Positions 1 through 64,000 of a stretch of 64,000 nucleotides of DNA are shown piece by piece. Origin of the DNA: an archaeon GW2011_AR5 (GTDB lineage: Archaea > Aenigmatarchaeota > Aenigmatarchaeia > GW2011-AR5); the NCBI GenBank assembly GCA_000806115.1, contig JWKQ01000002.1, positions 256,815-320,814 of the forward strand, written 5' to 3'. The translations under genes and the position numbers were made by a program. The notes beneath the pieces are model-generated. The model did no database searches. It was not told the origin of the DNA and saw only the letters and a program-made list of their open reading frames with translations. Positions within the stretch are counted from its first letter, which is position 1. Each line of letters opens with the position of its first letter.

Positions 1-231
1 ATTCAGGAGCGCCGAAAGGAACTGTCCCCATCGTATTATTATAGGACCGATTGCAAGCGTTGCATTCTCCCACGCGCCGCCCGGGATGAAGGGCGTGATG
101 ACAGGCATTATTATGTTGTTGACCAAAGACTGAATCAGGTTGGTTGCAGCGATGCCTATGATGAAAGCAATGGCAAGCCCGAGCACCTTGTACTCGTTGA
201 TGAATTCCTTAAATTCCCCTACAAATCCCAT
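1..231 (-). CDS. mscL: Large-conductance mechanosensitive channel MscL, N-terminal part (gene runs off the left edge)
   Basis: Absent from the ORF track because no stop lies in the window. Reverse-strand translation from the ATG at 231-229 gives MGFVGEFKEFINEYKVLGLAIAFIIGIAATNLIQSLVNNIIMPVITPFIPGG... This fits the MscL N-terminal helix, TM1 and loop pattern (F.EF..G.V.DLAVG.IIG..F..IV.SLV.DIIMP). Confidence 0.8.
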   Translation of the reverse strand, partial: MGFVGEFKEFINEYKVLGLAIAFIIGIAATNLIQSLVNNIIMPVITPFIPGGAWENATLAIGPIIIRWGQFLSALLN

Positions 232-300
232 GATAAATTATCATATTACATAAGAATTAAAGGGTAGTAATAATATGTTTCTTTTGATTGAATTCCAAAC

Positions 301-429
301 GGGCTCGTGGTCTAGTGGCATGTGACTGGCGCGGAAAAGAAAGGCGCTAAAGCGTCATGACTTCCGCGCATTCGGCCAAACGCGACCTTGACGTGGTTGA
401 GATTGTAGGTTCGATTCCTGCCGGGCCCA
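301..429 (+). tRNA. tRNA-Val(GAC) interrupted by a ~55-nt intron at a non-canonical site (between D-arm and anticodon stem)
   Basis: Acceptor and D-arm GGGCTCG-TG-GTCT-AGTGGCATG-TGAC lie at 301-326. A contiguous 3' part lies at 383-429: CGACC-TTGACGT-GGTTG-AGATT-GTAGG-TTCGATT-CCTGC-CGGGCCC-A (anticodon GAC, variable loop, T-arm, acceptor). The intervening ~55 nt contains its own 8-bp helix GCGCGGAA/TTCCGCGC. The exact splice junction cannot be fixed by eye. Confidence 0.75.
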
Positions 430-436
430 TTCTTGC

Positions 437-763
437 CTATTTCTTCTTGGCTTTTGCTTTGGCAAGAAGCTTCAGCTTTTCCTTGAGCTGGTTCTTTCTC
501 ATGGAGAGCACTTCCCTTGTGCTGATATTGCGCACCTGATAGAAATGCAGGAAACGCGAGCCGCATTTCGGGCATTTGTCGGCATGCTCGGTTATGAATA
601 TCTTCTCGCATGACGGGCAGGTGTATCTCATGAGGGGCTTTGAAGAGGGTATGTCGTCGCGCTGGAGCTCCTTCACCGCGCCGCCGCAGAATATGCACTT
701 TGAAACGGGTGTTTCCCTGTCGAATCCGTGGGCGCATTCCTTGCAGATATAAAGGTGTTTCAT
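437..763 (-). CDS. Small double zinc-ribbon protein with lysine-rich C-terminal tail
   Basis: Two CxxC...CxxC pairs (CKEC..CIFC and CPSC..CPKC) and a tail KLKLLAKAKAKKK. The track ORF 437..832 starts at a GTG inside an AGGTGA motif; the first ATG (MKHLYICKEC) is at 763, so the start is uncertain. Confidence 0.55.
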   Translation of the reverse strand: MKHLYICKECAHGFDRETPVSKCIFCGGAVKELQRDDIPSSKPLMRYTCPSCEKIFITEHADKCPKCGSRFLHFYQVRNISTREVLSMRKNQLKEKLKLLAKAKAKKK

Positions 764-872
764 CTTCTTTTTGCGGTACTTGTGATAATTGTCAATCTCG
801 CCGGGAGAAAGTCTGTCAACCACTAGAATCACCTAAAATGTTTGTACGAAATGCGAAGCATTTCATTTGTCT

Positions 873-1163
873 TCACCCAAGAATGTTTCCGAATCCTTCT
901 ATGGCGGCGTTCTCCTGCTTGTCAAGTTTCTCCAGAACTTCCGTCTTGTGCTTCGACGGCTTTGCAAGTTCCTTCAGGAGTTCTTTTGCCTTCTCTATGC
1001 GTTCGTCTGACGCGTCAAGTATTATGAAGTAGCAGTCCTGGTCCATGTCAAGGCTGCCCGCTGTGCGGAGCGTTATCGAACCGCGGTTTATATCGTCGTC
1101 CTTCTTCAGCAGATCCTCGGCTTTTGACTTGTTATCCGCGGATACTTCGAAAACTTCGCGCAT
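873..1163 (-). CDS. Hypothetical acidic 96-aa protein with a ribosomal-stalk-like C-terminal tail (..AAIEGFGNILG)
   Basis: Track ORF with non-repetitive, charged composition. No family recognised apart from the C-terminal motif (see findings). Confidence 0.6.
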   Translation of the reverse strand: MREVFEVSADNKSKAEDLLKKDDDINRGSITLRTAGSLDMDQDCYFIILDASDERIEKAKELLKELAKPSKHKTEVLEKLDKQENAAIEGFGNILG

Positions 1164-1231
1164 TTGTGTAATTGTAATGCAAACCTTTTAATTGTCTAAT
1201 CCAATCATAAAGAAGAGCGAATGTGCAGAAT

Positions 1232-1304
1232 GCCTCCGTAGCTCAGTTGGTAGAGCGACAGTTTCGTAAACTGTAGGTCATGAGTTCGATCCTCATCGGG
1301 GGCT
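1232..1304 (+). tRNA. tRNA-Thr(CGU), intron-less
   Basis: Clean 73-nt cloverleaf: GCCTCCG-TA-GCTC-AGTTGGTA-GAGC-G-ACAGT-TTCGTAA-ACTGT-AGGTC-ATGAG-TTCGATC-CTCAT-CGGGGGC-T. No encoded CCA. Confidence 0.95.
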
Positions 1305-1522
1305 TATTCATCCTTTTTTTCCTCGAACCATTCCAGGTTCCTGTCCCTCTCGTCCTTCTTGGAGAACGTGAGTATGGCTATTACAATGGCTGCGAATAGC
1401 GGCGCAAGTATCCCGTAGATTAGCCAAAAAGGGAGAACTGAGTTGAAAATGCCTTCGGCATACAGCGATATGAAAAGCGCCGCGAAGAAGCCGATGCCTA
1501 TGCCCTCGAATATAGCTCCCAT
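1304..1522 (-). CDS. Small two-TM membrane protein
   Basis: 72-aa track ORF with two hydrophobic helices and an acidic tail (KKDERDRNLEWFEEKKDE). Its stop codon overlaps the tRNA-Thr 3' end by 1 nt. Confidence 0.6.
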   Translation of the reverse strand: MGAIFEGIGIGFFAALFISLYAEGIFNSVLPFWLIYGILAPLFAAIVIAILTFSKKDERDRNLEWFEEKKDE

Positions 1523-1656
1523 GTCTAATTATTGGTTTCCTGCTATAAAATGGTTGTGGAATTTATTAATGAGCTGCAAATGCCAATGAGCCCATAATAA
1601 TAGGTTTTCTTTTTCCAACCGACTGACGCTTTGCGTCTTGCAATTTAGAAAAAGGC

Positions 1657-1956
1657 TTATCTGTTCAGCGTCCTGGTTTTTGGCTTCCTTAGGCTGCGAA
1701 TTCCGGTGTGTATCGAAATGATTCCTGACAGGAAGACGGAAAGCACCCATACCGAGCCGAGGATTATGAGCATGTTCAGGTAGGCCACCGATTCCTGCAG
1801 CGTTGCGATGTCCGTGCCCGGGAACTGGCTTGCGTCTGCCGAGTTGATTATGCTGAGGGCGGATGCCATTGTTACTATGAGATATGCGGAAACCGCCGCG
1901 CCTATCAGTGCAACTATCCCGATTATGACATAAACTATCCCTGTTTTTCCCATCAT
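1657..1956 (-). CDS. Small membrane protein (2 TM)
   Basis: Only the distal part of track ORF 1657..2169 looks coding (MMGKTGIVYVIIGIVALIGAAVSAYLIV...). Its ATG forms an ATGA overlap with the stop of the upstream Yip1-like gene, suggesting translational coupling. Confidence 0.6.
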   Translation of the reverse strand: MMGKTGIVYVIIGIVALIGAAVSAYLIVTMASALSIINSADASQFPGTDIATLQESVAYLNMLIILGSVWVLSVFLSGIISIHTGIRSLRKPKTRTLNR

Positions 1957-2567
1957 AGCACCCCCGATGCAAGCCTTCCAAGAAGAGAAATGCCTACGGA
2001 AGCGTAGACCGCCAGCAGAATCACGAAGACTGATATTGCTACTGATATAAACGAGGTAACCATGTCTACGCGGTATAGTTCCTTTATTCCCCTGTGGAGC
2101 ATGCTTATGCCCAAAGCCAGCGTAAGCGCCAGAACAACTATCTGCACCCCGATGACGAACGGCATCCACGCAAGCAGGGCGACGACAAGCAGTCCGGCTG
2201 AAACTGGAACCGCGCTGTACGCGGTGGCGGTAAGCCCTTCGATGTATTTGCCCCTGCCTCCGAGCGTGGTTGTTGTTATGTAGACTACGAGGCTGAAAAG
2301 CACAATCGCCATGAGCGCCATGAAGAACGTGGTTATCACGGAACCTGCAACAAAAGCGGGAACAGTCTTCGCCACAAGTATGCCTGCGGCAATTGCAAAG
2401 ATTACGGAGCTTTCAAGCAGCGCCATCATGGCTTTTTTTGGATTCGGTTTCTTCGCGGCAAGTATCGCCTTTGTCGGGTTCCTGAGAATGTCAAGGCACA
2501 TTAGACAAGATTTGGATTTTCCGGGATTTAAAGATAATTCGAGATTTAAAAAGCCTTTTGCCATCAA
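1953..2567 (-). CDS. Yip1-domain-like polytopic membrane protein
   Basis: The N-terminus CLDILRNPTKAILAAKKPNPKKAMMALLESS is followed by about 5 TM helices, typical Yip1/DUF1282 architecture. An alternative start MCLD at 2501 has a TATA-like CTTTAAATCC about 27 nt upstream. Confidence 0.7.
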   Translation of the reverse strand: MMAKGFLNLELSLNPGKSKSCLMCLDILRNPTKAILAAKKPNPKKAMMALLESSVIFAIAAGILVAKTVPAFVAGSVITTFFMALMAIVLFSLVVYITTTTLGGRGKYIEGLTATAYSAVPVSAGLLVVALLAWMPFVIGVQIVVLALTLALGISMLHRGIKELYRVDMVTSFISVAISVFVILLAVYASVGISLLGRLASGVL

Positions 2568-2574
2568 ATTAAGA

Positions 2575-2862
2575 ATGTCAGATGTGTTGAAAATAGATGT
2601 TTGTGGACCTTGTGGAAATGAAAGTTTGTATAAGGAATTATGCGAGTCTGCTGCCGGCAGGCCAATAAATATAACTCGTACCGATTATTGTATTGGTGGC
2701 TGCAGATTAGGATCAAGAGTCAATGTCACATGTCACGATGGACAATTGCGCAGATATGCTACGGAAGAGTTAAAACGCGGAGATAATGTATTGATTTATC
2801 CAATCGGGGAGAATTCTGTGCGGGTAGTTATAGAGGATAATCTGCCTAAATCAGGAATATGA
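2575..2862 (+). CDS. Hypothetical cysteine-containing 95-aa protein
   Basis: The distal part of track ORF 2311..2862 starts at MSDVLKIDVCGPCGNES. The upstream part is antisense to the Yip1-like gene. TATA-like TTTAAAAA lies about 25 nt upstream of the ATG at 2575. Confidence 0.55.
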   Translation: MSDVLKIDVCGPCGNESLYKELCESAAGRPINITRTDYCIGGCRLGSRVNVTCHDGQLRRYATEELKRGDNVLIYPIGENSVRVVIEDNLPKSGI

Positions 2863-2872
2863 GGCGTCTAAT

Positions 2873-3310
2873 ATGGATTTGAACGAGCAGATAAAGGAAA
2901 AGCGGAAGGAGAAATGGTTCGACGTCTGGTTCAGCATCGAGGCTTTGGCAGTCGACAAGAGCGTGGTTGAAGATGCGCTCGCCACGCACGTCGAGAAAAT
3001 GGGGGACATCAGGGACATATTTATCTACGAAAAGGAATTCACAGAGACAATAAAAGTCGAGAATCCCATGAAGAACGTTGCCGAAGCCTACTCACAGATA
3101 GCAAAAGTGAAGTTCTTCGCAAAGAGCCTCACAACCCTCATTAGCGTGGTGCTCACCTACGGGCCTTCCGCTGTAGAGATCCTAGGACCCGACAGGCATG
3201 AAATGAGGATAGACGAGGTGCAGAGCATCGCAAACCTCCTCGCCGGAGTCGTACACCAGTTTGCAGCGGCGGGCGTCGGCGGAATAATCATAACGCCTGA
3301 CAAGAAGTGA
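2873..3310 (+). CDS. Hypothetical protein (145 aa)
   Basis: Track ORF with balanced composition, 10 nt after the previous gene. No family recognised. Confidence 0.7.
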   Translation: MDLNEQIKEKRKEKWFDVWFSIEALAVDKSVVEDALATHVEKMGDIRDIFIYEKEFTETIKVENPMKNVAEAYSQIAKVKFFAKSLTTLISVVLTYGPSAVEILGPDRHEMRIDEVQSIANLLAGVVHQFAAAGVGGIIITPDKK

Positions 3311-3342
3311 CGGTTATTTTAGCTCGTGCGCCAATTATTCCT

Positions 3343-3471
3343 ATGAAATGCAGGTTTATTGACGAATGCTCCTCAGTCGATTTCTCAAAAGTGGACGATG
3401 TCTGCTACAGCGAATGCGAGAAATGCGCGCATTACGTAAAAATAAGCTTCCTTGAAAGCGTGCTTGAATAA
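3343..3471 (+). CDS. Possible 42-aa cysteine-rich mini-protein
   Basis: Hand translation gives MKCRFIDECSSVDFSKVDDVCYSECEKCAHYVKISFLESVLE (below the track threshold). It fills an otherwise empty 190-nt gap. Support is weak. Confidence 0.3.
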   Translation: MKCRFIDECSSVDFSKVDDVCYSECEKCAHYVKISFLESVLE

Positions 3472-3507
3472 TATCTGCTTTTATACCTGCATACCATTAT
3501 AGTAACT

Positions 3508-4428
3508 ATGAAGGGCTTGTGGCTGCTGGCGGCTTTCCTTCTCGTTTCTTCTGTTTCAAATGCCGCGTTAACGAACTGGAGCGTCGATATATCAATAAAC
3601 GACGACGGCGGCACCGACTGGACTGCCGTATTAACCTACAACAACACTGTCACAAGAAGCGACTATTTCGTGCTCTCGCGTATTACCAATGTTCAGGTAT
3701 CGGGAGACGGCGTGCCGCTGGAATGCGTCTCAACCTACAGCCTTGGCACCTCTATCGTCTGCGATGGAATAGCCGCCCGCGAGGTTGTCTATAAATTCAA
3801 TGTCAAGGCGCTTGTCAGCGACCTCCAGAATTTCAAGCTCTTCAGGTATCCGTTTTCTGTGACGGAAACAGTTGACAGGATGCAGATTACGGTCAAGTTC
3901 CCCCTTGGAGCGGCCCTTGTGGAGGACCTGAAGCTTGGCGGAACAGGACTTAGCAAGTTTGAGCCGGATTTCGGGCGCGAAGGCACTGACGGGCGCCGCA
4001 TATTCGTTACATGGGTGTATGACAAGCCCATTCTGGGGCAGTCAATTAACATCTATGCCATCTACGAGGTTCTTGGAATTGACCCTTTCATGATTTTTGT
4101 CGTAATTCTGGCGCTTGTCATAATTGCCTTCCTGATAACAATAATGTTCATATTTAGGAAGCAAAGGGTGAAGGACTTGCTCCCCGTTCTTACCGACGGT
4201 GAAAGAAAGGTGATGGAAATACTGCTGAGAGAAAAGGGCGAAGTTGATCAGAGGACTATTGTCCGCGAGACCGACTTCAGCAAACCAAAGGTATCACGCG
4301 TAATCAATGACTTGATTGAGAGAGGCCTGGTGGATAAGATTTCAAAAGGGCGCAAGAACCTCATAAAGCTCAAAAAAGAGGTAAAAAGGGTAGATTCTAG
4401 AGATGTCAAATCAAAAGAACAAAAATAA
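3508..4428 (+). CDS. Membrane-tethered transcription regulator: signal peptide + extracytoplasmic domain + TM + cytoplasmic winged-helix HTH
   Basis: Signal peptide MKGLWLLAAFLLVSSVSNA, a ~190-aa external domain, TM FMIFVVILALVIIAFLITIMFIF, then LTDGERKVMEILLREKGEVDQRTIVRETDFSKPKVSRVINDLIERGLV (MarR-like wHTH). The architecture matches archaeal COG2512-type membrane-associated regulators. Confidence 0.8.
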   Translation: MKGLWLLAAFLLVSSVSNAALTNWSVDISINDDGGTDWTAVLTYNNTVTRSDYFVLSRITNVQVSGDGVPLECVSTYSLGTSIVCDGIAAREVVYKFNVKALVSDLQNFKLFRYPFSVTETVDRMQITVKFPLGAALVEDLKLGGTGLSKFEPDFGREGTDGRRIFVTWVYDKPILGQSINIYAIYEVLGIDPFMIFVVILALVIIAFLITIMFIFRKQRVKDLLPVLTDGERKVMEILLREKGEVDQRTIVRETDFSKPKVSRVINDLIERGLVDKISKGRKNLIKLKKEVKRVDSRDVKSKEQK

Positions 4429-4780
4429 GTTTTTATTGTCTAAAACGTCTAAATATTTGTTTTGGAACATTCAAAATAAATATATAAATTGTAGAAACTT
4501 TTATAGTACTAGTACAAAAGTTAAAACTTGCTCCATGAAACTGTTTCAAGTCACTATTATATATACGCCATGTCCATATAATGTTTAACTAAATTGGAAG
4601 GCATAAGGCTCTATTCTAACATACCCTTTGCCCCTTATTTAGCCCCGTAATATTCAAACCCCTGAACCTGAAACAGAAAGGCGCAGAGCGCTAATCGGTT
4701 ATCGGGAACTCGGTTTGATCCGGACAAACCAGAACTGTGAGCTAACAGCTCACTTGTAAAAAACATATACAGGAGGTTGC

Positions 4781-7504
4781 ATGAAAATGCAATTCAAAAA
4801 ACTAGTAGCAGCAGGTACGCTGGCAGCCCTTATGGTGGGCTCTTCGGCGGCATTTGCAGCTCTAAGCGAATTCCCACGACCATTCGTTACAAGCGACGGT
4901 GTACAGTCGTTTGTTGTTGTGGGAGCGGCAGCAGCTCCTAGCGACGTTGTAGGTGCAGTAGACATCGCAGCTCGAATAGGAGGCTCAGTAACGACAGACG
5001 TGTCTGTCCCTGGAGCAGCGGCTGGCTTTACCATAGAAGGCGGTGACGGCAAGGAAGTAGCGACGACTAACACAAAACTCTACCTGGACGACAGTCTTGG
5101 AAAGAGCGGTGTCAGGAGCACTATGACCAAGGACGACCTGCCAACTCTGTTGAAGACAGAAAAGCTCGAGGACACAGACGGCAGTACAACACACAACTAC
5201 CAGCAGTTCATCTACCTGACGCCAAGCTCGACTTCTTCGGCAAACTACAAGATAGAATTCGAGAAGCCAGGCAGCAGCAGCTCGGTAGACCCGACGTATG
5301 ACATGGGAAGGTTCACAACGTCCCCGACGGACCTTGACTACCTATATAGAACGTACGTAACGTTCGACAAGGATGTCAACATGTCCACGGCAAAGGGCGA
5401 GAGATTGAACCTTTTCGGCAGGACATACACGGTACACACAGATTCTACAGGCGACCCGGCAGGCGCTGGTGCAACAACAGACAAGCTAGTATTGTCTGGC
5501 GGTGCATCCGAAACAGCAGTCCTGAGCGGAGGCGAGTCTATACAGGTAACCGTCAGCGGAGTGACCTACGATGTAACCTTCAAGGGTGCTTCTGACGCAA
5601 ACACTGCAGTTGTTGCGGTGGGAAGCGACCAGAACAACATCGACGAGGGACAGTCCAAGAAAGTCGGCGGCCTTGACGTCTTTGTTGAAAGAGTCTTCGA
5701 CCTTTCATCAACAGACCTGACTCAAGACTCTGTAAAGGTGCAGTTCGGCGCGCAGAAAGTCGTTCTAACCAACGGCGCGAAGGTAAAAATCGGCGACGCT
5801 GAGGACTCGGTAGACGGAACATACGTCAACCTGACCATATCCGGAAGGAAACTTTCGGCATTCCAGGTTGCAGTTGGCGGAAGAAGTTCCAACGAAGACT
5901 TCATCAAGGCGGCCGGCGGCATGTACGTCGACCCTGTATGGAACTCGTTCGGCGTAAACTTCCTGTCCGTAACGCCAGGCCTCACAGACGCCTCGAGAGA
6001 CATGATAAAAGTGTCTCCGTCAGGCGACAACCTGATCCAGGTCAGCTACACAGACGACAGAGGATACGAAAAGACAATAAACTGGGCATACAAGGCCTTG
6101 AGCACTGACACAGTGTTCGACCTTGCAGACAGCAGCAACAACTCCATAGTTGTTGTTGAAGGCACGCCGGTTCCGAAAGACGCGTACTTCCTCACAACGG
6201 CAGGTGAGTTCTCTCACATGTTCCGCGTGACGGGTATCAGCGCAGACGGTTCCAGCTCTGCAAGCGCAGACCTGACGGACCAGTTCTCCGGAGCAACCCT
6301 AAAGTTGAACCTTGGAACGGGTAACGACGAATCAAAGGTCATTGACGGACAGACGTTCTATGTTGTTGCGAACAGCACGCACCTGTCAAACGTGACATGG
6401 GGCGGAAACTCCGGTTTCAACAACACAGGTTACTTCACGACCGTCTTCCCGACCTTGAAGGGACGAAGAGGCGAAAGGCTCGCGCTATTCAAGCCTAACG
6501 CAACCGTCTCAGGACTGGCGAACAGCGGCTCAAGAATAGACCTCCCGACAGGTGCCCTGAACTTCACGTTCTACGAAGGCAACGGCGGAACACAGAACCT
6601 CAACATAACTGCCGTAGCTAAGGAGGACGGACAGGCATCTGCTCTGGCAGCTGCAGTGACGGGCGTGAACGCGTCCAACACAGGAGCTGTGTACAACGTA
6701 ACCTTGGGCAGAACAGCAACCGGCGGCCTGATATACGCACTGAAATTCCCAAACAACAACCGATCAGTGTCCATATCAGTAGTCGGCAGCGCAGCTGGCG
6801 TTGAGCTAAGCAGGCCTGGTGTCTTGATTGTCGAAGAGAAAGACGACAACAGCGACCAGTACAGCTTCCTCACAGCCGCGTCTTCAGAAACCTCGGGTTC
6901 CAACAACGTAGCCATACCGGGAGCGCCTGACTTCACTGCAAGTGAAGACTCGGCAGCGCTCGGCAGCGAGTCATCTGTCACAGACTATGTAGACCTTTAC
7001 GGTGCCTACGCTCGAAGAACAACTTCGGGACAGGACATCATAACGTTCTACTACCCTGACGACCAGGTGACATCCAATGTCTTCGTGTTGGCGAAAGAGG
7101 CAACTGTTACCCAGACGTCTGGCGGAACAGGCAGCACTGTTAAAAGTGCGACGCCTGTGAAGACAGCACTGGGTAAGCTGGACTCGGAAGTCACATCTGC
7201 AGACAAATCTACCAAGCACCTCATCCTGGTTGGTGGACCGGCAGTCAACACTCTCGTAGCAGAGTTGGCGACGGCAGGCAAGACCAGAGACACTGCATGG
7301 TACAGATCCCAGGGAGCAGGCACAGCCTTGGTCGACCTCGTCGAGAATGCATTCACATCCGGCAGGACGGCATTGGTTGTAGCAGGCCACTCGGCTGCGG
7401 ACACGCGCTCTGCAACAAGCAGAATCCAGAACTATGACGCCTACACTTGGGCAACCGACAGAGTTGTTCTCAAGAACGGTGTCGTAACGACGGAAACGGC
7501 TTAA
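4781..7504 (+). CDS. S-layer protein (Methanococcales-type S_layer_N/S_layer_C family)
   Basis: Signal peptide MKMQFKKLVAAGTLAALMVGSSAAFA, then FPRPFV...FVVVGAAAAPSDVVGAVDIAARIGG. The C-terminus has KHLILVGGPAVNTLVAELA. These are the conserved N- and C-terminal signatures of that S-layer family. AGGAGG lies 4 nt upstream of the ATG, and the protein has many NxS/T sequons. Confidence 0.9.
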   Translation: MKMQFKKLVAAGTLAALMVGSSAAFAALSEFPRPFVTSDGVQSFVVVGAAAAPSDVVGAVDIAARIGGSVTTDVSVPGAAAGFTIEGGDGKEVATTNTKLYLDDSLGKSGVRSTMTKDDLPTLLKTEKLEDTDGSTTHNYQQFIYLTPSSTSSANYKIEFEKPGSSSSVDPTYDMGRFTTSPTDLDYLYRTYVTFDKDVNMSTAKGERLNLFGRTYTVHTDSTGDPAGAGATTDKLVLSGGASETAVLSGGESIQVTVSGVTYDVTFKGASDANTAVVAVGSDQNNIDEGQSKKVGGLDVFVERVFDLSSTDLTQDSVKVQFGAQKVVLTNGAKVKIGDAEDSVDGTYVNLTISGRKLSAFQVAVGGRSSNEDFIKAAGGMYVDPVWNSFGVNFLSVTPGLTDASRDMIKVSPSGDNLIQVSYTDDRGYEKTINWAYKALSTDTVFDLADSSNNSIVVVEGTPVPKDAYFLTTAGEFSHMFRVTGISADGSSSASADLTDQFSGATLKLNLGTGNDESKVIDGQTFYVVANSTHLSNVTWGGNSGFNNTGYFTTVFPTLKGRRGERLALFKPNATVSGLANSGSRIDLPTGALNFTFYEGNGGTQNLNITAVAKEDGQASALAAAVTGVNASNTGAVYNVTLGRTATGGLIYALKFPNNNRSVSISVVGSAAGVELSRPGVLIVEEKDDNSDQYSFLTAASSETSGSNNVAIPGAPDFTASEDSAALGSESSVTDYVDLYGAYARRTTSGQDIITFYYPDDQVTSNVFVLAKEATVTQTSGGTGSTVKSATPVKTALGKLDSEVTSADKSTKHLILVGGPAVNTLVAELATAGKTRDTAWYRSQGAGTALVDLVENAFTSGRTALVVAGHSAADTRSATSRIQNYDAYTWATDRVVLKNGVVTTETA

Positions 7505-7535
7505 TTGCGGTTCGTCTGAAGAAACAAAAACGAAA

Positions 7536-7568
7536 TTTTTTATTTTCTCTTCTTCTTCCTTATTTTTT
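7536..7568 (+). terminator. Oligo-T tract terminator after the S-layer gene
   Basis: TTTTTTATTTT and TATTTTTT runs lie 30-65 nt after the stop. Archaeal RNAP terminates at oligo-T. Confidence 0.5.
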
Positions 7569-7815
7569 AACTAACTAGACATAGGGACAGAATGTACAAT
7601 ATTATAAACTATTTTTGTAATGTATTTTCATTGCGCCAGAAAATTCTGCATTAAGGGCAAAATTTCGTCGGAAAATTTTATTTCTAGATGTAAAATCAGA
7701 AAAATATTTTAGTTGTGGCACCCTTGTAGCCACTTTGCGCCCAGATTGTCACTGTGTCGTCGCAATTTCACGTAGAACGAAAGTATAAATATAAGCTATA
7801 GGTAATTTATCTGTA

Positions 7816-8034
7816 ATGTCGGGGCAGAATGTGGTCGAGAAAAGAATCTTGACTTTATTGAGCAGGGAAATAATGTCTACTTCTCAGGTTGCGAAGAAAC
7901 TCAATATGCGCCGCGAGCTGACTGCGGGATATCTCGAGGCATTGAGGCATCAGGGCAAGCTTGAGAAGACGAAAGTGGGCAAGTCAAATATTTACCGGAC
8001 AATCGCCGCAATCGAAGGCGTCGACAGGAACTGA
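7816..8034 (+). CDS. Small winged-helix DNA-binding protein (72 aa)
   Basis: LLSREIMSTSQVAKKLNMRRELTAGYLEALRHQGKLEKTKVGKSNIY has an HTH-plus-wing pattern. TATA GTATAAATATAAG lies about 30 nt upstream of the ATG. Confidence 0.7.
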   Translation: MSGQNVVEKRILTLLSREIMSTSQVAKKLNMRRELTAGYLEALRHQGKLEKTKVGKSNIYRTIAAIEGVDRN

Positions 8035-8103
8035 ACTTGAAAATTATATGAAAATTATATATAGTGCATAAGGGCAGAATAATAAAAATCGGAGTGCAAC
8101 AAG

Positions 8104-11100
8104 ATGAACGGATTCATGAAGGGAATAATAAAGACGGGCGTGATATTCTCAGCAGTGTTTGTAGCGGCAATTGCTTTATTCTATGTTCTGCCTGTGTTTG
8201 CAGGTCCCGGAATCACGCTGACAAGGGAAAACCCTTCCCCAGCCAATAACACCAATGTCTCCACCGTAGGCCTTGCCAGAGGATACTTCTTCGTTAACAT
8301 CTCAATCAACGAGTCGCTTATATCACTGGCAAATCTGGAGGTCTACAACCTCAGCGATGCTGGCAGCCTATTCATGAACTTCACTATGACAAACAGCACT
8401 GATAACACGATTCTCAATTATACTTATTTCAATGTAACTGGCTTGTTCAACGGCACGTTCACATGGCGGGTGGTCGGCGTAAACACATCCTCACTGGGTG
8501 CCAACCAGACATTCGGCAACTTCACTGTGACGCTCGGCCAGATATACAACGCAGTCATCACAAATCCGACGAACAACACTAACACAGCAAACGACCTGAC
8601 GCCTGAAATACGTGTGAGCGCCAACAGCACATTCCTCACGAACATGTCCCTGACACTCTACACTAACAAGGCTGGAGTCATCCAGGCTGTCAGAAACCTT
8701 ACAATTTTAAACGGCACCGAAACAGCTTTCAACCTGACGCAGCTCACCGGCGGCACCTACAACATAATAGCTGAGGCCGGCAATGGCGCGGATTTCAAGG
8801 TAAATTCAACTGCTCTCACGATCGTTGTCACATACCTCGAGGCAAACGCGACTCTTGACGTTTCTAATGTGCGCGCTGGTGCAGAGCAGAATTATACTTT
8901 CACTGTAGCCAATAACGGCACAGACACAATAGACAGGATCAACATAACTTACGACGCCGGCTTCGAGGATCCTGTAGCCGGCGACATCGTATGCCCTATA
9001 ACGACAAACATTTGGAACCGTTCCGTTGATGCCACGAACAACATGGTATCGTGCATCATGCCTGACCGTGACGTTGACTCTGGCATAACCTCTGGCAACT
9101 CGAAGACAATTAAAGTGGAAAACTGGTCGGCGTCTAATGTCGCTGGCAACAAGACATTCTTGGTGGATGTCCGAGGGCTCAAGAACGGGAATTCCAGCGT
9201 AGTCGCTAACATGCCTGCTGTCGCCGTATTTGGAAACCTGACAATCACAGGCACCAGCCGCGCAGCGGCAGCCAACCAGACTGGCACGACGAACCTGACG
9301 ATGATTTCATTCAACTTCTCCGCGACAGGCGAGCAGATGAACATCACGCAGATAATACTTACGCGCAACGGCACTGTAACCGATGCGGACATAGTTGAAG
9401 TGAAGCTGTACAACAGCACGCGCGAGAATGTAGGCGCAGCTTACAATGCAACAGAGGATTTCGACATAATTGCCGTCAACTCAAGCGCGCCTTCAAACGG
9501 ACGCTACACGTTCAGCGGGCTAAATTTCCGTGTTAATTCAAGCCAGATTGTCATTGTTGTCGTGAATGTCTCCAGCAGCGCTACGGGCGGCAGGACGATG
9601 AACTTCAGCATCGAAGGAGCGGCTGATGTCACGAGCGCAGGCAACGAGTCGAAGCAGGCAATAACCGAGACATTCGCAAGCCAGCGCTCGACAAGCACCA
9701 CGCTCTATGGCACTGTTTCAGTTACAGGCGCCTCGCGCGCGCCGGCAACCTCTGCCATCGGGGCAGGCAACGTGACAGTCATATCATTCAACTTCACAAC
9801 GACAGGCGAAGCTGTCAACATCACGGGCCTGAACATAACCCTCAACGGCACCGGCCTGACTGCAGCCGATATAAAGCACATCGGCCTTTACAACAGCACA
9901 TCAGCTGACGCCGGAGTGCTGGATGGGAGCGGCGTGAATTATGACTTGATTCAGTGGAACATATCCGAGCCTGTCAAGCCGGGAGACGACACGACGCTCA
10001 GGTACAACTTCTCTAACATCGCATTCAATGTCAGTTCAGGCGCCACAAACGTATTGCTTGTAGTTGTCAATGTCTCAGGCAGCGCAACAGGAGGGCACAA
10101 ATTCAACGCCTCCATCGAGGGCGCAGGTGATATAATTTCAACAGGCGTAAGCTCAGGACAGTCTCTAGTCGAAACGCTTGCCACGATGCGATCGGATAAT
10201 TCAACAATATACGGCAATCTCTCCATAGTCGGCACGAGCCGCGTTTCATCGACGACACAGATAGGTTCGAAGAATGTGACAGTCATCTCGTTCAACTTCA
10301 CCGCAACAGGCGAGGACATGAACATAACAGGAATTAATATTACAATCAACGGCACGAACCTTGCCGTCAGCAACATCGACAGGGTTGCGCTGTACAACAG
10401 CACGCTGCCCAATGCAAATGTCTTCAACGGCACGGTGTCATACGACCTGATCGCATGGAACAACTCTGCGCCTGTGGTGACAGGGAGTTCAATGAGATAT
10501 AACTTCTCCAACCTTGGCAAGTTCAATGTTTCCAGCAGCGCAGTGAACACGCTGCTTGTAGTAATAAATCTCACTGACGAGGGCGTCGCAGGCAGGACAT
10601 TCAACGCCTCCATCGAGGGCGCAGCTGACGTGGTGACAAAAGGCGGAACATCCAATCTTGCAATAACAGAAACTATATCAGGCCAGCGCTCGACAAGCTC
10701 CACGATATATGGCAATGTCTCGGTGGTTGGGTCGAGCATCGCTCCCGCGGGTGCTGACGTGGGACAGATAGGTGTGGGCTTCCTGAAGCTGACGCTCAAC
10801 GCAACAGGCGAGGCAGTCAATATATCAAGCATCAACATAACCTCTAACAACACAAGGAACCAGGATGTGCTGAGAGTAAGACTGTTCGACGACCTGGGCG
10901 GCACGTCAACAGGAACCTACGAGCGGAATGCCGACCTTCCGGTAGCCGGAGCAACTGGCTCGTTCGGCGGCGACTCCAGCGGTTCTGTGCTGCTGACGCC
11001 GACAAACCCGATCAACATTTCTGTCAATTCACTGCATTATGTTTACGTTGTCTTCGACATCAACACCAGCGCCACAGCCGGGCTTGACAGGCTCGGTGCA

Positions 11101-14100
11101 AGCATCCAGAGTGTCACTGCAACAACTGCCCAGGGCAATGACAGCTATGTATCGGTGACGCCGCAGCTTACAACAGGCGATCCTGGCGCAGTTAATGTCG
11201 ACATCAGAAACCTGACAGGCACCGCTTCCGCCATCACAACAGGAACAGCTGTTGCACGCACGGGTGCTGGAACGCTGAACAACTTCACTGTGACAGTGAA
11301 TAACACAGCTACAGGTACCCTGAAAGATTCAATAGACGAAATTAGGATACTGTTCGGCGGCACGGGCTTTACGTTCGCAGATCAAGCGGGTAACGCAACC
11401 TGCCCGACCATAGCGTCTGTCCCGTGGAACAGGACTATAATATCTGCCAACATCATCGTCTGCAACGTAACAGATTCTGGCGGCAGACTGGCGGCAGACA
11501 CGAATACAACAATAAGCCTGGAAAACTTCACGGCATCCGGAACTGCAGGCATATATCAGCTTAATGTTTCTGTCAGGGGCGCCTTGGGCGGCGTGTTCAA
11601 CGTATCATCGAACCCGTCAATAAGTGTTTACGGAAACCTGACAGCCAAAGCTACCAACGGCGTCAACGCGACGACAGAGGTAGGCAAGAACAGGATAACA
11701 TTCTTCTACATTAACCTCTCAGCAAGCGGCGAGGCAATGAATGTCTCGGAAATACTTGTCACGTTCAATGGGACAGGGCTCGTGGCAGCTGACATCGCGT
11801 CAGTCGAGCTCTACAACAGCACTGACAAGAGCACGACTATTGTCAACGGCTCACAGACGCTCATAAGGACGAACGTCACGCCTTCGGCGCCTGACCTTAC
11901 TTACAACTTCTCGGGCCTCAACTTGTCTGTCCCGGCTGACGTTACCGGACAAATTGTGCTGGTTGTTGCGAACATATCAGGCAGCGCAACCGGCGGGCAT
12001 GTTGCGAATGCGACAGTTATCAACAATAACAACATGGTGACAATCGGCTCGCTGACAGGAATCAACGCAGCCGAGAACTTCACTACTCAGGTCAACTCGA
12101 CGAACACGACAATAATTGGCAATCTCTCCATAGTCGGCACGAGCCGCGTCTCATCGACAACGGCAATCGGCACTAACAACATCACAATAATATCGTTCAA
12201 CTTCACCGCAGCGGGCGAGGCCATGAACATCAGCGGAATAAACATAACAATAAATGGCAGCAGCATAACGGCAGCTGATATAGTCGGCGTTGCGCTGTAC
12301 AACAGCACGCTGCCCAATGCAAATGTCTTCAACGGCACGGTGTCATACGACCTGATCGCATGGAACAACTCTGCGCCTGTCAAGCCGGGCGACGACACGA
12401 CGCTCAGGTACAACTTCTCCAACCTTGGCAAGTTCAACGTGTCTGCCGGCGAGACAAATACACTGCTTGTTGTCATCAACCTGTCCAGCAGCGCAACCGG
12501 CGGGCGGGCATTCAACGCCTCCATAGAAGGCGCAGCTGACGTAGTAACGACAAGCGCCATATCAGACAAATCCATAACAGAGACGTTCGTTAGCCAGCGT
12601 TCCGCAACTTCGACAATTCTTGGCACGCTGTCGATAACAGGAACCAGCCGCGTCGCAACTTATACGCGTCTGGGCACGAACAACGTAACAATTATATCAT
12701 TCAACGTCTCCAGTTCTGGGGAAGCGATGAATATAACAGGCATCAACATAACCCTTAACGGCACACGTACTACAGCCGATATAGCCCGCGTAGGCATATA
12801 CAACAGTACTCTTCCGGACGCAGGAGTGTTCAACGGCACGGTGTCATACGACCTGATTGCCTGGAACAACTCCGAACCTGTCAATGGCAGATATAACTTC
12901 TCGAACATTGCATTCAATATAAGCTCAGGCGGCTCGAACACGCTTCTCGTTGTGGTGAATGTGTCAAGCAGCGCCATAGGCGGGCTTACATTCAACGCCT
13001 CCATAGAAGGCGCAGCTGACGTTGTAACGACAGGCGTGACATCGGGATCAACCATCGCAGAAACTGTCGCAACGCCGCGCTCCGATAGCTCCACACTCGT
13101 GTCGCTCATAGCGATTGGAACAAGCCGCGCTCCGGCTACGGCTATTGTCAACAAGACAAACATTACCTTGATATCATTCAATGTTTCCGCTCTGGGCGAA
13201 CAGATGAACATAAGCGGCATAAACATCACGATTAACGGGACGGTCAATGTGAGCGCCATAGCCAGCGTAGGCATATACAACAGCACTCTTCCGGATGCAG
13301 GAGTGTTCAACGGCACGGTGTCATACGACCTGATTGCCTGGAACAACTCCGAGCCTGTGGGTGGTGGAGGAAACACGCTCAGGTACAACTTCTCCAACCT
13401 TGGCAAGTTCAACGTTTCTGTTGGCAGCAATACCCTGCTTGTAGTTGTGAATCTCTCAGGCAACGCGGCAGGCGGCGCGACATTCAACGCCTCCATCGAG
13501 GGCGCAGCTGACATGGTAACGACCGGCGGCGTGTCTGGTTTGGACATCACCGAGACGCTTGCAACACAGCGTTCGTCAAGCACGACAATATTTGGCAATC
13601 TTTCAGTTACCGCAACGGATTCGCTGGCTTCATGGACGCGCCTCGGCTCGACTAATGTTACAGTTCTCATACTGAATTTCACCGCGACAGGCGAACAGAT
13701 GAATGTGTCCGAAATTATACTTACAAGGAACGGGACCGTTACGGATGCGAACATAATCGAAGTCAAGCTCTACAGCACGGACAGACCTGACATCGCGAAC
13801 TTCAATGGAAGCCAGACGCCTCTTGTGACTAACCTCACGCCTTCTGCCAACAGGTACAACTTCTCCAACATCAATCTGTCGGTGCCGGCTGGAGCTACGG
13901 GCAAAATAGTCCTCGTGGTTGTCAACGTGTCAGGAACGAACACGGGAGCGGGCGGAAGCACGTTCAACTTCTCAGTTGAATCTGCATCTGACATAGTGTC
14001 GAGCGGCAACACGTCATATCAATCAATAGCAGAAACCCTAACAGGCAGCATAAGGTCTAATACGTCAACACTAGTGGGCATAAATGTCACCGCCACCGCA

Positions 14101-15585
14101 CTGGCGCCATCCATTATGTCAGCAAACCAAACAGCAACTGCTATGCTCAACATAAGCGTGACGTCATCCGGTGAGTCGATGAACATAACAAGCTTCAATT
14201 TCACGCTTACAGGCAACGCGACAACTGGCAACATCAGCGACGTGCGTCTTTACAGGGACGACGCAGCGCCACTGGGCGCATTCACGGACGCGGACACATA
14301 TCTGGTAACTCGAGGCACGTTTAACGAAGCAGATATCCAGCTCAACCTTTCAGTTATCAACTACAACCTGTCAGTGCCAACGAGCGCGACAAGGTTCTTC
14401 GTGACATTCAATATATCCGGCGGCGCTCGTACATGGGCAACAGTTGGGGTGCAACTCACTCCTAGCGGCATAGCGGCTGTCGGCAATGCATCAGGCCTTG
14501 CAATATCAGTGACGGGCAATTCAGTTGCATCCACGAACTCGACGATCCAGTCCGAAGCAAACCTGATATTCGGCACCGTCACGTCGAACTATCCTTGGAT
14601 TACCAACAAGACAACTTTGGTAAACACAACTAACATTTCAATTCCGATAACGAACGGGGGTGCAGCCACGGCAACATTGACGAGCGTGCTTATAACGTTC
14701 CTCAGCGAGGCCAATGCCAACAATGCATCGTCCAATTTCACTGTGGTCCGTGCTGACACAGTTGCATCAATAGCGGGCGGTGTCACAACTACGCTGAACT
14801 TCACTGTAAACGCCACGACAGGCGCGCAGCTTGTCGGCCGCGTAAACGCTAGCGTGATGCTGAGATATAATGACAGCAATTCCGCCGCCGCAGTCACAGC
14901 CGGCCCTGTAGAGACAAACACATCAGGATTGTTCGGCGTGGACGGGACATCGCCGACAATAAGCATAGTCAACCCTGTCCTCAGCGGCAATGTCAGCGGC
15001 AATCAGGTTGACGTAAACTTCACTCTCAATGACACGGGCTCTGGAGTCAACAGAAGTGCAATAGCAATAAGCATAAACAGCGTGGCGAGGAACGCGACAT
15101 GCAACAGCAGCGGGCTCAATTTCACCTGCAATTTCACGCTTTTCAGCAGCGACAGCTTGTTTGTGTTCGGAAGCATCACCGCGCGAATAACGAATATCAC
15201 TGACAACGCGACGAACTCGGCGAGCACGGCAGAAATCAACTTCACGCTCAACAACAATGATGGTGTCGCGAATCTGACAAGGCCGATAGTAGGCGCGGAC
15301 CCGTATGCTCTTGGCTGGAATACCATCCAGATGCCGACGCAGACCATGATGGAACAGCAGGGCAGGAATGCGTCGAACACCGGTGATTTCAACTTCACGT
15401 CGCTCATGGCGAGCCTGGGCACCAGCTGGACTCACATGTATTACAATACAAACGGCACGAGCACAGGCTGGGTACTGGCAACAAGGACGGATTTCGCGGG
15501 TTCCACGCTGAAATATCTGAACAACACGAATGCCAATCCTTACTGGATAAACATGACATCGCGTGGCATGGTGTTCAAGATATAA
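8104..15585 (+). CDS. Giant (2493 aa) secreted, N-glycosylation-sequon-saturated repeat protein (adhesin or S-layer-associated)
   Basis: N-terminal signal/anchor GVIFSAVFVAAIALFYVLPVFA, then about ten tandem ~150-165-aa modules. There is roughly one NxS/T sequon every 10-15 residues (by eye, not counted), no cysteine-rich domain and no C-terminal anchor. GGAGTG lies 8 nt upstream of the ATG. Confidence 0.9.
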   Translation: MNGFMKGIIKTGVIFSAVFVAAIALFYVLPVFAGPGITLTRENPSPANNTNVSTVGLARGYFFVNISINESLISLANLEVYNLSDAGSLFMNFTMTNSTDNTILNYTYFNVTGLFNGTFTWRVVGVNTSSLGANQTFGNFTVTLGQIYNAVITNPTNNTNTANDLTPEIRVSANSTFLTNMSLTLYTNKAGVIQAVRNLTILNGTETAFNLTQLTGGTYNIIAEAGNGADFKVNSTALTIVVTYLEANATLDVSNVRAGAEQNYTFTVANNGTDTIDRINITYDAGFEDPVAGDIVCPITTNIWNRSVDATNNMVSCIMPDRDVDSGITSGNSKTIKVENWSASNVAGNKTFLVDVRGLKNGNSSVVANMPAVAVFGNLTITGTSRAAAANQTGTTNLTMISFNFSATGEQMNITQIILTRNGTVTDADIVEVKLYNSTRENVGAAYNATEDFDIIAVNSSAPSNGRYTFSGLNFRVNSSQIVIVVVNVSSSATGGRTMNFSIEGAADVTSAGNESKQAITETFASQRSTSTTLYGTVSVTGASRAPATSAIGAGNVTVISFNFTTTGEAVNITGLNITLNGTGLTAADIKHIGLYNSTSADAGVLDGSGVNYDLIQWNISEPVKPGDDTTLRYNFSNIAFNVSSGATNVLLVVVNVSGSATGGHKFNASIEGAGDIISTGVSSGQSLVETLATMRSDNSTIYGNLSIVGTSRVSSTTQIGSKNVTVISFNFTATGEDMNITGINITINGTNLAVSNIDRVALYNSTLPNANVFNGTVSYDLIAWNNSAPVVTGSSMRYNFSNLGKFNVSSSAVNTLLVVINLTDEGVAGRTFNASIEGAADVVTKGGTSNLAITETISGQRSTSSTIYGNVSVVGSSIAPAGADVGQIGVGFLKLTLNATGEAVNISSINITSNNTRNQDVLRVRLFDDLGGTSTGTYERNADLPVAGATGSFGGDSSGSVLLTPTNPINISVNSLHYVYVVFDINTSATAGLDRLGASIQSVTATTAQGNDSYVSVTPQLTTGDPGAVNVDIRNLTGTASAITTGTAVARTGAGTLNNFTVTVNNTATGTLKDSIDEIRILFGGTGFTFADQAGNATCPTIASVPWNRTIISANIIVCNVTDSGGRLAADTNTTISLENFTASGTAGIYQLNVSVRGALGGVFNVSSNPSISVYGNLTAKATNGVNATTEVGKNRITFFYINLSASGEAMNVSEILVTFNGTGLVAADIASVELYNSTDKSTTIVNGSQTLIRTNVTPSAPDLTYNFSGLNLSVPADVTGQIVLVVANISGSATGGHVANATVINNNNMVTIGSLTGINAAENFTTQVNSTNTTIIGNLSIVGTSRVSSTTAIGTNNITIISFNFTAAGEAMNISGINITINGSSITAADIVGVALYNSTLPNANVFNGTVSYDLIAWNNSAPVKPGDDTTLRYNFSNLGKFNVSAGETNTLLVVINLSSSATGGRAFNASIEGAADVVTTSAISDKSITETFVSQRSATSTILGTLSITGTSRVATYTRLGTNNVTIISFNVSSSGEAMNITGINITLNGTRTTADIARVGIYNSTLPDAGVFNGTVSYDLIAWNNSEPVNGRYNFSNIAFNISSGGSNTLLVVVNVSSSAIGGLTFNASIEGAADVVTTGVTSGSTIAETVATPRSDSSTLVSLIAIGTSRAPATAIVNKTNITLISFNVSALGEQMNISGINITINGTVNVSAIASVGIYNSTLPDAGVFNGTVSYDLIAWNNSEPVGGGGNTLRYNFSNLGKFNVSVGSNTLLVVVNLSGNAAGGATFNASIEGAADMVTTGGVSGLDITETLATQRSSSTTIFGNLSVTATDSLASWTRLGSTNVTVLILNFTATGEQMNVSEIILTRNGTVTDANIIEVKLYSTDRPDIANFNGSQTPLVTNLTPSANRYNFSNINLSVPAGATGKIVLVVVNVSGTNTGAGGSTFNFSVESASDIVSSGNTSYQSIAETLTGSIRSNTSTLVGINVTATALAPSIMSANQTATAMLNISVTSSGESMNITSFNFTLTGNATTGNISDVRLYRDDAAPLGAFTDADTYLVTRGTFNEADIQLNLSVINYNLSVPTSATRFFVTFNISGGARTWATVGVQLTPSGIAAVGNASGLAISVTGNSVASTNSTIQSEANLIFGTVTSNYPWITNKTTLVNTTNISIPITNGGAATATLTSVLITFLSEANANNASSNFTVVRADTVASIAGGVTTTLNFTVNATTGAQLVGRVNASVMLRYNDSNSAAAVTAGPVETNTSGLFGVDGTSPTISIVNPVLSGNVSGNQVDVNFTLNDTGSGVNRSAIAISINSVARNATCNSSGLNFTCNFTLFSSDSLFVFGSITARITNITDNATNSASTAEINFTLNNNDGVANLTRPIVGADPYALGWNTIQMPTQTMMEQQGRNASNTGDFNFTSLMASLGTSWTHMYYNTNGTSTGWVLATRTDFAGSTLKYLNNTNANPYWINMTSRGMVFKI
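9232..14550 (+). repeat. About ten tandem coding repeats (~450-500 nt each) inside the giant gene
   Basis: The module consensus is ..G(T/A)SR....G..N(V/I)T.ISFNF(T/S)A.GE.MNI(T/S)GINIT.NGT....I..V.LYNST....VFNGTVSYDLIAWNNS.PV...RYNFSN..FNVS....TLLVV.N.S.SA.GG..FNASIEGAADVVT......I.ET....RS..ST. A CARDB-like segment occurs twice (about aa 250-380 and about aa 1040-1170), implying a higher-order duplication. Confidence 0.85.
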
Positions 15586-15597
15586 TTTTTATTTTTA
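15586..15597 (+). terminator. Oligo-T terminator after the giant gene
   Basis: TTTTTATTTTT lies immediately after the TAA stop. Confidence 0.5.
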
Positions 15598-15659
15598 TAG
15601 TTTTCATTTAATTATACTCACGGCTATAAGCAGGAAAATCCCTGTTCGGGTGTGAATTC

Positions 15660-16772
15660 ATGAACAAGATTTATGTTTCGGCTTTGATATTTGCGCTTTT
15701 TGCATCTGTATCGTTCGCAGCTTCTCCATATTTTTTCAAGGGCTATGTGCATGTTAACGGCTCGCTGGCACCAAACGGTACTATAGTGGAGATTTTTCTT
15801 AACGGAACGAATAGCGTGCTTGGATCGTCTGTAGTCGGGGAAGGCACACTTGGCGGCACGCCACAGGGATGGTACACCGTAGGTTTTGAAGGGAACTCGG
15901 AAAACATCGTTTCTTTCAGGGTAGACAATCTTACTCCCATATCCGCCAATGGCACCAATGTCACAGCTCAAACGCTTGGTTCTGGTGTAATTCATGACAA
16001 TTTCAACCTTTCAGTCAACAAATCTTCACAGGGAAGTTCATGCTTGTACGCAATAGGTTGCTCAAGCGGCTTCTGTGTTGACAGCTATTGCTGCAACTCG
16101 GCATGCGGCGGAGCCAGCGAGGACTGCAACGTGGCAGGCTCATTGGGGACATGCACATCTACTGCAAGCAGCTCCAGCAGCGGAGGAGGCGGAGGCTCGT
16201 CAACGCCTTCAACAACCGAGACGCTTACGGTAGCCAGCGTCAATGCCGGCGCAGCCGCGACGTTCACGACAACTAATGCGGCATCTCTGGGCGTGGAGAC
16301 TATACAATTTACCTCTTCTGTATCAGCTACAAATGTCCAGGTAACAGTGAAGGAGGTCAAGGAAACGGCTATAACGACGACAGGTGCCATTTCGCTTGCA
16401 TCTTCAGACGGCGCTGTTTACAAGTACCTGGAAATCACAAAAACTGGACTGCAAACTTCCCAGATGTCATCTGTTAAGGTTAATTTTAAGGTGCCCAAGA
16501 GCTGGCTTAGCTCAAACAACATAGACAAGAACACTGTAGCGCTTAACAGATACAATAACGGCTGGGCAAAGCTTGCAACAACAATCAGAAGCGAGGATGC
16601 AACGTACGTCTACTACGCGGCGGACACGCCAGGATTTTCCACTTTTGCCATAACTGGCGAGAAAGGCGCGACATTTTTCGAACTAATAAGCAAGATAGAC
16701 GATTATTACGCAGGCAGGATAACATTCTTCGCCTTGATAGACGCAATAGATTTATACTATAATTCACAATAA
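15660..16772 (+). CDS. Secreted PGF-pre-PGF-domain protein
   Basis: Signal peptide MNKIYVSALIFALFASVSFA, a Cys-rich knot (CLYAIGCSSGFCVDSYCCNSACGG) and a Ser/Gly linker. Then VYKYLEITKTG...VKVNFKVPKSWL..NNIDKNTVALNRYNNGWAKLATT...ADTPGFSTFAITG, which I recognise as the PGF-pre-PGF domain pattern. Confidence 0.75.
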   Translation: MNKIYVSALIFALFASVSFAASPYFFKGYVHVNGSLAPNGTIVEIFLNGTNSVLGSSVVGEGTLGGTPQGWYTVGFEGNSENIVSFRVDNLTPISANGTNVTAQTLGSGVIHDNFNLSVNKSSQGSSCLYAIGCSSGFCVDSYCCNSACGGASEDCNVAGSLGTCTSTASSSSSGGGGGSSTPSTTETLTVASVNAGAAATFTTTNAASLGVETIQFTSSVSATNVQVTVKEVKETAITTTGAISLASSDGAVYKYLEITKTGLQTSQMSSVKVNFKVPKSWLSSNNIDKNTVALNRYNNGWAKLATTIRSEDATYVYYAADTPGFSTFAITGEKGATFFELISKIDDYYAGRITFFALIDAIDLYYNSQ

Positions 16773-16787
16773 TTGGTTGGTAATTCA

Positions 16788-17426
16788 ATGAAAAAAATAT
16801 TATTTGCACTGGCATTTTTGCTCTTGGCAACGTCTGTCTTCGCGGCTAACGTCGACCGCAGCATGCCTGAACGCGTTGAGCCTTCGACAACCTTCACAGT
16901 GACATTTACAATTAACCCGGAGGGAACGCTTTCCGCTTTTGACTTGGCTGATTTCGTGCCCAATGGCTGGACACTTAATGACTGGTCGGTTTCCGGTTAT
17001 GCGCGCAGCGACATGGCTTATGACAGCCAGGTTCGCGAATATCAGGGCAAAACAAGGAACGGATTGCATTGGGCATTGAATAAGAGCTTCAGTGCGCCGG
17101 TTACGCTTTCTTACACGATGAACGCGCCTGCCACAGCTGGCACATATGAATTCATAGCAGTCTGGACGTACCCTGGCGGCTTCAATTCAAAAACCAGCAA
17201 CCTCAGGGTAGAGACAGCGCTGCCTTCGACGCCGACAACGCCGACAACGCCGACAACACCAACAACTCCAACAACGCCTACCACACCATCCCAACCCTCG
17301 ACTCCATCCCAGCCGACAACGCCTGCAGCCGATTATACAATCGGTCTTGTAATCCTCGTAATCATAATAATTGCAGGCGGCGCGTACATGATGCTCAGGC
17401 CCAAGGCAAAAAAGTCTCACAGCTGA
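16788..17426 (+). CDS. Surface protein with Thr/Pro-rich stalk and C-terminal TM anchor
   Basis: Signal peptide MKKILFALAFLLLATSVFA, a ~150-aa beta-rich domain, (TPT)n/SQPSTPSQP linker, TM IGLVILVIIIIAGGAYMML and tail RPKAKKSHS. The track start (TTG at 16773) is replaced by the ATG at 16788. Confidence 0.8.
   Translation: MKKILFALAFLLLATSVFAANVDRSMPERVEPSTTFTVTFTINPEGTLSAFDLADFVPNGWTLNDWSVSGYARSDMAYDSQVREYQGKTRNGLHWALNKSFSAPVTLSYTMNAPATAGTYEFIAVWTYPGGFNSKTSNLRVETALPSTPTTPTTPTTPTTPTTPTTPSQPSTPSQPTTPAADYTIGLVILVIIIIAGGAYMMLRPKAKKSHS
17231..17284 (+). repeat. 9-bp tandem repeat (GCCGACAAC x3 exact, then 3 degenerate units) encoding the TPT stalk
   Basis: Read directly from the sequence: gccgacaac gccgacaac gccgacaac accaacaac tccaacaac gcctaccac. 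Confidence 0.9.
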
Positions 17427-17466
17427 TTTCTCCTAATTCTTTAACTTATTTGTTCAATTCTAGAAA

Positions 17467-18417
17467 ATGCACTGGACAAAATCCAAAGGTACAGGCGGGC
17501 GTATCGGGAGCGAAGAGGATTTCATCGTCGAAGAAATTCCTTCGAGAAAATATTTCTCAAGGTTCAGGCGCAGCGGCTCTGGCGTGAAAACCGTCGAAGG
17601 GCCCTACACTCTCGGGGTTCTGTGGAAAAAGGGTATGACTACGAGAGGGGCGCTTGATGCTGTCGGGAAGGAACTGAACCTGAAACGCGACGACATCGGC
17701 TATGCGGGGCTGAAGGACAAGTTCGCAGTCACTTCGCAGTATATCACCGTCAAGGGAAATATTTCTGAAATTTGCAAAGAAAATCTCCGGCTAAGCGTTG
17801 CAGGGCGCACGGACAGGATGATGCAGGTTGGCGATCTTGAAGGAAACCGCTTTGCAATAACTCTGCGATCGTGCAGGAGTCCGAAGAACATAACAGCTTT
17901 CGTGAAGGAAATATCTTCAAGAGGCATGCCAAACTATTTCGGGCCGCAGAGATTCGGCATGCACGGGAATAATCATATTATCGGCAAATTGCTGCTGAAT
18001 GACAGAAAAGAAGCGATGAAGCTTATAGACAGGAACGGCGGCAATACTGAAAAGCGAACGCTGAAATTTTACATTCATGCTTACCAGTCTTACCTGTTCA
18101 ACAAGCTTCTCGACAGGTATATTTCCATTCATACCAAACCGTTTTTTGGGGAATTTCCGATAGCCGGTTTTGACGCAAAGCTGAAAGACGACTTCGCAGG
18201 CAAAGAAATGAGGAAAATAATGAAGGAAGAAGCCGTAAAGACGGAGGACTTTTCTGTCAGGGAACTCAGCATCAGGTGCACAGGCTCGTCCCGCGCCGCG
18301 TTTGTCATGCCGAAAGAAATAAATTATAAGATAGACGGAAAAACAGTCGAACTCCGTTTCGTACTTCCGAAAGGCTCTTACGCGACAGTTCTTATCAGGG
18401 AAGCATCAAAAGTCTAG
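17467..18417 (+). CDS. truD: tRNA pseudouridine synthase TruD/Pus7 family
   Basis: IGYAGLKDKFAVTSQYITV contains the catalytic GxKD motif. NYFGPQRFG and the C-terminal LPKGSYATVLIRE are also typical of TruD. Confidence 0.85.
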   Translation: MHWTKSKGTGGRIGSEEDFIVEEIPSRKYFSRFRRSGSGVKTVEGPYTLGVLWKKGMTTRGALDAVGKELNLKRDDIGYAGLKDKFAVTSQYITVKGNISEICKENLRLSVAGRTDRMMQVGDLEGNRFAITLRSCRSPKNITAFVKEISSRGMPNYFGPQRFGMHGNNHIIGKLLLNDRKEAMKLIDRNGGNTEKRTLKFYIHAYQSYLFNKLLDRYISIHTKPFFGEFPIAGFDAKLKDDFAGKEMRKIMKEEAVKTEDFSVRELSIRCTGSSRAAFVMPKEINYKIDGKTVELRFVLPKGSYATVLIREASKV

Positions 18418-19122
18418 GTCGCTGGATTCGACTATCCTGTGCACTTTCGCGTTCCCGACATTGTAGTAGAAGCCGTCGTGTACGAAGAAGCTCATCCTTT
18501 TTTCGTCCTTCGTCATCTCCTGGATTACGTGCTGGCTGAAATCAAGTTCTGCCTGATGAACGTTCCTCAGCCTGCTGATGTAGTCAAGCACTTCCCTTTC
18601 CGCGTAGAATATCGGGCAGTTCGGGTATTTTCCCAGCACGGCAAAATCTATGAGCGGCTTCTCGTTTATTATCAGAGTTTCTCCCGCCTGCTCGAGCATC
18701 CCTTCTCCTATGTCAAAGAATCTTGCGCCACACATTGTCAAAGTGTTTTCTTTTTCTTCGTGCAGCCTCAGCATTGCAGCCAGATCGACATTTGCCACAA
18801 CATCCCCGTAATAAACGAGAAATGTTTTTCCGTCAAGGAGATGTCTCGCATTATGAACTTCACCTGCGGTGCCCGATGGTGCGTCAGCATGGGAAAACCG
18901 CACCTTCGTATTGTCCGCGAAATAATCCGTTATCTGGCTTCCGTACGTGCTGCTTGCCACGGCTATTACCGGCTCGAAGCCGTATCTCAGGAGCCTGTCG
19001 ACCGTATGCGCGATTATTGGACGTCCGTCCTTCATCGGAAGCATTACCTTCGGTTTTCCTGCAGCAGCTTCGTATCCCTGCATCCTGGTTCCATGTCCGG
19101 CTGCAAGTATCACAACTTTCAT
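18406..19122 (-). CDS. Sugar-phosphate nucleotidyltransferase (NTP_transferase family)
   Basis: The N-terminal MKVVILAAGHGTRM..KPKVMLP signature (G-x-G-T-R-x) matches glucose-1-P thymidylyl/uridylyltransferase-like enzymes. Its 3' end overlaps truD convergently by 12 nt. Confidence 0.85.
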   Translation of the reverse strand: MKVVILAAGHGTRMQGYEAAAGKPKVMLPMKDGRPIIAHTVDRLLRYGFEPVIAVASSTYGSQITDYFADNTKVRFSHADAPSGTAGEVHNARHLLDGKTFLVYYGDVVANVDLAAMLRLHEEKENTLTMCGARFFDIGEGMLEQAGETLIINEKPLIDFAVLGKYPNCPIFYAEREVLDYISRLRNVHQAELDFSQHVIQEMTKDEKRMSFFVHDGFYYNVGNAKVHRIVESSDLDF

Positions 19123-19206
19123 GATAGAATGCTTGAATGAAAGTTTTTAATAATGAATCTCGAAGTTGTTGCAGCCTTTTTAATAAGTAATTACAAAACT
19201 ATCAGC

Positions 19207-19764
19207 ATGAAACCCCGTGTTGTACTCCCGATATTGCTTATTTCGGTGATCGTCATCTCCGGCTGTGTGGAAGAACAAGAGCCGGTTACAGAGATATACG
19301 TGCCCGGACACGGGAACCAGATATACGCATTTCACAATGACATCCGCGAGTCGCTGAAAGTCCCGGTTAATAACCCGGAAGGGATAAAGGCACTTGCAGC
19401 AGTTTCAAACGGCATGTACCTTGTTTTCGACGGTTCGAACCCGCAGGATAACGCGTATTTCACTATTGTCACGACTGAGATTACTCAGAAAATTTCAACC
19501 TATTATTCATATGAGGGCAGGCTGTTCGGTTTCATGCCTTACTACCATATTGGAAGCCAGTGGTATGATTCAGGAGGCAAAGAGATAAACAAGCCTGATT
19601 TCTCCGGACCCGTGATGTGGCTTCTGGGACCGTCGACGGGTGCTAATGACACGTCAGTTACCCTTGTGAACAGCACTGTCTACATTAGCGGGACCAGCTA
19701 CAATAATCTTACGCTTGCAGGAGACAAGTTCGTCCTCCTGATTTTCGGCATAGACAGGGTTTGA
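19207..19764 (+). CDS. Secreted lipoprotein-like hypothetical protein
   Basis: MKPRVVLPILLISVIVISGC has a signal peptide with a lipobox-like ISGC. The ATG at 19207 is preferred over the track start 19153; TATA-like CTTTTTAATAAG lies about 25 nt upstream. Confidence 0.65.
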   Translation: MKPRVVLPILLISVIVISGCVEEQEPVTEIYVPGHGNQIYAFHNDIRESLKVPVNNPEGIKALAAVSNGMYLVFDGSNPQDNAYFTIVTTEITQKISTYYSYEGRLFGFMPYYHIGSQWYDSGGKEINKPDFSGPVMWLLGPSTGANDTSVTLVNSTVYISGTSYNNLTLAGDKFVLLIFGIDRV

Positions 19765-19773
19765 GGCGAGAGG

Positions 19774-20970
19774 ATGCTATTCGACGCGATGCCCTATATA
19801 GTGGCTTACGTATCATTGTTTCTTTCGATATTCTGGTTCACTGTTTATTTTTCACACGAGCCAAAGCAAAAAAGGCATGGATATGCCCCTGCGATTTCGA
19901 TAATCGTTCCTGCACATAACGAGCAATTAACAATCGGCAAATGCATAAAATCTCTTATTAAACAGAAGTATGCAAACCTGAAAATTATTGTAGTTGATGA
20001 CGGCTCGACAGACAATACTGGATATGTTGTAAAGTCTCTGAAAAAATCGCATAGTAATATCGGATATCTCAGGACAAATCATATCGGGAAAGCTGCTGCG
20101 ATGAACGTTGCCCTTCGTCATGTGAGAACAGAAGTATTTGGTTTCATCGATGCAGACACGTATCTTTCTGCAGGAACCCTGCATGCCATGGTAAAATATT
20201 TCAATGATGAAACTGCTGCTGTCACTATAGCCATGAAGCCTTCCAAGGCGGTTAACCTGATTCAGAGAATACAAAAAGTTGAATACATGATATCATCGCT
20301 TACCAGAAAACTGCTGAGTTATCTTGATGCGGTGTATTACACCCCGGGTTTTGCAATCTATAAGACTGACGTGATAAAAAAGCTTGGTGGGTTCGATGAA
20401 AAAAACATCACGGAGGATCTTGAAATAGGCATGAGGCTGAAGGATAGTGGATACAACATAGAAAATGTGATAGACAAGGCGGCATTCACTGAGGTGCCGC
20501 AGACATTCCGGGAGCTCTTCAGGCAGAGGATGCGATGGTACAGGGGCTATTTTTACAACAGCAGAAAATACAAGCATATGTTCTTTAACAGGAAATTCGG
20601 TGACTTGGGAATAATGGTACTCCCAATCCAGTATATAGTCCTTGCGCTAATTACACCATTTTTGCTGTTCGCCGTTTACGATATGTCCGTATCATTGCTG
20701 AAGGGCATTATAGACCTGTATCTGACAGGATTCGATGTCGGGTATTTTTTTGAAACAGGATCCTTTATAATTGTGACACCTATGACATTCTTCCTGCTGG
20801 CGCTTGTCGCGTCGTTCGTCATAATGATAAAAATCAGCCAGAGGGAGACAGAGGAAAATGTTGGAAAGTTGACTTATTTGGTTTATATAATTCTTTACCC
20901 TTTTATCAATACGCTGCTCTGGATTAGCGCATTCGTGCATGAAATGTTCGGGACAAAGAAAAGATGGTAA
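19774..20970 (+). CDS. Membrane-embedded GT2 glycosyltransferase, processive synthase-like (QxxRW)
   Basis: ISIIVPAHNEQ...IIVVDDGSTDNT...IDADTYL...TEDLE...QRMRWYRG, flanked by N- and C-terminal TM helices. This is the architecture of cellulose/chitin/PNAG-type synthases. Confidence 0.9.
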   Translation: MLFDAMPYIVAYVSLFLSIFWFTVYFSHEPKQKRHGYAPAISIIVPAHNEQLTIGKCIKSLIKQKYANLKIIVVDDGSTDNTGYVVKSLKKSHSNIGYLRTNHIGKAAAMNVALRHVRTEVFGFIDADTYLSAGTLHAMVKYFNDETAAVTIAMKPSKAVNLIQRIQKVEYMISSLTRKLLSYLDAVYYTPGFAIYKTDVIKKLGGFDEKNITEDLEIGMRLKDSGYNIENVIDKAAFTEVPQTFRELFRQRMRWYRGYFYNSRKYKHMFFNRKFGDLGIMVLPIQYIVLALITPFLLFAVYDMSVSLLKGIIDLYLTGFDVGYFFETGSFIIVTPMTFFLLALVASFVIMIKISQRETEENVGKLTYLVYIILYPFINTLLWISAFVHEMFGTKKRW

Positions 20971-21617
20971 AAATGAAGAAAAATGTTTATATGGCTGCAA
21001 TAATTTTTACATCCCTGATATTTTTTGTGGGAATATTGCTAGGCTCCAGAATAACCGATGAGAATACTGCAAGAATGCAGCGCGAACTGCAGAACGATTT
21101 CCTTGGGATGCAGAGCCTTGAATTGGAGCTTTCAATAGTCAATAATGTCAACAGGACTTCATTTTGCAGCTACATTGATTACAGGTTGCCGGATATTGTC
21201 AGACAAAAGGTGGAACTTGGAAGGAGGTTCGATATCGGGGATATACCTTCCGATCAGGCGGAAGTCTTGAAAAAGCAGTATCTTCTCTCGCTGAGCAAAT
21301 ACTGGCTATTTTCTGAAGTCAGCAAGAAGCAGTGCAGGGTGGGCAACCCTGGTATAGTATTCTTCTTCGACTCGTCAGAAGCCTCGCGCGAGCAGGGGAG
21401 GATACTGGATTATCTTGTGTATAAATCAGACGAAAATATCACGGTCTTCGCTTTCAATACAGAATGGGATGAGCCGCTTATGAGGCTCGTTATGATCAGC
21501 TATAATGTGACCGGCACACCCACAGTAGTTATAGATGATGTCAGCTACAGCGGACTCCAGACAAGAGAAAAGCTGGCAGAAACTTTGTGCAAGAACTACA
21601 ACCTTACTCTTTGTTAG
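20964..21617 (+). CDS. Membrane-anchored hypothetical protein, possibly with a thioredoxin-like C-terminal fold
   Basis: N-terminal TM AAIIFTSLIFFVGILLG. The C-terminal ...GIVFFFDSSEASREQG...VTGTPTVVIDD resembles a Trx-fold beta-alpha-beta with cis-Pro (weak). It overlaps the upstream GT2 by 7 nt. Confidence 0.65.
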   Translation: MVKMKKNVYMAAIIFTSLIFFVGILLGSRITDENTARMQRELQNDFLGMQSLELELSIVNNVNRTSFCSYIDYRLPDIVRQKVELGRRFDIGDIPSDQAEVLKKQYLLSLSKYWLFSEVSKKQCRVGNPGIVFFFDSSEASREQGRILDYLVYKSDENITVFAFNTEWDEPLMRLVMISYNVTGTPTVVIDDVSYSGLQTREKLAETLCKNYNLTLC

Positions 21618-21651
21618 CTATTTTAAAAACTCAAGACAGATTAGTGATAGC

Positions 21652-22947
21652 ATGATAGACCCAGAATTCATCAAGATTCTTGTCCATGCGGTGTCGACGG
21701 ACATTTTCCACTTCCTGGTTATACCGGTGGCAATATTCTCTGTGTTTTTCTACTTCTTCGGGGTTGTCGGAATTCTTCAGAAGGATGCCGGGAAATCATC
21801 TGCGCGCGGCGCGAAGCGCCTTCCGAAAGTTACAATACAGATTCCCACTTTCAATGAACCCGTCGCCATCAGGTGCGCAGAGCACTGCCTGAAGATGGAC
21901 TATCCAAAAAGCAAGTTCGAAATCATAATTGGCGACGACAGTTCCGACGGCAATGTTTCCGCCATGATAAATGATTTTGCCAGAAAGCACCGCATAAAGG
22001 TGACAAGGCGCGGCACGAACGAGGGCTTCAAGGCGGGCAACATCAATAACATGCTGCGCTATTCGAAGGGCGAGATTATAGTCATCTTCGATTCTGATTT
22101 CGTGCCTCCGGCCGACTTCCTGAAGCGGATAGTAAGACCGTTCGACGACCCGAAGGTTGCATGCGTCCAGTCCAAGTGGTCTTACATCAACATGGAACAG
22201 AGCCCGACGTCGAAATTCGCGTCCACGGTTTTGATGGTTTATCACAATATCCTTGCACGTCTGAACAATGCTGCAGGCTCGCCGCTCCTTTTCGGTTCCG
22301 GGGAAGCTGTCAGGAAAAACGTCATAGAAAAGCTTGGCGGGTGGCAGGAAGGGAGTGTTACGGAAGATGTCGAATTCTCGGTGCGCGCCCTGATAAAGGG
22401 ATACAAGACCGTGTATCTGCACGACCTTAGTGTGCAGGGCGAAGTGCCTTACAACGTCCGCTCGCTGCGCACACAGCAGCGCCGGTGGGCTTACGGGAAC
22501 ACAAAGGCGTTTCTCGAGCACAAAAGAGCCATACTTTTCGGGAAGCTCTCGTTTTTCCAGAAAGTGCTTATGTCCTTCACAATGCTTGGATACATTTCGT
22601 CTTTTTTCCTTGTAGCTTTCATGTTCTTCGGCGCAGTCTCGTTCATGACAGGCGAGCCGTCGCAGATTAACGTCGTGCGGCTTGTTGTTGATGTCGCAAT
22701 CAATTTTGTGCTCGCGTCAGGCTTTACGTTCGCGGGGGTGGTTGCCCTGTGGAAAGAGAAAAAAGCGCACCATGTCTTCGTGGTTTTCTTCTCCGCGCTC
22801 ACGGTAGGCATACTGGTTTCATTGAGCGTGTGCAGCGGAATCATCAAGGTGTTGCGCGGCAAGCCGATGTACTGGATTGTCATAAAGAAGAAAGGGAATG
22901 TGGACTTCATTCCCGGCACGTACGGGCTCACCGCAATTAAGCGCTAA
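21652..22947 (+). CDS. Membrane-embedded GT2 glycosyltransferase, processive synthase-like (QxxRW)
   Basis: VTIQIPTFNEP...FEIIIGDDSSDG...FDSDFVP...TEDVE...QQRRWAYG plus multiple TM helices. The start is moved to MIDPEF (21652); TTTTAAAAA lies about 25 nt upstream. Confidence 0.9.
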   Translation: MIDPEFIKILVHAVSTDIFHFLVIPVAIFSVFFYFFGVVGILQKDAGKSSARGAKRLPKVTIQIPTFNEPVAIRCAEHCLKMDYPKSKFEIIIGDDSSDGNVSAMINDFARKHRIKVTRRGTNEGFKAGNINNMLRYSKGEIIVIFDSDFVPPADFLKRIVRPFDDPKVACVQSKWSYINMEQSPTSKFASTVLMVYHNILARLNNAAGSPLLFGSGEAVRKNVIEKLGGWQEGSVTEDVEFSVRALIKGYKTVYLHDLSVQGEVPYNVRSLRTQQRRWAYGNTKAFLEHKRAILFGKLSFFQKVLMSFTMLGYISSFFLVAFMFFGAVSFMTGEPSQINVVRLVVDVAINFVLASGFTFAGVVALWKEKKAHHVFVVFFSALTVGILVSLSVCSGIIKVLRGKPMYWIVIKKKGNVDFIPGTYGLTAIKR

Positions 22948-22978
22948 CTGTTTTTATAGGTATCAGGCGAAATCCTGT

Positions 22979-24211
22979 ATGATGATGGACATATTTTTAA
23001 CCGTTCTGTTCTCCCTTCTCGCGGCAGTCAATGCAATACTGCTGTGCCTTTTCCTTCTTCCTGACAGGGTGTACGGGAAATTCTGCCCGCCGCTTTCCGT
23101 CATAATCCCGGCTCACAACGAGGAGAAGTATATTTCAAAGACGATTGAGAGTGTATTGAAGTCGGATTACAGGAACACGATGGAAATCATAGTTGTCAAC
23201 GACGGTTCGACTGACAAGACGGCGGAAATAGTCGGCGCGCTCTCAAGGACGCAGAAGAAAATAAGACTGTTCAGCCTGAAACACTCGGGAAAATCAGCCG
23301 CGCTCAATTTCGGGATAAAGAAAGCAAGATACGAAACAGTCGCATTCGTGGACGCCGACTCGACGCTGGAGAAGAAGAGCCTCATGAAGCTGGTGGAGCC
23401 TCTCGCAGGCAGGGACGTTTCCATTTCATCCGGAGTAATCAGGGCAAGGCATACGGGAATTCTGTCGTGGTTCCAGGACATTGATTATATTTCATCGTCA
23501 GGCTGGCGGTACGCCTGCGACAAGATAGGCGCAACATACATATCTCCCGGGTTCGCGGCTTTCAAGAAGAAAGACCTCCTGAAGGTTGGCGGATTCTCCG
23601 GCGACACGCTTACGGAAGACCTGGACACGACATTGATAATGAGGGAGGGCGGTTACGGCGCTGCGATGACGCGCGCATACATGTTCACTTCCGTGCCTTC
23701 CACTCTAAGGAGCCTGGTCAGGCAGAGGGTGCGCTGGGGGCGCGGCTCAATACAGAACGCCAAGAAACATTCGGGGTTGATTTTTTCGAGGAACCGAATC
23801 GGCTTCTACAGCTTCCCGATGCATCTTTTCTGGTACCCGTTCTCTTTGTTCTATCTTCCCTTTGCAATCTACTGGATGTTCGCCGTTTATTTCTCGTCGT
23901 CCATAAGCCTGCCGTTCGCGACTCTTATGTTCTTCGTGAAATGGGTGACTGTGTACGGCATAGCTGACTTGGCGTACAATATTTTCACAGGCGCGTACCA
24001 GCTGAATGCGCTTCTCGTGTCCATACTGCTGTCATGGGGACTCTCTTTCATATATCTTGTTGCAGCAGCGCGCAAGTTTAGTGCCTTTAGCTGGAAGATG
24101 CTGTCTTACCTTATCATCTTCCCGTACTTCTGGGTGACATTTGCGGTTCAGGCTTACTCCCTAGTCCGAGAATTGCTGTCGCCTGGAAAGGGAAAGAACT
24201 TGTGGAATTAG
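22979..24211 (+). CDS. Membrane-embedded GT2 glycosyltransferase, processive synthase-like (RxxRW)
   Basis: LSVIIPAHNEE...EIIVVNDGSTDKT...VDADSTL...TEDLD...RQRVRWGRG plus C-terminal TM bundle. The start is moved to MMMDIF (22979); TTTTTATAGG lies about 25 nt upstream. Confidence 0.9.
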   Translation: MMMDIFLTVLFSLLAAVNAILLCLFLLPDRVYGKFCPPLSVIIPAHNEEKYISKTIESVLKSDYRNTMEIIVVNDGSTDKTAEIVGALSRTQKKIRLFSLKHSGKSAALNFGIKKARYETVAFVDADSTLEKKSLMKLVEPLAGRDVSISSGVIRARHTGILSWFQDIDYISSSGWRYACDKIGATYISPGFAAFKKKDLLKVGGFSGDTLTEDLDTTLIMREGGYGAAMTRAYMFTSVPSTLRSLVRQRVRWGRGSIQNAKKHSGLIFSRNRIGFYSFPMHLFWYPFSLFYLPFAIYWMFAVYFSSSISLPFATLMFFVKWVTVYGIADLAYNIFTGAYQLNALLVSILLSWGLSFIYLVAAARKFSAFSWKMLSYLIIFPYFWVTFAVQAYSLVRELLSPGKGKNLWN

Positions 24212-24213
24212 AA

Positions 24214-24558
24214 TCACTTCAGCAGCGGCATGGACCCGGTTATTTTATTGATTTTTTCTTCCTTCTCGGGGCCTATTGCAAGCGCTGTCGCAGTGCCGGG
24301 TATCAGCTCTGTCAGTCCGGCGTCTATTACCAGTGAGCAGGAAACCTTGTGCTTGCCGCATTTTGCCTTCAGCTCAAACAGATCCTTTTCATTCCTCGCC
24401 TGGACTACAACCTTTTTCTGTCCTTCTTTTTTCCATGCAGAGACGATTTTTTTGTCGGCAGTGTCAAGGGCAGAAACGGCGGCATGCGAGGATTGCGCGG
24501 CAATTTTGCCGACGCTCATTTCGATGTCGGAACGAATTACTATTATCATCTTGTACAT
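24214..24558 (-). CDS. pth2: Peptidyl-tRNA hydrolase, archaeal/eukaryotic Pth2 type
   Basis: MSVGKIAAQSSHAAV...VIDAGLTELIPGTATALAIGP is the PTH2 family signature. Size is 114 aa. Confidence 0.9.
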   Translation of the reverse strand: MYKMIIVIRSDIEMSVGKIAAQSSHAAVSALDTADKKIVSAWKKEGQKKVVVQARNEKDLFELKAKCGKHKVSCSLVIDAGLTELIPGTATALAIGPEKEEKINKITGSMPLLK

Positions 24559-24661
24559 CTTATCACTTTTTCTTAATTTTTTCTTGATAGTTTTTAATTA
24601 GTAACTTTTGTTTCTTATCAAGCTTATTTATTCAATTATATCTTTCGGTGAATCTTAAGTA

Positions 24662-25309
24662 CTACCCCTTCATTATAGCTTTCCCGATAATGTACGAGGC
24701 AACTTTTAAGCTGTCTTTCACGGGCATCTGGGAGCCTATGTCATATCTAACGCTTATCGGGACTTCCTTTATGCGCAGCCCTTTCCTCGCCGCCTTGATT
24801 ATCATCTCTGCTTCAATTTCATAGCGGCGTTTCTTGAGTCCAAGGGAAAGGAAATCGCTTTTCCTGATTGCCCTGAACCCGCAAAGCGCGTCATTCAGCT
24901 TCCTTCCTGCGGCTGCGGATATCACTGCCCTGGCAAAATTATTCGACACTATTCTTTGAGACGGTATGTCACGGATGTTCCTTGAGCCGACGGCAAGGTC
25001 GCATTTTCTCAATGCCGATATCATATTTGGTATCTCGCGCGCATCCAGCTGGCCGTCTGAGTCTATGAAGACTATATTTTTGCCGCTCGCAATCTTTGCA
25101 CCGGCGCGGCAGGCATAACCCTTTCCGTAATTTTTTGACAGCCGTATGCAGTTGCAGCCCAGGCTTTTTGCAACCTCAAGCGTTCTGTCTTTTGAGCCGT
25201 CGTCAACCACGATTACTTCGCAGCTTGAAGGGATGTTACTGATCACGCGGGCTATGTTCTTTTCCTCGTTGTAAGCCGGCAGTATTACAGATGTTGTCAT
25301 GTTAGCCAC
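24662..25309 (-). CDS. GT2 glycosyltransferase, dolichyl-phosphate hexose synthase-like (soluble/peripheral)
   Basis: SVILPAYNEEKNI...VIVVDDGSKDRT...KNYGKGYA...VFIDSDGQ matches the DPM1/GtrB-like pattern. Its start overlaps the PHP gene's 3' end by 8 nt. Confidence 0.85.
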   Translation of the reverse strand: MANMTTSVILPAYNEEKNIARVISNIPSSCEVIVVDDGSKDRTLEVAKSLGCNCIRLSKNYGKGYACRAGAKIASGKNIVFIDSDGQLDAREIPNMISALRKCDLAVGSRNIRDIPSQRIVSNNFARAVISAAAGRKLNDALCGFRAIRKSDFLSLGLKKRRYEIEAEMIIKAARKGLRIKEVPISVRYDIGSQMPVKDSLKVASYIIGKAIMKG

Positions 25310-25964
25310 CCATGAGTCTCAGTTTTCTTTTTATTTGTCTTTTCATTTTTGCGGTAAGCAGCGGAAGCGTGCTGGTCTGCTTGTCAGGAAGAATTACCTT
25401 CCCTTTCTTTATGGATTTCAATACATCGTCCACGCTTTTCGCGTCAATCAAGCAGGCAAATTTTCCGACGTCCTGGAGGCGATGGGCATCGCTGCCTGCC
25501 ACTGCGGGTTTTTTCGCCTGCCGCGCCAGCACAGCCGCCTTTTTGTTGCCGGATGGAAGCGTGTTGCCGTTGAGTATCTCGATTGCGTCGAATTTCTTTG
25601 CGCTCCTGACATCGTTGAACCCGTTCCTGCTGAATCCGCCGAAAGGATGGACGTTGATTATAATGCCTCCCCTTGCCCGGGCGTCGTCTATAAGCTCGTC
25701 AAGCGCGCAGAAAGCTTTCACTTTTAATTCCTCGACGCCCAGAGCCATTACATGAGCGGTACCTTCAGGATGCCTGCACGTCACTTCTATCCCCGGAATC
25801 AGCAGGCATTTTGGCTTCAGCTTTCTTGCCGCCTGATATCCGGAAAAAGTGTTGTGGTCGGTTATTGCCACGCCTCCAAGCTCGCGCTCCGTCTTTGCAA
25901 TCAGCTGCTTCACGGTCGGTATGCCGTCCGAATGGTTTGTATGGCAGTGCAGTTCGATTAGCAT
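25302..25964 (-). CDS. PHP-domain metal-dependent phosphoesterase
   Basis: MLIELHCHTNHSDGIPT...VAITDHNT...GSDAH carries the PHP His/Asp motifs. Confidence 0.85.
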   Translation of the reverse strand: MLIELHCHTNHSDGIPTVKQLIAKTERELGGVAITDHNTFSGYQAARKLKPKCLLIPGIEVTCRHPEGTAHVMALGVEELKVKAFCALDELIDDARARGGIIINVHPFGGFSRNGFNDVRSAKKFDAIEILNGNTLPSGNKKAAVLARQAKKPAVAGSDAHRLQDVGKFACLIDAKSVDDVLKSIKKGKVILPDKQTSTLPLLTAKMKRQIKRKLRLMGG

Positions 25965-25997
25965 AAAAATAATTGATTGATTAATTTAATAACACAA

Positions 25998-26037
25998 TGC
26001 TCACGCCAGTGAGCCACCTTGTAATATGTTTCTTTTC
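25998..26037 (-). promoter_or_regulatory. Promoter/initiator module copy A (upstream of the PHP gene)
   Basis: Minus strand reads GGAAAAGAAACATATTACAAGGTGGCTCAC-TGGC-GTGAGC: purine-rich BRE-like element, TATA-like element, GCTCAC and a 6-bp hairpin. Related copies lie at 38306-38352 and 48306-48347. Confidence 0.45.
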
Positions 26038-26046
26038 CGCAAGCGC

Positions 26047-26574
26047 TTACCACGGGTTCCTCTTCACATGTATCCAGTAGCCCAGCACGTTGGAGAGCCA
26101 GTGTATGATCGGCGTCAGCAGCACGAGCACTATCATGATGTCAAGCGGTATCTTGTATAGCGGCCAGACAAAAAGAAAAGCCATGAGCAGGAAACCCAGC
26201 TGGTCCAGGAAAAGCGCGCGGTCACCCCGTTTCATTCTCATTCTCCGCTTGACGAACGAGCCTCCTATGTCGCCGGCCATCGTTCCTATTGTAAGCAGGA
26301 ATACTATCGGAAAGCTCATTCTTGGCAGTCCTGCAATCTCCTGCGGCAGATAGTCCTGCCCGAATATCTGCAGAGAGCCTACGAAGACGCCGAATACTAC
26401 GCCGCCTATCAGCCCCTCCCATGTCTTGCCGTCGCCGAGCAGTCTCGTTCCGCGGAACATGCGCTTGCCGTCTATCGGCATCCGTCCGCGCATCAGCGGC
26501 GGAAAGCCGTTCGCAGCGTAAGCCGGCGCGATAAACCAGAATGACGCCAGAATCAGCAAAGCCAGCGGATCCAT
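26047..26574 (-). CDS. carS: CDP-archaeol synthase (CarS, DUF46 family)
   Basis: FIAPAYAANGFPPL..GR.PIDGKRMFRGTRLLGDGKTWEGLIGGVVFG matches the CarS conserved core. The protein is polytopic and 175 aa long. Confidence 0.85.
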   Translation of the reverse strand: MDPLALLILASFWFIAPAYAANGFPPLMRGRMPIDGKRMFRGTRLLGDGKTWEGLIGGVVFGVFVGSLQIFGQDYLPQEIAGLPRMSFPIVFLLTIGTMAGDIGGSFVKRRMRMKRGDRALFLDQLGFLLMAFLFVWPLYKIPLDIMIVLVLLTPIIHWLSNVLGYWIHVKRNPW

Positions 26575-26607
26575 GCTAATTATTCTGAGAGAATCGGATA
26601 AAAAGGG

Positions 26608-27300
26608 TTAATTTTTGTAAATGTCTTTCTTCCTGGATTTGTATATCTCCGAAGAACCGTACTTTATTATTTCGTCAGTGAAACTGTTGATCGCATGATA
26701 TAAATTTTCAGACTTGTCGCCGGTCCGGGTTGCATAAGACTTTTTGCTTGCGGAAACGTCAATACCTTTCGGGTCCTTGTTAAATTTCTCTGCCATGCTC
26801 TGCACTCTTTTGAGTATGGCGGATTTTATTTCTATAGGCAGGTCTTCAGTCCGGTTGCCTATTATCTTGATGGCATCAGCCACGTCTTCGTCTGTTATAG
26901 AGTCAGGGTTTGTTATCATCTTGAATCTGGAGCTGCCATGAAAGTCAATTTCTCCCAGATTGAGGTTTGTAGCAAGACAGTATGACAGCTTCGAGTTTGT
27001 CATCTTCGTGTTTTTCACCTCTGCGCCATCGAACCGCGTCATGTCAATGGTGCAGTTTTCAAAAACCGCGTTTTCCAAGTTTGCACAATAGAAGCCTGAA
27101 AAGTAAATATCACAATTTACGAACTTCACGCCTTTCATGTTCGAGAACCAGAACCTTGCGTATTCGATTTTAGAGTTGTTGAAAACGATTCCAGACAGGT
27201 CTGTGCTGTTTATTTCGCAAAACTGTAGAAATATGTTAGAGAACTCTTTCCGTCCGGCCCTGAATTGTTCCATCAGCTGCTGGCTGTACATGTGCTCCAT
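26608..27300 (-). CDS. Pentapeptide-repeat protein
   Basis: Consecutive A(D/N)LxF-type pentapeptides: DLSGIVFNNSKIEYARFWFSNMKGVKFVNCDIYFSGFYCANLENAVFENCTIDMTRFDGAEV. Confidence 0.8.
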   Translation of the reverse strand: MEHMYSQQLMEQFRAGRKEFSNIFLQFCEINSTDLSGIVFNNSKIEYARFWFSNMKGVKFVNCDIYFSGFYCANLENAVFENCTIDMTRFDGAEVKNTKMTNSKLSYCLATNLNLGEIDFHGSSRFKMITNPDSITDEDVADAIKIIGNRTEDLPIEIKSAILKRVQSMAEKFNKDPKGIDVSASKKSYATRTGDKSENLYHAINSFTDEIIKYGSSEIYKSRKKDIYKN

Positions 27301-27331
27301 GAGGATAATAGAACCTGAAAAGATTATTAGA

Positions 27332-28048
27332 TTATCTTATGGCTTCGTATTCTATCTTGTCTATGTCCTTCTCGAAGTTCTTCTTGCTGATGAAGTACTT
27401 CAGGTATATTTTTGAGTATTTCCTTATCAGCCCCAGCCCGCCCCATTTGTTCATCCTGCGTGTTGATGTATACACGCAGGTTTCCTTGGAGAACTTGAAC
27501 GTGCCGAATTTGCCCGCACGCATGGCAAAATCATGGTCTTCCATCACCTTTAGGTTCTCGTCAAATCCGTTCACTTTCTCGAATATCTGCCTGCGCACCG
27601 CTATGGCAATGCCCGGAGCGTGGGGTTTTTTGGCGTAGGTGGTGAGGAAATCCACAAGGTTGTTGCTCATGTTGTAGATTATCTGCTCTTTCCACGACGG
27701 CGTGAAGCCGTATATAGTGCATGTCCACCCGACTACACCTTTTTTGAAATCCTTGCGTATCACGTCGAAGATGTTCGGAAATATTATGGAATCGGCATCC
27801 AGGAAAAGTATTATGTCGCCGCGTGCGGCATGTCCGCCTGCATTGCGTCCGTAAGACGCCGCACCGCGCTTTGCATAGACGACTCTTGCCACGTATTTTT
27901 TGGCTATTTTCACCGTATTGTCGGTGGAGCGGGAGTCGGCGACAATTATCTCATAAGGCTTTATCTGCTTCAGGTGGAAAAGCGTAGTCTCAAGATACTT
28001 GCCCTCGTTGAGCGTCGGGATAACCACTGAAATTTTCATGTCTGCCAC
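27332..28048 (-). CDS. GT2 glycosyltransferase (soluble)
   Basis: ISVVIPTLNEGKYL...IIVADSRSTDNT...ILFLDADS carries the GT-A DxD pattern. Confidence 0.85.
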   Translation of the reverse strand: MADMKISVVIPTLNEGKYLETTLFHLKQIKPYEIIVADSRSTDNTVKIAKKYVARVVYAKRGAASYGRNAGGHAARGDIILFLDADSIIFPNIFDVIRKDFKKGVVGWTCTIYGFTPSWKEQIIYNMSNNLVDFLTTYAKKPHAPGIAIAVRRQIFEKVNGFDENLKVMEDHDFAMRAGKFGTFKFSKETCVYTSTRRMNKWGGLGLIRKYSKIYLKYFISKKNFEKDIDKIEYEAIR

Positions 28049-28081
28049 TGATTAATTAATTTCCTGCCTATTAAATAAAAA

Positions 28082-28189
28082 TGCTCCCGTCGGGATTTGA
28101 ATTCTCGCGTCCAATGAACGGCCCGAGTCAAGAGGTCCGCAACCTCTCATTCTGTCTGGCAAAATGAATCCAAGCTAAACTACGGAAGC
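28082..28189 (-). tRNA. tRNA-Arg(GCG) with two putative non-canonical introns (D-loop ~16 nt; T-stem/T-loop junction 20 nt)
   Basis: The minus strand reads GCTTCCG-TA-GTTT-AGCTTGGA[TTCATTTTGCCAGACA]GAAT-G-AGAGG-TTGCGGA-CCTCT-TGAC-TCGGG[CCGTTCATTGGACGCGAGAA]TTCAAAT-CCCGA-CGGGAGC-A. The acceptor, anticodon arm (GCG) and T-arm pair perfectly once the bracketed inserts are removed. The D-arm solution is less certain. Confidence 0.7.
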
Positions 28190-28255
28190 CTATGTCTTAT
28201 TTTTCAGATGTTTATTAAACCTTAGTTTAAAAACTTATGTATCGAAAGAAGTCTA

Positions 28256-28432
28256 ATGGAGTTGAAAACAGCCATGAAATGTTCATCTTGCAACGACAAC
28301 ATGCTTTCGGAAGATAATTTCACGAAGTTCAAATGCCCCTCATGCCTGAAGGCTGACGTAGTCAGGTGCAGCCGCTGCAGGCTGAAGAGCATAGTCTACA
28401 TATGCCCTGAATGCGGGTTCAAGGGGCCATAA
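28256..28432 (+). CDS. Zn-ribbon protein (COG2888-like; the usual neighbour of aEF-1beta)
   Basis: Hand translation (58 aa, below the track threshold) gives MELKTAMKCSSCNDNMLSEDNFTKFKCPSCLKADVVRCSRCRLKSIVYICPECGFKGP. It has four CxxC pairs, and in archaea this family is characteristically encoded next to ef1b. Confidence 0.7.
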   Translation: MELKTAMKCSSCNDNMLSEDNFTKFKCPSCLKADVVRCSRCRLKSIVYICPECGFKGP

Positions 28433-28471
28433 TTCTTATAATTATTATTCGAGACCAAAGGTCGAGTCAAT

Positions 28472-28581
28472 ATCCTTTTCTTCGTCAGAAACCTGAAGGA
28501 TTGTGTTTCTGGCGACTCAGGAAAGCTTTGCTTTCCTCGAGTTGGGGTAAGACTTAGACCTTTCTTTTCGGAAAAGAAAGG
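28472..28581 (+). other. Hairpin series in the Zn-ribbon/ef1b spacer
   Basis: ATCCTT-(18)-AAGGAT at 28472-28501, with inner TTTCT-tcgtc-AGAAA. GGAAAGC-ttt-GCTTTCC at 28520-28536. CCTTTCTTTTC-g-GAAAAGAAAGG at 28559-28581, ending 7 nt before the ef1b ATG. Confidence 0.5.
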
Positions 28582-28588
28582 GATTAGT

Positions 28589-28840
28589 ATGGGACAAGTC
28601 GCTCTTACGCTCAAGGTTATGCCGGAAAGTCCTGACGTGGACCTTCAGGCGCTTAAGGAAAGGATAGCAGAAGCCGTGGATGTCAAGCAGATAGTTGACA
28701 AGCCCGTAGGGTTCGGACTTGTGATGCTTGAGGTGCTCCTTGTTTTCGACGACAAAATCGGCGCGGGCGATTTTGAAGAAAAGGTCCGCGGGATCGAGGG
28801 CGTGGGAAGCGTGGAAGCGGGCGACATAACGCTTATCTAA
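28589..28840 (+). CDS. ef1b: Translation elongation factor aEF-1beta
   Basis: MGQVALTLKVMPESPDVDLQALKERI...KPVGFGLVMLEVLLVFDD..GAGDFEEKVRGIEGVGSVE matches the aEF-1beta pattern. Size is 83 aa. Confidence 0.9.
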   Translation: MGQVALTLKVMPESPDVDLQALKERIAEAVDVKQIVDKPVGFGLVMLEVLLVFDDKIGAGDFEEKVRGIEGVGSVEAGDITLI

Positions 28841-28891
28841 GAATGCATCTGACTGTAAAACCTATTTTTATACCGGCTGCCAAATATTCAG

Positions 28892-29944
28892 ATGCTAGAA
28901 CTGCTAGTGCTTTTGCTTGTTCTCCTTCTCGACGCAGCATACATCCTGATGCTTTTTTCAATCAATCTTCCTCAGGAAAAGCCGTACATCAAGAAGCTGC
29001 CAAAGATATCCCTGATTATTGCGGCGAAGGAAGGAAAAATCGTTGAAAGAACGCTTAGGATGCTGAAAAAGATCAAGATGAACACAGAGATAATAGTCGT
29101 CGCCAGCGATGCAGTAACGCTGAAGATTGCAGGAAAATATGCGAAGGTGGTGAGGGATAAAGGCACGGGAAAGGGCGCGGCGCTTAACCTTGCCGTTCGG
29201 AAAGCAAAAGGCAGGATACTATACTTCCTTGATGAGGACATGATTGTAACGAAGGATACAATCCAGAAGGTTTGTTCCGCCCTTGGCAGTCATGAGGTGG
29301 CTGTGGGCTATAACCTCGCCGGGAACAAGGACGGCCCGGTTACGTATGTGGCGCGCCTGTACCTGGCGATGCTTACCAAGATGCAGTTCGGCATCTACAG
29401 GCTCATAGGAACCACGTTCGTGGCGGGCAGGAATTTTGCAATATACAAGAAAACCCTCGCAAATGCCGGAAATTTCAGGAATGTGCTGACCGAAGACCTT
29501 GACCTCTCTTTCCGGCTCTTCGCGCGGCACAAGAAGGTGAAGTACGTGAACGCAGGGGCGCGTGACCAGGCGCCGTCGCGCTTCCTCTGGTATTTGAAGC
29601 AGCAGCAAAGATGGAACGTGGGGGCGGGCGAAGCCATGAAGGCGTGGGAGAAGAAGTTCCATCACCACGACATATCGCTGCTCATTTTCCTGGTGCTTGT
29701 ATCGCTGATACCGTTGATGTCTTTTATATTCCTTGTCTTGGCTCTGGCTTTCGGCAGCTATCTCTTTCTTTCAGTGGTGGCAATATGCTTCCTGGTGTGC
29801 CTGTCGTCAGCCAGGATGCTTGGAAGGGATGAAATGCTGCTGCTGCCGGGGACATTCCTGCTCATGATAACGATCCAGTCGTTCACGATGATATATAGCG
29901 CAGCCATGAAGCCGAAAAACTGGTACAGGACTCCCAAGAAGTGA
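28892..29944 (+). CDS. Membrane-embedded GT2 glycosyltransferase, synthase-like (QxxRW)
   Basis: N-terminal TM, ISLIIAAKEG...EIIVVASD...LYFLDEDMIV...TEDLD...QQQRWNVG, then a C-terminal TM bundle. Confidence 0.85.
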   Translation: MLELLVLLLVLLLDAAYILMLFSINLPQEKPYIKKLPKISLIIAAKEGKIVERTLRMLKKIKMNTEIIVVASDAVTLKIAGKYAKVVRDKGTGKGAALNLAVRKAKGRILYFLDEDMIVTKDTIQKVCSALGSHEVAVGYNLAGNKDGPVTYVARLYLAMLTKMQFGIYRLIGTTFVAGRNFAIYKKTLANAGNFRNVLTEDLDLSFRLFARHKKVKYVNAGARDQAPSRFLWYLKQQQRWNVGAGEAMKAWEKKFHHHDISLLIFLVLVSLIPLMSFIFLVLALAFGSYLFLSVVAICFLVCLSSARMLGRDEMLLLPGTFLLMITIQSFTMIYSAAMKPKNWYRTPKK

Positions 29945-29965
29945 ATTTAAAGTACTTTTATAGCT

Positions 29966-30097
29966 GACCAACTTAATGTCCAGATATTACACAAGTTGGT
30001 CACATACGCTGAAGAACAAAGTTCTTCGGCGTGCCAGAAAGCTTCGCTTTCTGAGCATAGTGAACCAAGTTATAATATCCAGATTCTTTACTTGGTT
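29966..30097 (+). other. Four-hairpin 5' region of the wHTH gene
   Basis: GACCAACTT-(18)-AAGTTGGTC at 29966-30001. GAAGAAC-aaa-GTTCTTC at 30011-30027. CAGAAAGC-ttc-GCTTTCTG at 30035-30053. AACCAAGT-(19)-ACTTGGTT at 30063-30097. A TATA-like ACTTTTATAG lies at about 29953-29962. Confidence 0.5.
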
Positions 30098-30129
30098 AAC
30101 TATAAGAAACCTGGCGCTAATCCTTCTCC

Positions 30130-30597
30130 ATGGAAAAGAAAAACATTGCGTCTGGCAACCCCGCTCTCGAGAAGATACATTCGACATTCGCTTCCGTAGC
30201 CACGTCGCTGGGCTACAGCGAGGTTCATGGTAGAATAATATCGGCTTTGCTTGTTGCGGACCGTCCGCTGTCGATGGATGAGCTTATCATGCAGACCAAA
30301 TATTCGTCCGCGTCCATATCGCTGTCGCTTGATTTGTTGGAAATAATCGGAATCGTGAAGAAGCTCAAGGACCGCGGCGACAGGAAGCTGTATGCGCGGC
30401 TTGAGGGCGACCTGATAGAAGGCTTGCGCAATGCGATGATGCTGAAGCTGCAGAAAGAAATACGCGGCACGTTATCCGAACTTGAATTGCTGAAAAACCC
30501 GAAAACCAGGAAGTCTGTTTCCGCCGTTGAGAATGAAGTGAAGAGGCTCCAGGAATACATCCGGAGGCTCTCTGAGGTAGACGTGCCGCGAAAATGA
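30130..30597 (+). CDS. Winged-helix transcription regulator (GbsR/MarR-like, COG1510-type)
   Basis: GYSEVHGRIISALLVADRPLSMDELIMQTKYSSASISLSLDLLEIIGIVKKL...DRKLYA is an HTH-plus-wing region, followed by a coiled-coil C-terminus. Confidence 0.75.
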   Translation: MEKKNIASGNPALEKIHSTFASVATSLGYSEVHGRIISALLVADRPLSMDELIMQTKYSSASISLSLDLLEIIGIVKKLKDRGDRKLYARLEGDLIEGLRNAMMLKLQKEIRGTLSELELLKNPKTRKSVSAVENEVKRLQEYIRRLSEVDVPRK

Positions 30598-30652
30598 ATG
30601 AACTTTAATCCGTTTTCTACAAATATATTATAGAGAATATAGGTTGAGCTTT

Positions 30653-31660
30653 ATGGGCATCCAGTTAACCCAGCTTGTGAACGGAGAAGTCATTTCTTTG
30701 GAGGACTTATTCGGCAAGGTTGTGGCTATCGACGCTTTCAACTGGGTTTACCAGTTTTTGAGCATTATTCGCCAGCCTGACGGCACTCCACTAAAGGACA
30801 GCAAAGACCGCGTCACCTCTCACTTATCAGGGCTATATTATAGGACTCTGAAGCTTATGGAAGCGGGAATAAAGCCCGTTTATGTTTTTGACGGCAAGCC
30901 TCCTGAGTTCAAAGCCGTCGGCCAGCGCCGCCGCGATGTCCGAGAGGAGGCGGCGCGCGAATGGAAACTTGCCCTGGAAAAACAGGATTACGAGGCGGCA
31001 AGCAGATATGCGAAACGTTCGACCAGCATAACCGCCGAGCACATTGACGGCGCGAAGCGGCTGCTGGAAGCGATGGGCGTTCCGTTCGTTCAGGCGCCAA
31101 GCGAGGGCGAGGCAATGTGCGCGCACCTTGTAAAGCAACGCGCAGCTTATTGCGCCGCATCGCAGGATTACGACACGCTGCTTTTCGGGGCGACAAAGCT
31201 GGTCAGGAATCTTTCGATAACCGGAAAAAAGAAGCGCGGAAATTCTGTTGTTATGATAAATCCTGAGATGCTGGCACTTGAAAGTCTTCTGAAAAACCTC
31301 GGAATCAGCTACGACCAGCTCATAATGCTCGGAATACTTATAGGCACTGACTTCAATCCGGGAGGAATATCAGGCTTGGGCCCGAAAAAGGCGCTGCTGC
31401 GCGTGAAGGAAAAGAAGACTATGGAAGAAGTCTTTGGGGGTTTGGAGTGGAACTTCCCTGTCACGCCGGAGCAGATTTTTGATTTCTTCAGGAACCCACC
31501 TGTGGTTGATTACGAACTGAATTTTAGGGATCCTGATGAAGAGAAGATAGTAAAAATAATGTGCGATGCGCACGATTTCTCGTACGAAAGGATAATCAAT
31601 TCGCTGAAGAAGATAACAGAAAACAAGCCGCAAAGCTCGTTGAGCAGGTGGATAAAATAA
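30653..31660 (+). CDS. fen: Flap endonuclease 1
   Basis: MGIQLTQLV...VAIDAFNWVYQFLSIIRQPDGTPLKDSKDRVTSHLSGLYYRTLKLMEAGIKPVYVFDGKPPEFK is a near-textbook FEN1 N-domain. The start is the ATG at 30653; TATA AAATATATTATAG lies about 25 nt upstream. Confidence 0.95.
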   Translation: MGIQLTQLVNGEVISLEDLFGKVVAIDAFNWVYQFLSIIRQPDGTPLKDSKDRVTSHLSGLYYRTLKLMEAGIKPVYVFDGKPPEFKAVGQRRRDVREEAAREWKLALEKQDYEAASRYAKRSTSITAEHIDGAKRLLEAMGVPFVQAPSEGEAMCAHLVKQRAAYCAASQDYDTLLFGATKLVRNLSITGKKKRGNSVVMINPEMLALESLLKNLGISYDQLIMLGILIGTDFNPGGISGLGPKKALLRVKEKKTMEEVFGGLEWNFPVTPEQIFDFFRNPPVVDYELNFRDPDEEKIVKIMCDAHDFSYERIINSLKKITENKPQSSLSRWIK

Positions 31661-31661
31661 G

Positions 31662-32018
31662 CTAAGGTGTAGATGCCGTGCCGCACCCGCATGTCCTTGC
31701 GCACGCCTCAGGCGTCATCGTGGTCTTGAAGTTCTCATTGCACGCGACTCCAAGGTTTTCTCCGGCAAAAGGAGCTGTCGATGTCGACGGCCTGTTGAAT
31801 GGATTGTAGCCCGATATTGTTATCGCGGTGACGCTCGCCGTGTCGCATCCGTATACGCTTCTGAGGGTGTTGCATCCGTTCGAATACGCCGCTGAAGTTG
31901 CAATAGTTCCTGTGCCCCCCACGAGCCAGCCGCTGAAGAATGCTGCAACCACGACGAGAACCAAAACAGCGATGGCCACGACTACTATCATGTTGATGGG
32001 CAGTTCAAGTCCTTTCAT
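31662..32018 (-). CDS. Short pilin-like protein with class-III (prepilin-type) signal, Cys-rich
   Basis: MKG|LELPINMIVVVAIAVLVLVVVAAFFSG: short basic leader ending in G, then an uninterrupted hydrophobic helix. The globular part has 6 Cys. Confidence 0.75.
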   Translation of the reverse strand: MKGLELPINMIVVVAIAVLVLVVVAAFFSGWLVGGTGTIATSAAYSNGCNTLRSVYGCDTASVTAITISGYNPFNRPSTSTAPFAGENLGVACNENFKTTMTPEACARTCGCGTASTP

Positions 32019-32328
32019 GGAAAAATCACTTATCTAATTATGGATTATAGTGGTATATATAGTTTTTTGAAATTTAGGGCGGAATTTTGTTTTCTCTTGA
32101 TTGGGAAATTCTTTATTTAGTTCGTGCGCGAAATAATATTGAAGACAAAGCATACAGGAACACCAGTTCTTTTCTCGCAGAAGCCTTAGAGCTTCTGGAG
32201 ACTCAGGTTGGACTTTGTTCAATCTCGAGTTGGAATACCTAGCTTTTTCTTCCAAGACGTTGTGAAGCACGCTTCACGACGCACATGAAGCTTCGCTTCA
32301 TGATGAGAGGATAGGTAAGGGATCGATA

Positions 32329-32700
32329 ATGAAGGGAGTATCACTTGCAATAGAAACGATAATATATCTGATACTCGCGGTCCTGGTTCTGATGGTGCTT
32401 ATAGGCTTCTTCCTTACGCAGGCGGGGCCGGCGCAGGACCAGTATGCGCTAGAAGCGAAGCGCAACAGCCTGTGCGGCGCTTACGTGACGAATGATTTCA
32501 GCTGCGCGGGAACCGGCGGCAATCCTGTGGCAGCCGCCAGCCCGTCTGTTGTCCAGAACATAGCAACAACCTGCGCAGAACTCAACCGAAGGTTTGGCTC
32601 CGCATACCGCTGCACCACAAGCTCAACCAGCGGTTCTGCGGCGCTCGACTGCATCAGGAGCTGCTGCATAACATGCCCGGTCAGAACTTCTTCACCTTAG
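32329..32700 (+). CDS. Short pilin-like protein with class-III signal, Cys-rich
   Basis: MKG|VSLAIETIIYLILAVLVLMVLIGFFL, with Glu at +6 as in archaeal KG|xxxxxE pilins. The globular part has 8 Cys. It is divergent from 31662..32018. Confidence 0.75.
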   Translation: MKGVSLAIETIIYLILAVLVLMVLIGFFLTQAGPAQDQYALEAKRNSLCGAYVTNDFSCAGTGGNPVAAASPSVVQNIATTCAELNRRFGSAYRCTTSSTSGSAALDCIRSCCITCPVRTSSP

Positions 32701-32703
32701 AAT

Positions 32704-34092
32704 TTAGCTTATTGTAAATCCTGTTGCAGTGCATTCGATCGTGCCGCCGCCCAGTATGTTGTTGCACATTTCCTGTTCTGCGCTTCCTCCGTCGTCCATG
32801 TTCCTGATTCTTTGCCCCGTGGACAGTTCATTGCCGGAAGGCATGTCTTGTATGTCTACGTTGCACGAGAACATAGCCCCGGCGCAGCATATCATGTCGC
32901 CCCCGCCGTTCCAGTTGAACTGCGCGAAACCGTCGGGAAGGAGGAAGTCGGGCGGCTGCCACAGGACGCAGTCAATGGCAGGCAGATAATCCTCGACCTT
33001 CATTTTGAGGCTTATGCGTTTTTTCTGGAATGTGTTGGCCGCAAGATCGTGGTAATAGTATCTTTCAGGCTCGGAATATGTGATTGTTGCATCGTAATGC
33101 AGCACCAGTCCCCAGCCGGGCGAGCGCGACGGCAATACCCCCGAGTTGTCCGCAGTGTTTGCGCTTAATGTCATCTCATTTATCGTAACATTGCCCCCGC
33201 CGTTTGCCGCGGCAACACCCGACAGGTAGTCCCGGAACGCGTCCTTGTACGCCTGCTGGCTTGCAGTAGGCGGGATGCCGAGCGCTCCCCGCGGCGCGTA
33301 GTGCGGCATTGCCGCATCGGGCGGCGGGCTTGTAGGACCTCCTTTGATAACATCTCCTGTCACAAGCAGCGCTTCCACCACGAGCCTTCCGGATGCCACC
33401 ATCTGCCTAAGCGAAGTGAACATGGTGTTGTTATTAGTCGTCTGGCGGCTTATTGCCCCCTCGCCGTAGCTTGCCGCGATTGTCTGCGTGAACGACTCCT
33501 CTATGCGGTCATCCAGCAGGTTGAATATCATGGTACTGGCTACGTTGTCCCCGTTTCTCGGAATGGTTATCGACACGCCGCCTGTTTGTTCGGGCCGTGG
33601 CATGGTCAGCTTAAGGAAATCGCGGGTCTGCAGCACGGTTTTGATGTAGTCAATGGCGTGATTGTCCCGGGGATAGCATATTTGAGGATTGAATCCGGCT
33701 GCATTGTATTTGCGGATTTGCGGGATTCTTCCCTCGCCGGCTATAATCTCGCCGGGCGCGCTCCTTTCGAAGGACGGGTTTGTTTGCATCCAGTAATCAG
33801 GATCCCTGATTGTTACGGGTCCGGAACTGTCGGGGCGCCCGCATCCTACGCTTTCGTCGCCTGTTATGAACGCCGCCTGCACAGTTGATATGAACCATGT
33901 TGTGCCGAGGGACTGGTTGAACAACGAGAAAGTCGACTTGAGGCGCATCAACGACAGCGACTCGAAGTTCAGCTTTGTCCTGCTCTCGATGTTGTTGTTT
34001 GCCATGTAGAGGTAAACGGCGAAGAAAGCCGTGAATATTGCTATGATAAGTATTGTGCCGACTGCCGTTCCTACTCCCTTGCTGCAATTCAT
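32704..34092 (-). CDS. Large pilin-like secreted protein (462 aa)
   Basis: MNCSKG|VGTAVGTILIIAIFTAFFAVYLYM is a prepilin-like N-terminus. This is the last gene of a 5-gene overlapping block (ATGA overlap with the upstream gene). Confidence 0.8.
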   Translation of the reverse strand: MNCSKGVGTAVGTILIIAIFTAFFAVYLYMANNNIESRTKLNFESLSLMRLKSTFSLFNQSLGTTWFISTVQAAFITGDESVGCGRPDSSGPVTIRDPDYWMQTNPSFERSAPGEIIAGEGRIPQIRKYNAAGFNPQICYPRDNHAIDYIKTVLQTRDFLKLTMPRPEQTGGVSITIPRNGDNVASTMIFNLLDDRIEESFTQTIAASYGEGAISRQTTNNNTMFTSLRQMVASGRLVVEALLVTGDVIKGGPTSPPPDAAMPHYAPRGALGIPPTASQQAYKDAFRDYLSGVAAANGGGNVTINEMTLSANTADNSGVLPSRSPGWGLVLHYDATITYSEPERYYYHDLAANTFQKKRISLKMKVEDYLPAIDCVLWQPPDFLLPDGFAQFNWNGGGDMICCAGAMFSCNVDIQDMPSGNELSTGQRIRNMDDGGSAEQEMCNNILGGGTIECTATGFTIS

Positions 34093-34940
34093 CGTGCAGT
34101 CACCTCCAGCGTTGCGACAGACTGCTTGTAAAGTAGAGGCACGATTGCCCTCACGGCTATTCCGGCGTCAACCTGATTGTCCGCCGTCATCGGCGCACAG
34201 CACGCGCGAGTATTGCCCCCGTTCAGCGGCGGACCGCATTCTGGCGGATTGCCCAGGTCAACCCGGCTCTCCTCGCATTCGTATTTCCATGAGGTGCCCC
34301 ATATCAGTTCATAGACGCGGGCGTAGAACGGCCTTTTCCCCTCGGAACACACGCCCTGTCCGCTGGGTCCGCAGCTGCGCACGTCCTTTGGATTCGGCAG
34401 GCTTTGGTATGCGGGTATGTCGTCCTTGCAGCAGTCTTTTTCAATCGGTGCGCCGCCTTCCGGCACATACAATATAGGGCACCGATAACTTCCGGAACTT
34501 ATTTGCACCCGTCCCACGCCGCAGGAGTCTGAACACCATCCTTCCAGATTGTCCCCGCATTTGCTCTCGGTGCTTTCCACTGACATGATTACGTTGTTGC
34601 CGTTGGCTATTGCTATCTCATATTCCCTGAGTTCGTATTTGTCAAGGTAGCTGGACAGGTATGACGGCAGCCCTGTGGTTTGCGCGTTCTGCAGCGATGT
34701 GACGGAAGTCTCGATTGACTGCTCGAAAACCGTCCTGTCGTCAAACTTCACGTGTGCGAGCACTTCCGCAATCATGAACGGCTTGTTCACCACGTGCACG
34801 AATTCTATCGAGTACGAAACAGGGTCGGCTGTGGAGAAGAACGGCAGTGTTATCTGAAGCCATATAAGCGTCCCGAGTATTATCATTGCAGCGACGAACA
34901 TTGTGAGTATGAGCGTCCAGAATGTATCTGATATGTTCAT
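34089..34940 (-). CDS. Cysteine-rich secreted/membrane-anchored protein (283 aa), pilus-locus component
   Basis: N-terminal hydrophobic helix FWTLILTMFVAAMIILGTLIWL. Cys clusters include CGDNLEGWCSDSCG, CPILYV..DCCKDD, CGPSGQGVCSEG and ECGPP..ACCAP. Confidence 0.8.
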   Translation of the reverse strand: MNISDTFWTLILTMFVAAMIILGTLIWLQITLPFFSTADPVSYSIEFVHVVNKPFMIAEVLAHVKFDDRTVFEQSIETSVTSLQNAQTTGLPSYLSSYLDKYELREYEIAIANGNNVIMSVESTESKCGDNLEGWCSDSCGVGRVQISSGSYRCPILYVPEGGAPIEKDCCKDDIPAYQSLPNPKDVRSCGPSGQGVCSEGKRPFYARVYELIWGTSWKYECEESRVDLGNPPECGPPLNGGNTRACCAPMTADNQVDAGIAVRAIVPLLYKQSVATLEVTAR

Positions 34941-35909
34941 TTATACATCCTCCATGCAAAGCAGGATGGTGCTCACTGTGTCGCTCCGTCCTGCAATCGC
35001 CGACGCGTCGGGGGGGCACGCGGAGCTTGTCTTCAGCGGGTACGCCGTTACCTGCCATTTCGAATTTCTTGCGCTGCTCAGGAGTCCCGCGAGTATATCG
35101 AGGTCTTCTACAGGTATATTCGGGAGGTATCTGCATTCTCCTGCGAGCGGGTCGTTCCCGTTATAGAGGCACACATGCGTCCCGGCGGTTCCGGAACGCC
35201 TGAAGGCCGTGGCACCAAAAGGCAGCTGGTTCGTGGCAAACTTCATGACAAATTTTTCTTTCGTATGGAACGCCTTGGCAGTGGCGCAGGAGATGCGTGT
35301 CAGGAATGCGTCGTATGCCGTTATTTCCATTGTAGCCGGCAGGGCTGTGTCCGACATCTCTATACCCACCGGAAATTTCGACGACGTTTCCACTATAGGG
35401 TTAGACATGAACATCGAAGTCGGCATGTAACCAAGGCGCCATTTATAACTGTCCTGCCACTCGCGGTCGGATGTTTTTTTGCACTCGCAGAAATCCGCGC
35501 CAAATACTTCCAGGTTGCAGTTGCAGTTTCCTGTTATGCCCATGTCAAGGGTTGTCAATCCGCAGACATTGCCGCAAAAGCCGCTGCAATCGTTGTCGCT
35601 GCCGCACACAGTCGGGCCGGTGCTCGCTTCTATGTCTATCTGATAGCCGAAGTCGCAGTTTTGTGCGTACTGCTCGATTTCCGCCTGCTCCGCAGCCGTC
35701 AGCTTTTCCGGTGAAAATACAGACTCGTCCGCCACGAGTCTTGTGTCGCTTGTCACCGTATCGGACAGTTCGAACACAAACCTTTCCATCGTGTTCTCTC
35801 TTACGTCGACCTTGAAAGAGAAAAACATCAGCATCATGAAGAATACAAAAAGTATGGCGGGTCCCATGCGAAGCAGGAACATGACAATTGCCATTACGTC
35901 GAACTTCAT
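34941..35909 (-). CDS. Cysteine-rich secreted/membrane-anchored protein (322 aa), pilus-locus component
   Basis: N-terminal hydrophobic segment AIVMFLLRMGPAILFVFFMMLMFF, and CGSDNDCSGFCGNVCG..GNCNCN..DFCECKK. It abuts the downstream gene with no gap. Confidence 0.8.
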   Translation of the reverse strand: MKFDVMAIVMFLLRMGPAILFVFFMMLMFFSFKVDVRENTMERFVFELSDTVTSDTRLVADESVFSPEKLTAAEQAEIEQYAQNCDFGYQIDIEASTGPTVCGSDNDCSGFCGNVCGLTTLDMGITGNCNCNLEVFGADFCECKKTSDREWQDSYKWRLGYMPTSMFMSNPIVETSSKFPVGIEMSDTALPATMEITAYDAFLTRISCATAKAFHTKEKFVMKFATNQLPFGATAFRRSGTAGTHVCLYNGNDPLAGECRYLPNIPVEDLDILAGLLSSARNSKWQVTAYPLKTSSACPPDASAIAGRSDTVSTILLCMEDV

Positions 35910-35917
35910 TCTTTCAC

Positions 35918-36319
35918 CTAGATGGATGATATCTCAACCGCGCCGCCGCGCTTGCGTATCTCAAGCAGGCGGTTCGCCCTGCAGGCAAACTCCCCGTTTG
36001 TGCCCGCGTTGATAATTGTCGGGGTTTTTATCCCGCTCATCGTGTAAGATATGTTCGTGCCGGCGACTGGAGTGATGGACATATGTATGAGCCCGTTTGT
36101 GATGAGCACCCTGCAGTTCGCATTGGGCATGTTGAACCTGTAGGTTGTGCCGTCAGGCGAACTCTGCACGATGTTTATGACGCTCGCCAGTCGTTGCGAC
36201 TGCAGCTGCGCGGAGTTCTGCACAGCCTCACCGATGGCAACCTGAAGCGGATTCACGGCGAATACGATGAACACAAGCGTCAGGAAAGTGGTGACGAATA
36301 TCCATTCGAGCGGTTCCAT
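35918..36319 (-). CDS. Pilin-like protein (133 aa) lacking a leader peptide
   Basis: MEPLEWIFVTTFLTLVFIVFAV: Glu at position 5 followed by a hydrophobic helix, like a mature type IV pilin N-terminus. TATA CCTATATAATAG lies about 35 nt upstream. Confidence 0.7.
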   Translation of the reverse strand: MEPLEWIFVTTFLTLVFIVFAVNPLQVAIGEAVQNSAQLQSQRLASVINIVQSSPDGTTYRFNMPNANCRVLITNGLIHMSITPVAGTNISYTMSGIKTPTIINAGTNGEFACRANRLLEIRKRGGAVEISSI

Positions 36320-36416
36320 ATCAATCTAATTAGAATTGTCAACGCTTCTATTATATAGGTTTTTGACTCTGTGAATCCGAAACCAAGCATACGAAGACCA
36401 AGCGCTCGTCAGTTCA

Positions 36417-38300
36417 TTACCCAGGCCATCCCCAAGAAAGGCGGCGTTCGAAGAACTCCTTCCAGCTTTCGAGGTCTCCCTGCGGATAGTATTTCAGCAC
36501 CACAGCGTCCCTGGATGCGTCGCCGCTTATGTACGCCGTGTTCTCGTTTATCGGCGATAACCCGAACGCCCTTGCTATTCCCTGTGTATCAGACAACCAG
36601 TCATCCCTGTAGGGGTCGAAAGTCCAGCAAAACCCGTCAGGCTTGTCTTCCACAGTGATGCGCATGCATTGGCCTCCGTTAAAGCCTGTGAGTGGAATAG
36701 CAGAAGTATCCTGTATATCGGTGCCTATTTTTTCTAGGCATGTAAAATGAGTACCGACTTCATGTAGCTTACCGTCCCCGCCATATTGATATATTGGGTA
36801 GTTGACTGCATTTTCACATTCCATCTGATCGCATGGCACTTTTTCAATTTTCATCTGTTCTATTGAACAGTCGCTTGCCAAGTTGAAGTCCTGAACCTTG
36901 TATGAGAGAAACACGCCGCCAAGGAATTCCCCTATCTTTTCAGAAGCGTATCCAACGCCGAATATGGTGCACGTCTTGCAGAATCTCCACGATCTGCCAA
37001 GAACTTTCCAGCTTTTTCCGAGGACTTTGGATGATAGTTTCAATATGCCCCTTCCGAACCAGCTTAAAGCTCCTGTCAGTGTGAAAGCGGAGCCGGAGCC
37101 TGCAACGCCGACGACCTCGCCGACTACCAGTCCGGATCCGGTTGCTGCCGGTACGGCTGTGAATGTCACACCTTCAGCCACGTAAAGCCCCGCTGTAGTT
37201 GCAATCGGCGTGGCGGTTGGAATAGCGCTCAGTGCAGTACCGGAAGCAACGGCGGCTCCTGACGGAAGAATCAGAGCCGCCCCGACAGCCAGTACAGCCA
37301 CTCCAAGAACGCCTTCAAAAATATACCTTCTTTCATCACGCGCGTCGTATTTCATCTCGATGTATTTTATGTCGCTGCACTGCCTCAACGGATATTTGTA
37401 CACGCCCGTTCGCGTCTTCAGGCAGAGAGAATTATCACCGCACGGCGCATATTTTATTGCGCTCTTCTCGAAGCTCGTCAGTCCCTTGTAGTTGTTGAAA
37501 ATGAACGCGTTGTCGCCTTCCGATGCAACAGGGTTTTCCGAATCGGGGTTCACCAGATCCCTCCATTCGCCGAACTTGCTTAACGCTGCGAGAGTGCCGC
37601 CGGGTCCCGTGTCAACCGGACCCGCACCCCGTGAGCCGCCGCTCCCTCCGTAAGCGCTGTTGGGACCGTAGTAGAAATCGCTTCTCTTGCTTCCTATAAC
37701 CACGTTGTTGACTATAACGCCCTCGAGCTTCTTCGAGGTGAGCTCGACATCTTCATCGCCTACCACGCGCGTATTCCACAGCTGCTCGATGCTGTCGGAA
37801 TATGTTTTCACGTCAGCCGGAAGTCTGTTATCGTATCCTGCAGGAAGATGTGTGATGAGACGGTTCTCCATTCCCTGGTAAATCTCCCAGCCTGTTGCGT
37901 CGCCTGCAGGGAATGATTCATAGTAAAGGACAAAGTTCGGATCGCCGTTGGTTCTTATCAGCCATATGGGCATGACGGATATCAGGCTGGTGAATTTTGG
38001 CGTGTTCTGCGGCAGCTGAAAGTTGTTAACAGTCACCGGACTTCCTGTGAAGCATGCCTCGTCCATGGATGCGCGCAGCTTCTCGACGTTGGCGAATGCA
38101 ATCTGGTCATAAGGGTCGATGGTGGACATTGCTATGGACACAAGCAGCACAACACCGAGAAGCAGGAAGAGAAGGCTCATCATGGTGTACATTATCTCGG
38201 ATATCGACGTGTCACCCTTGCCGATCTTTTTCTTTTCAAAGAAAAGTCGAGAAAGAAAATAGTGATTCCTAGGCTTCTGTTTCCCATTGTTTTTTTTCAT
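36417..38300 (-). CDS. Large pilin-like protein (627 aa) with long basic leader and internal Gly/Ala/Val-rich hydrophobic region
   Basis: MKKNNGKQKPRNHYFLSRLFFEKKKIGKG|DTSISEIMYTMMSLLFLLLGVVLLV. The middle region is VLGVAVLAVGAALILPSGAAVASGTALSAIPTATPIATTAGLYVAEGV...GSGLVVGEVVGVAGSGSAF. The C-terminal domain has 8 Cys. Confidence 0.8.
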   Translation of the reverse strand: MKKNNGKQKPRNHYFLSRLFFEKKKIGKGDTSISEIMYTMMSLLFLLLGVVLLVSIAMSTIDPYDQIAFANVEKLRASMDEACFTGSPVTVNNFQLPQNTPKFTSLISVMPIWLIRTNGDPNFVLYYESFPAGDATGWEIYQGMENRLITHLPAGYDNRLPADVKTYSDSIEQLWNTRVVGDEDVELTSKKLEGVIVNNVVIGSKRSDFYYGPNSAYGGSGGSRGAGPVDTGPGGTLAALSKFGEWRDLVNPDSENPVASEGDNAFIFNNYKGLTSFEKSAIKYAPCGDNSLCLKTRTGVYKYPLRQCSDIKYIEMKYDARDERRYIFEGVLGVAVLAVGAALILPSGAAVASGTALSAIPTATPIATTAGLYVAEGVTFTAVPAATGSGLVVGEVVGVAGSGSAFTLTGALSWFGRGILKLSSKVLGKSWKVLGRSWRFCKTCTIFGVGYASEKIGEFLGGVFLSYKVQDFNLASDCSIEQMKIEKVPCDQMECENAVNYPIYQYGGDGKLHEVGTHFTCLEKIGTDIQDTSAIPLTGFNGGQCMRITVEDKPDGFCWTFDPYRDDWLSDTQGIARAFGLSPINENTAYISGDASRDAVVLKYYPQGDLESWKEFFERRLSWGWPG

Positions 38301-38305
38301 ATTTC

Positions 38306-38352
38306 ATCACGCGAACGCAAGTGAGCCACCCTTTATAATATTTTTCTTTCCC
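38306..38352 (-). promoter_or_regulatory. Promoter/initiator module copy B (upstream of the 627-aa gene)
   Basis: Minus strand reads GGGAAAGAAAAATATTATAAAGGGTGGCTCACTTGCGTTCGCGTGATGAAAT-ATG. It aligns with copies A and C. Confidence 0.5.
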
Positions 38353-38358
38353 ATTGCA

Positions 38359-38431
38359 AGCATTTCGTTCGAAATGCTGCACAGCAAGAGCTTTGCTCTT
38401 GCTCGTGAGGGCTTTCTTTTTTAAAAGAAAG
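38359..38431 (-). other. Three consecutive perfect hairpins after the mini-ORFs
   Basis: AGCATTTCG-tt-CGAAATGCT at 38359-38378. AGCAAGAGC-ttt-GCTCTTGCT at 38383-38403. CTTTCTTTT-tt-AAAAGAAAG at 38412-38431. Confidence 0.55.
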
Positions 38432-38434
38432 GGC

Positions 38435-38554
38435 TCAACGGAACCATTTCAGCACAGGATCAATATTCGGCACGACGCCTGCAAGCATAGATATCACCAC
38501 GGCAAAAACCAGGAGAGTAAGGACTATCGCCACAACGACGTATTCTATTCTCAT
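38435..38554 (-). CDS. 39-aa hydrophobic mini-protein, Flp-pilin-like N-terminus without leader
   Basis: Hand translation gives MRIEYVVVAIVLTLLVFAVVISMLAGVVPNIDPVLKWFR. Its ATG lies 1 nt after the stop of the preceding mini-ORF (TAAaATG). Confidence 0.5.
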   Translation of the reverse strand: MRIEYVVVAIVLTLLVFAVVISMLAGVVPNIDPVLKWFR

Positions 38555-38555
38555 T

Positions 38556-38690
38556 TTATCTCAGCACTCCGAGCAGAAGGTCTATGTTATTCTGTATTCC
38601 GCCGTTAAAATGTATGTAGATAAGCAGGCTTATTCCCAAGCCCAGAAGGCCTATCATGATGAACACCACTTCGGTTATTGTCAGTTCCAT
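38556..38690 (-). CDS. 44-aa hydrophobic mini-protein
   Basis: Hand translation gives MELTITEVVFIMIGLLGLGISLLIYIHFNGGIQNNIDLLLGVLR. GGAGAAG lies 9 nt upstream of the ATG. Confidence 0.55.
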   Translation of the reverse strand: MELTITEVVFIMIGLLGLGISLLIYIHFNGGIQNNIDLLLGVLR

Positions 38691-38715
38691 TTTCAAAATC
38701 TTCTCCTATTTCAGT

Positions 38716-39627
38716 CTATGCACACCCCGTAATAGTGGGAGTACAGCCGAGGTTTCTTGCGGCTTCGCACTGCCCGCACGCGCCCCTGCCGAACTTGCTG
38801 CACTCAGTAAACTGTTCGCATACCAAGCAGGAGTTTGCCCATGGCCAGTACCAAGGCCCGCCCCAGTAGCAGCTTGCAGTTGATGTGCAGTCGCTTTCAG
38901 CGGCATGCCTTCTGCAGGTGTCAATTCCACATTCCGCGTCCCTGTCTACCGGCACGTCGAACGATGAAAGATAAGCGTCCGGGTGGCTCTCGAGCATCTG
39001 CCTCAGAGTGGAGCTGTCGATGTCGTCCGTCAATCCGGGTTTGTCCAGCCATGTTGTAAAATGGAATACCTCCCTGTCCCGCAGACTTCCAATCTGGCGC
39101 ATGTCGAATTTCAGCTTCAGGTCTTGCGGACAAATGAATTCGCCGCTCGGTGCGGCACATGATATTATTTCCTGTGTGTTTCCGTTCGTATCGCTGTAAC
39201 TTCCCAGTATGAGTTTGCTCTGCGTGCCGGAGATGCCCATGTAGTCCATTATTACGACGAAGTCAAGGCGGTCACTTTGGGAGCCGGGATACGCCCTGTA
39301 GAAGAATTTTAAGCCGTCAAGTATTACCAGCTGCGCATTAGGCGTGCAGTCCAGTTTTGTGAACTTTTCCAGCCCGCCTTCGCCGGGATTGTCGTTGGTG
39401 ATGTAGAGCTTCCCAGGCTCAAATACCTGCCCGATCTGGTTGAATATCTTCCAGGGCGTTACGCCCGCAACTATCGCAATGCCTATCGCAATAACGAGTA
39501 CCATGACTATTATGTAGAACCATGCGCCCATCGTTATCTGGAAGCCCATAGATTTATTGTGTCCGGCTGAAATAAAAAGAAAAATAGCTCTGTAGAAAAC
39601 CTGTGAGAAAAGCAGCAGGAGCATCAC
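38716..39627 (-). CDS. Secreted/anchored protein with very Cys-rich C-terminus (303 aa as drawn)
   Basis: TM FYIIVMVLVIAIGIAIVAG. The C-terminus is CGIDTCRRHAAESDCTSTASCYWGGPWYWPWANSCLVCEQFTECSKFGRGACGQCEAARNLGCTPTITGC. The first 7 codons coincide with an inverted-repeat arm, so the true start may be MGFQ (39549) or MGAW (39531). Confidence 0.75.
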   Translation of the reverse strand: MMLLLLFSQVFYRAIFLFISAGHNKSMGFQITMGAWFYIIVMVLVIAIGIAIVAGVTPWKIFNQIGQVFEPGKLYITNDNPGEGGLEKFTKLDCTPNAQLVILDGLKFFYRAYPGSQSDRLDFVVIMDYMGISGTQSKLILGSYSDTNGNTQEIISCAAPSGEFICPQDLKLKFDMRQIGSLRDREVFHFTTWLDKPGLTDDIDSSTLRQMLESHPDAYLSSFDVPVDRDAECGIDTCRRHAAESDCTSTASCYWGGPWYWPWANSCLVCEQFTECSKFGRGACGQCEAARNLGCTPTITGCA

Positions 39628-39754
39628 CGCATTGAATTTTGTTCAATGCGTGCAGGTGGAACTTGTTCCACCTTGCATTGTGTACCCACAATGCTGCTAG
39701 TAACTAGAGGGTATCGTGCATTCACGATACCCTCCCTGCTGCTTTTCCTTGAGC
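39600..39754. other. Inverted-repeat-flanked cassette of four perfect hairpins (MITE-like or structured-RNA element)
   Basis: Hairpins lie at 39629-39649, 39654-39673, 39675-39694 and 39707-39734 (the last has a 12-bp stem). The flanks share CCTGCTGCTTTTC in inverted orientation (39609-39621 vs 39734-39746). Confidence 0.5.
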
Positions 39755-39776
39755 ATTTCTACAGAGCAAGAAAAAT

Positions 39777-40751
39777 TTACGCGAAGCAGTTCTTGTCAGG
39801 CCTGTCTATGCAGCCCGCATTGAGTTCGAATTTGCCGCCGAGCCTGTCCTCGCGGCATAATCCAAGCAGCACATTGAAGTCGCTCGATTGGCGGGTGCAT
39901 TCGTTGTCTTTCCAGAAGCTCAGGAGAACCGTCTCTCCCACGTTCTCCCAAGGCTCGCCGCAGAAGCTGCCTCCGAGGGTGCTGCACCCGTAATCAATTT
40001 CTGCATTCACGGCGTTTGCCGAACAGTCGGGCTCCGCATTCAGCATTATTGTGGCGGTTCCTCCGCACATATCTATGATTTGCTTCCATTCGCTCTCCGT
40101 GCTTCCTGGCGTGCCGTTAAGGCGGCTGCTGGTTTTTGTTATGCAGGGACCTCTCAGGGTGAACGTTGCCTTGCAGTCGTACTGGTTCACGGGATTAAAA
40201 TCAACGGCGTAATCGGCGTTGAAGTAATCGTCGACGTTTACTGCGGCGATTATTGCGCTCCTGCCGCTCCTGACAAGGACAGGCATCCTGTAACTGAACC
40301 TGTCGCTGTAGAATGCGTTGTCATATGTTTGTATCGGCATTATTTCGCTTATTATGTCTGCCTTTATGTTGGGTTCTATGATTTCATCCTCGACGCCTAT
40401 CGTGAAGCTGTCGCTGTCGCCTGTCGGGCTGCTGAAGGTCGCCCTGATACTTTGTCCCTTGAAGCTTATTATTGCGATGATATTCACGGGCGCCGTCCGT
40501 TTTCCAGTGACAGTTATGCGCGGCGCCGTTCTTATCTCGTATAAATAGTCGCCAACCCTTGAGCGGGGCGTGACATCAGCCTGTATCGGAGAATTGCTTA
40601 CGCCCGCAAATGCCAGCACAAGCGGCTGCGAGAGGTTTTCCTGTATGTTCTGCGGCAGTTTTGTCCCGATAAATCTTTCGTTGGCATACAGGACTATCGA
40701 GAACGCTATTATACCGAAAATTATGTACGCGATTATGTCGTGCTCTTCCAT
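39777..40751 (-). CDS. Secreted/anchored pilus-locus protein (about 324 aa)
   Basis: N-terminal anchor IIAYIIFGIIAFSIVLYA, a large beta-rich ectodomain and C-terminal Cys pairs. The ATG at 40751 shares 1 nt with the upstream stop (TGATG), and GGTGA lies 4 nt upstream. The track start is a GTG at 40763. Confidence 0.8.
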   Translation of the reverse strand: MEEHDIIAYIIFGIIAFSIVLYANERFIGTKLPQNIQENLSQPLVLAFAGVSNSPIQADVTPRSRVGDYLYEIRTAPRITVTGKRTAPVNIIAIISFKGQSIRATFSSPTGDSDSFTIGVEDEIIEPNIKADIISEIMPIQTYDNAFYSDRFSYRMPVLVRSGRSAIIAAVNVDDYFNADYAVDFNPVNQYDCKATFTLRGPCITKTSSRLNGTPGSTESEWKQIIDMCGGTATIMLNAEPDCSANAVNAEIDYGCSTLGGSFCGEPWENVGETVLLSFWKDNECTRQSSDFNVLLGLCREDRLGGKFELNAGCIDRPDKNCFA

Positions 40752-41143
40752 CAGCTCACCCACGGAAGCGAGCTTATTATGGAATCAAATACGCCGTAGA
40801 AGAAACTGCTGCTGCTCGGTCCCGCTTCGCCGCCGAGGCTTGCAAGTATCATGAAGAGCACGATGGCAACTACAAGGAAAAATACGATTGTTGCCAAAAG
40901 CGTGGTGGTAATCACTATGCCGCGTGAATTATGCTTTTTGGACCCCTTAGTCTTGCTTTTTTTTCTTATCAGCGGCTCGAACAGCGCGAGTCCCGCAGCC
41001 CCGCTGCTTATCTGTTCTATGTTCTGCGCGGTGGTTGTTGAGACATCGCTCTCGACGGTATACCAGTATGCGATGGCTATTCCAAAAACCATCAGTATTG
41101 CGATGATTATAGTCATCAAGTCAACGGGCAGCATGGCTTTCAA
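40751..41143 (-). CDS. Two-TM membrane protein (130 aa), pilus-locus component
   Basis: MKAMLPVDLMTIIIAILMVFGIAIAYWY..., a basic loop KKSKTKGSKKHNSRG, then a second TM. It has an ATGA overlap with the upstream gene. Confidence 0.7.
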   Translation of the reverse strand: MKAMLPVDLMTIIIAILMVFGIAIAYWYTVESDVSTTTAQNIEQISSGAAGLALFEPLIRKKSKTKGSKKHNSRGIVITTTLLATIVFFLVVAIVLFMILASLGGEAGPSSSSFFYGVFDSIISSLPWVS

Positions 41144-41352
41144 GTTCCCGCACCTCTTTCAAGCTTTGCCGGCGTTTCGAATGAAATTGCGGTGCCCGCT
41201 GGTGTATATGCGGACGTGTATACGAGTTCCACGTCGTCATTAACTGCTTCCTGCGCGTTTTTCTGCACCATCCACAGCAGCCCGACGGCAAGCGCCATGA
41301 GAAGCAACCCCATCGCCGTCCACAGCAGCCATTTTGACATTCCCTTTGACAT
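41140..41352 (-). CDS. Small pilin-like protein (70 aa)
   Basis: MSKG|MSKWLLWTAMGLLLMALAVGLLWMV. TATA CAACTATAAATCC lies about 25 nt upstream of the ATG. Confidence 0.65.
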   Translation of the reverse strand: MSKGMSKWLLWTAMGLLLMALAVGLLWMVQKNAQEAVNDDVELVYTSAYTPAGTAISFETPAKLERGAGT

Positions 41353-41389
41353 GATTACTATTGGTTGTATTTTGGATTTATAGTTGCCT

Positions 41390-43372
41390 TTACCCTCTCA
41401 CAAGGCTGCTTGTTATCAGCGGCTCAAACATCACAAGCGTGACAAGCATGCATACTGTGAAGACCACGAAACCGACAATCAGCGATGTGCCAGTGATGTT
41501 CTGCCTGCCTATGGGATCCTCTCCGGACTCAATCGAATTTATGAACATGGCAAGTATGAAGGCAGTTTCAATCAGGTAAACTCCGACAATAAGTATGAAC
41601 TCGAACGGCGTAATCTTTACGTTGCCCAGCGAGGTTAGGAAAGGCACACTTACGCTGCCCAGGTTGCTCGTCTGTTCTGATATCTGCCTCAGTATCTTGA
41701 TGATTATCACAGCCAGCGTGACAACAATGCCCGATATGAGCGGAGAGAGAAAGTAAGACTGGAATTTTAGTGATGAGAGGGTGTCATTGAGCTGCTCTTT
41801 CACGTCTTCCTGGGTGTCGTGCAGCCCTTTCAGGTAGCGCGAGACGGAAAGCATCGCAACCGACGCGGTTCTTACGCCTTTTTTTGTCGATTCCACCACG
41901 GTTCTCATGATGGACTTGATGAGCTTGGAGGGATAGAATCTTATTGCCCCGTACTCCTTGTCGAAAAATGCCTGTCCGAACGTGAAGCCCAGCATCTTCA
42001 TGTTCTTGAGCGCCCTGCCAAACAAGTCCTTTATCTTCAGGTTTTGTATCCTTTCCATCGAGTGTTCCAGAGAAAGCTCTACAGGCACGCCTCCTGATAT
42101 CTGGTTTCCAAGCTGGAAAAGAGCCTCAGCAAATTCGCCTTCTATTTCCCTGGTTTTGCGGCGGATGGCGAGCCGCTGTTTTGACAGCATGATGTAGTAG
42201 ACCCCGAAGCCGAAGGAGATGCCCATCAGGATTACGATTGCGGGAAATATACCTTCGAAATCCGTGGAAGCGAAATACTCATTCACCGTCATAAAAGCCC
42301 CGAGGGCGATTATCATCACCCCTACAAGCAGCCCGACATGCCAAGCCTTGTAGAATTTTTTTCCCATTGCGAATTTGCCGGGCGGCGGAACGTCGGGATT
42401 CTCGGTAATATCTATCTTGCTGAAGGTGGCGGGCCTGGTCTCTAGTATTCCTGATATCACGAAATACAGCACGAGGGGAAGTATTATGTCATATCCGACG
42501 AAAAGCACCTCGGACGACACGCCGAGGAATGCCGCGAGTATGGGGAAAAGCACGAGTCCCATGACAGGGAGCACTATTCCGAGCGCGTGCACAACCATCA
42601 CCGGCATCTTGAGGTCCTGGTTGAAGTGCTTCGCCTGTTCCCTGCTTCCTTCGAGCACGATGTCAACCGCCTCGTCCAGCAGCACGATACGCTTGTCCCC
42701 GACCTGCTTCAGCGACGTTATCATCAATTCAACCGCCTCGACGAACGGCCTGTTCTTCGCCCAGCGGCTCGTGAAATCAACCAGCGCCTCCTGCATTGTC
42801 AGGTAATTTCCGATTTCCACGTCCCAAAGCAGTTTTTTCATCTCGTAGCCCATCGAGCCGCCGAGATTTTCCGCGGCGAATTTCACCGCAGCCTCGAGGT
42901 TAGGCACGTTTCTCATGTACATCGCTATGTAGAGAACAAGCGTGACTATTTCCGAGCCCGCGTCCGATTCGTATTTGCGCCGCAGACGCTTCGGGTAGGT
43001 GTGCACGTAAAAAGTGAAGAAGAGGGAAAGCATCAGCAGCATTAATCCGTAGCCGAAGGAAATCCCGGGAAGCTTCAAAGCGGTGAGAGCCATCAGGATT
43101 ATGGTCGGGATGACGGTTGCGAGAAGGAAAAATATTGTTACGGAAGTCGTCCCGCCGGGCGTCACTTTCAGGTGCGCGAACTCAATGGTTTCCTGTATCT
43201 TCGCGCGCGACTTTTTGTCAGGCTCGATGTGAATTATTCTCTCTGAAAAGCGGCACGCCTTCTCGTAGAGCGACTTGGGCATTGAGGCGAAGGCTTCTTC
43301 TTCCTGGTAAAGCCGGTATTCGCGCGATATGAGGTTGCGTATCTGTTCTTCCCGCTTTCTCTTCGAAGGCAT
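41390..43372 (-). CDS. Polytopic type IV pilus/archaellum platform protein (T2SS-F / FlaJ / TadC-like)
   Basis: 660 aa with two repeats of cytoplasmic helical domain plus TM triplets. Its position next to the secretion ATPase fits a platform protein. Assigned by architecture, not by a specific motif. Confidence 0.8.
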   Translation of the reverse strand: MPSKRKREEQIRNLISREYRLYQEEEAFASMPKSLYEKACRFSERIIHIEPDKKSRAKIQETIEFAHLKVTPGGTTSVTIFFLLATVIPTIILMALTALKLPGISFGYGLMLLMLSLFFTFYVHTYPKRLRRKYESDAGSEIVTLVLYIAMYMRNVPNLEAAVKFAAENLGGSMGYEMKKLLWDVEIGNYLTMQEALVDFTSRWAKNRPFVEAVELMITSLKQVGDKRIVLLDEAVDIVLEGSREQAKHFNQDLKMPVMVVHALGIVLPVMGLVLFPILAAFLGVSSEVLFVGYDIILPLVLYFVISGILETRPATFSKIDITENPDVPPPGKFAMGKKFYKAWHVGLLVGVMIIALGAFMTVNEYFASTDFEGIFPAIVILMGISFGFGVYYIMLSKQRLAIRRKTREIEGEFAEALFQLGNQISGGVPVELSLEHSMERIQNLKIKDLFGRALKNMKMLGFTFGQAFFDKEYGAIRFYPSKLIKSIMRTVVESTKKGVRTASVAMLSVSRYLKGLHDTQEDVKEQLNDTLSSLKFQSYFLSPLISGIVVTLAVIIIKILRQISEQTSNLGSVSVPFLTSLGNVKITPFEFILIVGVYLIETAFILAMFINSIESGEDPIGRQNITGTSLIVGFVVFTVCMLVTLVMFEPLITSSLVRG

Positions 43373-43443
43373 CGTATATTACTTGGCTGCCGGGTTAAAA
43401 ATAGATTCATAAGAGAAAATAGGAAAAAATAGTCCGGAAACAG

Positions 43444-43590
43444 CTATCGTTGTATTCTGGACTCTATTTCGTCAAGACGCTCGTTGAGTTCCCTGAATTT
43501 TTTCTCTATAAGCTCAGTCAGGCGCTCATGATGCGCGTGGACATGATGCTCGTGCAACGGACTATCGTGATGCTCATGTGGTAACGGCAT
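43444..43590 (-). CDS. 48-aa histidine-rich peptide with coiled-coil tail
   Basis: MPLPHEHHDSPLHEHHVHAHHERLTELIEKKFRELNERLDEIESRIQR. A strong SD GGAGGTGA lies 6 nt upstream of the ATG. Only the distal part of track ORF 43444..43746 is used. Confidence 0.6.
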   Translation of the reverse strand: MPLPHEHHDSPLHEHHVHAHHERLTELIEKKFRELNERLDEIESRIQR

Positions 43591-43603
43591 GTTTTTCACC
43601 TCC

Positions 43604-43795
43604 TCAGATAGAACTGTAAGGCGTTCTCGCCCTTGTAGCCGCATGAACGGAATCCCAGTTGTAAAGCTTTCTTTCCACTTCCTCCGGCGTTCCCTCGAAG
43701 CAGTTCCTGTACAGCTGCGCATAAGCTTCGTTCGTTCTCCGCGCATTCTCGCGTCTTTCCCTCATTTTCCTCCCCATATACTCTAAGATTTTCAT
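43604..43795 (-). CDS. Hypothetical basic 63-aa protein
   Basis: MKILEYMGRKMRERRENARRTNEAYAQLYRNCFEGTPEEVERKLYNWD... The track start at 43825 sits inside the TATA-like TATTATAA, so the ATG at 43795 is preferred. Confidence 0.45.
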   Translation of the reverse strand: MKILEYMGRKMRERRENARRTNEAYAQLYRNCFEGTPEEVERKLYNWDSVHAATRARTPYSSI

Positions 43796-43911
43796 TTTCT
43801 TCAACTCCAAAGTTTCGATTTTCATATTATAATAGAAACAGAAACTACTTAAAGATTTCGAGTATTCTATTAAACCCGAAATATAGACTTTAATAGTAAA
43901 GCGGAAAGAAT

Positions 43912-44295
43912 ATGATAATGCCTCCTTTATTTGACGAAATAATGCACAGGGCGCTTTCCAACGACGTGCGCCGCGAGATTCTTCTCAGCCTCGAGAAGAG
44001 AGACAAGTACCTGACAGAGATAGCCGAGGAGATAAAGAAAAAGCCCCAGACGATAGATTTTCACCTGAACCTTCTCGAAGAAATAGGGCTTGTTAAAGGC
44101 GAATGGCGCGAAGGGAAAAAATACTACTCACTGAAAGAAAAAAGAATACTCGACTTCCTGAAGAAAAGAAGGGCCATACCGGAGGAATTCAGGCCGAAGC
44201 CGCCGCATGAGATAGTGCTTGACATGTGGGAAGACATGAAAACGAGGCTGAACAGGATGGAGAAAAAGCTCGACAAATTAGGGGGCAAAAAATAA
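43912..44295 (+). CDS. ArsR/SmtB-family winged-helix regulator
   Basis: ALSNDVRREILLSLEKRDKYLTEIAEEIKKKPQTIDFHLNLLEEIGLVKGEWREGKKYYSL is the canonical ArsR HTH plus wing. Its stop abuts the stop of the convergent ATPase gene. Confidence 0.85.
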   Translation: MIMPPLFDEIMHRALSNDVRREILLSLEKRDKYLTEIAEEIKKKPQTIDFHLNLLEEIGLVKGEWREGKKYYSLKEKRILDFLKKRRAIPEEFRPKPPHEIVLDMWEDMKTRLNRMEKKLDKLGGKK

Positions 44296-46518
44296 TCAGT
44301 AGCTCTTCCGAAGCCACTGAAGCCATCTGTCGTATATGAGCGTGCTGTCCAATGCGCCTAATTCTTCTTTCACTTCGCTGCTTATGATATGGAAATGGGA
44401 ATTCGACGCTATTATGTTGTTCGCTTCGAGCAAGTCCAGACGGTTGTTGACGTTCGCGTAATCGACAATCGTCTGCATAATCTTGCCGCGCAGCTTTATG
44501 TTGTTCCACACGGCGTCCCAGTTGCCCTTCCACTCGCGCACGCGCTGGGCTATGTCGTTCAGCACAGCCGACTCTCCCATGAGCAGTGTCTTGCTTGGCT
44601 TTAGCACATCGTCCTTCGCCGAATAGTCAAGAAGGTTGACGAACCCGCCTTCTTCAGCCGGATCATTCTTCCAGTGCTTGCGGACCTCCGTCAGCTCGAC
44701 GCATCTTCTGAAAGATTTCAGACCGTCCGGCGATTTCAGCATGTTCGCAATGAGTATCATGTCAGTCGCCTTGAAGCTCGTGGGCGGCACGCCAAGGTCG
44801 TTCACAACCCTGTCGAACACGCCATAGGCAGAGTCGCCGTGGATTGTTCCCATGACTACGTTGGCTAATGCGCCGATTCGCATGGCTTCGTACAGCGCGA
44901 GCGCTTCCCTGCTTCTCACTTCGCCGATGACAAGAGCGGAATCGCCCAGGCGCAGCGCGGTTCTCAGCGCCTCTTCGGCGGGCAGTTCGGTGTCAACGTT
45001 GGTTATTACGCTTCGCGATTTCATGCTCTGGATATTATATCCAAGGTCGCGCAACTGATGGATCGGCAGTTCCAGTGTGTCTTCCACTGAAATAATTCTC
45101 AGCTTCGGCATTATCTGCACCATCAGCGCGCCGAGCATGGAACTCTTGCCTGATGATCTCGTGCCTGCTATAAGCATCGTCCTCGAGCCGTCAATCAGGA
45201 ACCACAGCAAGCCTGCGGAGAAAGGATCTAGCATCTTGTTGTTTATGAAAAGCGGGAGCGTCCATGGCTTGTCGCGATGCCGGCGGAAAGCGAAGCCGAG
45301 CCCGTCGGGCGACAGCGTTCGCGTAATCGCCGCGACTCTTGCCCGCCCCCCGGGCACTTCTATTTCAGTGTCAAGCACCGGGTTCGCCTCATCCAGCGGA
45401 CGCCCCGACTTTAGCCTGAATCTGGTCGCCCATGATTCCCCGTCTTCCCGGCTCGGCACGATGTTCGTTTCGCATTCCTGGTATATGCCGTGGAACAGGT
45501 AGACGGGTGACGTGCCGATCGGCGAGTTTATCTCGATGTCCTGCACGTTCTCGTCCTGGAGGATCAGGTCAAGTATTCCAAGACCGGCAGTGTATCTTGC
45601 AAGGATATTGGCAAGTTCTTCCAGACGCTTCTCCTGTATGTCGTGGTCCGCCGCCAGGTCACGCAGCATGTCTAAGCCGATTCTGAAAAGATTTTCACGT
45701 ATCCTTTCCGGCTCCTCGAGTTCGCTCTCTCTCGGTTCGTGCCTGCCAAGGTATCGCCGCGCCGTGTCGAGCATGTTGTATTCGATTTCATTGAGCCTGA
45801 ACTCGGGAGGGATGATGTGATAAAGCCGCCTCACCTGTCCCGGTATTGCATAGATTTCTATCTCAGTTTCCTCAACATTGTACCTTTCAAGCAGTTCGGC
45901 GTTCGCCGGCGGCAGCGATATGTATCGCGTGTAAATGAAATTGGGCCTGATAGTCGGGTGGAATATGCGCCTGTAGAGCGACCTGTCCTTGTGTTCGGTG
46001 ATGTTCGGCTTGGCCAGTTGAATGAGGCGGCAGTTGTCGAGCACAGCCGCTATCGGAAGCAGGGAATTGTTCAGGTAGTGGTTGTAGCACTGCTGCTTCA
46101 GTCCGGTTTCCCTCTCGGATTTTACTTTTATTCTCCTGATTTCCCGCGTGAGCGACCTGTAAGCTTCTATGGGGTCAAAACGGAGGTCGTTGAGAAGCCG
46201 CTGGAGAAAACGGTACCTTTCCTGCGAGTCGTCTTCGCAGCCGGCGATGACAACGTTCTTCAAAGAAATGAGCCTGTCCTTCATCAGGCGCTCGATTGCA
46301 AGCGCGATTTCCAGCAGCATCTTCGACTCTGTGAAGTCATATTCATACTCCCGCACGCCGGCGAAGACGATACGCACGACCTTCTTCAGTTCCATCAGTT
46401 TGTCGATGGTAGTTGCCATGCATGCGCTGTAGTCCTCGATGGAGTCGCCGTACAGCCCTCCGACGCAGTTGATGCGCATTTTTTGCGTCTCCTCGTCGTA
46501 GTCGTATTCGTACACCAT
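44296..46518 (-). CDS. Type IV pilus/secretion ATPase (VirB11/FlaI/PilB-TadA superfamily) with a long N-terminal extension
   Basis: Walker A IAGTRSSGKSSMLGAL, Walker B/Asp box ALVIGEVRSREA and His box VMGTIHGDSAYGV. At 740 aa it is about 200 aa longer than typical FlaI. Confidence 0.92.
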   Translation of the reverse strand: MVYEYDYDEETQKMRINCVGGLYGDSIEDYSACMATTIDKLMELKKVVRIVFAGVREYEYDFTESKMLLEIALAIERLMKDRLISLKNVVIAGCEDDSQERYRFLQRLLNDLRFDPIEAYRSLTREIRRIKVKSERETGLKQQCYNHYLNNSLLPIAAVLDNCRLIQLAKPNITEHKDRSLYRRIFHPTIRPNFIYTRYISLPPANAELLERYNVEETEIEIYAIPGQVRRLYHIIPPEFRLNEIEYNMLDTARRYLGRHEPRESELEEPERIRENLFRIGLDMLRDLAADHDIQEKRLEELANILARYTAGLGILDLILQDENVQDIEINSPIGTSPVYLFHGIYQECETNIVPSREDGESWATRFRLKSGRPLDEANPVLDTEIEVPGGRARVAAITRTLSPDGLGFAFRRHRDKPWTLPLFINNKMLDPFSAGLLWFLIDGSRTMLIAGTRSSGKSSMLGALMVQIMPKLRIISVEDTLELPIHQLRDLGYNIQSMKSRSVITNVDTELPAEEALRTALRLGDSALVIGEVRSREALALYEAMRIGALANVVMGTIHGDSAYGVFDRVVNDLGVPPTSFKATDMILIANMLKSPDGLKSFRRCVELTEVRKHWKNDPAEEGGFVNLLDYSAKDDVLKPSKTLLMGESAVLNDIAQRVREWKGNWDAVWNNIKLRGKIMQTIVDYANVNNRLDLLEANNIIASNSHFHIISSEVKEELGALDSTLIYDRWLQWLRKSY

Positions 46519-46559
46519 GGTTCTAATTGGACATCAGATTATTAATTGGTTATTGAAAC

Positions 46560-46725
46560 TTCGCATTCCACTGCTTTCAAGCAGTGGTTGAGAGGCAGTG
46601 AATGCGAATCATTGCAAAACTTGCTTTGCAATACAGGTAAACCGAAGGTTTACCATGTGTTCAATGACACACCAATTTCAACAAGCCACCGCATTTATGC
46701 GGTGGTCATTGACAAGTGTGCAATG
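46560..46725. other. Orphan array of six hairpins, with one mutually exclusive alternative helix (candidate structured ncRNA/regulatory element)
   Basis: Stems are listed in the findings. The array lies between, and is not needed by, the two divergent TATA boxes at about 46535-46548 and about 46765-46775. Confidence 0.5.
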
Positions 46726-46800
46726 TTTGCGAAACCCGACAAATCTTAAAATAGCAGCCATGACATTATAAGAGCAGAATGTGCGAAGTGATGTGAGAGA

Positions 46801-47184
46801 ATGCCGGACCCTACCAATGTCAACGTAATCATGCAGGAGCTTGTTCGCAGAAGCAACGAGGACTCGCGCCGTTTACGCAGCCTGGAACAGCGGCTTGACG
46901 GGATAGAGAACAGGATCAACAATTTCGAGAACGGCATGCTCGACAGGAACAAGAAGGTGAACCAGAAATTTGCCGAGCTTGACTTGTCGATGAAGACCGT
47001 TGGCGAAGAGATGATGAAGCTCTCTGCAGGAATAGAGAAGATAAACAAGCAGGTCAGCAAGTTCGCGCGCAAGCAGGATTTGAAGGAGATTGAGAGGATG
47101 CTGGACTTAATCAGCCCGATAAGGCAGGAATTCGTCACAAAGGACCAGCTGGAAGAAGAACTCAAATCTGCTGCGCAAAGGTAG
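46801..47184 (+). CDS. Coiled-coil protein (127 aa)
   Basis: Heptad-rich sequence LRSLEQRLDGIENRINNFENGMLDRNKKVNQKFAELDLSMKTV...KINKQVSKF. TATA GACATTATAAGAG lies about 27 nt upstream (leaderless). Confidence 0.7.
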   Translation: MPDPTNVNVIMQELVRRSNEDSRRLRSLEQRLDGIENRINNFENGMLDRNKKVNQKFAELDLSMKTVGEEMMKLSAGIEKINKQVSKFARKQDLKEIERMLDLISPIRQEFVTKDQLEEELKSAAQR

Positions 47185-47212
47185 TTATAAAGTTTTTTCT
47201 TATAGGTTTTTC

Positions 47213-47518
47213 ATGAAAAGCACTACTTACCACGTCTGCCTTTCTAATGACGATTTTCTGAAGTATGTCGACAGACGGATGTTCGGTCGGGAGGGTTCAA
47301 AGACGCTTTCTCAGCAGTCGAGGTACTTCTGCTTCGATGCCGATTCCCGTTATCCAGAAGATATCATGGAAATCGTCCTGGACAAATGGTGTAAAGTCGC
47401 TTGCGATACGTCTATTGGGTTTGATGTCAGGCGGAATGATGTATCGGATGCCTACAGTATTCCCAAGAAAAAGATAAGGAAGTATTACAGAACAGTAACT
47501 GTCGGCAAGGTGGAGTAA
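47213..47518 (+). CDS. Hypothetical protein (101 aa)
   Basis: Track ORF, 28 nt after the previous gene. No family recognised. Confidence 0.6.
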   Translation: MKSTTYHVCLSNDDFLKYVDRRMFGREGSKTLSQQSRYFCFDADSRYPEDIMEIVLDKWCKVACDTSIGFDVRRNDVSDAYSIPKKKIRKYYRTVTVGKVE

Positions 47519-47566
47519 TTAATGTGAGCCAAATAAAGAACTGTGATACTATAATTTGGTTCACTC

Positions 47567-47613
47567 AAAGCGTTCCGAGGTATAGTATACCGATTCTTTT
47601 CTTGGAACGCTTT
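47567..47613. terminator. Bidirectional hairpin between convergent genes
   Basis: AAAGCGTTCC-(27)-GGAACGCTTT, with inner GGTATA-g-TATACC. On the minus strand it is followed by TTTG. It overlaps the stop codon of 47612..48247. Confidence 0.45.
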
Positions 47614-48247
47614 ATATCTCTTCCTCGTGCATTGCCTGCTTGTCCTTCATCTCGTGTATCATCGTAGAAAGAGCCTCTATATTGCGGGTCAGCGAAGGCA
47701 GGAACTGCTTGAACGCCTTCTCTAATCCACCTACTCTCGCCTCAAGGTCTTCGAGTTGCTCGGAAATGTCAGCCATCCTTGAGTCAAGCTCGTGCGTCGG
47801 GCTTTCTCTCTTGTTCTGCTCGAGCTTCGCCTCGAACTGCTTTATCTCCGCCCTCATGCGGTCGAAATTGTCGTCTATCTTCTTCAGGCGGTCGTCAAAC
47901 TTGTGCCATTTTTCCTCGACTATGCCTTCTATCAGTTCTTCAAGCATTACTTCGGGCTGTTCTATCTCGCCGGTGCCGAACTCCGGCATCATCTCGGGTT
48001 CCTGCTGCTGGGGAAGCTCAAATATGTTGTCCATGGCGGGGGACTGCATGTCCATCTGCCTTGGCTCGTCATTAACGCCTTCCTTCACCGCCTTCAGCAT
48101 CGCGCTTTCTATAGCCTCGTAGGAATAGCCCTTGCCCTTCAGGTGCTTGATTATGTCCTTGTCGCTCATGCCCTTCTTCGTCATCCTCTGGACTTCGTCG
48201 ATAGGAACTTCTCTCGGTTCCTTTGGAGCTTTGTGAAACAATCCCAT
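47612..48247 (-). CDS. Coiled-coil protein with small N-terminal helical domain (211 aa)
   Basis: The N-terminus is PIDEVQRMTKKGMSDKDIIKHLKGKGYSYEAIESAMLKAV, followed by an acidic linker and a long coiled coil. The ATG at 48247 has AGGTG 6 nt upstream; the track start is the GTG inside that SD. Confidence 0.75.
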   Translation of the reverse strand: MGLFHKAPKEPREVPIDEVQRMTKKGMSDKDIIKHLKGKGYSYEAIESAMLKAVKEGVNDEPRQMDMQSPAMDNIFELPQQQEPEMMPEFGTGEIEQPEVMLEELIEGIVEEKWHKFDDRLKKIDDNFDRMRAEIKQFEAKLEQNKRESPTHELDSRMADISEQLEDLEARVGGLEKAFKQFLPSLTRNIEALSTMIHEMKDKQAMHEEEI

Positions 48248-48305
48248 GACTCGCACCTGATTACTATTGGCTCTGCGGGGTATTTATTGGTTATTTTTGC
48301 TTTTT

Positions 48306-48347
48306 GTGAACGAAAGTGAGCTAAAATAATGCGCTTCTTTTTCCGGG
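48306..48347 (-). promoter_or_regulatory. Promoter/initiator module copy C (upstream of 47612..48247)
   Basis: Minus strand reads GGAAAAAGAAGCGCATTATTTTAGCTCACTTTCGTTCAC, which aligns with copy B (GCTCACTTGCGTTCGC). Confidence 0.4.
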
Positions 48348-48355
48348 AAAAATGC

Positions 48356-48826
48356 TCACTTGCTGTTTCCGGCTATGAAGTACACCGCAATTGCCATTAT
48401 TATGATTATGAAGATTATGCCTATGACGGCGTCGCTCACTACGACGCTGAAGCCGCCCATGGCGATGAAAAATACTATTATCCCTATGCCCACAAGTATC
48501 GCGGCGACGCCCTTGTTGTCGAAGAACTTGCCTATCGAGCCTCCGGACATTGTTATGAACAGGACTATGACCAGGAGTCCGGCTATTATAATCGCGGCGT
48601 AGCCGAAGAGGTTCACGAAGAAGCCCGCCAGCCACGGCCCCCCGAAGCCCACTACGAAGAAGGCAAGCACCAGCGAAATCACGCCGACTATCTTGGTGTC
48701 CTCGAAGAATTTTGCCTTTGCAAGCAGGCCGTAAGTCACGGCGAACATGAATATCCACGGAAGCAGGAACCCGAAGAAGCCCAGGGCATTCAGGTTAGCG
48801 ACTAAAATCGAGAAGGGGTCTGCCAT
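48356..48826 (-). CDS. 4-TM membrane protein, paralog family member 1
   Basis: LNALGFFGFLLPWIFMFAVTYGLLAKAKFF...VISLVLAFFVVGFGGPWLAGFFVNLFG aligns with 49458..49958 and 50107..50568. Confidence 0.8.
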   Translation of the reverse strand: MADPFSILVANLNALGFFGFLLPWIFMFAVTYGLLAKAKFFEDTKIVGVISLVLAFFVVGFGGPWLAGFFVNLFGYAAIIIAGLLVIVLFITMSGGSIGKFFDNKGVAAILVGIGIIVFFIAMGGFSVVVSDAVIGIIFIIIIMAIAVYFIAGNSK

Positions 48827-48876
48827 TGATATCAGTTGTTATTATTCCTGTCGGCGAATAAATAGTTTCGCTTGTT

Positions 48877-49443
48877 TCAGGTTTTATAGACGTAGACTTT
48901 CTCCTTTTCGAACTCTTTTGCCGGCTTCATTGTCGGAAATTTTATCCTGTAGCAGATTATGGTTTTGCCGCGGAGCTTTTTCATTCGGGGTTCCAGTTTC
49001 TCGAGCGTCTTGTTCGGCAGGTAGCAGAATATTATGTCCGCTCCGGAAAGGTCCGCCTTGTAGAAGCTGGTTCTCAATATCCTTGCGTTCCTGACGCCTC
49101 TAATCTTCAGCCTTGCAGTGCTGAACAGCCATTTTAGCGGGTCGATTTCAATGCCTACGGATGTGAAGCCAGCTTTTGCGACAGCTTCCACTACCCTGGC
49201 GTCGCCTGAGCCGATGTCATAGAAAGCGCCGTTCCTTGCTTTGACTTCCCTGATTACCCGTTCAACAGCCTTGGCTTCGGTAGGCGTCCAGTAGGAGCCG
49301 AAAAATGAAGGGACATAGACTGAGCACGCCACCACGAAGAGAACAAGCATCGGTACGCCGGCATAGGTTCCCCAGTTTGCAAGAAGCAGGATGAATAAAA
49401 CAAACAGAAGAAAGACGATTTTGGCACGGAATGTGGATATCAT
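48877..49443 (-). CDS. Membrane-anchored class I SAM-dependent methyltransferase
   Basis: Two N-terminal TM helices, then motif I FYDIGSGDARVVEAVAKAGF.SVGIEIDP. Confidence 0.75.
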   Translation of the reverse strand: MISTFRAKIVFLLFVLFILLLANWGTYAGVPMLVLFVVACSVYVPSFFGSYWTPTEAKAVERVIREVKARNGAFYDIGSGDARVVEAVAKAGFTSVGIEIDPLKWLFSTARLKIRGVRNARILRTSFYKADLSGADIIFCYLPNKTLEKLEPRMKKLRGKTIICYRIKFPTMKPAKEFEKEKVYVYKT

Positions 49444-49457
49444 AATAAAGAAAAACT

Positions 49458-49958
49458 CTAAGCTTTCTTGGCTTCGCTCGCTGCACCATCAGGCTTTGTT
49501 ATGAGCCATACCGCAATTACTATGATTATCAGCCAGAAGGCAAGCGCCGCCACGCTCGAGTCAAGGTATACCTGGCCGACGAACGTGCCTGTGGAGCCGA
49601 GGAACAGCATTACTCCTATGAGAATCACTATTCCTACATATATCATTCCCTGACCCAGCTTCTTTTCATACCCAATCAATGCTAGGAACAGGATAATCAC
49701 AAGTATTCCTGCGAGGTACACCGACGCACCGCCGAACAGATTAATGAAGAAAGCTGCTAGTTGAGGTCCTGCCGCGCCTGTCACGAAGAAGGCTATTACG
49801 AATGAAAGCGCAAGATTAATTTTATCAGACTTCTTGTCTCCGAAAAGACCAAGTTTCGAAAGCAGTCCGTAAACGATTGCGAAAGTAAAAAGCCAAGGCA
49901 GAAGGAATCCGTAGAATTCCGGGCCGAGTATTGAAGCAGGGTTAAGCGAGAATGCCAT
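49458..49958 (-). CDS. 4-TM membrane protein, paralog family member 2
   Basis: ILGPEFYGFLLPWLFTFAIVYGLLSKLGLFGD...LALSFVIAFFVTGAAGPQLAAFFINLFGG. Confidence 0.8.
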   Translation of the reverse strand: MAFSLNPASILGPEFYGFLLPWLFTFAIVYGLLSKLGLFGDKKSDKINLALSFVIAFFVTGAAGPQLAAFFINLFGGASVYLAGILVIILFLALIGYEKKLGQGMIYVGIVILIGVMLFLGSTGTFVGQVYLDSSVAALAFWLIIIVIAVWLITKPDGAASEAKKA

Positions 49959-50000
49959 TTTGATTCACTTCTTATTATTTGATTGCGGGTGGTATATGTT

Positions 50001-50062
50001 CAAAGAACAAAGTTCTTTGGCATAACTGAAGCAATTTAATTATTCTATTGGGTTGCTTCAGT
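50001..50062 (-). other. Two hairpins in the 5' region of 49458..49958, one shared with the 30-kb wHTH leader
   Basis: CAAAGAAC-aaa-GTTCTTTG at 50001-50019 and ACTGAAGCAA-(18)-TTGCTTCAGT at 50025-50062. On the minus strand, TATA CGTATATATAC lies just upstream (about 50063-50072). Confidence 0.5.
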
Positions 50063-50106
50063 ATATATACGTTTTCTCGCCGATTTTCGCATTACGATGA
50101 AATCAC

Positions 50107-50568
50107 TCAGTCTCCTGTCTTGTAGACAAGCCAGAAGAACAGCAGCACGAACACGATGCCGACGCCCCACAGCACGACAGACGCGTCGAAGTTGCCGGGC
50201 AGGAACGCGAGGAACACGTCGGCAAAAGCGATTAGCAACAGGAACAATATGGCTATGACAACTATGAGCGGGAAGTAGTCTTTCGCTTGTTTGCTGTCCT
50301 TGCCCTCAAATATCTTCTTGACGAGCGCGAGGAAGAAAACGATAATCAACACGCTCGCTGCGATAGGTATGTACTGGCTCAGCGTAACCACTAGTGGCTC
50401 ATACAATACTGAGAACCCTGCTATGGCAAGCGCAAGAAGCGCATTGACACGCTTGTTGAAGTCGCCGACCTTGCTGTAGGAGAGCAGCCCGAATATCAAT
50501 GCAAAGACGAAAAGGAACGTGGAAAAGTAGGGAACCCATGCAGGGTCGATTAATGTTATTGTTGCCAT
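50107..50568 (-). CDS. 4-TM membrane protein, paralog family member 3 (more divergent)
   Basis: PAWVPYFSTFLFVFALIFGLLSYSKVGDF...ALLALAIAGFSVLYEP has the same length and topology as the other two members. Confidence 0.8.
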   Translation of the reverse strand: MATITLIDPAWVPYFSTFLFVFALIFGLLSYSKVGDFNKRVNALLALAIAGFSVLYEPLVVTLSQYIPIAASVLIIVFFLALVKKIFEGKDSKQAKDYFPLIVVIAILFLLLIAFADVFLAFLPGNFDASVVLWGVGIVFVLLFFWLVYKTGD

Positions 50569-50580
50569 GAATATTACCGT

Positions 50581-51225
50581 TTAATCCAGCCTGTCCTCTA
50601 TTCTCTGACGCTCGTCTATAAGCCTGTCAAGCGTCTCATTGAGGCGCCCTATATCACCCGTGCCTGACTTGCTATGGGCGCGTTCTATGTTCTTTTCCGT
50701 GCTTGCTATTCTTCTGTCTATGTCATGCAGCCGTTCTTTCAGGTATTTTCTCTCTGTGGGGCTGAGGGTCTTTGGAACACCGATAAGATGTCTGAGCTTC
50801 TTGTCGCCATGATCCACGTCATCATCATCTTGGTATCTTGATGCTCTGTTTCCGCCGCGCGAATATCCCCCGCCTTCGCCACGAGAGTATCCGCCGGCGC
50901 TGGGCCTGAAGTGGCGTGCGAGATAGCCGAGCACGCCGAGTATGAATATCAGGAATATGAAGTAGGGTCCTGAAAGCAAGGCGAAGAACGAATAATAACC
51001 GCCTGCTATGATAAAGAGGTACGCGCCCACGCCGAGCATTATGCGGAATTTCTTGTCAGGTATGATGCGCCCCGACATTATGTACAGCACCATTATTATG
51101 AAGATGGTGGGCACTATCAGGAACATTATCAGGTCCCTGTAGATGTTGCCGGTGAAAGGCTGGCCGGGATACTGCGACATTCCGAGAAGTTGTGCAAAAA
51201 TCATGTAGCCGATATCTTCTATCAT
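50581..51225 (-). CDS. Membrane protein with GGYSRG repeats and a C-terminal coiled coil
   Basis: Four TM helices, SAGGYSRGEGGGYSRGGNRASRYQDDDDVDHGD, then ERKYLKERLHDIDRRIASTEKNIERA...LDRLIDERQRIEDRLD. Confidence 0.75.
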   Translation of the reverse strand: MIEDIGYMIFAQLLGMSQYPGQPFTGNIYRDLIMFLIVPTIFIIMVLYIMSGRIIPDKKFRIMLGVGAYLFIIAGGYYSFFALLSGPYFIFLIFILGVLGYLARHFRPSAGGYSRGEGGGYSRGGNRASRYQDDDDVDHGDKKLRHLIGVPKTLSPTERKYLKERLHDIDRRIASTEKNIERAHSKSGTGDIGRLNETLDRLIDERQRIEDRLD

Positions 51226-51278
51226 TAATTAACTATGGTTGAAGGTTGAATAAAAAGATAATGCGAAAATGGAAAGAA

Positions 51279-51956
51279 TTAAGCAGTCATGCGAAGTTCT
51301 CTCATGGCGCGTTCTGCAAATGTGTCGAGCACTTCCCTGTCTCCTCTTGCATAAGCCGCCGCCATCTGGACTTCGAGAGGTCTTATTACCCTGTCGGCTC
51401 TTTTGTCATGTTCTATGCCATGCTTCAGTCTAAGGTGTTTTCCAAGGGCTTCGTGCGCTTTTACGCGCATGGCGTCTAGCCCATAAAGGTTTTCATTCAC
51501 GAAAGTGTTATAGCCGTGCTCAAGCCCGTCGCGCTCGGGCGCTCTCAGTCCCAGTGCCCAGCCTTTGTTTAGAATGTCTTTTTCAGAAAGCTCTATCTGC
51601 CTGTATCCGTGCTTTGCCATGTCTCTGAGCAGGTTCCTTTCCGCCATCTCGTAAGTGGGCATCCCGTTTCCTATTGCAAAATCCCCTCTTGAGTACGTAC
51701 CAGGAGCAGGAGGAAGCGTTGCAGGCCTTTCGCCTTGAGTGCCCTCGCGCTCTTTAGGAATAGCCTCATAGTGAGGAGTAATAACTCTTGCAACTTTTCT
51801 AAGCATTTTATAGGCGGAAGTCTTTGCTATTATTTCAGGTATGTATATCTCGACCTGTCCGTCTGTCTCGCCACGTTTTGTTTCCTCGATTGAAGGAGCT
51901 ATAGTGTAGCCTTCCAATGTTCCGCCTTTTTGGAATATTGATTTGGGTCTCGCCAT
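51279..51956 (-). CDS. Hypothetical protein (225 aa)
   Basis: Track ORF. AGGTG lies 6 nt upstream of the ATG, and it has a well-defined promoter module (51987-52017). No family recognised. Confidence 0.7.
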   Translation of the reverse strand: MARPKSIFQKGGTLEGYTIAPSIEETKRGETDGQVEIYIPEIIAKTSAYKMLRKVARVITPHYEAIPKEREGTQGERPATLPPAPGTYSRGDFAIGNGMPTYEMAERNLLRDMAKHGYRQIELSEKDILNKGWALGLRAPERDGLEHGYNTFVNENLYGLDAMRVKAHEALGKHLRLKHGIEHDKRADRVIRPLEVQMAAAYARGDREVLDTFAERAMRELRMTA

Positions 51957-51986
51957 ACATTACACCTGTATACTATATGGTTCGGA

Positions 51987-52017
51987 CCCCTATATATAGT
52001 TTTTCACTACTTAAGGG
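51987..52017 (-). promoter_or_regulatory. Promoter module TTAAGTAGT-N8-TATATA (copy 1)
   Basis: Minus strand reads CCCTTAAGTAGTGAAAAACTATATATAGGGG, 41 nt from TATA to the ATG. It is nearly identical to 60764-60797. Confidence 0.55.
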
Positions 52018-52034
52018 TAACAGTAATGCTGAGG

Positions 52035-52577
52035 CTAGCCCTTGTTGAAGAACTTGCCGTCAGCCATGCTGTCCCTTATTCCACTGAGCTCGCCGCGTCC
52101 TCCGAGCCTTGTTATCCATTTCACGGGCCCGTAGTAGCTGAACAAGCCGTTTGACATCCTGTTGACTGAAACTTCTATTTTACCTGTCATTCTGTTTACA
52201 TAGTGGAAACTGCCGTCGCTTTGCTCTTGTGGAACCAAGTATACCATCTCGTCGCCCGGGTCGTGCGCCTGAGCTTTGGATTCGCTCTTGCCGAAGCTGT
52301 CGTAGAACGCCATCGCGAACGTGTATTTCGTGCGGTCGTCTATGTTGGACTTGAACAGGCTTTTCAGCTGGCTGTTGCTGCCGTAGCCTGAGCTGTCCAG
52401 CCAACTTGCCAGTTTGTCGCCGTATGACGATTTGTAAGACTGGCGTTCTTGGCTGCCTGAATTATACCCGTACGTACTACTGTTTGTGCTTTGCCTGTAA
52501 TCGGGCTTTGAAGTGTCCGCTCCTGCTGCGAGGGCCGCTGAGAGCAGTCCGGCGGCGACTTTTTTCCACATCTCCAT
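52035..52577 (-). CDS. Secreted hypothetical protein (180 aa), Ser/Tyr/Gly-rich N-region
   Basis: Signal peptide MEMWKKVAAGLLSAALAAGA, then a low-complexity region STNSSTYGYNSGSQERQSYKSSYG and a globular C-terminal half. Confidence 0.7.
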   Translation of the reverse strand: MEMWKKVAAGLLSAALAAGADTSKPDYRQSTNSSTYGYNSGSQERQSYKSSYGDKLASWLDSSGYGSNSQLKSLFKSNIDDRTKYTFAMAFYDSFGKSESKAQAHDPGDEMVYLVPQEQSDGSFHYVNRMTGKIEVSVNRMSNGLFSYYGPVKWITRLGGRGELSGIRDSMADGKFFNKG

Positions 52578-52579
52578 AT

Positions 52580-52762
52580 CTACCGCCTCTCGTAAGCAGT
52601 CTGCAGCTTTGTCTGGTATCTGACCGGCTGGGCAGCCTGCCTGTTTATTGTTATCCTAGAAGGAATCTGGCCATGAGCTCTTTGAAGGTGTCTCACGAAT
52701 CTGTAAAGCTGGTCGCATGTGGTAGCGTGATTCAGGTAATTGTAACAAGCCATTCTTTTCAT
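52580..52762 (-). CDS. Possible 60-aa basic protein
   Basis: MKRMACYNYLNHATTCDQLYRFVRHLQRAHGQIP... GGTG lies 8 nt upstream of the ATG, and its stop is 2 nt from the next gene's start. Composition is only moderately protein-like. Confidence 0.35.
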   Translation of the reverse strand: MKRMACYNYLNHATTCDQLYRFVRHLQRAHGQIPSRITINRQAAQPVRYQTKLQTAYERR

Positions 52763-52984
52763 TTTTAACACCTTTTCGCATTTTCATTGAGTTGACCTCG
52801 TACCAATTCGGTCTTTTAACCACGGTATAAACATTTGGTTACTTCAAAAAATGGAATTCACAACCGATTCTATAGAGAATTCCTGGTCCAAAGAGGAGTA
52901 AAAGTAAGAAAATTAGTATATTAAAATTTACTTTTAAAAAATTTGTAAAACTTTATATATAAGAGTAAGATATAGTAATAGAAA

Positions 52985-53056
52985 GCGGAAAATGCAGGCT
53001 GTCTACCTGCAGCCCGGGAACCACACCTCCCGATTTTCCGCCGTTTTTTATTTTTT
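52985..53056 (+). ncRNA. Candidate small structured RNA or vapBC leader (three-way junction + oligo-T)
   Basis: The closing helix is GCGGAAAAT (52985-52993) with ATTTTCCGC (53033-53041). It encloses GCAGG-ctgtcta-CCTGC and CGGGA-accacacc-TCCCG, followed by TTTTTTATTTTTT (53044-53056). TATA AAAACTTTATATATAAG lies at 52947-52963. Confidence 0.35.
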
Positions 53057-53090
53057 CAGGAGTCGCTTCTTTGGGATTGATGGCCGTCAG

Positions 53091-53312
53091 ATGATTGTTA
53101 TGGAAACAACGATTTCGTCAAAGGGACAGCTGGTGATTCCGAAGTACCTGCGCGACGCGCTCGGCCTGAAGCCCGGAAGCATCGTCATGATAACAAAAGT
53201 GGAGAACAAGCTGATTCTTGTGCCGAAGCCGGAAGATCCTGTGAAAGGACTGGTTGAAGCCGGGCAGCATATCGCCATGAAGAACATACGGCGCCACATA
53301 AAAGAAGAATAG
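53091..53312 (+). CDS. vapB: AbrB/SpoVT-domain antitoxin (VapB-type)
   Basis: METTISSKGQLVIPKYLRDALGLKPGSIVMITKVENKLILVP is the swapped-hairpin AbrB motif. The N-terminal extension of the track ORF is rejected; the start is 53091 or 53100. Confidence 0.8.
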   Translation: MIVMETTISSKGQLVIPKYLRDALGLKPGSIVMITKVENKLILVPKPEDPVKGLVEAGQHIAMKNIRRHIKEE

Positions 53313-53378
53313 CACCGATCTTTTTCTTGGAAGAAAAAGCTAGGTATCCCAAAAAGAACATATTACAAAGGTGAAATC

Positions 53379-53801
53379 ATGCCTGAAAAAGGAAAGATTT
53401 ATCTCGACACGTTCGTCTTCATGGATATCCTTTCCGGCGGGGAAGACAGCAAAAAAGCCGAATTTTATCTTAACAAAATGAAAGAGCAGAAGTGCGTTGT
53501 TTCGTCAATTCTTTTCGCAGAGCTGGCATTCCACCTCAAGCGGAAGCGCGGCAAGGAGAAGACGGCGGAAATCCTTCTCTACATCAGTTCGCTGCCGAAT
53601 CTCGAGATTGTGCCGGTTACGATGGAAATAGCAAAGACGGCGGGCATGCTCCGCGCTCATTACTCGAAGCGCATACCCAAGAAGCTTACATATTTTGATT
53701 CAATACATATAGCGACTGCGATGGCTAGCGACTGTGATAAGTTTGTCACAGGCGACCGCGGATTTAGAGATGTGAAAGAAGTTGAGATGGAGATATATTG
53801 A
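53379..53801 (+). CDS. vapC: PIN-domain ribonuclease toxin (VapC)
   Basis: IYLDTFVFMDIL (Asp1), ..LFAELAF (Glu), ..YFDSIHIATA (Asp), ..FVTGDRGF (Asp): the four PIN acidic positions in the correct order. Size is 140 aa. Confidence 0.85.
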   Translation: MPEKGKIYLDTFVFMDILSGGEDSKKAEFYLNKMKEQKCVVSSILFAELAFHLKRKRGKEKTAEILLYISSLPNLEIVPVTMEIAKTAGMLRAHYSKRIPKKLTYFDSIHIATAMASDCDKFVTGDRGFRDVKEVEMEIY

Positions 53802-54511
53802 TGCTTAATCCGAAAAAGCGCGAAGCTCTCACTGCGAAGAAAATTCTTGATTTGTACAAGGAGGGACGCCGGGACTTCTCGGGAATAATATGCCAAAACG
53901 ATTCCTTTGACAACTTTGACCTGAAAGGAATAATATTCAAAAAAGCCGACCTCAGCTATTGCAGCTTTTACGGCACGAATCTCGAGGGCGCAGATTTCAG
54001 CGAAGCCCAGCTCGAATGGACGGGCTTCATCAGGGCGAACCTGAAGCGCGCCAGCTTCGAAAAGGCGCGCGCGACATGGTCAAGGTTTAATGAAAGTCTG
54101 CTGGAAAAAACAAATTTCAGGGGCGCAGATTTGTCATGGACGCTTTTCTTCAACACGAACCTATACGGAGGTGCGGAACTGACGGGCGCGATAACCGCCA
54201 CCGTCGCCACAGATCCGTCTCAGATAACGGCAGAAGGCATGTCAAAGCTCGCGGAGAAGCTTGGGAGCATGAAAGGAAAGATGGATCCCGAACTTTTGAC
54301 GCGTCTACAGTTAATCGCAAGTTCGACAAAAGAAAAAACAGGAAAGGAAGGGGAACCGGCGAGGATGGAAAAATACGGGCATAAGACTTCAGACACTTAC
54401 TCTGCAAAAGGCGGCGCTCAGGGAGATTATCACGGCAACGGCGCGAAAGGCGTTGAATACGGCGCAGCGGGTTACACAGGCAAAAAGAAGAAAAAGGACG
54501 CTTACGAATAG
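53798..54511 (+). CDS. Pentapeptide-repeat protein (paralog of 26608..27300)
   Basis: FDLKGIIFKKADLSYCSFYGTNLEGADFSEAQLEWTGFIRANLKRASFEKARATWSRFNESLLEKTNFRGADLSWTLF. It overlaps the vapC stop by 4 nt. Confidence 0.8.
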   Translation: MMLNPKKREALTAKKILDLYKEGRRDFSGIICQNDSFDNFDLKGIIFKKADLSYCSFYGTNLEGADFSEAQLEWTGFIRANLKRASFEKARATWSRFNESLLEKTNFRGADLSWTLFFNTNLYGGAELTGAITATVATDPSQITAEGMSKLAEKLGSMKGKMDPELLTRLQLIASSTKEKTGKEGEPARMEKYGHKTSDTYSAKGGAQGDYHGNGAKGVEYGAAGYTGKKKKKDAYE

Positions 54512-54587
54512 GACATTTTTCGCTAATTCTGTAGGTTAAATAAAAGCCTTAAAAACCCTGTATACAAGTTATCTTGGGTGAATTTAA

Positions 54588-54743
54588 ATGGCAGCAGATG
54601 GAGCAACATGGGCAGTTGCCGTAGCCTTCGTCTTGCTTGGATTGCTAGGTTTGGCATATCCTGCAGGAGCCAGCGGAGTTAACTGGGTAGTATCCGGTAT
54701 AGTTTCGCTGATAGTTGGCTGGGGAATGAACAGGAAAAAGTAA
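54588..54743 (+). CDS. 51-aa two-TM mini membrane protein
   Basis: Hand translation gives MAADGATWAVAVAFVLLGLLGLAYPAGASGVNWVVSGIVSLIVGWGMNRKK. GGGTGA lies 6 nt upstream. It is followed by CTGGA-taag-TCCAG and oligo-T runs. Confidence 0.55.
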   Translation: MAADGATWAVAVAFVLLGLLGLAYPAGASGVNWVVSGIVSLIVGWGMNRKK

Positions 54744-54928
54744 CTGGATAAGTCCAGCAAAAAGGCAAATTTTTTCTTTTTTGTAAATTCTGTTTTCTTT
54801 TGATTATAGATTGATTAGCTTTAGCTGCAAGCAATAAACTAAAACGAAGATATTTTTAGAATGGCAGCTTACCAGGCATGTTCTCTCGTTTCGACAAGAG
54901 CAGTCCCTCTATGTTGTGACATAAGTTC

Positions 54929-55249
54929 TTATGCCCGCCTTACAGCTGCGTGGACATCTCTGGCTGCTTCGTAGTGAGGAACCTTACCCTCGACCCCAGA
55001 ATGGTCGGTTATGGCCGAGCATAAAATTCCGTTCAGCACCTGTCGCCTACCATGTCCGTATCCGTTTTGCGTCCCGCGCGACAGGAATGTCGCGCCCGTT
55101 CCTTCTGCTCGCGGAACACGTTCGTCTTTATACACATGTTCAGCCAGGTCTCTCCATTGCTGTTGATTCAGCAAGTTGTACGGTTCAGATCTTGCAAGCC
55201 TACTGGCAAGCGCTATTTTCATATAATCTGGAAGTTTTTGTCCTTTCAT
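54929..55249 (-). CDS. Hypothetical protein (106 aa)
   Basis: MKGQKLPDYMKIALASRLARSEPYNLLNQQQWRDLAEHVYKDE... TATA-like TTATAAAGAC lies about 28 nt upstream. The competing plus-strand ORF 54931..55368 looks less protein-like. No family recognised. Confidence 0.4.
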   Translation of the reverse strand: MKGQKLPDYMKIALASRLARSEPYNLLNQQQWRDLAEHVYKDERVPRAEGTGATFLSRGTQNGYGHGRRQVLNGILCSAITDHSGVEGKVPHYEAARDVHAAVRRA

Positions 55250-55345
55250 TTGAATCACTAATAACGATGATGCCAGTCTTTATAAATTTGACTTTTATCT
55301 TTTTCCTACATAGTTCTGGCATGGATTTGGTGATGGGGCGAATAG

Positions 55346-56395
55346 ATGGCAACGATAAAGTCCAGTGAACTGAAAAAAAAGCTTGATTCAGGCGAGAAGC
55401 TCGTGATACTCGATGTCAGGGAGCCCTTCGAGTTTGTCGACTGGCACATACCGGGCGCAATCAATGTCCCTGTCTCGCGCGTAATGAGAAACCCTGAACT
55501 GGACGTTCCAAAAGATTCGGAAATTATAGCTGTCTGCGCCCATGGCATGCGCAGCGCAGCAGCAACACGCTATCTCATAATGGCAGGATTCGAAAATGTC
55601 AGCTCGCTGGAAGGCGGCATGGTGGAATGGAACGGCGTTTACGATGTTGTAAGGATAAACGAAAACGTTCTGCAGATACGCCGCATAGGAAAAGGATGCC
55701 TGGGCTATGTGATTGCCGGCGGCGGCGAAGCCGTGGTAATCGACCCGACAGTCGACATTGATGTTTTCATCAGAGCTGCAGGCGCCAGCAGGATAACGGC
55801 GGTGCTTGATACGCATGCGCACGCCGATCACGCAAGCGGCGGCAGGATGCTTGCGAAGAAGCTTGGCATTCCGTATTATGCGCCAAGTGAGGTGGGCGTC
55901 ACCGAAACGATTTTCGACGGCGATGAAATCCCTTTCGGATCGCTTGCGCTCAAAGCCGTCGCGGCTCCCGGCCACACGCCCGGCAGCTTGGTTTATCATG
56001 TCAATCGCTTTCTCTTCACAGGCGACACGCTCTTTACAGACAGCGTAGGACGCCCTGATCTCGGGCAAGAAGCGGGCGAAGCGTCGCCGGTGCTTTATGA
56101 CACTGTTCAGAAGCTCCTTGCGATGCCTGATAACACGCTCGTACTTCCGGCACATGCTGAAATAGAAAACATAAAGCATGGAACGCCAATAATCGAGGCG
56201 CTTGAAGAAGTTAAGGAGCTTCCGGCGCTCAGGAAGTCGAGGGAAGAATTCGTGCAATGGCTCGCGGGGTTCAGCCGCCCGGCGCCCGAGAACTTCGAGA
56301 TATTGAAAGAATACAACACGGGAAAGATAGTCATAGACTCGATTGACGAGTTCCGAGAGCTCGAGGCGGGCGCCAATCGGTGCGCCGTGAAATAG
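55346..56395 (+). CDS. Rhodanese + metallo-beta-lactamase-fold fusion (persulfide dioxygenase-like)
   Basis: The rhodanese domain has active-site loop AVCAHGMRS. The MBL domain has VLDTHAHADHASGG (HxHxDH), APGHTPGS and LPAHAE. Confidence 0.85.
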   Translation: MATIKSSELKKKLDSGEKLVILDVREPFEFVDWHIPGAINVPVSRVMRNPELDVPKDSEIIAVCAHGMRSAAATRYLIMAGFENVSSLEGGMVEWNGVYDVVRINENVLQIRRIGKGCLGYVIAGGGEAVVIDPTVDIDVFIRAAGASRITAVLDTHAHADHASGGRMLAKKLGIPYYAPSEVGVTETIFDGDEIPFGSLALKAVAAPGHTPGSLVYHVNRFLFTGDTLFTDSVGRPDLGQEAGEASPVLYDTVQKLLAMPDNTLVLPAHAEIENIKHGTPIIEALEEVKELPALRKSREEFVQWLAGFSRPAPENFEILKEYNTGKIVIDSIDEFRELEAGANRCAVK

Positions 56396-56433
56396 TTTTT
56401 TCGATTTTTATATGCTAGTTCTCAAGTATTATC

Positions 56434-57753
56434 ATGGACTATTCTCCAGCCGTAAAAAGGTTGCTGTCGAAGGAAAAAGTCGGCATCGGCGACCGCGTTC
56501 ACATCGAGAAAGGCAAGAACTCTTTCGAAGGCATAGTGATGCCGAACACCGGGCAGCCCGATTTGCTTGTCGTCAAGTTGAGCAATGGTTACAATATAGG
56601 GCTCGAAACCGAGGACATAAAAATAAAGAAGCTCCCTGAGTTGAAGAAGCCCCTGCCGAAGAAATTCAGGCATGAATACGACAAGAGCAAAAAGACGATT
56701 CTAATTCTGCACACCGGCGGGACAGTGGCGTCGAAGATTGATTACGAGACAGGCGCAGTCTCCGCTTCCGTCGAGCCGGAAGATCTTCTTGCATCGATGC
56801 CTGAACTCGCGAAGATTGCAAATATACGGACAGAAATGGTTTTCCAGATGTATTCCGGCGACATGGAGCCTGAACACTGGATAGAGCTGGCAAAGAAAGT
56901 GGCGCAGGAGCATGAACGGTTCGACGGGATAATAATAACGCACGGCACCGACACAATACATTACACGACCGCCGCGCTCTCGTTCATGCTGCAGAATATT
57001 CCAAAGCCCGTAATATTTGTAGGCAGCCAGAGGAGCAGTGACCGCGGGAGCAGCGACGCGGCAATGAACATGATATGCGCGGCCCACTTCATAGTGGGGG
57101 GCAATTTCAAAGGCATCGCGCTCTGCATGCACGCAAACATGAACGACGACGACTGCTACATCCATTCTGGTCTACACGTGAGGAAGATGCACACCTCGCG
57201 GCGCGATTCGTTCAGGAGCATAGATGTCCTGCCCATAGCCAGGGTGTCAAAGACGGGAAACATCGAGGCGCTTTATGATTTTAGGACTAAAGGGGAATAC
57301 AAGTCCCTCCCAGTCTTTAACAAAAAAGTTGCGATAGTAAAGATACACCCCGGATTCAACTACAAGCTCCTGGAATTTTTCGAGAAAGCGGGTTACAAGG
57401 GCATTGTGCTCGAAGGTACTGGGCTCGGGCACGCGCCTGTGGACGTTCTCGACAAGTACACCAGGCACCATGCGCTTGTGCTTTCTGCAATAAAGCGGCT
57501 TGCAAAAAACAGCGTGGTTGCTATGACGTCCCAATGCCTGTACGGCAAAGTGAACATGAACGTCTACTCATACGGGCGCAAGCTGCTCGAAGCCGGGGTC
57601 GTGCCGGTGCAGATGACGCCGGAAACGGCATATGTTAAGCTCGGCTGGGTGCTGGGGCACACGAAGAACGCTGAGGCGGCGAAGAACCTGATGCAGATGA
57701 ATTTAATCGGCGAGCAGGTTGAGCGCATCGATCCCAGGGCATTTTTATTCTGA
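56434..57753 (+). CDS. gatD: Glutamyl-tRNA(Gln) amidotransferase subunit D
   Basis: N-terminal GDRVHIEKGKNSFEGIVMP domain plus an asparaginase-like core ILHTGGTVASKIDYETGAVS...ITHGTDT. Confidence 0.95.
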   Translation: MDYSPAVKRLLSKEKVGIGDRVHIEKGKNSFEGIVMPNTGQPDLLVVKLSNGYNIGLETEDIKIKKLPELKKPLPKKFRHEYDKSKKTILILHTGGTVASKIDYETGAVSASVEPEDLLASMPELAKIANIRTEMVFQMYSGDMEPEHWIELAKKVAQEHERFDGIIITHGTDTIHYTTAALSFMLQNIPKPVIFVGSQRSSDRGSSDAAMNMICAAHFIVGGNFKGIALCMHANMNDDDCYIHSGLHVRKMHTSRRDSFRSIDVLPIARVSKTGNIEALYDFRTKGEYKSLPVFNKKVAIVKIHPGFNYKLLEFFEKAGYKGIVLEGTGLGHAPVDVLDKYTRHHALVLSAIKRLAKNSVVAMTSQCLYGKVNMNVYSYGRKLLEAGVVPVQMTPETAYVKLGWVLGHTKNAEAAKNLMQMNLIGEQVERIDPRAFLF

Positions 57754-57787
57754 TTTTTATGATAATCAAAAAATTCAGGTGATTCTT

Positions 57788-59623
57788 ATGTTCGATTACA
57801 AGAAACTCGGGCTGCGCGCGGGCTTGGAAATACACCAGCAGCTGAACAGCGGACACAAGCTTTTCTGCAGCTGTCCTATTACGAAAAGTAATGAATTTCC
57901 CGTAGAAATAAAGCGGAAACTTCGTGTCGTGCCCAGCGAACTCGGCGAGTATGACGTTGCCGCGGAGTACGAATATCTTCGCGACCGTTCGTTCCTTTAC
58001 CTGTCAAACCCCGAATCGAGCTGCTTGGTGGAACTGGACGAGCAGCCGCCGAAGCCGATGAATGAGAATGCGCTGAAAACCGTTGTGCAACTCGCCAAGC
58101 TTCTTCATTCGGACGTTGCCGGGGAGATTCATGTGATGAGAAAGACGGTCATTGACGGCTCTGCGGTGACGGGATTCCAGCGCACCGCCCTGATAGCTAC
58201 AGGCGGATATCTCGAGCTTTCCGGACAACAGCTTGCTATACAGACAATCAATCTTGAGGAGGACAGCGCGCCTGCAGTCAGCAGGGGCGACACAGTTGAG
58301 TATTGCACCGAACCGAATGTTCGTGCAAATTGTGCGGATGCAAAGCATTCAGCACAATATCGCCTGGACAGGCTTGGCACCCCGCTTGTTGAAATTGCAA
58401 CAGACTCGACTCTCGGCACGCCGCAGGAAGTGAAGGAAGCAGCGGAAAAAATCGGAACGCTGCTGCGCAGCCTTGACGTGGTGCGCGGGCTCGGCTCTAT
58501 CAGGCAGGACGTGAATGTCTCCATAGCCGAAGGCTGCCGTGTCGAGATAAAAGGTTTCCAGGCTCTCGCTGATATTGAAAAACTTGTCGATAATGAAATT
58601 GCACGGCAGCTGTCGCTTCTGGAAATCAGGGACGGGCTGAGGAACAGGAATTTCAAAAAAGCCGAAGTCTGCGAAGATGTCACGGAAATTTTTGCGAATT
58701 CAGAAGCCAATCTTGTGAAAAAAGTGCTGGCGGAAGGCGGGCGGATAGCGGCAGGAAAGCTCCCGGAATTTGCCGGGCTTATGAAACGCGAGTGCGGTGA
58801 CAGGACTTTTGGAAAGGAGCTCTCAGGATACGCGGCAGCTTTCGGTCTCGGCATAATACACAGCGACGAACTGGAGAAATTTCCTTTCCTGAAAAAAGAT
58901 TTTGACAGTCTGCGTGAAAGGCTTCATGCATCCGGGGAAGACATAGTTTTTATCGTCGCCGGGCACGGCGCGGAAAAAGCAGCTAATGCAGTGATTGAAC
59001 GGGCTAACCAGTGCGTTGTTGGAGTGCCAAAGGAAACCCGCGTTGCAGACGGGACAGGTTCGCGCTACGCCCGTCCGCTTCCCGGCTCGGGACGCCTGTA
59101 TCCTGAGTCTGATGTCCCTTCAATCAGTATGGAAAGATTCATGGATGTGGAGGTCCCGAAGACGCTCGACGAAAGGAGGGAGGAGCTGGATATCCCGGAA
59201 CAACTGGCGGAGCAGATAGTCAGGTCAAAATATTACGAATGGTTCACAAAATTAAAGGGGTACGATGCGGTTCTTGCGGCGACTATCTTTCTTTCAACAT
59301 ACAAGGACCTTGGCAGACGCGGCTATGACGTTTCAAAAATAAGTTTTGAAGACTTGGAAGGTATTATGAAGGCTGTTTTCGAAAGTGGACTGCCGAAAAG
59401 CTCTGTCACGTTAGTGCTCGAGGAAGTGTCCCAGGGTGCATCTTTGCAGGTAGCCCTTTCGAAATACAAGCCTGACTTCGACGTGGAATCGCTGGTGCGC
59501 GCCGTGGTTGCGGACAACCCCGGAAAAACCGAGTCGGCGCTTATCGGCATCGTGATGGCGCGCGCTAAAGGGAGGGCTGATGGAAAAAAGGTTTCTGAAC
59601 TGGTTCGAAAGTTCTCAAAATAG
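57788..59623 (+). CDS. gatE: Glutamyl-tRNA(Gln) amidotransferase subunit E
   Basis: MFDYKKLGLRAGLEIHQQLNSGHKLFCSCP... is the canonical GatE N-terminus. AGGTGA lies 6 nt upstream of the ATG at 57788, so the track's upstream extension is rejected. Confidence 0.95.
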   Translation: MFDYKKLGLRAGLEIHQQLNSGHKLFCSCPITKSNEFPVEIKRKLRVVPSELGEYDVAAEYEYLRDRSFLYLSNPESSCLVELDEQPPKPMNENALKTVVQLAKLLHSDVAGEIHVMRKTVIDGSAVTGFQRTALIATGGYLELSGQQLAIQTINLEEDSAPAVSRGDTVEYCTEPNVRANCADAKHSAQYRLDRLGTPLVEIATDSTLGTPQEVKEAAEKIGTLLRSLDVVRGLGSIRQDVNVSIAEGCRVEIKGFQALADIEKLVDNEIARQLSLLEIRDGLRNRNFKKAEVCEDVTEIFANSEANLVKKVLAEGGRIAAGKLPEFAGLMKRECGDRTFGKELSGYAAAFGLGIIHSDELEKFPFLKKDFDSLRERLHASGEDIVFIVAGHGAEKAANAVIERANQCVVGVPKETRVADGTGSRYARPLPGSGRLYPESDVPSISMERFMDVEVPKTLDERREELDIPEQLAEQIVRSKYYEWFTKLKGYDAVLAATIFLSTYKDLGRRGYDVSKISFEDLEGIMKAVFESGLPKSSVTLVLEEVSQGASLQVALSKYKPDFDVESLVRAVVADNPGKTESALIGIVMARAKGRADGKKVSELVRKFSK

Positions 59624-59654
59624 ATATTTATACGGGATAGCCACAAGTATAATC

Positions 59655-60038
59655 ATGGTGGATTTGCTGAATCTGGTCCCGTTCTCTGTTGCCGGGATTG
59701 TCGCGCTTCTTGTTAACACGGTCATCGCATTCATCGCGCTTGTGATTGCAGACAAGCTGATAGCGCATAACGTCGACGCAAAGCGCCTTTTCATTATGGC
59801 GCTTGTCGCGCTTTTCCTCACGCCCATCGTCGGTGCGCTGCTTCTGAGCAGCCTTAGCCTGCCTTCTGTAGTGTCGGGATATGTCTTCCCGTTCATTGTC
59901 TGGCTTGTGCTCGGCGAGCTGCTCATAAAGGAAGCTGACATGAAGACCAAGCTGAAAGTGGTGGTAGTCGCATTCGTCGTCTGGATAATACTGTCGATGT
60001 TCCTGGCGCCCGTTATCTTCCAGGCGCTGCCTTTGTAG
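59655..60038 (+). CDS. 4-TM membrane protein (127 aa)
   Basis: MVDLLNLVPFSVAGIVALLVNTVIAFIALVIADKL... The start is placed after the gatE stop. Confidence 0.65.
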   Translation: MVDLLNLVPFSVAGIVALLVNTVIAFIALVIADKLIAHNVDAKRLFIMALVALFLTPIVGALLLSSLSLPSVVSGYVFPFIVWLVLGELLIKEADMKTKLKVVVVAFVVWIILSMFLAPVIFQALPL

Positions 60039-60059
60039 AACTAATTCTTTTTTCAGCAG

Positions 60060-60386
60060 TTAGCGCTGGACGGCTCTTGCAATAACGTAGCCTACAGGTG
60101 CGGATGCTATTGGCACTCCCCAGTTCCCGAGGATATCTACGGCACTGGAGATGATACTGGAGTCTATCGCGCCGTAATGCTGTGCCATGCATGCTAGTGC
60201 AACAGCACCGCCGGTGATCATGGCGGATGCTATGGAATTTGTGCGCTGCTCGATCTCCATTCCGGGACCCATGTCGTAGCCGACGAACCGCAGGTTTGTG
60301 TCCCTGTGATTGTAGTCGGGAAGCATTCCGCGGCTTGCCCGGTCCAAAAACCTGTCAGCCGCATGTTTGATAGTTAGAGTTGTCAT
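60060..60386 (-). CDS. Hypothetical protein (108 aa)
   Basis: MTTLTIKHAADRFLDRASRG... AGGTGG lies 5 nt upstream of the ATG at 60386. This is the last gene of a small 3-ORF operon. Confidence 0.6.
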   Translation of the reverse strand: MTTLTIKHAADRFLDRASRGMLPDYNHRDTNLRFVGYDMGPGMEIEQRTNSIASAMITGGAVALACMAQHYGAIDSSIISSAVDILGNWGVPIASAPVGYVIARAVQR

Positions 60387-60401
60387 TTTGTCCACCTGTA
60401 A

Positions 60402-60530
60402 TCATAACGTATATGCGAATCTTGTTAAAGTCGACACAGATAGGCTGTATTCCACTTCGCCTGCGCCTTTTGTCTTGTAGAACTTTGTCGAGTCGCAGTT
60501 CGGGTTCTCGCACATTTCTTTCTGGCACAT
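60402..60530 (-). CDS. Possible 42-aa Cys-containing mini-protein
   Basis: Hand translation gives MCQKEMCENPNCDSTKFYKTKGAGEVEYSLSVSTLTRFAYTL. Its ATG lies 5 nt after the upstream stop, within AAGTGATAATCATG. Confidence 0.35.
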   Translation of the reverse strand: MCQKEMCENPNCDSTKFYKTKGAGEVEYSLSVSTLTRFAYTL

Positions 60531-60535
60531 GATTA

Positions 60536-60736
60536 TCACTTGTTTCTTACCAACTTTATTGAACCTGCTTTTTGTTCGCATACATACTGGATGTCGCCGT
60601 CCACCAGATACGCCCTGAACAGCCTTCTTGTCGGACGTTCATAGGCTAGGGCACACCAGTCGCCATGGTCGTCAAGGAAAGAACCGTAATGTTCCATACA
60701 ACCCGGAAGGTCTCTCTCAGACGGTATGCCTTGCAT
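60536..60736 (-). CDS. Hypothetical protein (66 aa)
   Basis: Track ORF. AAGGTG lies 6 nt upstream of the ATG, and the promoter module is at 60764-60797. Confidence 0.55.
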   Translation of the reverse strand: MQGIPSERDLPGCMEHYGSFLDDHGDWCALAYERPTRRLFRAYLVDGDIQYVCEQKAGSIKLVRNK

Positions 60737-60763
60737 GTAAGCACCTTTCTATTAGTTGTGTTT

Positions 60764-60797
60764 CCCAGTATATAAAGATTTTCACTACTTAAAAGTG
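60764..60797 (-). promoter_or_regulatory. Promoter module TTAAGTAGT-N8-TATATA (copy 2)
   Basis: Minus strand reads CCACTTTTAAGTAGTGAAAATCTTTATATACTGGG, 39 nt from TATA to the ATG at 60736. Confidence 0.55.
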
Positions 60798-60874
60798 GCA
60801 TTATTTTTTGGCAGTGTAATTCAAGCGGACAATGCGTTAAATTAAAAGATTTTTGACAAGTTAGGGATGATTAT

Positions 60875-61657
60875 ATGATTGGCATCTTCGGCGGTTCGGG
60901 GTTTTATTCTTTGCTGGATAACGCGGAAACGACAATTCGCGAAACGCCTTTCGGAGCGCCTTCTTCACCCATAACGCTCGGCACTATCGGCAGACAGGAA
61001 GTCGCCTTCATAGCCCGCCACGGCGTACATCATGAGTATCCTCCGCACAAGATCCCCTACAAGGCGAACCTTTACGCGTTCCGTGAACTGGGAGTGAGCC
61101 GCGTGATAGCGCCGGCTGCCGTCGGATCGCTCAAGAGAGAGATAGCTCCGGGTACGTTCGTTATCCCGGACCAGTTCGTTAACTTCGCAAGCCGCGACGA
61201 CACTTTCTTCAATGAAGTCCCGGTGACGCACGTCTCTTCAGCAGACCCTTATTGTCCTGAACTGAGGAAGCTGCTTGCCGGGATGGCAAATCTCCTGAAT
61301 CTGCCGGTACGTGACGGCGGAACTGTCGTCGTGATCAACGGACCAAGGTTCGCCAGCCGCGCCGAATCAACCTTTTACCAGTCTTTGGGAGACGTGATAA
61401 ACATGACGCAATATCCCGAAGTCATGCTGGCAAGGGAAATGGAGATGTGCTACGCGTCGGTGTGCCTGGTGACTGATTACGACGTCGGGATAAAGGATAA
61501 CGATTCTATAATGCCCGTCTCCGCGCAGGAAGTGGCCGAAGGCTTCAAGCAGAACAGCGAGAAGTTGAAAAGGCTCATACTGGATTGCATACCTAACGTG
61601 CCTGCTGCCAGGGTATGCAATTGCAAGAATTCGCTTGAGAACGCGAGGTTCAGCTAG
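60875..61657 (+). CDS. mtnP: S-methyl-5'-thioadenosine phosphorylase (PNP family 2)
   Basis: IGIFGGSGFY...TPFG.PS....G......VAFIARHG..H...PHKIPYKANLYAFRELGVSRVIAPAAVGSLKREIAPGTFVIPDQFVNF aligns with the MTAP core. Confidence 0.9.
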   Translation: MIGIFGGSGFYSLLDNAETTIRETPFGAPSSPITLGTIGRQEVAFIARHGVHHEYPPHKIPYKANLYAFRELGVSRVIAPAAVGSLKREIAPGTFVIPDQFVNFASRDDTFFNEVPVTHVSSADPYCPELRKLLAGMANLLNLPVRDGGTVVVINGPRFASRAESTFYQSLGDVINMTQYPEVMLAREMEMCYASVCLVTDYDVGIKDNDSIMPVSAQEVAEGFKQNSEKLKRLILDCIPNVPAARVCNCKNSLENARFS

Positions 61658-62258
61658 AATCCAGGCTTTTCCACAGAGTGCGGCATGCATAAGTGCGGTA
61701 GGGCGACCATTTCGCAGATATTCTCTCGATTTTTTCCTTGCTGGGGGATTTCAAGGAGTAGTTTTTGATTATTGCCTTTCTCAGACCCAGGTCGCCGTGC
61801 GAGAATATGTCTTCCCGTCCCATAGTGAACATAAGGAACATCTCGGCAGTCCATGGCCCGACGCCCTTCACCCTGGTCAGTGCCTCTATGGCTTCTGCAT
61901 TTTTCATTTTTGCCACTGTTTTAAGGTTCAAGTCGCCGTTCGATACTTTCTGCCCCAAGTCGATTATGTATCTTGCCTTCGCCCAGGATGTCCCGATCTC
62001 GCGTATTGATTTTTCCTTGAGTTTTGCAGCCCGTTCCGGAGTTATTTTTCCTCCCGGGAAGAGATTTTCAAACCGCGTGAATATGGATTTCGCGGCGCTG
62101 CCTGAAAGTTGCTGGCCTATTATGGCGTAGCAAAGCGAATAAAAGTATTGCGACGGCTTTTGCGGCTGCACCGGGATTATCCCGGTATTTTTTGCCATGG
62201 AAAACATGACGGGGTCCGTTTTCCTGAAATGCGCCAGCACCGCTTTTGTCTTGTCCAT
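61650..62258 (-). CDS. HhH-GPD DNA glycosylase (AlkA / 3-methyladenine glycosylase II-like)
   Basis: IIGQQLSGSAAKSIFTRF..., LTRVKGVGPWTAEMFLMF...ED.F..GDLGLRKA carries the HhH plus Gly/Pro loop plus catalytic Asp pattern. The ATG at 62258 lies 5 nt after the upstream stop. Its 3' end overlaps mtnP by 8 nt. Confidence 0.85.
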   Translation of the reverse strand: MDKTKAVLAHFRKTDPVMFSMAKNTGIIPVQPQKPSQYFYSLCYAIIGQQLSGSAAKSIFTRFENLFPGGKITPERAAKLKEKSIREIGTSWAKARYIIDLGQKVSNGDLNLKTVAKMKNAEAIEALTRVKGVGPWTAEMFLMFTMGREDIFSHGDLGLRKAIIKNYSLKSPSKEKIERISAKWSPYRTYACRTLWKSLDSS

Positions 62259-62263
62259 GATTA

Positions 62264-62944
62264 TCACTTGTCAACCAGGTCTATTTCCTTGATGTCGTAA
62301 GTACCATTGCGCTCTTTCTCGTTCCAGTGCTTTTCCGCGTGGACTACCTTTATTTTTTTCATGAACATCGGACAGTCGAGAACCAGGCTGTCAAGCTCCC
62401 CGCCTTCTCCGCCGATATGAATCCCGTGCCTGAGGTTCAGTTGCACCAGCTCTTCTATTGCTTTCTCGTCCAGCTTCCTGCCAAGCCATTTCTCATCAAG
62501 GGGCGGCGCGGCGACTGCGACGTAGATTATCTCAAAGCCGTCGGCGAGCGCGGCGTGCAAATATTCTTCCGGGTTCCTGTGCCAGAGCGGAGCTATGGAA
62601 AGCAAATCATGGCGCTTGCAGATTGAGTCAATCCTGACCTTCTGGTAGCTGCTTGCTAGCGCGCCGGTCACCACGCCGTCGATATCCCCTTTTATCGAGG
62701 CGATTGCATCTTCCAGGTCGTCCAGTTCCAGTTCCTTCTCGCCTTTGGTTTTTTTCTCAATGAGCGGGATTCCCATCAGGGACGCCTGCGTCTTCACGAG
62801 ATGAATGTTTGGAAAATGGAACATGTAGCTCGCCGGATTCTCGGAAACCATCGAGATAACGTAAGCAATCTCGTGCTCCTTGCTTGCAAGATACGCGGCG
62901 TATAGCGAGTCCTTTCCGCCCGAAACAAGTGCCGCCAGTCGCAT
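62264..62944 (-). CDS. Diphthine-ammonia ligase-like N-type ATP pyrophosphatase (Dph6/MJ0570 family)
   Basis: MRLAALVSGGKDSLYAAY (SGGKDS PP-loop) ...GVVTGALASSYQKVRIDSIC...PLW...GEGGE.DSLVLDCP. Confidence 0.85.
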   Translation of the reverse strand: MRLAALVSGGKDSLYAAYLASKEHEIAYVISMVSENPASYMFHFPNIHLVKTQASLMGIPLIEKKTKGEKELELDDLEDAIASIKGDIDGVVTGALASSYQKVRIDSICKRHDLLSIAPLWHRNPEEYLHAALADGFEIIYVAVAAPPLDEKWLGRKLDEKAIEELVQLNLRHGIHIGGEGGELDSLVLDCPMFMKKIKVVHAEKHWNEKERNGTYDIKEIDLVDK

Positions 62945-62974
62945 GGAGAGAATTAGACAGTATAATTTAAAAGA

Positions 62975-63373
62975 TTAGATGCCCTGCACCGTAACGACGA
63001 TTTCACGCTCCCTGTCGCGGGTGTCAAATTCGAACAGCATGATGGATTGCCACTGTCCGAGAAGGAGTTTTCCGTTGGAAACCGGTATTGTAAGGTTCTG
63101 ATTGAGCAGGGTTGCGCGCAGATGGGAAGGAGCGTTCTCGGGGTGCTGGTAGAGATGGTCGTCAGGTATCAGAGAGGTAACGGTTTTTCTGAAGTCCTCT
63201 ATGAGCATCCTGTCGTTCTCGTTCAGCATGAGCGAAGCTGTCGTGCCGGTAAGAAATATGTTGCACAGCCCGTCTCTCGCCCTGCTTTTGTCCACTATGT
63301 CGCTTATCTGCCTTGTTATGTCGACGAACCCGTCTTTTTTTGTGGGAAGCTTGAGAATGTCACGGTACAGCAT
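62975..63373 (-). CDS. yjbQ: YjbQ/UPF0047 family protein (secondary thiamine-phosphate synthase-like)
   Basis: FVDITRQI...GLCNIFLTGTTASLMLNENDR.L.EDF......IP.....YQH.....N.PSHLRATLL..NLTIPV.NGKLLLGQWQSI.L.EFD. Size is 132 aa. Confidence 0.85.
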   Translation of the reverse strand: MLYRDILKLPTKKDGFVDITRQISDIVDKSRARDGLCNIFLTGTTASLMLNENDRMLIEDFRKTVTSLIPDDHLYQHPENAPSHLRATLLNQNLTIPVSNGKLLLGQWQSIMLFEFDTRDREREIVVTVQGI

Positions 63374-63533
63374 GATTTATTATTCCCTGGGGGGCAATTA
63401 AAGTTTTCATGGCAAGGGCATCTCATGCGTGATGCGGAAAAATTTTCCTTCGTTATTGGTATTTAAGGATTTCCCAGTATACTTAAATACTACTATTTAA
63501 ATGGGAAATTTCTGGGAATTGGAGGTTGATTTC

Positions 63534-64000
63534 ATGGCCGAAAAAACTGGACAGATACAGAAAATCAAGATTGAAAACGTCGTCGCTTCTACGGACATAA
63601 AGAAAATAATTTCTCTTGACAAGCTGCTCAACGTGCTTGAGTCCAGCGAATACGAGCCGGAACAGTTCCCCGGACTCGTGTACCGTCTTGACAACCCGAA
63701 GGTTGCCACTCTCATATTTAGGAGCGGCAAGATAATCTGCGTGGGCGCGCGAAGCACGGCGGCGGCGAAAGAAGCGCTGAAAAAAACTGTCCGCAACATC
63801 AAGAAAATCGGCATACGGTTCAACGAGAATAATCTCAAGGTTAAGATAGAAAATATAGTGGTCGCGGTCAACCTCGGCAGGGACCTGAACCTTGACCAGC
63901 TTGCGTTCCAGCTTGAGAACAGCGAATACGAGCCGGAACAGTTCCCGGGACTTGTTTACCGAATCTATGATCCTAAGGTTGCATTCCTGCTTTTCAGCTC
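63534..64000 (+). CDS. tbp: TATA-box-binding protein (3' end runs off the window)
   Basis: Not in the track (no stop in the window). Translation from the ATG at 63534 gives MAEKTGQIQKIKIENVVASTDIKKIISLDKLLNVLESSEYEPEQFPGLVYRLDNPKVATLIFRSGKIICVGARS... The second repeat is IENIVVAVNLGRDLNLDQLAFQLENSEYEPEQFPGLVYRI. GGAGGT lies 7 nt upstream of the ATG. Confidence 0.95.
   Translation, partial: MAEKTGQIQKIKIENVVASTDIKKIISLDKLLNVLESSEYEPEQFPGLVYRLDNPKVATLIFRSGKIICVGARSTAAAKEALKKTVRNIKKIGIRFNENNLKVKIENIVVAVNLGRDLNLDQLAFQLENSEYEPEQFPGLVYRIYDPKVAFLLFS

Follow-up and report, generated by a model that had tools for sequence, protein, structure and literature searches.

Heavy N-glycosylation of archaeal envelopes is usually read as protection against heat and acid. 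In mucins, O-glycans are carried on disordered Pro/Thr/Ser repeats. Bacterial fibrillar adhesins, or 'periscope' proteins (SiiE, SasG/Aap, MpIBP), have long tandem beta-sandwich stalks of varying repeat number. SlaA from S. acidocaldarius is 1,424 aa long and contains 31 sequons, of which almost all are occupied (PMC5744192, PMC10903991). In the part resolved by cryoEM, glycans were present on 19 of 20 sequons (PMC10903991). For surface proteins of Nanobdella aerobiophila, with lengths of 908-1,320 aa, 36-52 sites are predicted (bioRxiv 10.1101/2023.10.27.564410). A literature search yielded no account of the module family treated below or of Aenigmarchaeota surface glycoproteins.

A 64-kb stretch of DNA (the window) from a groundwater Candidatus Aenigmarchaeota (DPANN) codes for a giant protein with 190 N-x-S/T sequons (x not P), or 7.6 per 100 aa; the corresponding values are ~2.2 for SlaA and ~4 for the Nanobdella proteins. 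With moderate confidence, it is read as a Sec-exported, modular, hyper-N-glycosylated cell-surface rod with a family-specific C-terminal domain.

Gene neighbourhood

The giant gene lies among the following features.

3508..4428 (+), membrane protein; extracellular domain, TM segment and wHTH of DUF7343/TrmB type; heads the conserved cluster
4781..7504 (+), S-layer-family protein, 907 aa; PF05124 S_layer_C, 1.3 sequons per 100 aa
7816..8034 (+), wHTH-like protein, 72 aa; 69 nt upstream of the giant gene
8104..15585 (+), giant gene, 2,493 aa encoded
15660..16772 (+), exported PGF-pre-PGF domain protein; TIGR04213 at 112.8 bits (cut-off 28)
18406..29944 (.), sugar nucleotidyltransferase and six GT2 glycosyltransferases; candidate glycan-assembly genes

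The giant gene is the biggest of all ORFs in the window, as the earlier note had claimed, and the S-layer gene and small wHTH gene that it placed upstream were recovered (PF05124 match; 7816-8034). The order of membrane wHTH protein, S-layer protein, small wHTH, giant, PGF-pre-PGF protein and glycosyltransferases is kept as an envelope cluster in three MAGs. MAGs that carry the giant gene include Ca. Aenigmatarchaeota RIFCSPLOWO2_01_FULL_48_10 (JAGVVU01), GCA_016180945, GCA_053529935 and GCA_016184005. The 72-aa wHTH-like protein recurs at this place in three related MAGs (58-72% identity) and is a candidate for a dedicated regulator. The PGF-pre-PGF gene is a conserved downstream neighbour by synteny, and in related MAGs, too, GT2 genes follow the giant gene. 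All six GT2 proteins of the window score below the NCBIfam equivalog cut-offs; one is nearest to AglJ / dolichyl-phosphate hexose transferase. The giant protein itself gave no profile match to the S-layer family (PF05123/PF05124). A pilus locus is situated at 31.6-46.5 kb of the window. The window encodes a T2SSE ATPase, a membrane protein resembling T2SSF and, in two small ORFs, pilin-like proteins of the MKG-hydrophobic kind.

The window contains no STT3 Pfam match among ORFs of at least 500 aa and no WWDxG motif in six frames, in agreement with the earlier statement that no AglB gene is present there. Nor was AglB found by its WWDxG motif in ~180 kb of related loci. That the genome has the enzyme is thus assumed from the general occurrence of AglB across DPANN, as cited in PMC8993221.

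Domain layout of the giant protein

Without the signal peptide, the giant protein has a mass of ~254 kDa and a pI of 4.6. It is divided as follows.

8104..8202 (+), signal segment, aa 1-33; basic 'KG' n-region, 23-aa hydrophobic stretch, end LPVFA/GP
8203..8859 (+), N-terminal non-module region, aa 34-252; 21 sequons, without Pfam match
8860..9228 (+), first spacer domain, aa 253-375; Cys pair, homologous to aa 1050-1175
9229..11193 (+), modules 1-4, aa 376-1030; PF14873-like beta-sandwich, ~12 sequons apiece
11194..11628 (+), second spacer domain, aa 1031-1175; paralogue of aa 253-375
11629..14550 (+), modules 5-10, aa 1176-2149; from phmmer self-search
14551..15255 (+), two non-module regions, aa 2150-2384; from AF2, Foldseek and alignment
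15256..15582 (+), conserved C-terminal domain, aa 2385-2493; candidate attachment or binding end

A phmmer self-search placed modules 1-4 at aa 376-534, 535-702, 703-868 and 869-1030, modules 5-7 at aa 1176-1338, 1339-1506 and 1507-1667, and modules 8-10 at aa 1668-1829, 1830-1995 and 1996-2149. The earlier estimate of about ten tandem modules, arranged as four plus six, is therefore exact, with the count resting on metagenome assemblies of repetitive DNA. Each module is ~160 aa long; its ~12 sequons fall on conserved columns, most of them within beta-strands. In the DNA, the modules appear as diverged direct repeats at 477-504 nt spacing with 60-96% identity (repeat finder), and they represent neither a collapsed nor a duplicated assembly. 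Tandem Repeats Finder recognised no array in the giant gene because the DNA copies are too diverged.

The two spacer domains are paralogues, with 34% identity at E 1e-15. They had been described as 'CARDB-like' (aa ~253-375 and ~1044-1161), a label that did not survive: CARDB (PF07705) was not matched even at E <=5. The best Pfam matches were only DUF7507 (E 0.03) and NPCBM_assoc (E 0.04), within a range of E 0.03-0.05, and all matches in scans of the N-terminal, spacer and C-terminal regions had E 0.03 or weaker. The unique C-terminal region, given earlier as ~450 aa, comprises 344 aa (2150-2493).

Sequon statistics and conservation

Asn makes up 11.5% of the giant protein and Ser+Thr 24.3%. 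By composition, 68±7 sequons are expected against the exact count of 190 (2,000 composition-preserving shuffles: 67.9±6.7, maximum 95; z ~18), and 66% of all Asn belong to a sequon. Read in reverse, as [ST]-x-N, the motif is found 73 times, which equals chance, so the enrichment is directional and no by-product of N/S/T-rich strands. Taken together, the forward, reverse and shuffled counts (190, 73 and 68) support direct, directional selection of the sequons, and the surface is, as far as sequence can tell, one selected for ~190 N-glycan attachment sites. Sequons follow each other at a mean distance of 13.1 aa (median 11), close to the 10-15 residues first estimated by eye. The N-terminal region aa 34-252 is among the densest parts, with 9.6 sequons per 100 aa. 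The remaining ORFs of the window have 0-2.2 per 100 aa. Since the adjacent S-layer protein, at 1.3, is not enriched, heavy glycosylation is not general in this envelope.

The placement of sequons at conserved module positions, noticed earlier, was traced to ~13 conserved columns. In the modelled module, 10 of 13 sequon Asn sit in strands. The x residue of the sequon is hydrophobic in 55% of cases against a background of 31%. Every module has a conserved sequon-free patch within its last ~40 residues.

Among orthologues at 59-67% identity, 85-90% of the aligned sequons are kept, compared with 33-53% of non-sequon Asn. At ~38% identity, roughly half of the sequon sites have shifted while the totals stay the same. 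Density is similar throughout the nine homologues, at 6.5-7.8 sequons per 100 aa, and 71 modules drawn from nine proteins carry 12.5±1.9 sequons apiece despite 24-73% identity. Copy number, which the earlier note had proposed to compare between relatives, varies from 4 to 10 or more modules (4-10 in complete homologues). This variation is as expected for a length-variable stalk and supports that reading. Across the same genomes, the giant protein is 30-39% identical, the S-layer protein 46-53%. Only two residues of the module alignment are invariant, E35 and N38, the latter being a sequon Asn; a conserved aromatic platform is absent.

Fold and distribution of the module

An AF2 model of a single module (pLDDT 93.7) is an all-beta sandwich. 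In a Pfam scan of the whole giant protein, PF14873 was the sole family matched, with 45.8 bits against a gathering cut-off of 25; this score is a sum over weak repeats, none of which passes alone. One module scanned alone did not yield PF14873. Precomputed annotation of the homologues lists PF14873, marked as 'faint'. Foldseek aligned the module model with 6mrx, 4fj6, 4bbw and 7qy9 (E 3e-6 to 3e-4, TMq 0.55-0.60), and the predicted fold corresponds to the beta-sandwich of solved sialidase N-terminal domains, at 9-13% identity. Type I cohesins were matched at E ~3e-5 with TM-scores of 0.37-0.45. The module alignment profile found nothing among PDB sequences at E <=1, and Foldseek found nothing among viral structures (BFVD) at E <=1e-3. 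No BNR or GH33 match occurs anywhere in the giant protein (Pfam). The module, considered unassignable in the earlier note, may therefore be assigned by its model: it belongs, remotely, to the PF14873 (BNR_assoc_N) / cohesin-like beta-sandwich fold.

The module profile retrieved 2,214 cluster representatives, with up to 29 matching stretches in distant members. The best 150 of these are sharply bimodal. A group of 24 reaches 5 or more sequons per 100 aa, with a mean of 7.0 (reverse 2.6), and the other 126 stay under 2.5 and average 1.02 (reverse 0.99); the interval from 2.5 to 5 is empty. The sequon-rich relatives belong to Aenigmarchaeota or to a clade including a Methanocellales MAG with archaeal context. 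In the sequon-poor relatives, ~1 sequon per 100 aa equals chance, and one protein that was checked lies in a bacterial gene context. These relatives of the same module are a natural control. Since the sequons appear selected, are kept better than other Asn and are not enriched in these relatives, a glycan-coated protein is the natural reading.

Termini of the giant protein

The N-terminus shows a basic n-region, one hydrophobic segment (aa ~11-33), which is the sole one in the protein, and an A-x-A-like end. An [AV]-x-[AG] motif at the end of the hydrophobic segment is conserved in homologues, and signal peptides of other exported window proteins end similarly (AAFA/A, VSFA/A, SVFA/A). To judge from these features, aa 1-33 are probably a Sec signal peptide that is cleaved off, with an uncleaved N-terminal anchor as the alternative. 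Of the earlier wording 'signal/anchor', the first half is thus likelier and the second less likely, given the x-F-A end shared with the Sec substrates of the window. After cleavage, the mature protein would be without a recognisable membrane anchor. In the last 120 aa, the Kyte-Doolittle maximum is 0.37, and no C-terminal TM, PGF-CTERM or sorting signal was found, as had already been noticed.

At the other end, AF2 with a 15-row alignment modelled the 344 aa with low confidence (pLDDT 52). For aa 2150-2270, a beta-sandwich is predicted with moderate confidence (pLDDT ~55-85). Residues 2271-2384 (pLDDT <50) look Ig-like from their sequence and contain a Cys pair (ATCNSSGLNFTC). Foldseek on this model found nothing at E <=1e-3, and generic Ig-like alignments covered the first sub-domain only. 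The terminal domain (~105 aa) is rich in aromatic residues (11.9% F/W/Y), is always located at the extreme C-terminus and was seen in profile searches only in Aenigmarchaeota relatives. In a word-indexed protein search, its profile returned only fragments from the giant protein's own family. The profile gave no match in the Methanocellales-like clade, which accordingly shares the module and not the C-terminal domain. This domain is the sole family-specific candidate for attachment or binding.

Proposed function and alternatives

After the signal peptide, the chain would form a string of ~14-15 all-beta domains, ten of them copies of the one ~160-residue module. Asn and Ser/Thr side chains of the sequons would face the solvent, with the middle residue in the hydrophobic core. 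AglB, presumably encoded elsewhere in the genome, would fill most of the ~190 sites during or after translocation. The polypeptide would become a stiff rod in a sheath of N-glycans, with a carbohydrate mass similar to or above that of the 254-kDa protein. Two surfaces would stay mostly without glycans, namely the conserved patch near each module's end (within the last ~40 residues) and a portion of the aromatic-rich C-terminal domain; both are likely sites of protein-protein contact. The C-terminal domain appears the likeliest part to hold the rod to the envelope, via the S-layer or a membrane-anchored partner, or to contact a partner cell. The functional surface may then be a brush of glycans, a layer of glycocalyx type found together with the S-layer and serving for shielding, hydration or contact. 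Glycosylation, site occupancy, signal cleavage, rod geometry, location relative to the S-layer, function and an adhesin role are what we infer. Several points weigh against this reading: AglB was found neither in the window nor in the related loci, occupancy of sequons within beta-strands is an assumption, an anchorless mature protein could simply be released, the adjacent S-layer protein is not enriched in sequons, and the module count comes from assembled repetitive DNA. The role of the C-terminal region is a guess, given its low-confidence model and missing fold match. The earlier 'heavily glycosylated fibre or adhesin' thus stands as far as an exported, modular, all-beta protein with selected sequons is concerned; occupied sites, projection above the S-layer and an adhesin role stay proposals, and no adhesive domain was recognised.

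The sequon richness might be a mere by-product of Asn/Ser/Thr-rich strand composition, with no unusual glycosylation. Shuffled sequences already contain ~68 sequons, and polar and hydrophobic residues alternate in strands. This alternation, however, favours [ST]-x-N equally, which stays at 73 (chance 68) against 190 in the forward direction. Relatives of the same fold show forward and reverse counts equal to expectation, and conservation of the sequons is roughly double that of other Asn. The directional asymmetry in the sequence largely refutes a by-product, which is considered extremely improbable. Alternatively, the modules are working carbohydrate-binding modules, making the protein a multivalent lectin for host glycans or environmental polysaccharide, with sequons of secondary importance. 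The best fold and profile matches are indeed cohesins and, from GH33 sialidases, the CBM-like domain at the N-terminus. DPANN are thought to attach to glycosylated hosts, and lectin-like proteins have been proposed in Nanobdella (bioRxiv 10.1101/2023.10.27.564410). With ~12 glycans on 160 aa, however, most of a module's surface would be hidden. Invariant residues are limited to E35 and N38 in a module lacking the conserved aromatic platform, the TM-scores reach just 0.55-0.60 at 9-13% identity, and a catalytic or dockerin partner is absent, which makes a lectin quite unlikely.

A component of a lattice or sheath wall has a low but somewhat better standing. The protein would be a second S-layer protein, assembling laterally via the glycan-free module faces, comparable to SlaA beside SlaB. 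SlaA makes its lattice contacts through unglycosylated surfaces (PMC10903991), every module of the giant protein has its conserved sequon-free patch, the mature protein has no anchor, and its gene always adjoins the S_layer_C gene in the conserved cluster. A range from 4 to 10 or more modules in close relatives is nevertheless ill-suited to a fixed lattice and typical of a stalk; the protein evolves faster than the S-layer protein (30-39% vs 46-53% identity), and a canonical S-layer family protein is already there. Display on a pilus or its tip would follow if 'KG' and the long hydrophobic helix constituted a class III signal peptide of type IV pilin kind. Family N-termini do show repeated K-G-hydrophobic motifs ahead of a 22-25-residue hydrophobic stretch, and the T2SSE ATPase, T2SSF-like protein and two pilin-like ORFs share the window. 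The conserved [AV]-x-[AG] end, however, is in the style of the neighbours' Sec signal peptides, Lys occurs at +3 after the putative cleavage site in the giant protein, and the pilus locus is 16 kb away from a gene that is syntenic with the S-layer gene. A pilin-like protein is thus regarded as very unlikely.

Comparison with known systems

The glycan-coated rod resembles several described proteins in part. In sialidases (Bacteroidetes GH33), the PF14873 domain precedes a catalytic domain that the giant protein does not have, and it lacks the sequons that cover the giant module, which occurs ten times in tandem. Type I cohesins of cellulosome scaffoldins are likewise nine-strand beta-sandwiches of similar size, arranged in tandem on a scaffold. 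Their binding faces are not covered by glycans, unlike the sequon-rich giant modules, and we know of no dockerin-bearing partners in this lineage. With fibrillar adhesins, the giant protein shares a stalk of variable repeat number, distinct end domains and the rank of largest gene of the locus. It differs in being archaeal, in having no LPXTG, T1SS or autotransporter anchor, and in a stalk predicted to be glycan-coated; hydropathy, Pfam and Foldseek detected no recognised cell anchor or adhesive domain. Like mucins and the halomucin of Haloquadratum walsbyi, it would be a giant extracellular carrier of a dense carbohydrate brush, here as a prediction. Unlike in mucins, the sequons are N-linked and reside on folded beta-sandwich domains modelled with high confidence.

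It is suggested, tentatively and with more doubt than conviction, that these proteins form a discrete, undescribed archaeal 'N-glycan bottlebrush' class, in which a PF14873-like module has been re-surfaced with ~12 conserved sites per 160 residues. One site is found per 13 aa, with 100-190 per chain. The lineages concerned are at least two and mesophilic, namely DPANN Aenigmarchaeota and the Methanocellales-related clade. Giant surface proteins elsewhere, at least one of them in bacterial context, have the same module without enrichment. If the sites are occupied, these proteins would have some of the highest N-glycan densities known for large proteins. They would be an N-linked analogue of mucins, forming a glycocalyx, or a layer for host contact, beyond the S-layer. 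Candidate roles of such a coat include a shield against proteases or viruses, hydration, spacing, and contacts between cells in DPANN symbionts. With sites conserved better than the protein and a built-in control, the family offers a clean system for the role of a saturating glycan coat, and a testbed for how many sequons an archaeal oligosaccharyltransferase fills on a folding beta-sandwich. For annotation, large 'hypothetical proteins' gain a fold and a family, and a conserved Aenigmarchaeota envelope gene cluster is defined.

SlaA and the Nanobdella proteins are, like the giant protein, exported archaeal envelope proteins of multiple beta-sandwiches, with the N-glycan cover only predicted for the giant protein. 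They have no sequence homology to it and consist of unique domains instead of tandem modules. The organism encoding the giant protein is from groundwater, that of SlaA from a hot acidic habitat, which counts against the usual explanation of high glycan density by thermostability. Extreme glycan density would then not be tied to hot, acidic habitats: in the giant family, archaea from groundwater and relatives of methanogens reach 7-8 sequons per 100 residues, against the SlaA benchmark of ~2.

Sequon saturation of the giant

The longest ORF of the window, described as its largest gene in the earlier note, encodes a predicted surface protein, here called the giant:

8104..15585, + strand: giant, 2,493 aa

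It contains 190 N-glycosylation sequons (Asn-x-Ser/Thr, x not Pro), 84 NxS and 106 NxT, which include 66% of its 286 Asn. Shuffled sequences of identical composition (n = 2,000) contained 67.9 ± 6.7 sequons and at most 95, placing the observed number at z ~18. Exact counting and shuffling bear out the saturation claimed in the earlier note, and its estimate of one sequon every 10–15 residues agrees with a mean spacing of 13.1 aa (median 11, largest gap 56). The reverse motif [ST]-x-N, with 73 occurrences, stays at chance level. Since polar/apolar strand alternation favours both motifs equally, the enrichment is directional, as would be expected from a motif read by an enzyme. In archaea, N-x-S/T is the acceptor motif of the oligosaccharyltransferase AglB. 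The giant reaches 7.6 sequons per 100 aa versus 0–2.2 for every other ORF of the window; the adjacent S-layer-family protein has 1.3.

Domain organization and module fold

A self-search with one module located ten copies, four at aa 376–1030 and six at aa 1176–2149, the tandem arrangement read earlier from the sequence. Their DNA is 60–96% identical, with a spacing of 477–504 nt, and the copies are old and diverged. With this divergence, and with no array detected by Tandem Repeats Finder over the module DNA, the repeat is not a product of assembly duplication. The segments preceding the two blocks, aa 253–375 and 1050–1175, are mutual paralogues (34% identity, E 1e-15) with a common Cys pair. 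Their paralogy points to an ancestral unit of 'spacer + modules' that was duplicated. A CARDB identity, formerly proposed for both, found no support in Pfam, where the top matches were DUF7507 and NPCBM_assoc (E 0.03–0.04).

The non-module C-terminal part exists as described, with a length of 344 aa in place of ~450 aa. It comprises a predicted beta-sandwich, a region with a Cys pair whose sequence looks Ig-like, and a terminal domain of ~105 aa. A hydrophobicity scan of the whole protein revealed a single hydrophobic segment (aa ~11–33) and nothing TM-like at the C-terminus, consistent with the missing TM anchor noted before. The segment terminates in LPVFA/GP. Similar endings occur in signal peptides of the window's other exported proteins, namely AAFA/A (S-layer protein), VSFA/A and SVFA/A, and an [AV]-x-[AG] ending is kept throughout the giant's family. 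The segment is therefore read as a long, probably cleaved Sec signal peptide. The mature protein (254 kDa, pI 4.6) would then be left without a recognisable anchor.

An AlphaFold2 model of the module, based on 37 modules from the giant and its homologues, is an all-beta sandwich of ~11 strands (mean pLDDT 93.7, pTM 0.89). The nearest PDB folds in Foldseek were the CBM-like N-terminal domain of Bacteroidetes GH33 sialidases (6mrx, 4fj6, 4bbw, 7qy9; E 3e-6 to 3e-4, TMq 0.55–0.60), followed by type I cohesins (E ~3e-5, TM ~0.4). The whole giant matched only PF14873 (BNR_assoc_N) in Pfam, with 45.8 bits (cut-off 25) summed over weak repeats, none of which exceeds the cut-off by itself. As both searches agree, the module, previously left without a named family, can on its predicted structure be named a remote member of the PF14873/sialidase N-terminal beta-sandwich fold family. 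The known context of PF14873 is not transferable to the giant, because a catalytic partner is absent.

Sequon positions and their maintenance

In the modelled module, 10 of 13 sequon Asn lie in strands. The middle sequon residue is I/F/V/L/M/W/Y in 55% of cases across the giant versus 31% background. Strand alternation would direct Asn and Ser/Thr to the solvent and x into the core. About 13 alignment columns bear a sequon in 43–97% of modules, N38 being invariant, and 71 modules of nine proteins contain 12.5 ± 1.9 sequons each. The last ~40 residues form a recurrent sequon-free stretch (…IEGAADVVTTG…ETxxxQRS…). This patch (…IEGAADVVTTG…ETxxxQRSxSST…) is well conserved in the otherwise sequon-saturated modules at window 9229–14550.

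aa 514–556, 1471–1527, 1631–1683 of the giant: examples of the sequon-free patch, last ~40 residues of modules

The patch is a candidate face for contacts between modules or between proteins.

All homologues found contain 6.5–7.8 sequons per 100 aa, the reverse motif reaching 2.2–3.4. Orthologues of 59–67% identity keep 85–90% of sequons in the same column versus 33–53% of non-sequon Asn. At ~38% identity, 48–57% of the giant's sequons are kept in place and totals are still 155–176; position and density thus both appear maintained. Across the same genomes, identity is 30–39% for the giant, 46–53% for the S-layer protein and 58–72% for the small wHTH protein. This faster divergence than that of its neighbours fits an exposed outer component.

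All sequences of the family are metagenome assemblies, in which module copy numbers of repetitive genes may be mis-assembled. One orthologue is split:

L001 10001–18874 (GCA_016184005.1): three consecutive ORFs of 1,786, 566 and 403 aa

The 403-aa ORF terminates in the conserved C-terminal domain. The split is due to a frameshift or pseudogenisation, or else to mis-assembly of the repeats.

The wider module family

The module profile, run in an exhaustive HMMER search, matched 2,214 cluster representatives at E ≤1e-3 (233 at ≤1e-30), many of them giants, with up to 7,176 aa and up to 29 matched stretches. Among the best 150 of the 2,214, sequon density is sharply bimodal: 24 reach 5 or more per 100 aa (mean 7.0, reverse motif 2.6), 126 have less than 2.5 (mean 1.02, reverse 0.99, i.e. 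chance), and none lies between 2.5 and 5. The genes of an OmpR-type two-component system adjoin that of the sequon-poor representative P0018 (5,201 aa), placing the latter in a bacterial context.

The sequon-rich set consists of two groups. The Aenigmarchaeota family has the C-terminal domain in common; all six GTDB matches are Ca. Aenigmatarchaeota groundwater MAGs, the nearest being RIFCSPLOWO2_01_FULL_48_10 (96% identity). Proteins of the second clade (1,400–2,440 aa, 5–7.8 sequons per 100 aa) are built on the same module with different termini (N MNTKGKGK…ASVFAGISASA, C …G.GYW…IYPY). Its one named member belongs to a Methanocellales MAG, in a context with RadA and RPA-like genes.

P0091, P0108, P0131, P0158, P0171–P0179: second-clade cluster representatives
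L013 10001–15601: second-clade gene, Methanocellales MAG GCA_028687135.1

At the latter locus, PKD- and fn3-rich exported proteins follow. The sequon-poor relatives serve as a natural control: because the same module is sequon-rich in some lineages and at chance elsewhere, saturation is not inherent in the fold but specific to certain archaeal lineages.

Gene neighbourhood

Gene order around the orthologues is conserved in three related MAGs: an MJ0538-like gene, a membrane DUF7343/TrmB wHTH protein, an S_layer_C protein, a ~70-aa wHTH protein and the giant, followed by a PGF-pre-PGF exported protein, more exported proteins, and GT2 glycosyltransferases with TruD. Downstream of the giant in the window come the PGF-pre-PGF protein (TIGR04213, 112.8 bits), a small protein with a PT linker and TM anchor, TruD, a sugar nucleotidyltransferase and six GT2 genes.

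1232–1304, +: tRNA-Thr (CGU), sole tRNA gene of the window
3508–4428, +: membrane wHTH protein, first gene of the S-layer/giant cluster, 45–50% identity in relatives
7816–8034, +: 72-aa wHTH-like protein, 69 nt upstream of the giant
16773–17426, +: PT-linker protein, 217 aa, exported, starting at the PGF-pre-PGF stop codon
18406–29944: glycosyltransferase cluster, sugar-1-phosphate nucleotidyltransferase and six GT2
19153–19764, +: lipoprotein-like ORF (…ISGC…), 37–40% identity downstream of the giant in L002 and L003 (loci of related MAGs)
26047–26574: CDP-archaeol synthase, above cut-off, inside the glycosyltransferase cluster
31662–46518: type IV pilus/archaellum-like locus
31662–32018 (−) and 32329–32700 (+): small ORFs of this locus with MKG-plus-hydrophobic class III-type N-termini
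41390–43372: T2SSF-like membrane protein of this locus
44296–46518: T2SSE-family ATPase of this locus
L002 11855–14365, L003 17020–19605: second sequon-rich protein, downstream of the giant in related MAGs

The 72-aa protein, the best-conserved of the cluster, occupies the same place in the three MAGs (58–72% identity) and is possibly a regulator dedicated to the giant gene. The 3508–4428 product combines a signal peptide and an extracellular domain of ~190 aa with a single TM and a DUF7343/TrmB-type wHTH in the cytoplasm; this layout resembles a transmembrane transcription regulator of the one-component type, encoded beside envelope genes. The 217-aa protein has a ~130-aa domain, a Pro-Thr linker of the type (PTT)n/PSQ and, at its C-terminus, a TM with basic tail; it is a possible membrane-anchored partner of a surface protein that lacks an anchor of its own. 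The second sequon-rich protein of L002 and L003 (836–861 aa, 5.8–6.0 sequons per 100 aa) carries a signal peptide and a C-terminal TM with basic tail. It is homologous in part to the PGF-pre-PGF protein; no full-length equivalent occurs in the window. The lipoprotein-like ORF matched no family. The pilus-like locus also holds several multi-TM or unknown ORFs.

All six GT2 genes score under equivalog cut-offs; one is nearest AglJ/dolichyl-phosphate hexose transferase, and three are multi-TM synthase-like (PgaC/CelA-like) below curated cut-offs. The cluster also contains a pentapeptide-repeat protein. An AglB gene was found neither in the 64-kb window, as noted earlier, nor in the fetched related loci. 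The cultivated DPANN archaeon Nanobdella has aglB (bioRxiv 10.1101/2023.10.27.564410), and a report cited in PMC8993221 ascribes AglB to the DPANN superphylum generally.

Proposed assembly and comparison with known surface proteins

The giant would be translocated unfolded through Sec, its sequons would be glycosylated by AglB, and the domains would fold afterwards into a string of ~14–15 beta-domains. At ~4 nm per domain this would form a rod ~55–65 nm long, its lateral surface predicted to be almost wholly N-glycan. High sequon occupancy on folded beta-sandwich domains has a precedent in SlaA, the S-layer protein of Sulfolobus acidocaldarius, as 19 of 20 sequons in its cryoEM-resolved part are glycosylated; lattice contacts occur on unglycosylated surfaces (PMC10903991). 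By analogy with SlaA, the sequon-free patch and the conserved aromatic-rich C-terminal domain are candidate contact sites of the giant. Every complete family member has this domain, in each case at the terminus, and the searches made found it nowhere else. The model of the C-terminal part (pLDDT 52) gave no Foldseek match. Candidate roles of the domain are to attach the giant to the envelope or to contact a partner; the giant itself may function as a glycocalyx-like shield, as a spacer or as a fibre for cell contact.

Archaeal surface proteins with multiple Ig-like domains and heavy N-glycosylation are well known, among them those of SlaA and Nanobdella type, and the giant is therefore not new in kind. 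A literature search found no description of its family. SlaA has 31 sites in 1,424 aa, called a 'remarkable glycosylation density' (PMC5744192), and Nanobdella surface proteins have 36–52 predicted sites in 908–1,320 aa (bioRxiv 10.1101/2023.10.27.564410). The giant differs from both in its ~2–3.5 times denser sequons, its 190 sites being predicted, and in a regular design in which one re-surfaced module is repeated. Its domain family differs from the known cases in the discrete bimodality of sequon density and in its occurrence in non-thermophilic lineages, where sequon saturation runs counter to the usual thermostability rationale (PMC10903991, PMC5744192).

Follow-up and report, generated by a model that had tools for sequence, protein, structure and literature searches.

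Genomic anatomy of a probable type IV filament-like surface machine with cysteine-rich proteins in Aenigmatarchaeota

Results and Discussion

A cysteine-rich pilin-like locus in GW2011_AR5

The genome of GW2011_AR5, a tiny DPANN archaeon of the Aenigmatarchaeota, encodes a secretion ATPase and a polytopic membrane protein together with a lineage-specific set of pilin-like, cysteine-rich proteins. What kind of machine could these genes build? We analysed a 64,000-nucleotide window of contig JWKQ01000002.1 (assembly GCA_000806115.1), and all positions below refer to it. Every ORF of the original prediction was recovered where it had been placed (Table 1), and the tight packing it described was confirmed, with genes that abut or overlap by 4 or 13 bp. 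We think it rather likely that these genes specify a surface machine of the type IV filament (T4P-like) kind, confined to the Aenigmatarchaeota. This would make it a variant form of the type IV filaments of archaea, probably a pilus for host contact.

Table 1. Features of the locus. Slashes mark the end of the leader.
Feature	Position	Strand	Description
pilA118	31662..32018	-	Short class-III pilin, MKG/LELPINMIVVV, 6 Cys; candidate major subunit
pilB123	32329..32700	+	Short class-III pilin, MKG/VSLAIETIIYL, 8 Cys
p462	32704..34092	-	Class-III-type scaffold protein, SKG/VGTAVGTILII; no hydrolase insert in window copy
p283	34089..34940	-	Cys-rich ectoprotein, 12 Cys
p322	34941..35909	-	Putatively signal-anchored Cys-rich ectoprotein, 14 Cys
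p133	35918..36319	-	Small pilin-like protein, 2 Cys; leaderless here, M/EPLEW
p627	36417..38300	-	12 Cys; first gene of conserved five-gene block
39-aa ORF	38435..38554	-	Single helix, MRIEYVVVAIV...; Flp/Epd-like 'helix-only' candidate
46-aa ORF	38556..38696	-	Single helix, MKMELTITEVVFIMIG...
p303	38716..39627	-	Cys-rich ectoprotein, 14 Cys; likely start 39549, MG/FQITMGAWFY
p328	39777..40763	-	Putatively signal-anchored Cys-rich ectoprotein, 10 Cys; likely start 40751
p130	40751..41143	-	Two-TM protein, leader MKA/MLPVDL, no Cys
p70	41140..41352	-	Small class-III-type protein, MSKG/MSKWLLW..., no Cys
Platform	41390..43372	-	Polytopic, TadC/FlaJ/PilC type, 660 aa; T2SSF matches, 8 hydrophobic segments
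ArsR/HTH_5 regulator	43912..44295	+	HTH_5 4.6e-10, HTH_20 9e-10
Secretion ATPase	44296..46518	-	FlaI/GspE/PilB superfamily, 740 aa, N-terminal extension; Pfam T2SSE 7.8e-16 and motifs
cc127	46801..47184	+	Cytoplasmic coiled-coil protein, conserved beside ATPase
cc214	47612..48256	-	Coiled-coil protein with small N-terminal helical domain; cc127 paralogue
tm156, tm166, tm153, tm214	48356..51225	-	Small polytopic membrane proteins, with a methyltransferase-like ORF

The motor core

The secretion ATPase that had been recognised by its motifs is well supported by its T2SSE match, with Walker A (GTRSSGKSS) at residue 452, GEVRSREA at 532 and TIHGDS at 558. Its N-terminal extension, previously put at about 300 aa, measures about 290 aa when counted from the Pfam core, but no more than some 180 aa when Archaeoglobus fulgidus GspE or FlaI is the reference. 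The T2SS-F/FlaJ-like assignment of the platform also holds: the T2SSF match of the window copy (2.2e-4) lies under the gathering score, and six of its seven orthologues match the model (best E-value 1.7e-8). The slot between the two genes is lineage-variable, being occupied by the ArsR/HTH_5 regulator in the window and, in the corresponding region of relatives, by a small MKGISPLIA-type ORF (L006), DUF6190 (L019) or SNase (L020).

FlaI is the top NCBIfam match of the ATPase (1e-37), as it might be in a divergent archaellum serving motility. Yet its score of 130 bits is far under the 550-bit cutoff, and the nearest PDB entry is A. fulgidus GspE (2OAP, 3e-30), ahead of FlaI (3e-19) and CpaF (1e-14). 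A faint FlaC_arch match of the coiled-coil protein cc127 (0.002) is, like its other family-library matches, spurious and explained by coiled-coil composition. In agreement with the original prediction, Pfam searches found no archaellin, FlaF, FlaG, FlaH or A24 prepilin peptidase in the locus and its neighbours or among the small polytopic and surface proteins of the window; the unscanned polytopic ORFs read as glycosyltransferases. We therefore regard an archaellum as extremely unlikely. The FlaI/GspE-type hexameric ATPase, the TadC/FlaJ platform and the short class-III-type pilins support a type IV filament (TFF) locus. They bear out the filament half of the surface filament or adhesion machine first proposed, while adhesion is suggested as its possible role.

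Gene order in relatives

A search of related genomes, suggested along with the first description, found the gene order kept in at least nine Aenigmatarchaeota contigs (here numbered with L; it recurs in L006, L016, L019, L020, L021, L022, L023, L025, L026 and L027). The close relatives L006, L016, L019 and L020 are syntenic over the whole array, ATPase and short pilins included. The distant relative L026 is also syntenic, and its array ends in a 1181-aa p462 homologue with Glucosaminidase, SLT, M23 and CHAP domains. Five genes for large ectoproteins form a conserved block, p627-p133-p322-p283-p462. While the ATPase is 76% identical to its L006 counterpart, identity among the accessory proteins is no higher than 23-40%, a level to be expected of subunits that are exposed. 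Linkage to the motor is not obligate, since in L021 and L025 the pilin block has neither ATPase nor platform beside it, and in L022 it adjoins a different T2SSE ATPase of 547 aa.

Pilin-like N-termini and cysteine-rich ectodomains

A hydrophobic N-terminal helix opens 11 ORFs of the locus as well as two tiny ones. The two short ORFs credited with class-III-type leaders do carry them, and the [KR][GA] prepilin-type site is invariant among orthologues of both pilA (7/7) and pilB (9/9). These two proteins are weak paralogues (E-value 1e-3); pilB is inverted relative to most relatives and has eight cysteines in eight of nine copies. As for the nine further ORFs of 70-627 aa to which pilin-like N-termini had been ascribed, all start with a hydrophobic helix, but only p462, p627, p130 and p70 have the site in the window, which brings the total to six of 11. 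It is kept in p462 (9/9), p70 (2/2, as [KR]G) and p130 (4/5). An MKG leader is present in seven of ten p283 orthologues and lost in the window copy. The same loss affects p133, whose L006 and L021 orthologues start with MKG, and p303, whose orthologues start MGKG/D or MKG/I. By contrast, the site never occurs in orthologues of p322 (0/8) or p328 (0/5). The concern that these N-termini are plain signal anchors thus applies to part of the set, as p322 and p328 look like such anchors from their sequences.

The cysteine enrichment noted earlier was confirmed and is particular to this locus. Cysteine makes up 1.5-6.5% of the ectodomain proteins, whereas the S-layer protein encoded in the window has none in 907 aa and a 2493-aa surface protein has six. 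Counts in the nine ectodomain ORFs (6, 8, 8 plus one in the leader, 12, 14, 2, 12, 14 and 10) are even and kept among orthologues, with 14-16 in most p322 copies; 12 of the 14 cysteines of p303 fall within its last 70 aa. For the ectoproteins of the five-gene block, these even, conserved counts argue for disulfide-stabilised extracellular domains.

That the accessory set fits no named system was corroborated by searches against Pfam (11 ORFs) and NCBIfam (six ORFs), none of which gave a match; the Pfam pilin models Pilin_N and Class_IIIsignal matched no ORF. AlphaFold models of the two largest accessory proteins contain the long N-terminal helices sought, at residues 7-79 in p462 (pLDDT 78.8), followed by an alpha/beta domain, and at 32-85 in p627 (pLDDT 68), but neither matched a PDB fold, solved pilins and minor pilins included; p462 had no BFVD match either. 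In p627, a variable Gly/Ala/Thr-rich linker connects two confident domains, and none of the 26 clusters of its homologues has a Pfam domain.

Could only pilA and pilB, and perhaps the tiny ORFs, be filament subunits, with the large cysteine-rich proteins being ordinary signal-anchored surface proteins, a membrane-bound complex for adhesion or cell contact whose genes merely share the location and regulation of the pilus genes? The missing sites in p322, p328 and the window copies of p283, p133 and p303, a second TM segment in p130, a hydrophobic middle segment in p627, the lack of a pilin-like fold match for p462 and p627 and the blocks found apart from the motor in L021, L022 and L025 all favour this. 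However, [KR]G sites are kept across orthologues of p462, p283, p130 and p70, and the p462 site in nearly all 125 clusters of its family. The block genes overlap or abut and come after the platform gene in complete arrays, and archaeal ATPase/TadC modules are known to serve pilins whose genes lie in trans (PMC4858521). We consider a separate membrane-bound complex possible but doubtful.

A scaffold that carries peptidoglycan hydrolases

Judging from its homologues, p462 belongs to a family of scaffolds that mostly bear peptidoglycan hydrolases and is itself a form without the insertion; the original prediction overlooked this family. The family comprises 125 clusters, and members with a source name all come from Aenigmarchaeota, on contigs with archaeal genes, Alba, FEN1 and CarS among them. 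About 80% of the full-length members have peptidoglycan hydrolases (M23, SLT, amidases, CHAP or glucosaminidase) inserted at one shared loop, where 45 of 57 have an insert of 158-745 aa. The 63 long members scanned gave 36 M23, 35 SLT, four Amidase_2 and two CHAP domains, plus one each of Amidase_3, VanY, Glucosaminidase and NlpC/P60. The M23 domains have intact catalytic HxxxD and HxH motifs, with LytM as the closest solved structure.

The presence of these hydrolases in most relatives suggests that the machine contacts bacteria. Secreted murein hydrolases of DPANN archaea have likewise been read as tools against bacterial walls, including large extracellular lytic-transglycosylase proteins of Woese- and Pacearchaeota (Castelle 2021, PMC8204110; Vigneron 2022, PMC9723730) and other archaeal peptidoglycan hydrolases (PMC12352652). 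Those reports make no link to pili: 'pili', 'pilus' and 'pilin' occur nowhere in the first two, nor 'pilin', 'pilus' and 'class III' in the third. The p462-family enzymes differ in being inserted in a class-III scaffold inside a TFF operon, and the window copy in being enzyme-free.

Murein hydrolases are also genetically tied to bacterial envelope-spanning machines, whose specialised lytic transglycosylases (VirB1, BfpH, FlgJ) open the wall of the cell that makes them so that the machine can pass. Since Aenigmatarchaeota have an S-layer and no known murein, the target of the p462 family must instead be another cell.

The enzyme cargo, physically fused to a class-III scaffold, could also belong to a T2SS-like pseudopilus, a short periplasm-free stub that pushes hydrolase-bearing and cysteine-rich proteins through the S-layer for secretion or display, with no long adhesive pilus. 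The five-gene block resembles GspH-I-J-K minor pseudopilin logic, and archaeal bindosome-type systems place class-III signals on non-filament proteins (bioRxiv 10.64898/2026.04.22.720090). Against such a piston, every array ends in two short pilins that are strongly conserved and have promoters of their own, as would be expected of abundant filament subunits, and the locus has no free (non-anchored) secreted substrates, which makes it unlikely.

DPANN archaea lack many biosynthetic pathways, and in L020 and L021 SNase genes are found within or close to the locus, so that a metabolically reduced cell might scavenge nucleic acids through a competence-like DNA or nutrient-uptake pilus. Family scans of the window, however, revealed neither a ComEC/ComEA-like channel nor a DNA-binding pilin signature, and the murein-hydrolase cargo of relatives points to cell walls rather than DNA. 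We judge uptake very unlikely.

Relation to known systems and a proposed mechanism

In gene make-up, the filament locus resembles the type IV pili of euryarchaeal 'clade 2 / System 2', such as the Haloferax PilB/PilC loci (Makarova, Koonin & Albers 2016, PMC4858521; Sivabalasarma & Albers 2026, bioRxiv 10.64898/2026.04.22.720090). Shared features are an ATPase with an extended N-terminus whose closest solved structure is A. fulgidus GspE, a single-gene platform, several class-III pilins, pilin-like proteins without the class-III motif, and both small membrane proteins and large ones resembling adhesins. In contrast to those loci, nothing in the window matches PilA (Pilin_N/DUF1628) or is recognisable as an all-beta minor pilin like those of arCOG02911; the accessory proteins are cysteine-rich orphans, with conserved coiled-coil and 5-TM neighbours. 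The DPANN 'dark matter' pilus islands of Makarova, Wolf & Koonin 2019 (PMC6393860, Fig. 2A) likewise pair a FlaI-like ATPase and TadC with unannotated signal-peptide proteins, read as 'diverse pilins'. The gene-by-gene anatomy, five-gene block, cysteine pattern and hydrolase-carrying scaffold are not described there.

In the mechanism we propose, a prepilin peptidase encoded outside the window would trim the [KR]G leaders, and the ATPase and platform would extrude a filament mainly of pilA/pilB, possibly with the tiny helix-only proteins. By analogy with bacterial minor pilins (GspHIJK, PilVWX), the five-gene block may form a priming or tip complex that shows large cysteine-rich domains to a partner cell. 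Minor-pilin and pseudopilin complexes are believed to initiate the fibre and to form its cap. Like the GspH-I-J-K and FimU-PilVWX-PilY1 complexes, the block has four to five co-transcribed subunits of unequal size, each with an N-terminal helix and the largest with an inserted domain. It differs in lacking sequence or fold similarity, the conserved Glu5, a secretin and, in some members, a processing site, and in being archaeal. In most relatives, the last subunit (p462 family) has between one and four peptidoglycan-hydrolase domains placed in one loop of its surface, and there the machine probably contacts and locally breaches bacterial cell walls. With no enzyme domain in the window p462, this reading does not directly apply to GW2011_AR5, where the complex would be an adhesin only.

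Additional conserved genes

Two parts of the locus had escaped the original prediction. As gene conservation indicates, the module reaches upstream of the ATPase to about 51225, with two coiled-coil genes and paralogous 5-TM genes. cc127 is conserved in L006, L012, L015, L019, L020 and L021. The paralogues tm156 and tm166 (3e-27) belong to a tm block whose proteins had no Pfam match and whose homologues adjoin the ATPase in L012, L013, L015, L020 and L021. The coiled-coil and 5-TM proteins are likely accessory components of the motor, located in the cytoplasm or the membrane. The other part is the pair of tiny TM ORFs. ORFs equal in size to the 46-aa one lie in the matching position in L001, L016, L019, L020 and L021, and the L016 orthologue of the 39-aa one starts MRVEYVIVGFV.

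Gene content of the locus

All ORFs named in the original prediction exist in the window, and their junctions are overlaps of 4 or 13 bp or abutments. Accessory ORFs are named here by their length in amino acids, while pilA118 and pilB123 (pilA and pilB below) denote the short class-III-type pilins. Two tiny single-helix ORFs had been overlooked; relatives have them at the same position. One of these opens with MRIEY..., recalling the "helix-only" pilins of the Flp and Epd type, and both could be true fibre subunits. The product of p627 is identical to QT00_C0002G0348, and scaffold_591 of ENA ERZ28564302 is the same contig as that of the window. A scan for sigma-70 promoters and terminators returned counts near shuffle expectation, the sigma-70 model being uninformative for an archaeon; AT-rich TATA-like boxes were seen by eye upstream of p133, p627 and p70.

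Features of the locus, its surroundings and related contigs (window coordinates unless a contig is named)
Feature	Position	Strand	Remark
ATPase gene, 740 aa	start of locus, 46518	-	first gene in the order 46518 to 31662
ArsR regulator gene	between ATPase and platform genes	+	
Platform protein gene, 660 aa	after ArsR gene	-	
p70, p130, p328, p303	in that order after platform gene	-	
Tiny single-helix ORF, 46 aa	38556-38696	-	after p303
Tiny single-helix ORF, 39 aa	38435-38554	-	after p303
p627, p133, p322, p283, p462	in that order after tiny ORFs	-	five-gene block
pilB123	after p462	+	
pilA118	after pilB123; end of locus, 31662	-	
FEN1 gene	beyond pilA118	convergent	
Region of inverted pilB	32019-32700		
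ATPase-platform gap	43373-44295		variable slot
Upstream part of conserved module	46801-51225		
S-layer protein gene	4781-7504	+	
2493-aa surface protein gene	8104-15585	+	
Pentapeptide-repeat protein gene	26608-27300	-	
Pentapeptide-repeat protein gene	53798-54511	+	
Intein in ATPase gene	L007:3837-5372		
Intein in ATPase gene	L012:about 11440-12950		
Intein-bearing ATPase gene	L016		gene called as 1296 aa
Cysteine-rich secreted protein gene	L010:10170-12074		
Cysteine-rich secreted protein gene	L006:3329-5707		

Motor components

The two genes that had been taken for a secretion ATPase and a platform protein bear out this reading. The ATPase matches the Pfam T2SSE model (7.8e-16) and possesses the Walker A and B motifs, Asp box and His box of PilB/FlaI/GspE-type ATPases of the type IV filament (TFF) superfamily, with Walker A at residue 452, a GEVRSREA box at 532 and the His box at 558. 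Its nearest solved structures are Archaeoglobus fulgidus GspE (3e-30), Sulfolobus acidocaldarius FlaI (3e-19) and then CpaF. Because the alignments to GspE and FlaI begin at query residues 296 and 233, the N-terminus of the ATPase is about 180 residues longer than in these proteins. The platform protein, of the polytopic PilC/TadC/FlaJ type, has eight hydrophobic segments. Its match to T2SSF is weak (2.2e-4), while six of its seven orthologues match this model (best 1.7e-8); a search against PDB sequences returned nothing.

In several orthologues the ATPase is interrupted by LAGLIDADG-type inteins, for which two separate conserved sites are in use; the ATPase of the window is intein-free. One site follows GEVR (residues 535/536), where a clean in-frame insert of 512 aa ends in HN before the T of the host protein, and the other follows VED (residue 480).

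Conservation of gene order

The closest named metagenome-assembled genomes with the ATPase gene are Candidatus Aenigmatarchaeota, and the gene is also found in aquifer metagenomes. The gene order recurs on five relatives' contigs (L006, L016, L017, L019, L020) and on the distant L026, and in rearranged form on L021, L022, L023, L025 and L027. Between L006 and the window, the ATPase is 76% identical, but the accessory proteins only 23-40%. All or most of the five-gene block is linked in every longer locus compared; the short contigs L023 and L024 cover only its end. The block is followed in relatives by pilB, an Alba gene and pilA, usually beside FEN1. The window and L019 depart from this order: their pilB is inverted, and they lack the Alba gene that separates pilB from pilA in most relatives (for example L016, L020, L021 and L026). 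An invertible switch at this position was considered and rejected, as we found no flanking inverted repeats, and the few short matches are explained by the resemblance of pilA and pilB at their 3' ends.

Further variation was seen around the motor genes. The gap between the ATPase and platform genes is a variable slot. In the window it contains the ArsR gene and an uncertain small ORF; L006 has a small MKGISPLIA-type ORF there and L019 has DUF6190, and in L016 the gap is empty. In L020, an SNase gene directly follows the platform gene. In L021, the pilin block directly adjoins the coiled-coil genes described below, with no ATPase, platform, p70, p130 or p328 gene at this place, which is a modular rearrangement of the system.

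The conserved module is larger than originally described and extends upstream of the ATPase gene. Two paralogous coiled-coil genes, cc127 and cc214, adjoin the ATPase in six relatives (L006, L012, L015, L019, L020, L021), and ORFs of similar size occupy this position in the Nanoarchaeota locus L013. Three paralogues with five transmembrane segments (tm156, tm166, tm153) adjoin the ATPase in L012, L015, L020, L021 and, again, L013. Scans of both sets against family libraries gave no match, and these proteins may represent novel motor accessory parts.

No A24 prepilin peptidase (PibD/FlaK/EppA) was found among the Pfam-scanned ORFs of the window, and the remaining polytopic ORFs read as glycosyltransferases. 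Reading the five-segment paralogues by eye, we saw no GxGD peptidase motif. A 264-aa polytopic protein encoded beside related ATPases (L008-L014) was considered as a candidate and turned out to be DUF63, which is no peptidase.

Relation to known archaeal filament systems

We next compared the locus with described archaeal systems. It is not an archaellum, in agreement with the original reading: the best curated NCBIfam model for the ATPase is FlaI (1e-37), at 130 bits against a cutoff of 550 bits, and archaellin, FlaH, FlaF and FlaG were unmatched among the Pfam-scanned ORFs of the window. An Epd (System 1) locus would contain a second platform gene and its own EppA peptidase, whereas this locus has one platform gene and no peptidase. 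The Sulfolobales Aap and Ups systems are marked by the AapX Fe-S protein, UpsX and AapA/B- or UpsA/B-type pilins, and no such domain was found in the locus ORFs.

In archaeal System 2 (clade 2), as described, the ATPase is extended at its N-terminus and the platform is encoded by one gene; these are accompanied by pilin-like proteins with and without class-III signals and by large proteins resembling adhesins (bioRxiv 10.64898/2026.04.22.720090; PMC4858521). The first two of these features are both found here, and the layout of the locus fits the description, with the clade evidence for the ATPase consisting only of its structure matches, ranked from GspE through FlaI to CpaF. For the PilA-family major pilin of System 2 (arCOG02416, Pilin_N) and the all-beta minor pilin arCOG02911, the Pfam scan gave no match in any locus ORF; the small MKGISPLIA-type pilin within the L006 locus is likewise without a Pfam match. 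Unannotated T4P islands have been noted in general terms in DPANN genomes (PMC6393860). For Aenigmarchaeota, one paper goes no further than FlaG/I/J homologues and pili in thermal metagenome-assembled genomes. The locus is best read as a lineage-specific type IV filament system.

Class III signal peptides

Prepilin-type N-termini had been proposed for the accessory proteins at large. We judged these sites solely by motif and by conservation among orthologues. In the window, a [KR][GA] cleavage site followed by a hydrophobic helix occurs in pilA, pilB, p462, p627, p130 and p70. Among orthologues, the site is invariant in pilA (7/7), pilB (9/9) and p462 (9/9), frequent in p283 (7/10), p130 (4/5) and p70 (2/2), variable in p133, p627 and p303, and lacking in p322 (0/8) and p328 (0/5). 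The p283 and p133 proteins of the window start exactly at the mature start of their MKG-bearing orthologues, with stop codons just upstream. Together, the census and these starts indicate that the prepilin reading is solid for some proteins but wrong, or at any rate not needed, for others. Subunits with class III signals, as in TFF systems, are thus present, and such signals also occur in nearly all of the 125 representatives of the p462 family. Pfam pilin models did not match any locus ORF.

Accessory proteins and their cysteines

That the accessory set lies outside named families was borne out by scans with Pfam (0 of 11 ORFs) and NCBIfam (none of the six scanned). The AlphaFold2 model of p462 (pLDDT 78.8, pTM 0.71) predicts a helix at residues 7-79 followed by an alpha/beta part, and that of p627 (pLDDT 68, structured parts above 85) a helix at residues 32-85, again followed by alpha/beta. 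Foldseek searches of p462 against PDB and BFVD, and of p627 against PDB, gave no credible match (best E-values of 0.027, 9e-4 and 3.6; TM-scores at most about 0.15).

The proteins contain 6 (pilA), 8 (pilB), 12 (p283), 14 (p322), 2 (p133), 12 (p627), 14 (p303) and 10 (p328) cysteines, and p462 contains eight in its mature part and one in its leader. In most orthologues the counts are equal or similar, and even. By contrast, cysteine is scarce both in the cytoplasmic proteins of the locus and in the remaining surface proteins encoded in the window: the S-layer protein (S_layer_C 4e-24) has none in 907 aa, and the 2493-aa surface protein has six. The even, conserved counts and the cysteine-poor surroundings argue for structural disulfides in the accessory proteins. 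Metal binding by the dense C-terminal cysteine clusters of p303 and p322 is possible.

Within the type IV filament system proposed here, the ATPase and platform protein would assemble class-III subunits after their processing, and filaments would form. The likely bulk subunits are pilA and pilB, while the five-gene block would provide a priming or tip complex that exposes disulfide-rich domains. With the locus, a surface machine of Aenigmatarchaeota is defined by a conserved set of genes, for motor, platform, short pilins and the disulfide-rich five-gene block, and there are named proteins to label, express and assay.

Murein hydrolase cassettes in the p462 family

The p462 protein aligns end to end with its family and shares the conserved parts: an N-terminal [KR]G leader with helix, a conserved alpha/beta scaffold and eight invariant cysteines (C84, C139, C375, C402, C403, C410, C443 and C454). 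A homologue search returned many family members of about 615 aa with a Peptidase_M23 domain. The alignment places this inserted domain exactly at the junction of the strand LVLHYDATVTYSE with YYYH; it retains intact HxxxD and HxH motifs, and its closest solved relative is LytM. Window p462 has no murein hydrolase insert at this point.

Querying 1.84 billion proteins with a profile of insertion-free members yielded 125 representative clusters, almost all of them opening with M..[KR]G and then a hydrophobic stretch. Where a member carries a source name, that name is Candidatus Aenigmarchaeota. Pfam searches of 63 long members identified M23 (36), SLT (35), Amidase_2 (4), SLT_2 (3), CHAP (2) and Lysozyme_like (2), as well as Amidase_3, VanY, Glucosaminidase, NlpC/P60 and Peptidase_M15_4 (one each). 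Among the 57 members covering both scaffold ends, the loop is extended by an insert of 158-745 aa in 45 and lacks one in 11; window p462 belongs to this insert-free minority. Two members, P0006 without an insert and P0008 with M23, differ by a clean block of 172 aa; the identity between them is 73% before this block and 58% after it, so the gain or loss was recent. Such cassette-like gain and loss of hydrolases at one loop represents modular evolution of a pilin-like protein.

The distant locus L026 contains a full array of ATPase, platform, small ORFs, large ORFs and an 1181-aa p462 homologue, followed by short ORFs at the pilin position and an Alba gene. The homologue carries Glucosaminidase, SLT, M23 and CHAP domains, and this array thus ties a hydrolase carrier to a TFF machine. 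Earlier work has described large lytic-transglycosylase proteins in Woese- and Pacearchaeota, as well as murein hydrolases of archaea (PMC8204110, PMC9723730, PMC12352652), and these papers do not mention pili or pilins. We found no paper joining Woesearchaeota, transglycosylase and pilin.

The hydrolase cassettes in relatives are all specific for bacterial murein. Considering that the producer itself has an S-layer, this points to a machine that contacts bacteria, a target suggested by the relatives rather than by the window. Our observations on the locus concern its components, their conservation and motifs, and it is the domain content of relatives that supplies the hydrolase link. As the GW2011_AR5 locus is without a cassette, only an adhesive role can be proposed for it. 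Through the relatives, the locus connects archaeal type IV filament machinery to murein-specific enzymes in a concrete way that can be tested. If this connection is functional, it would suggest bacteria as hosts or prey.

It is possible, though we would put it at somewhat less than even, that Aenigmatarchaeota possess a T4P-like machine in which a pilin-like scaffold of the tip or priming complex displays exchangeable M23, SLT, amidase, CHAP and glucosaminidase cassettes, as a contact-dependent device for attaching to bacterial walls and opening them. If so, many of these DPANN archaea would be partnered with bacteria and not with archaea, and the version without a cassette in GW2011_AR5 would reflect an adhesion-only function or a host switch.

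Other genes in the window and near related loci

The 2493-aa surface protein opens with MNGFMKG and then IIKTGVIFSAVFVAAIALF, a class-III-like leader. Apart from a short stretch matching BNR_assoc_N, it has no Pfam match, and it may be a further substrate of the same peptidase or machine. Very cysteine-rich secreted proteins (22-44 cysteines) without family matches are encoded near ATPase homologues in other Aenigmatarchaeota (L006, L010, L011, L014), and the copies in L010, L011 and L014 have lipoprotein-like N-termini. Finally, the window contains two genes for pentapeptide-repeat proteins, and similar genes occur near the locus in L016, L017 and L027.
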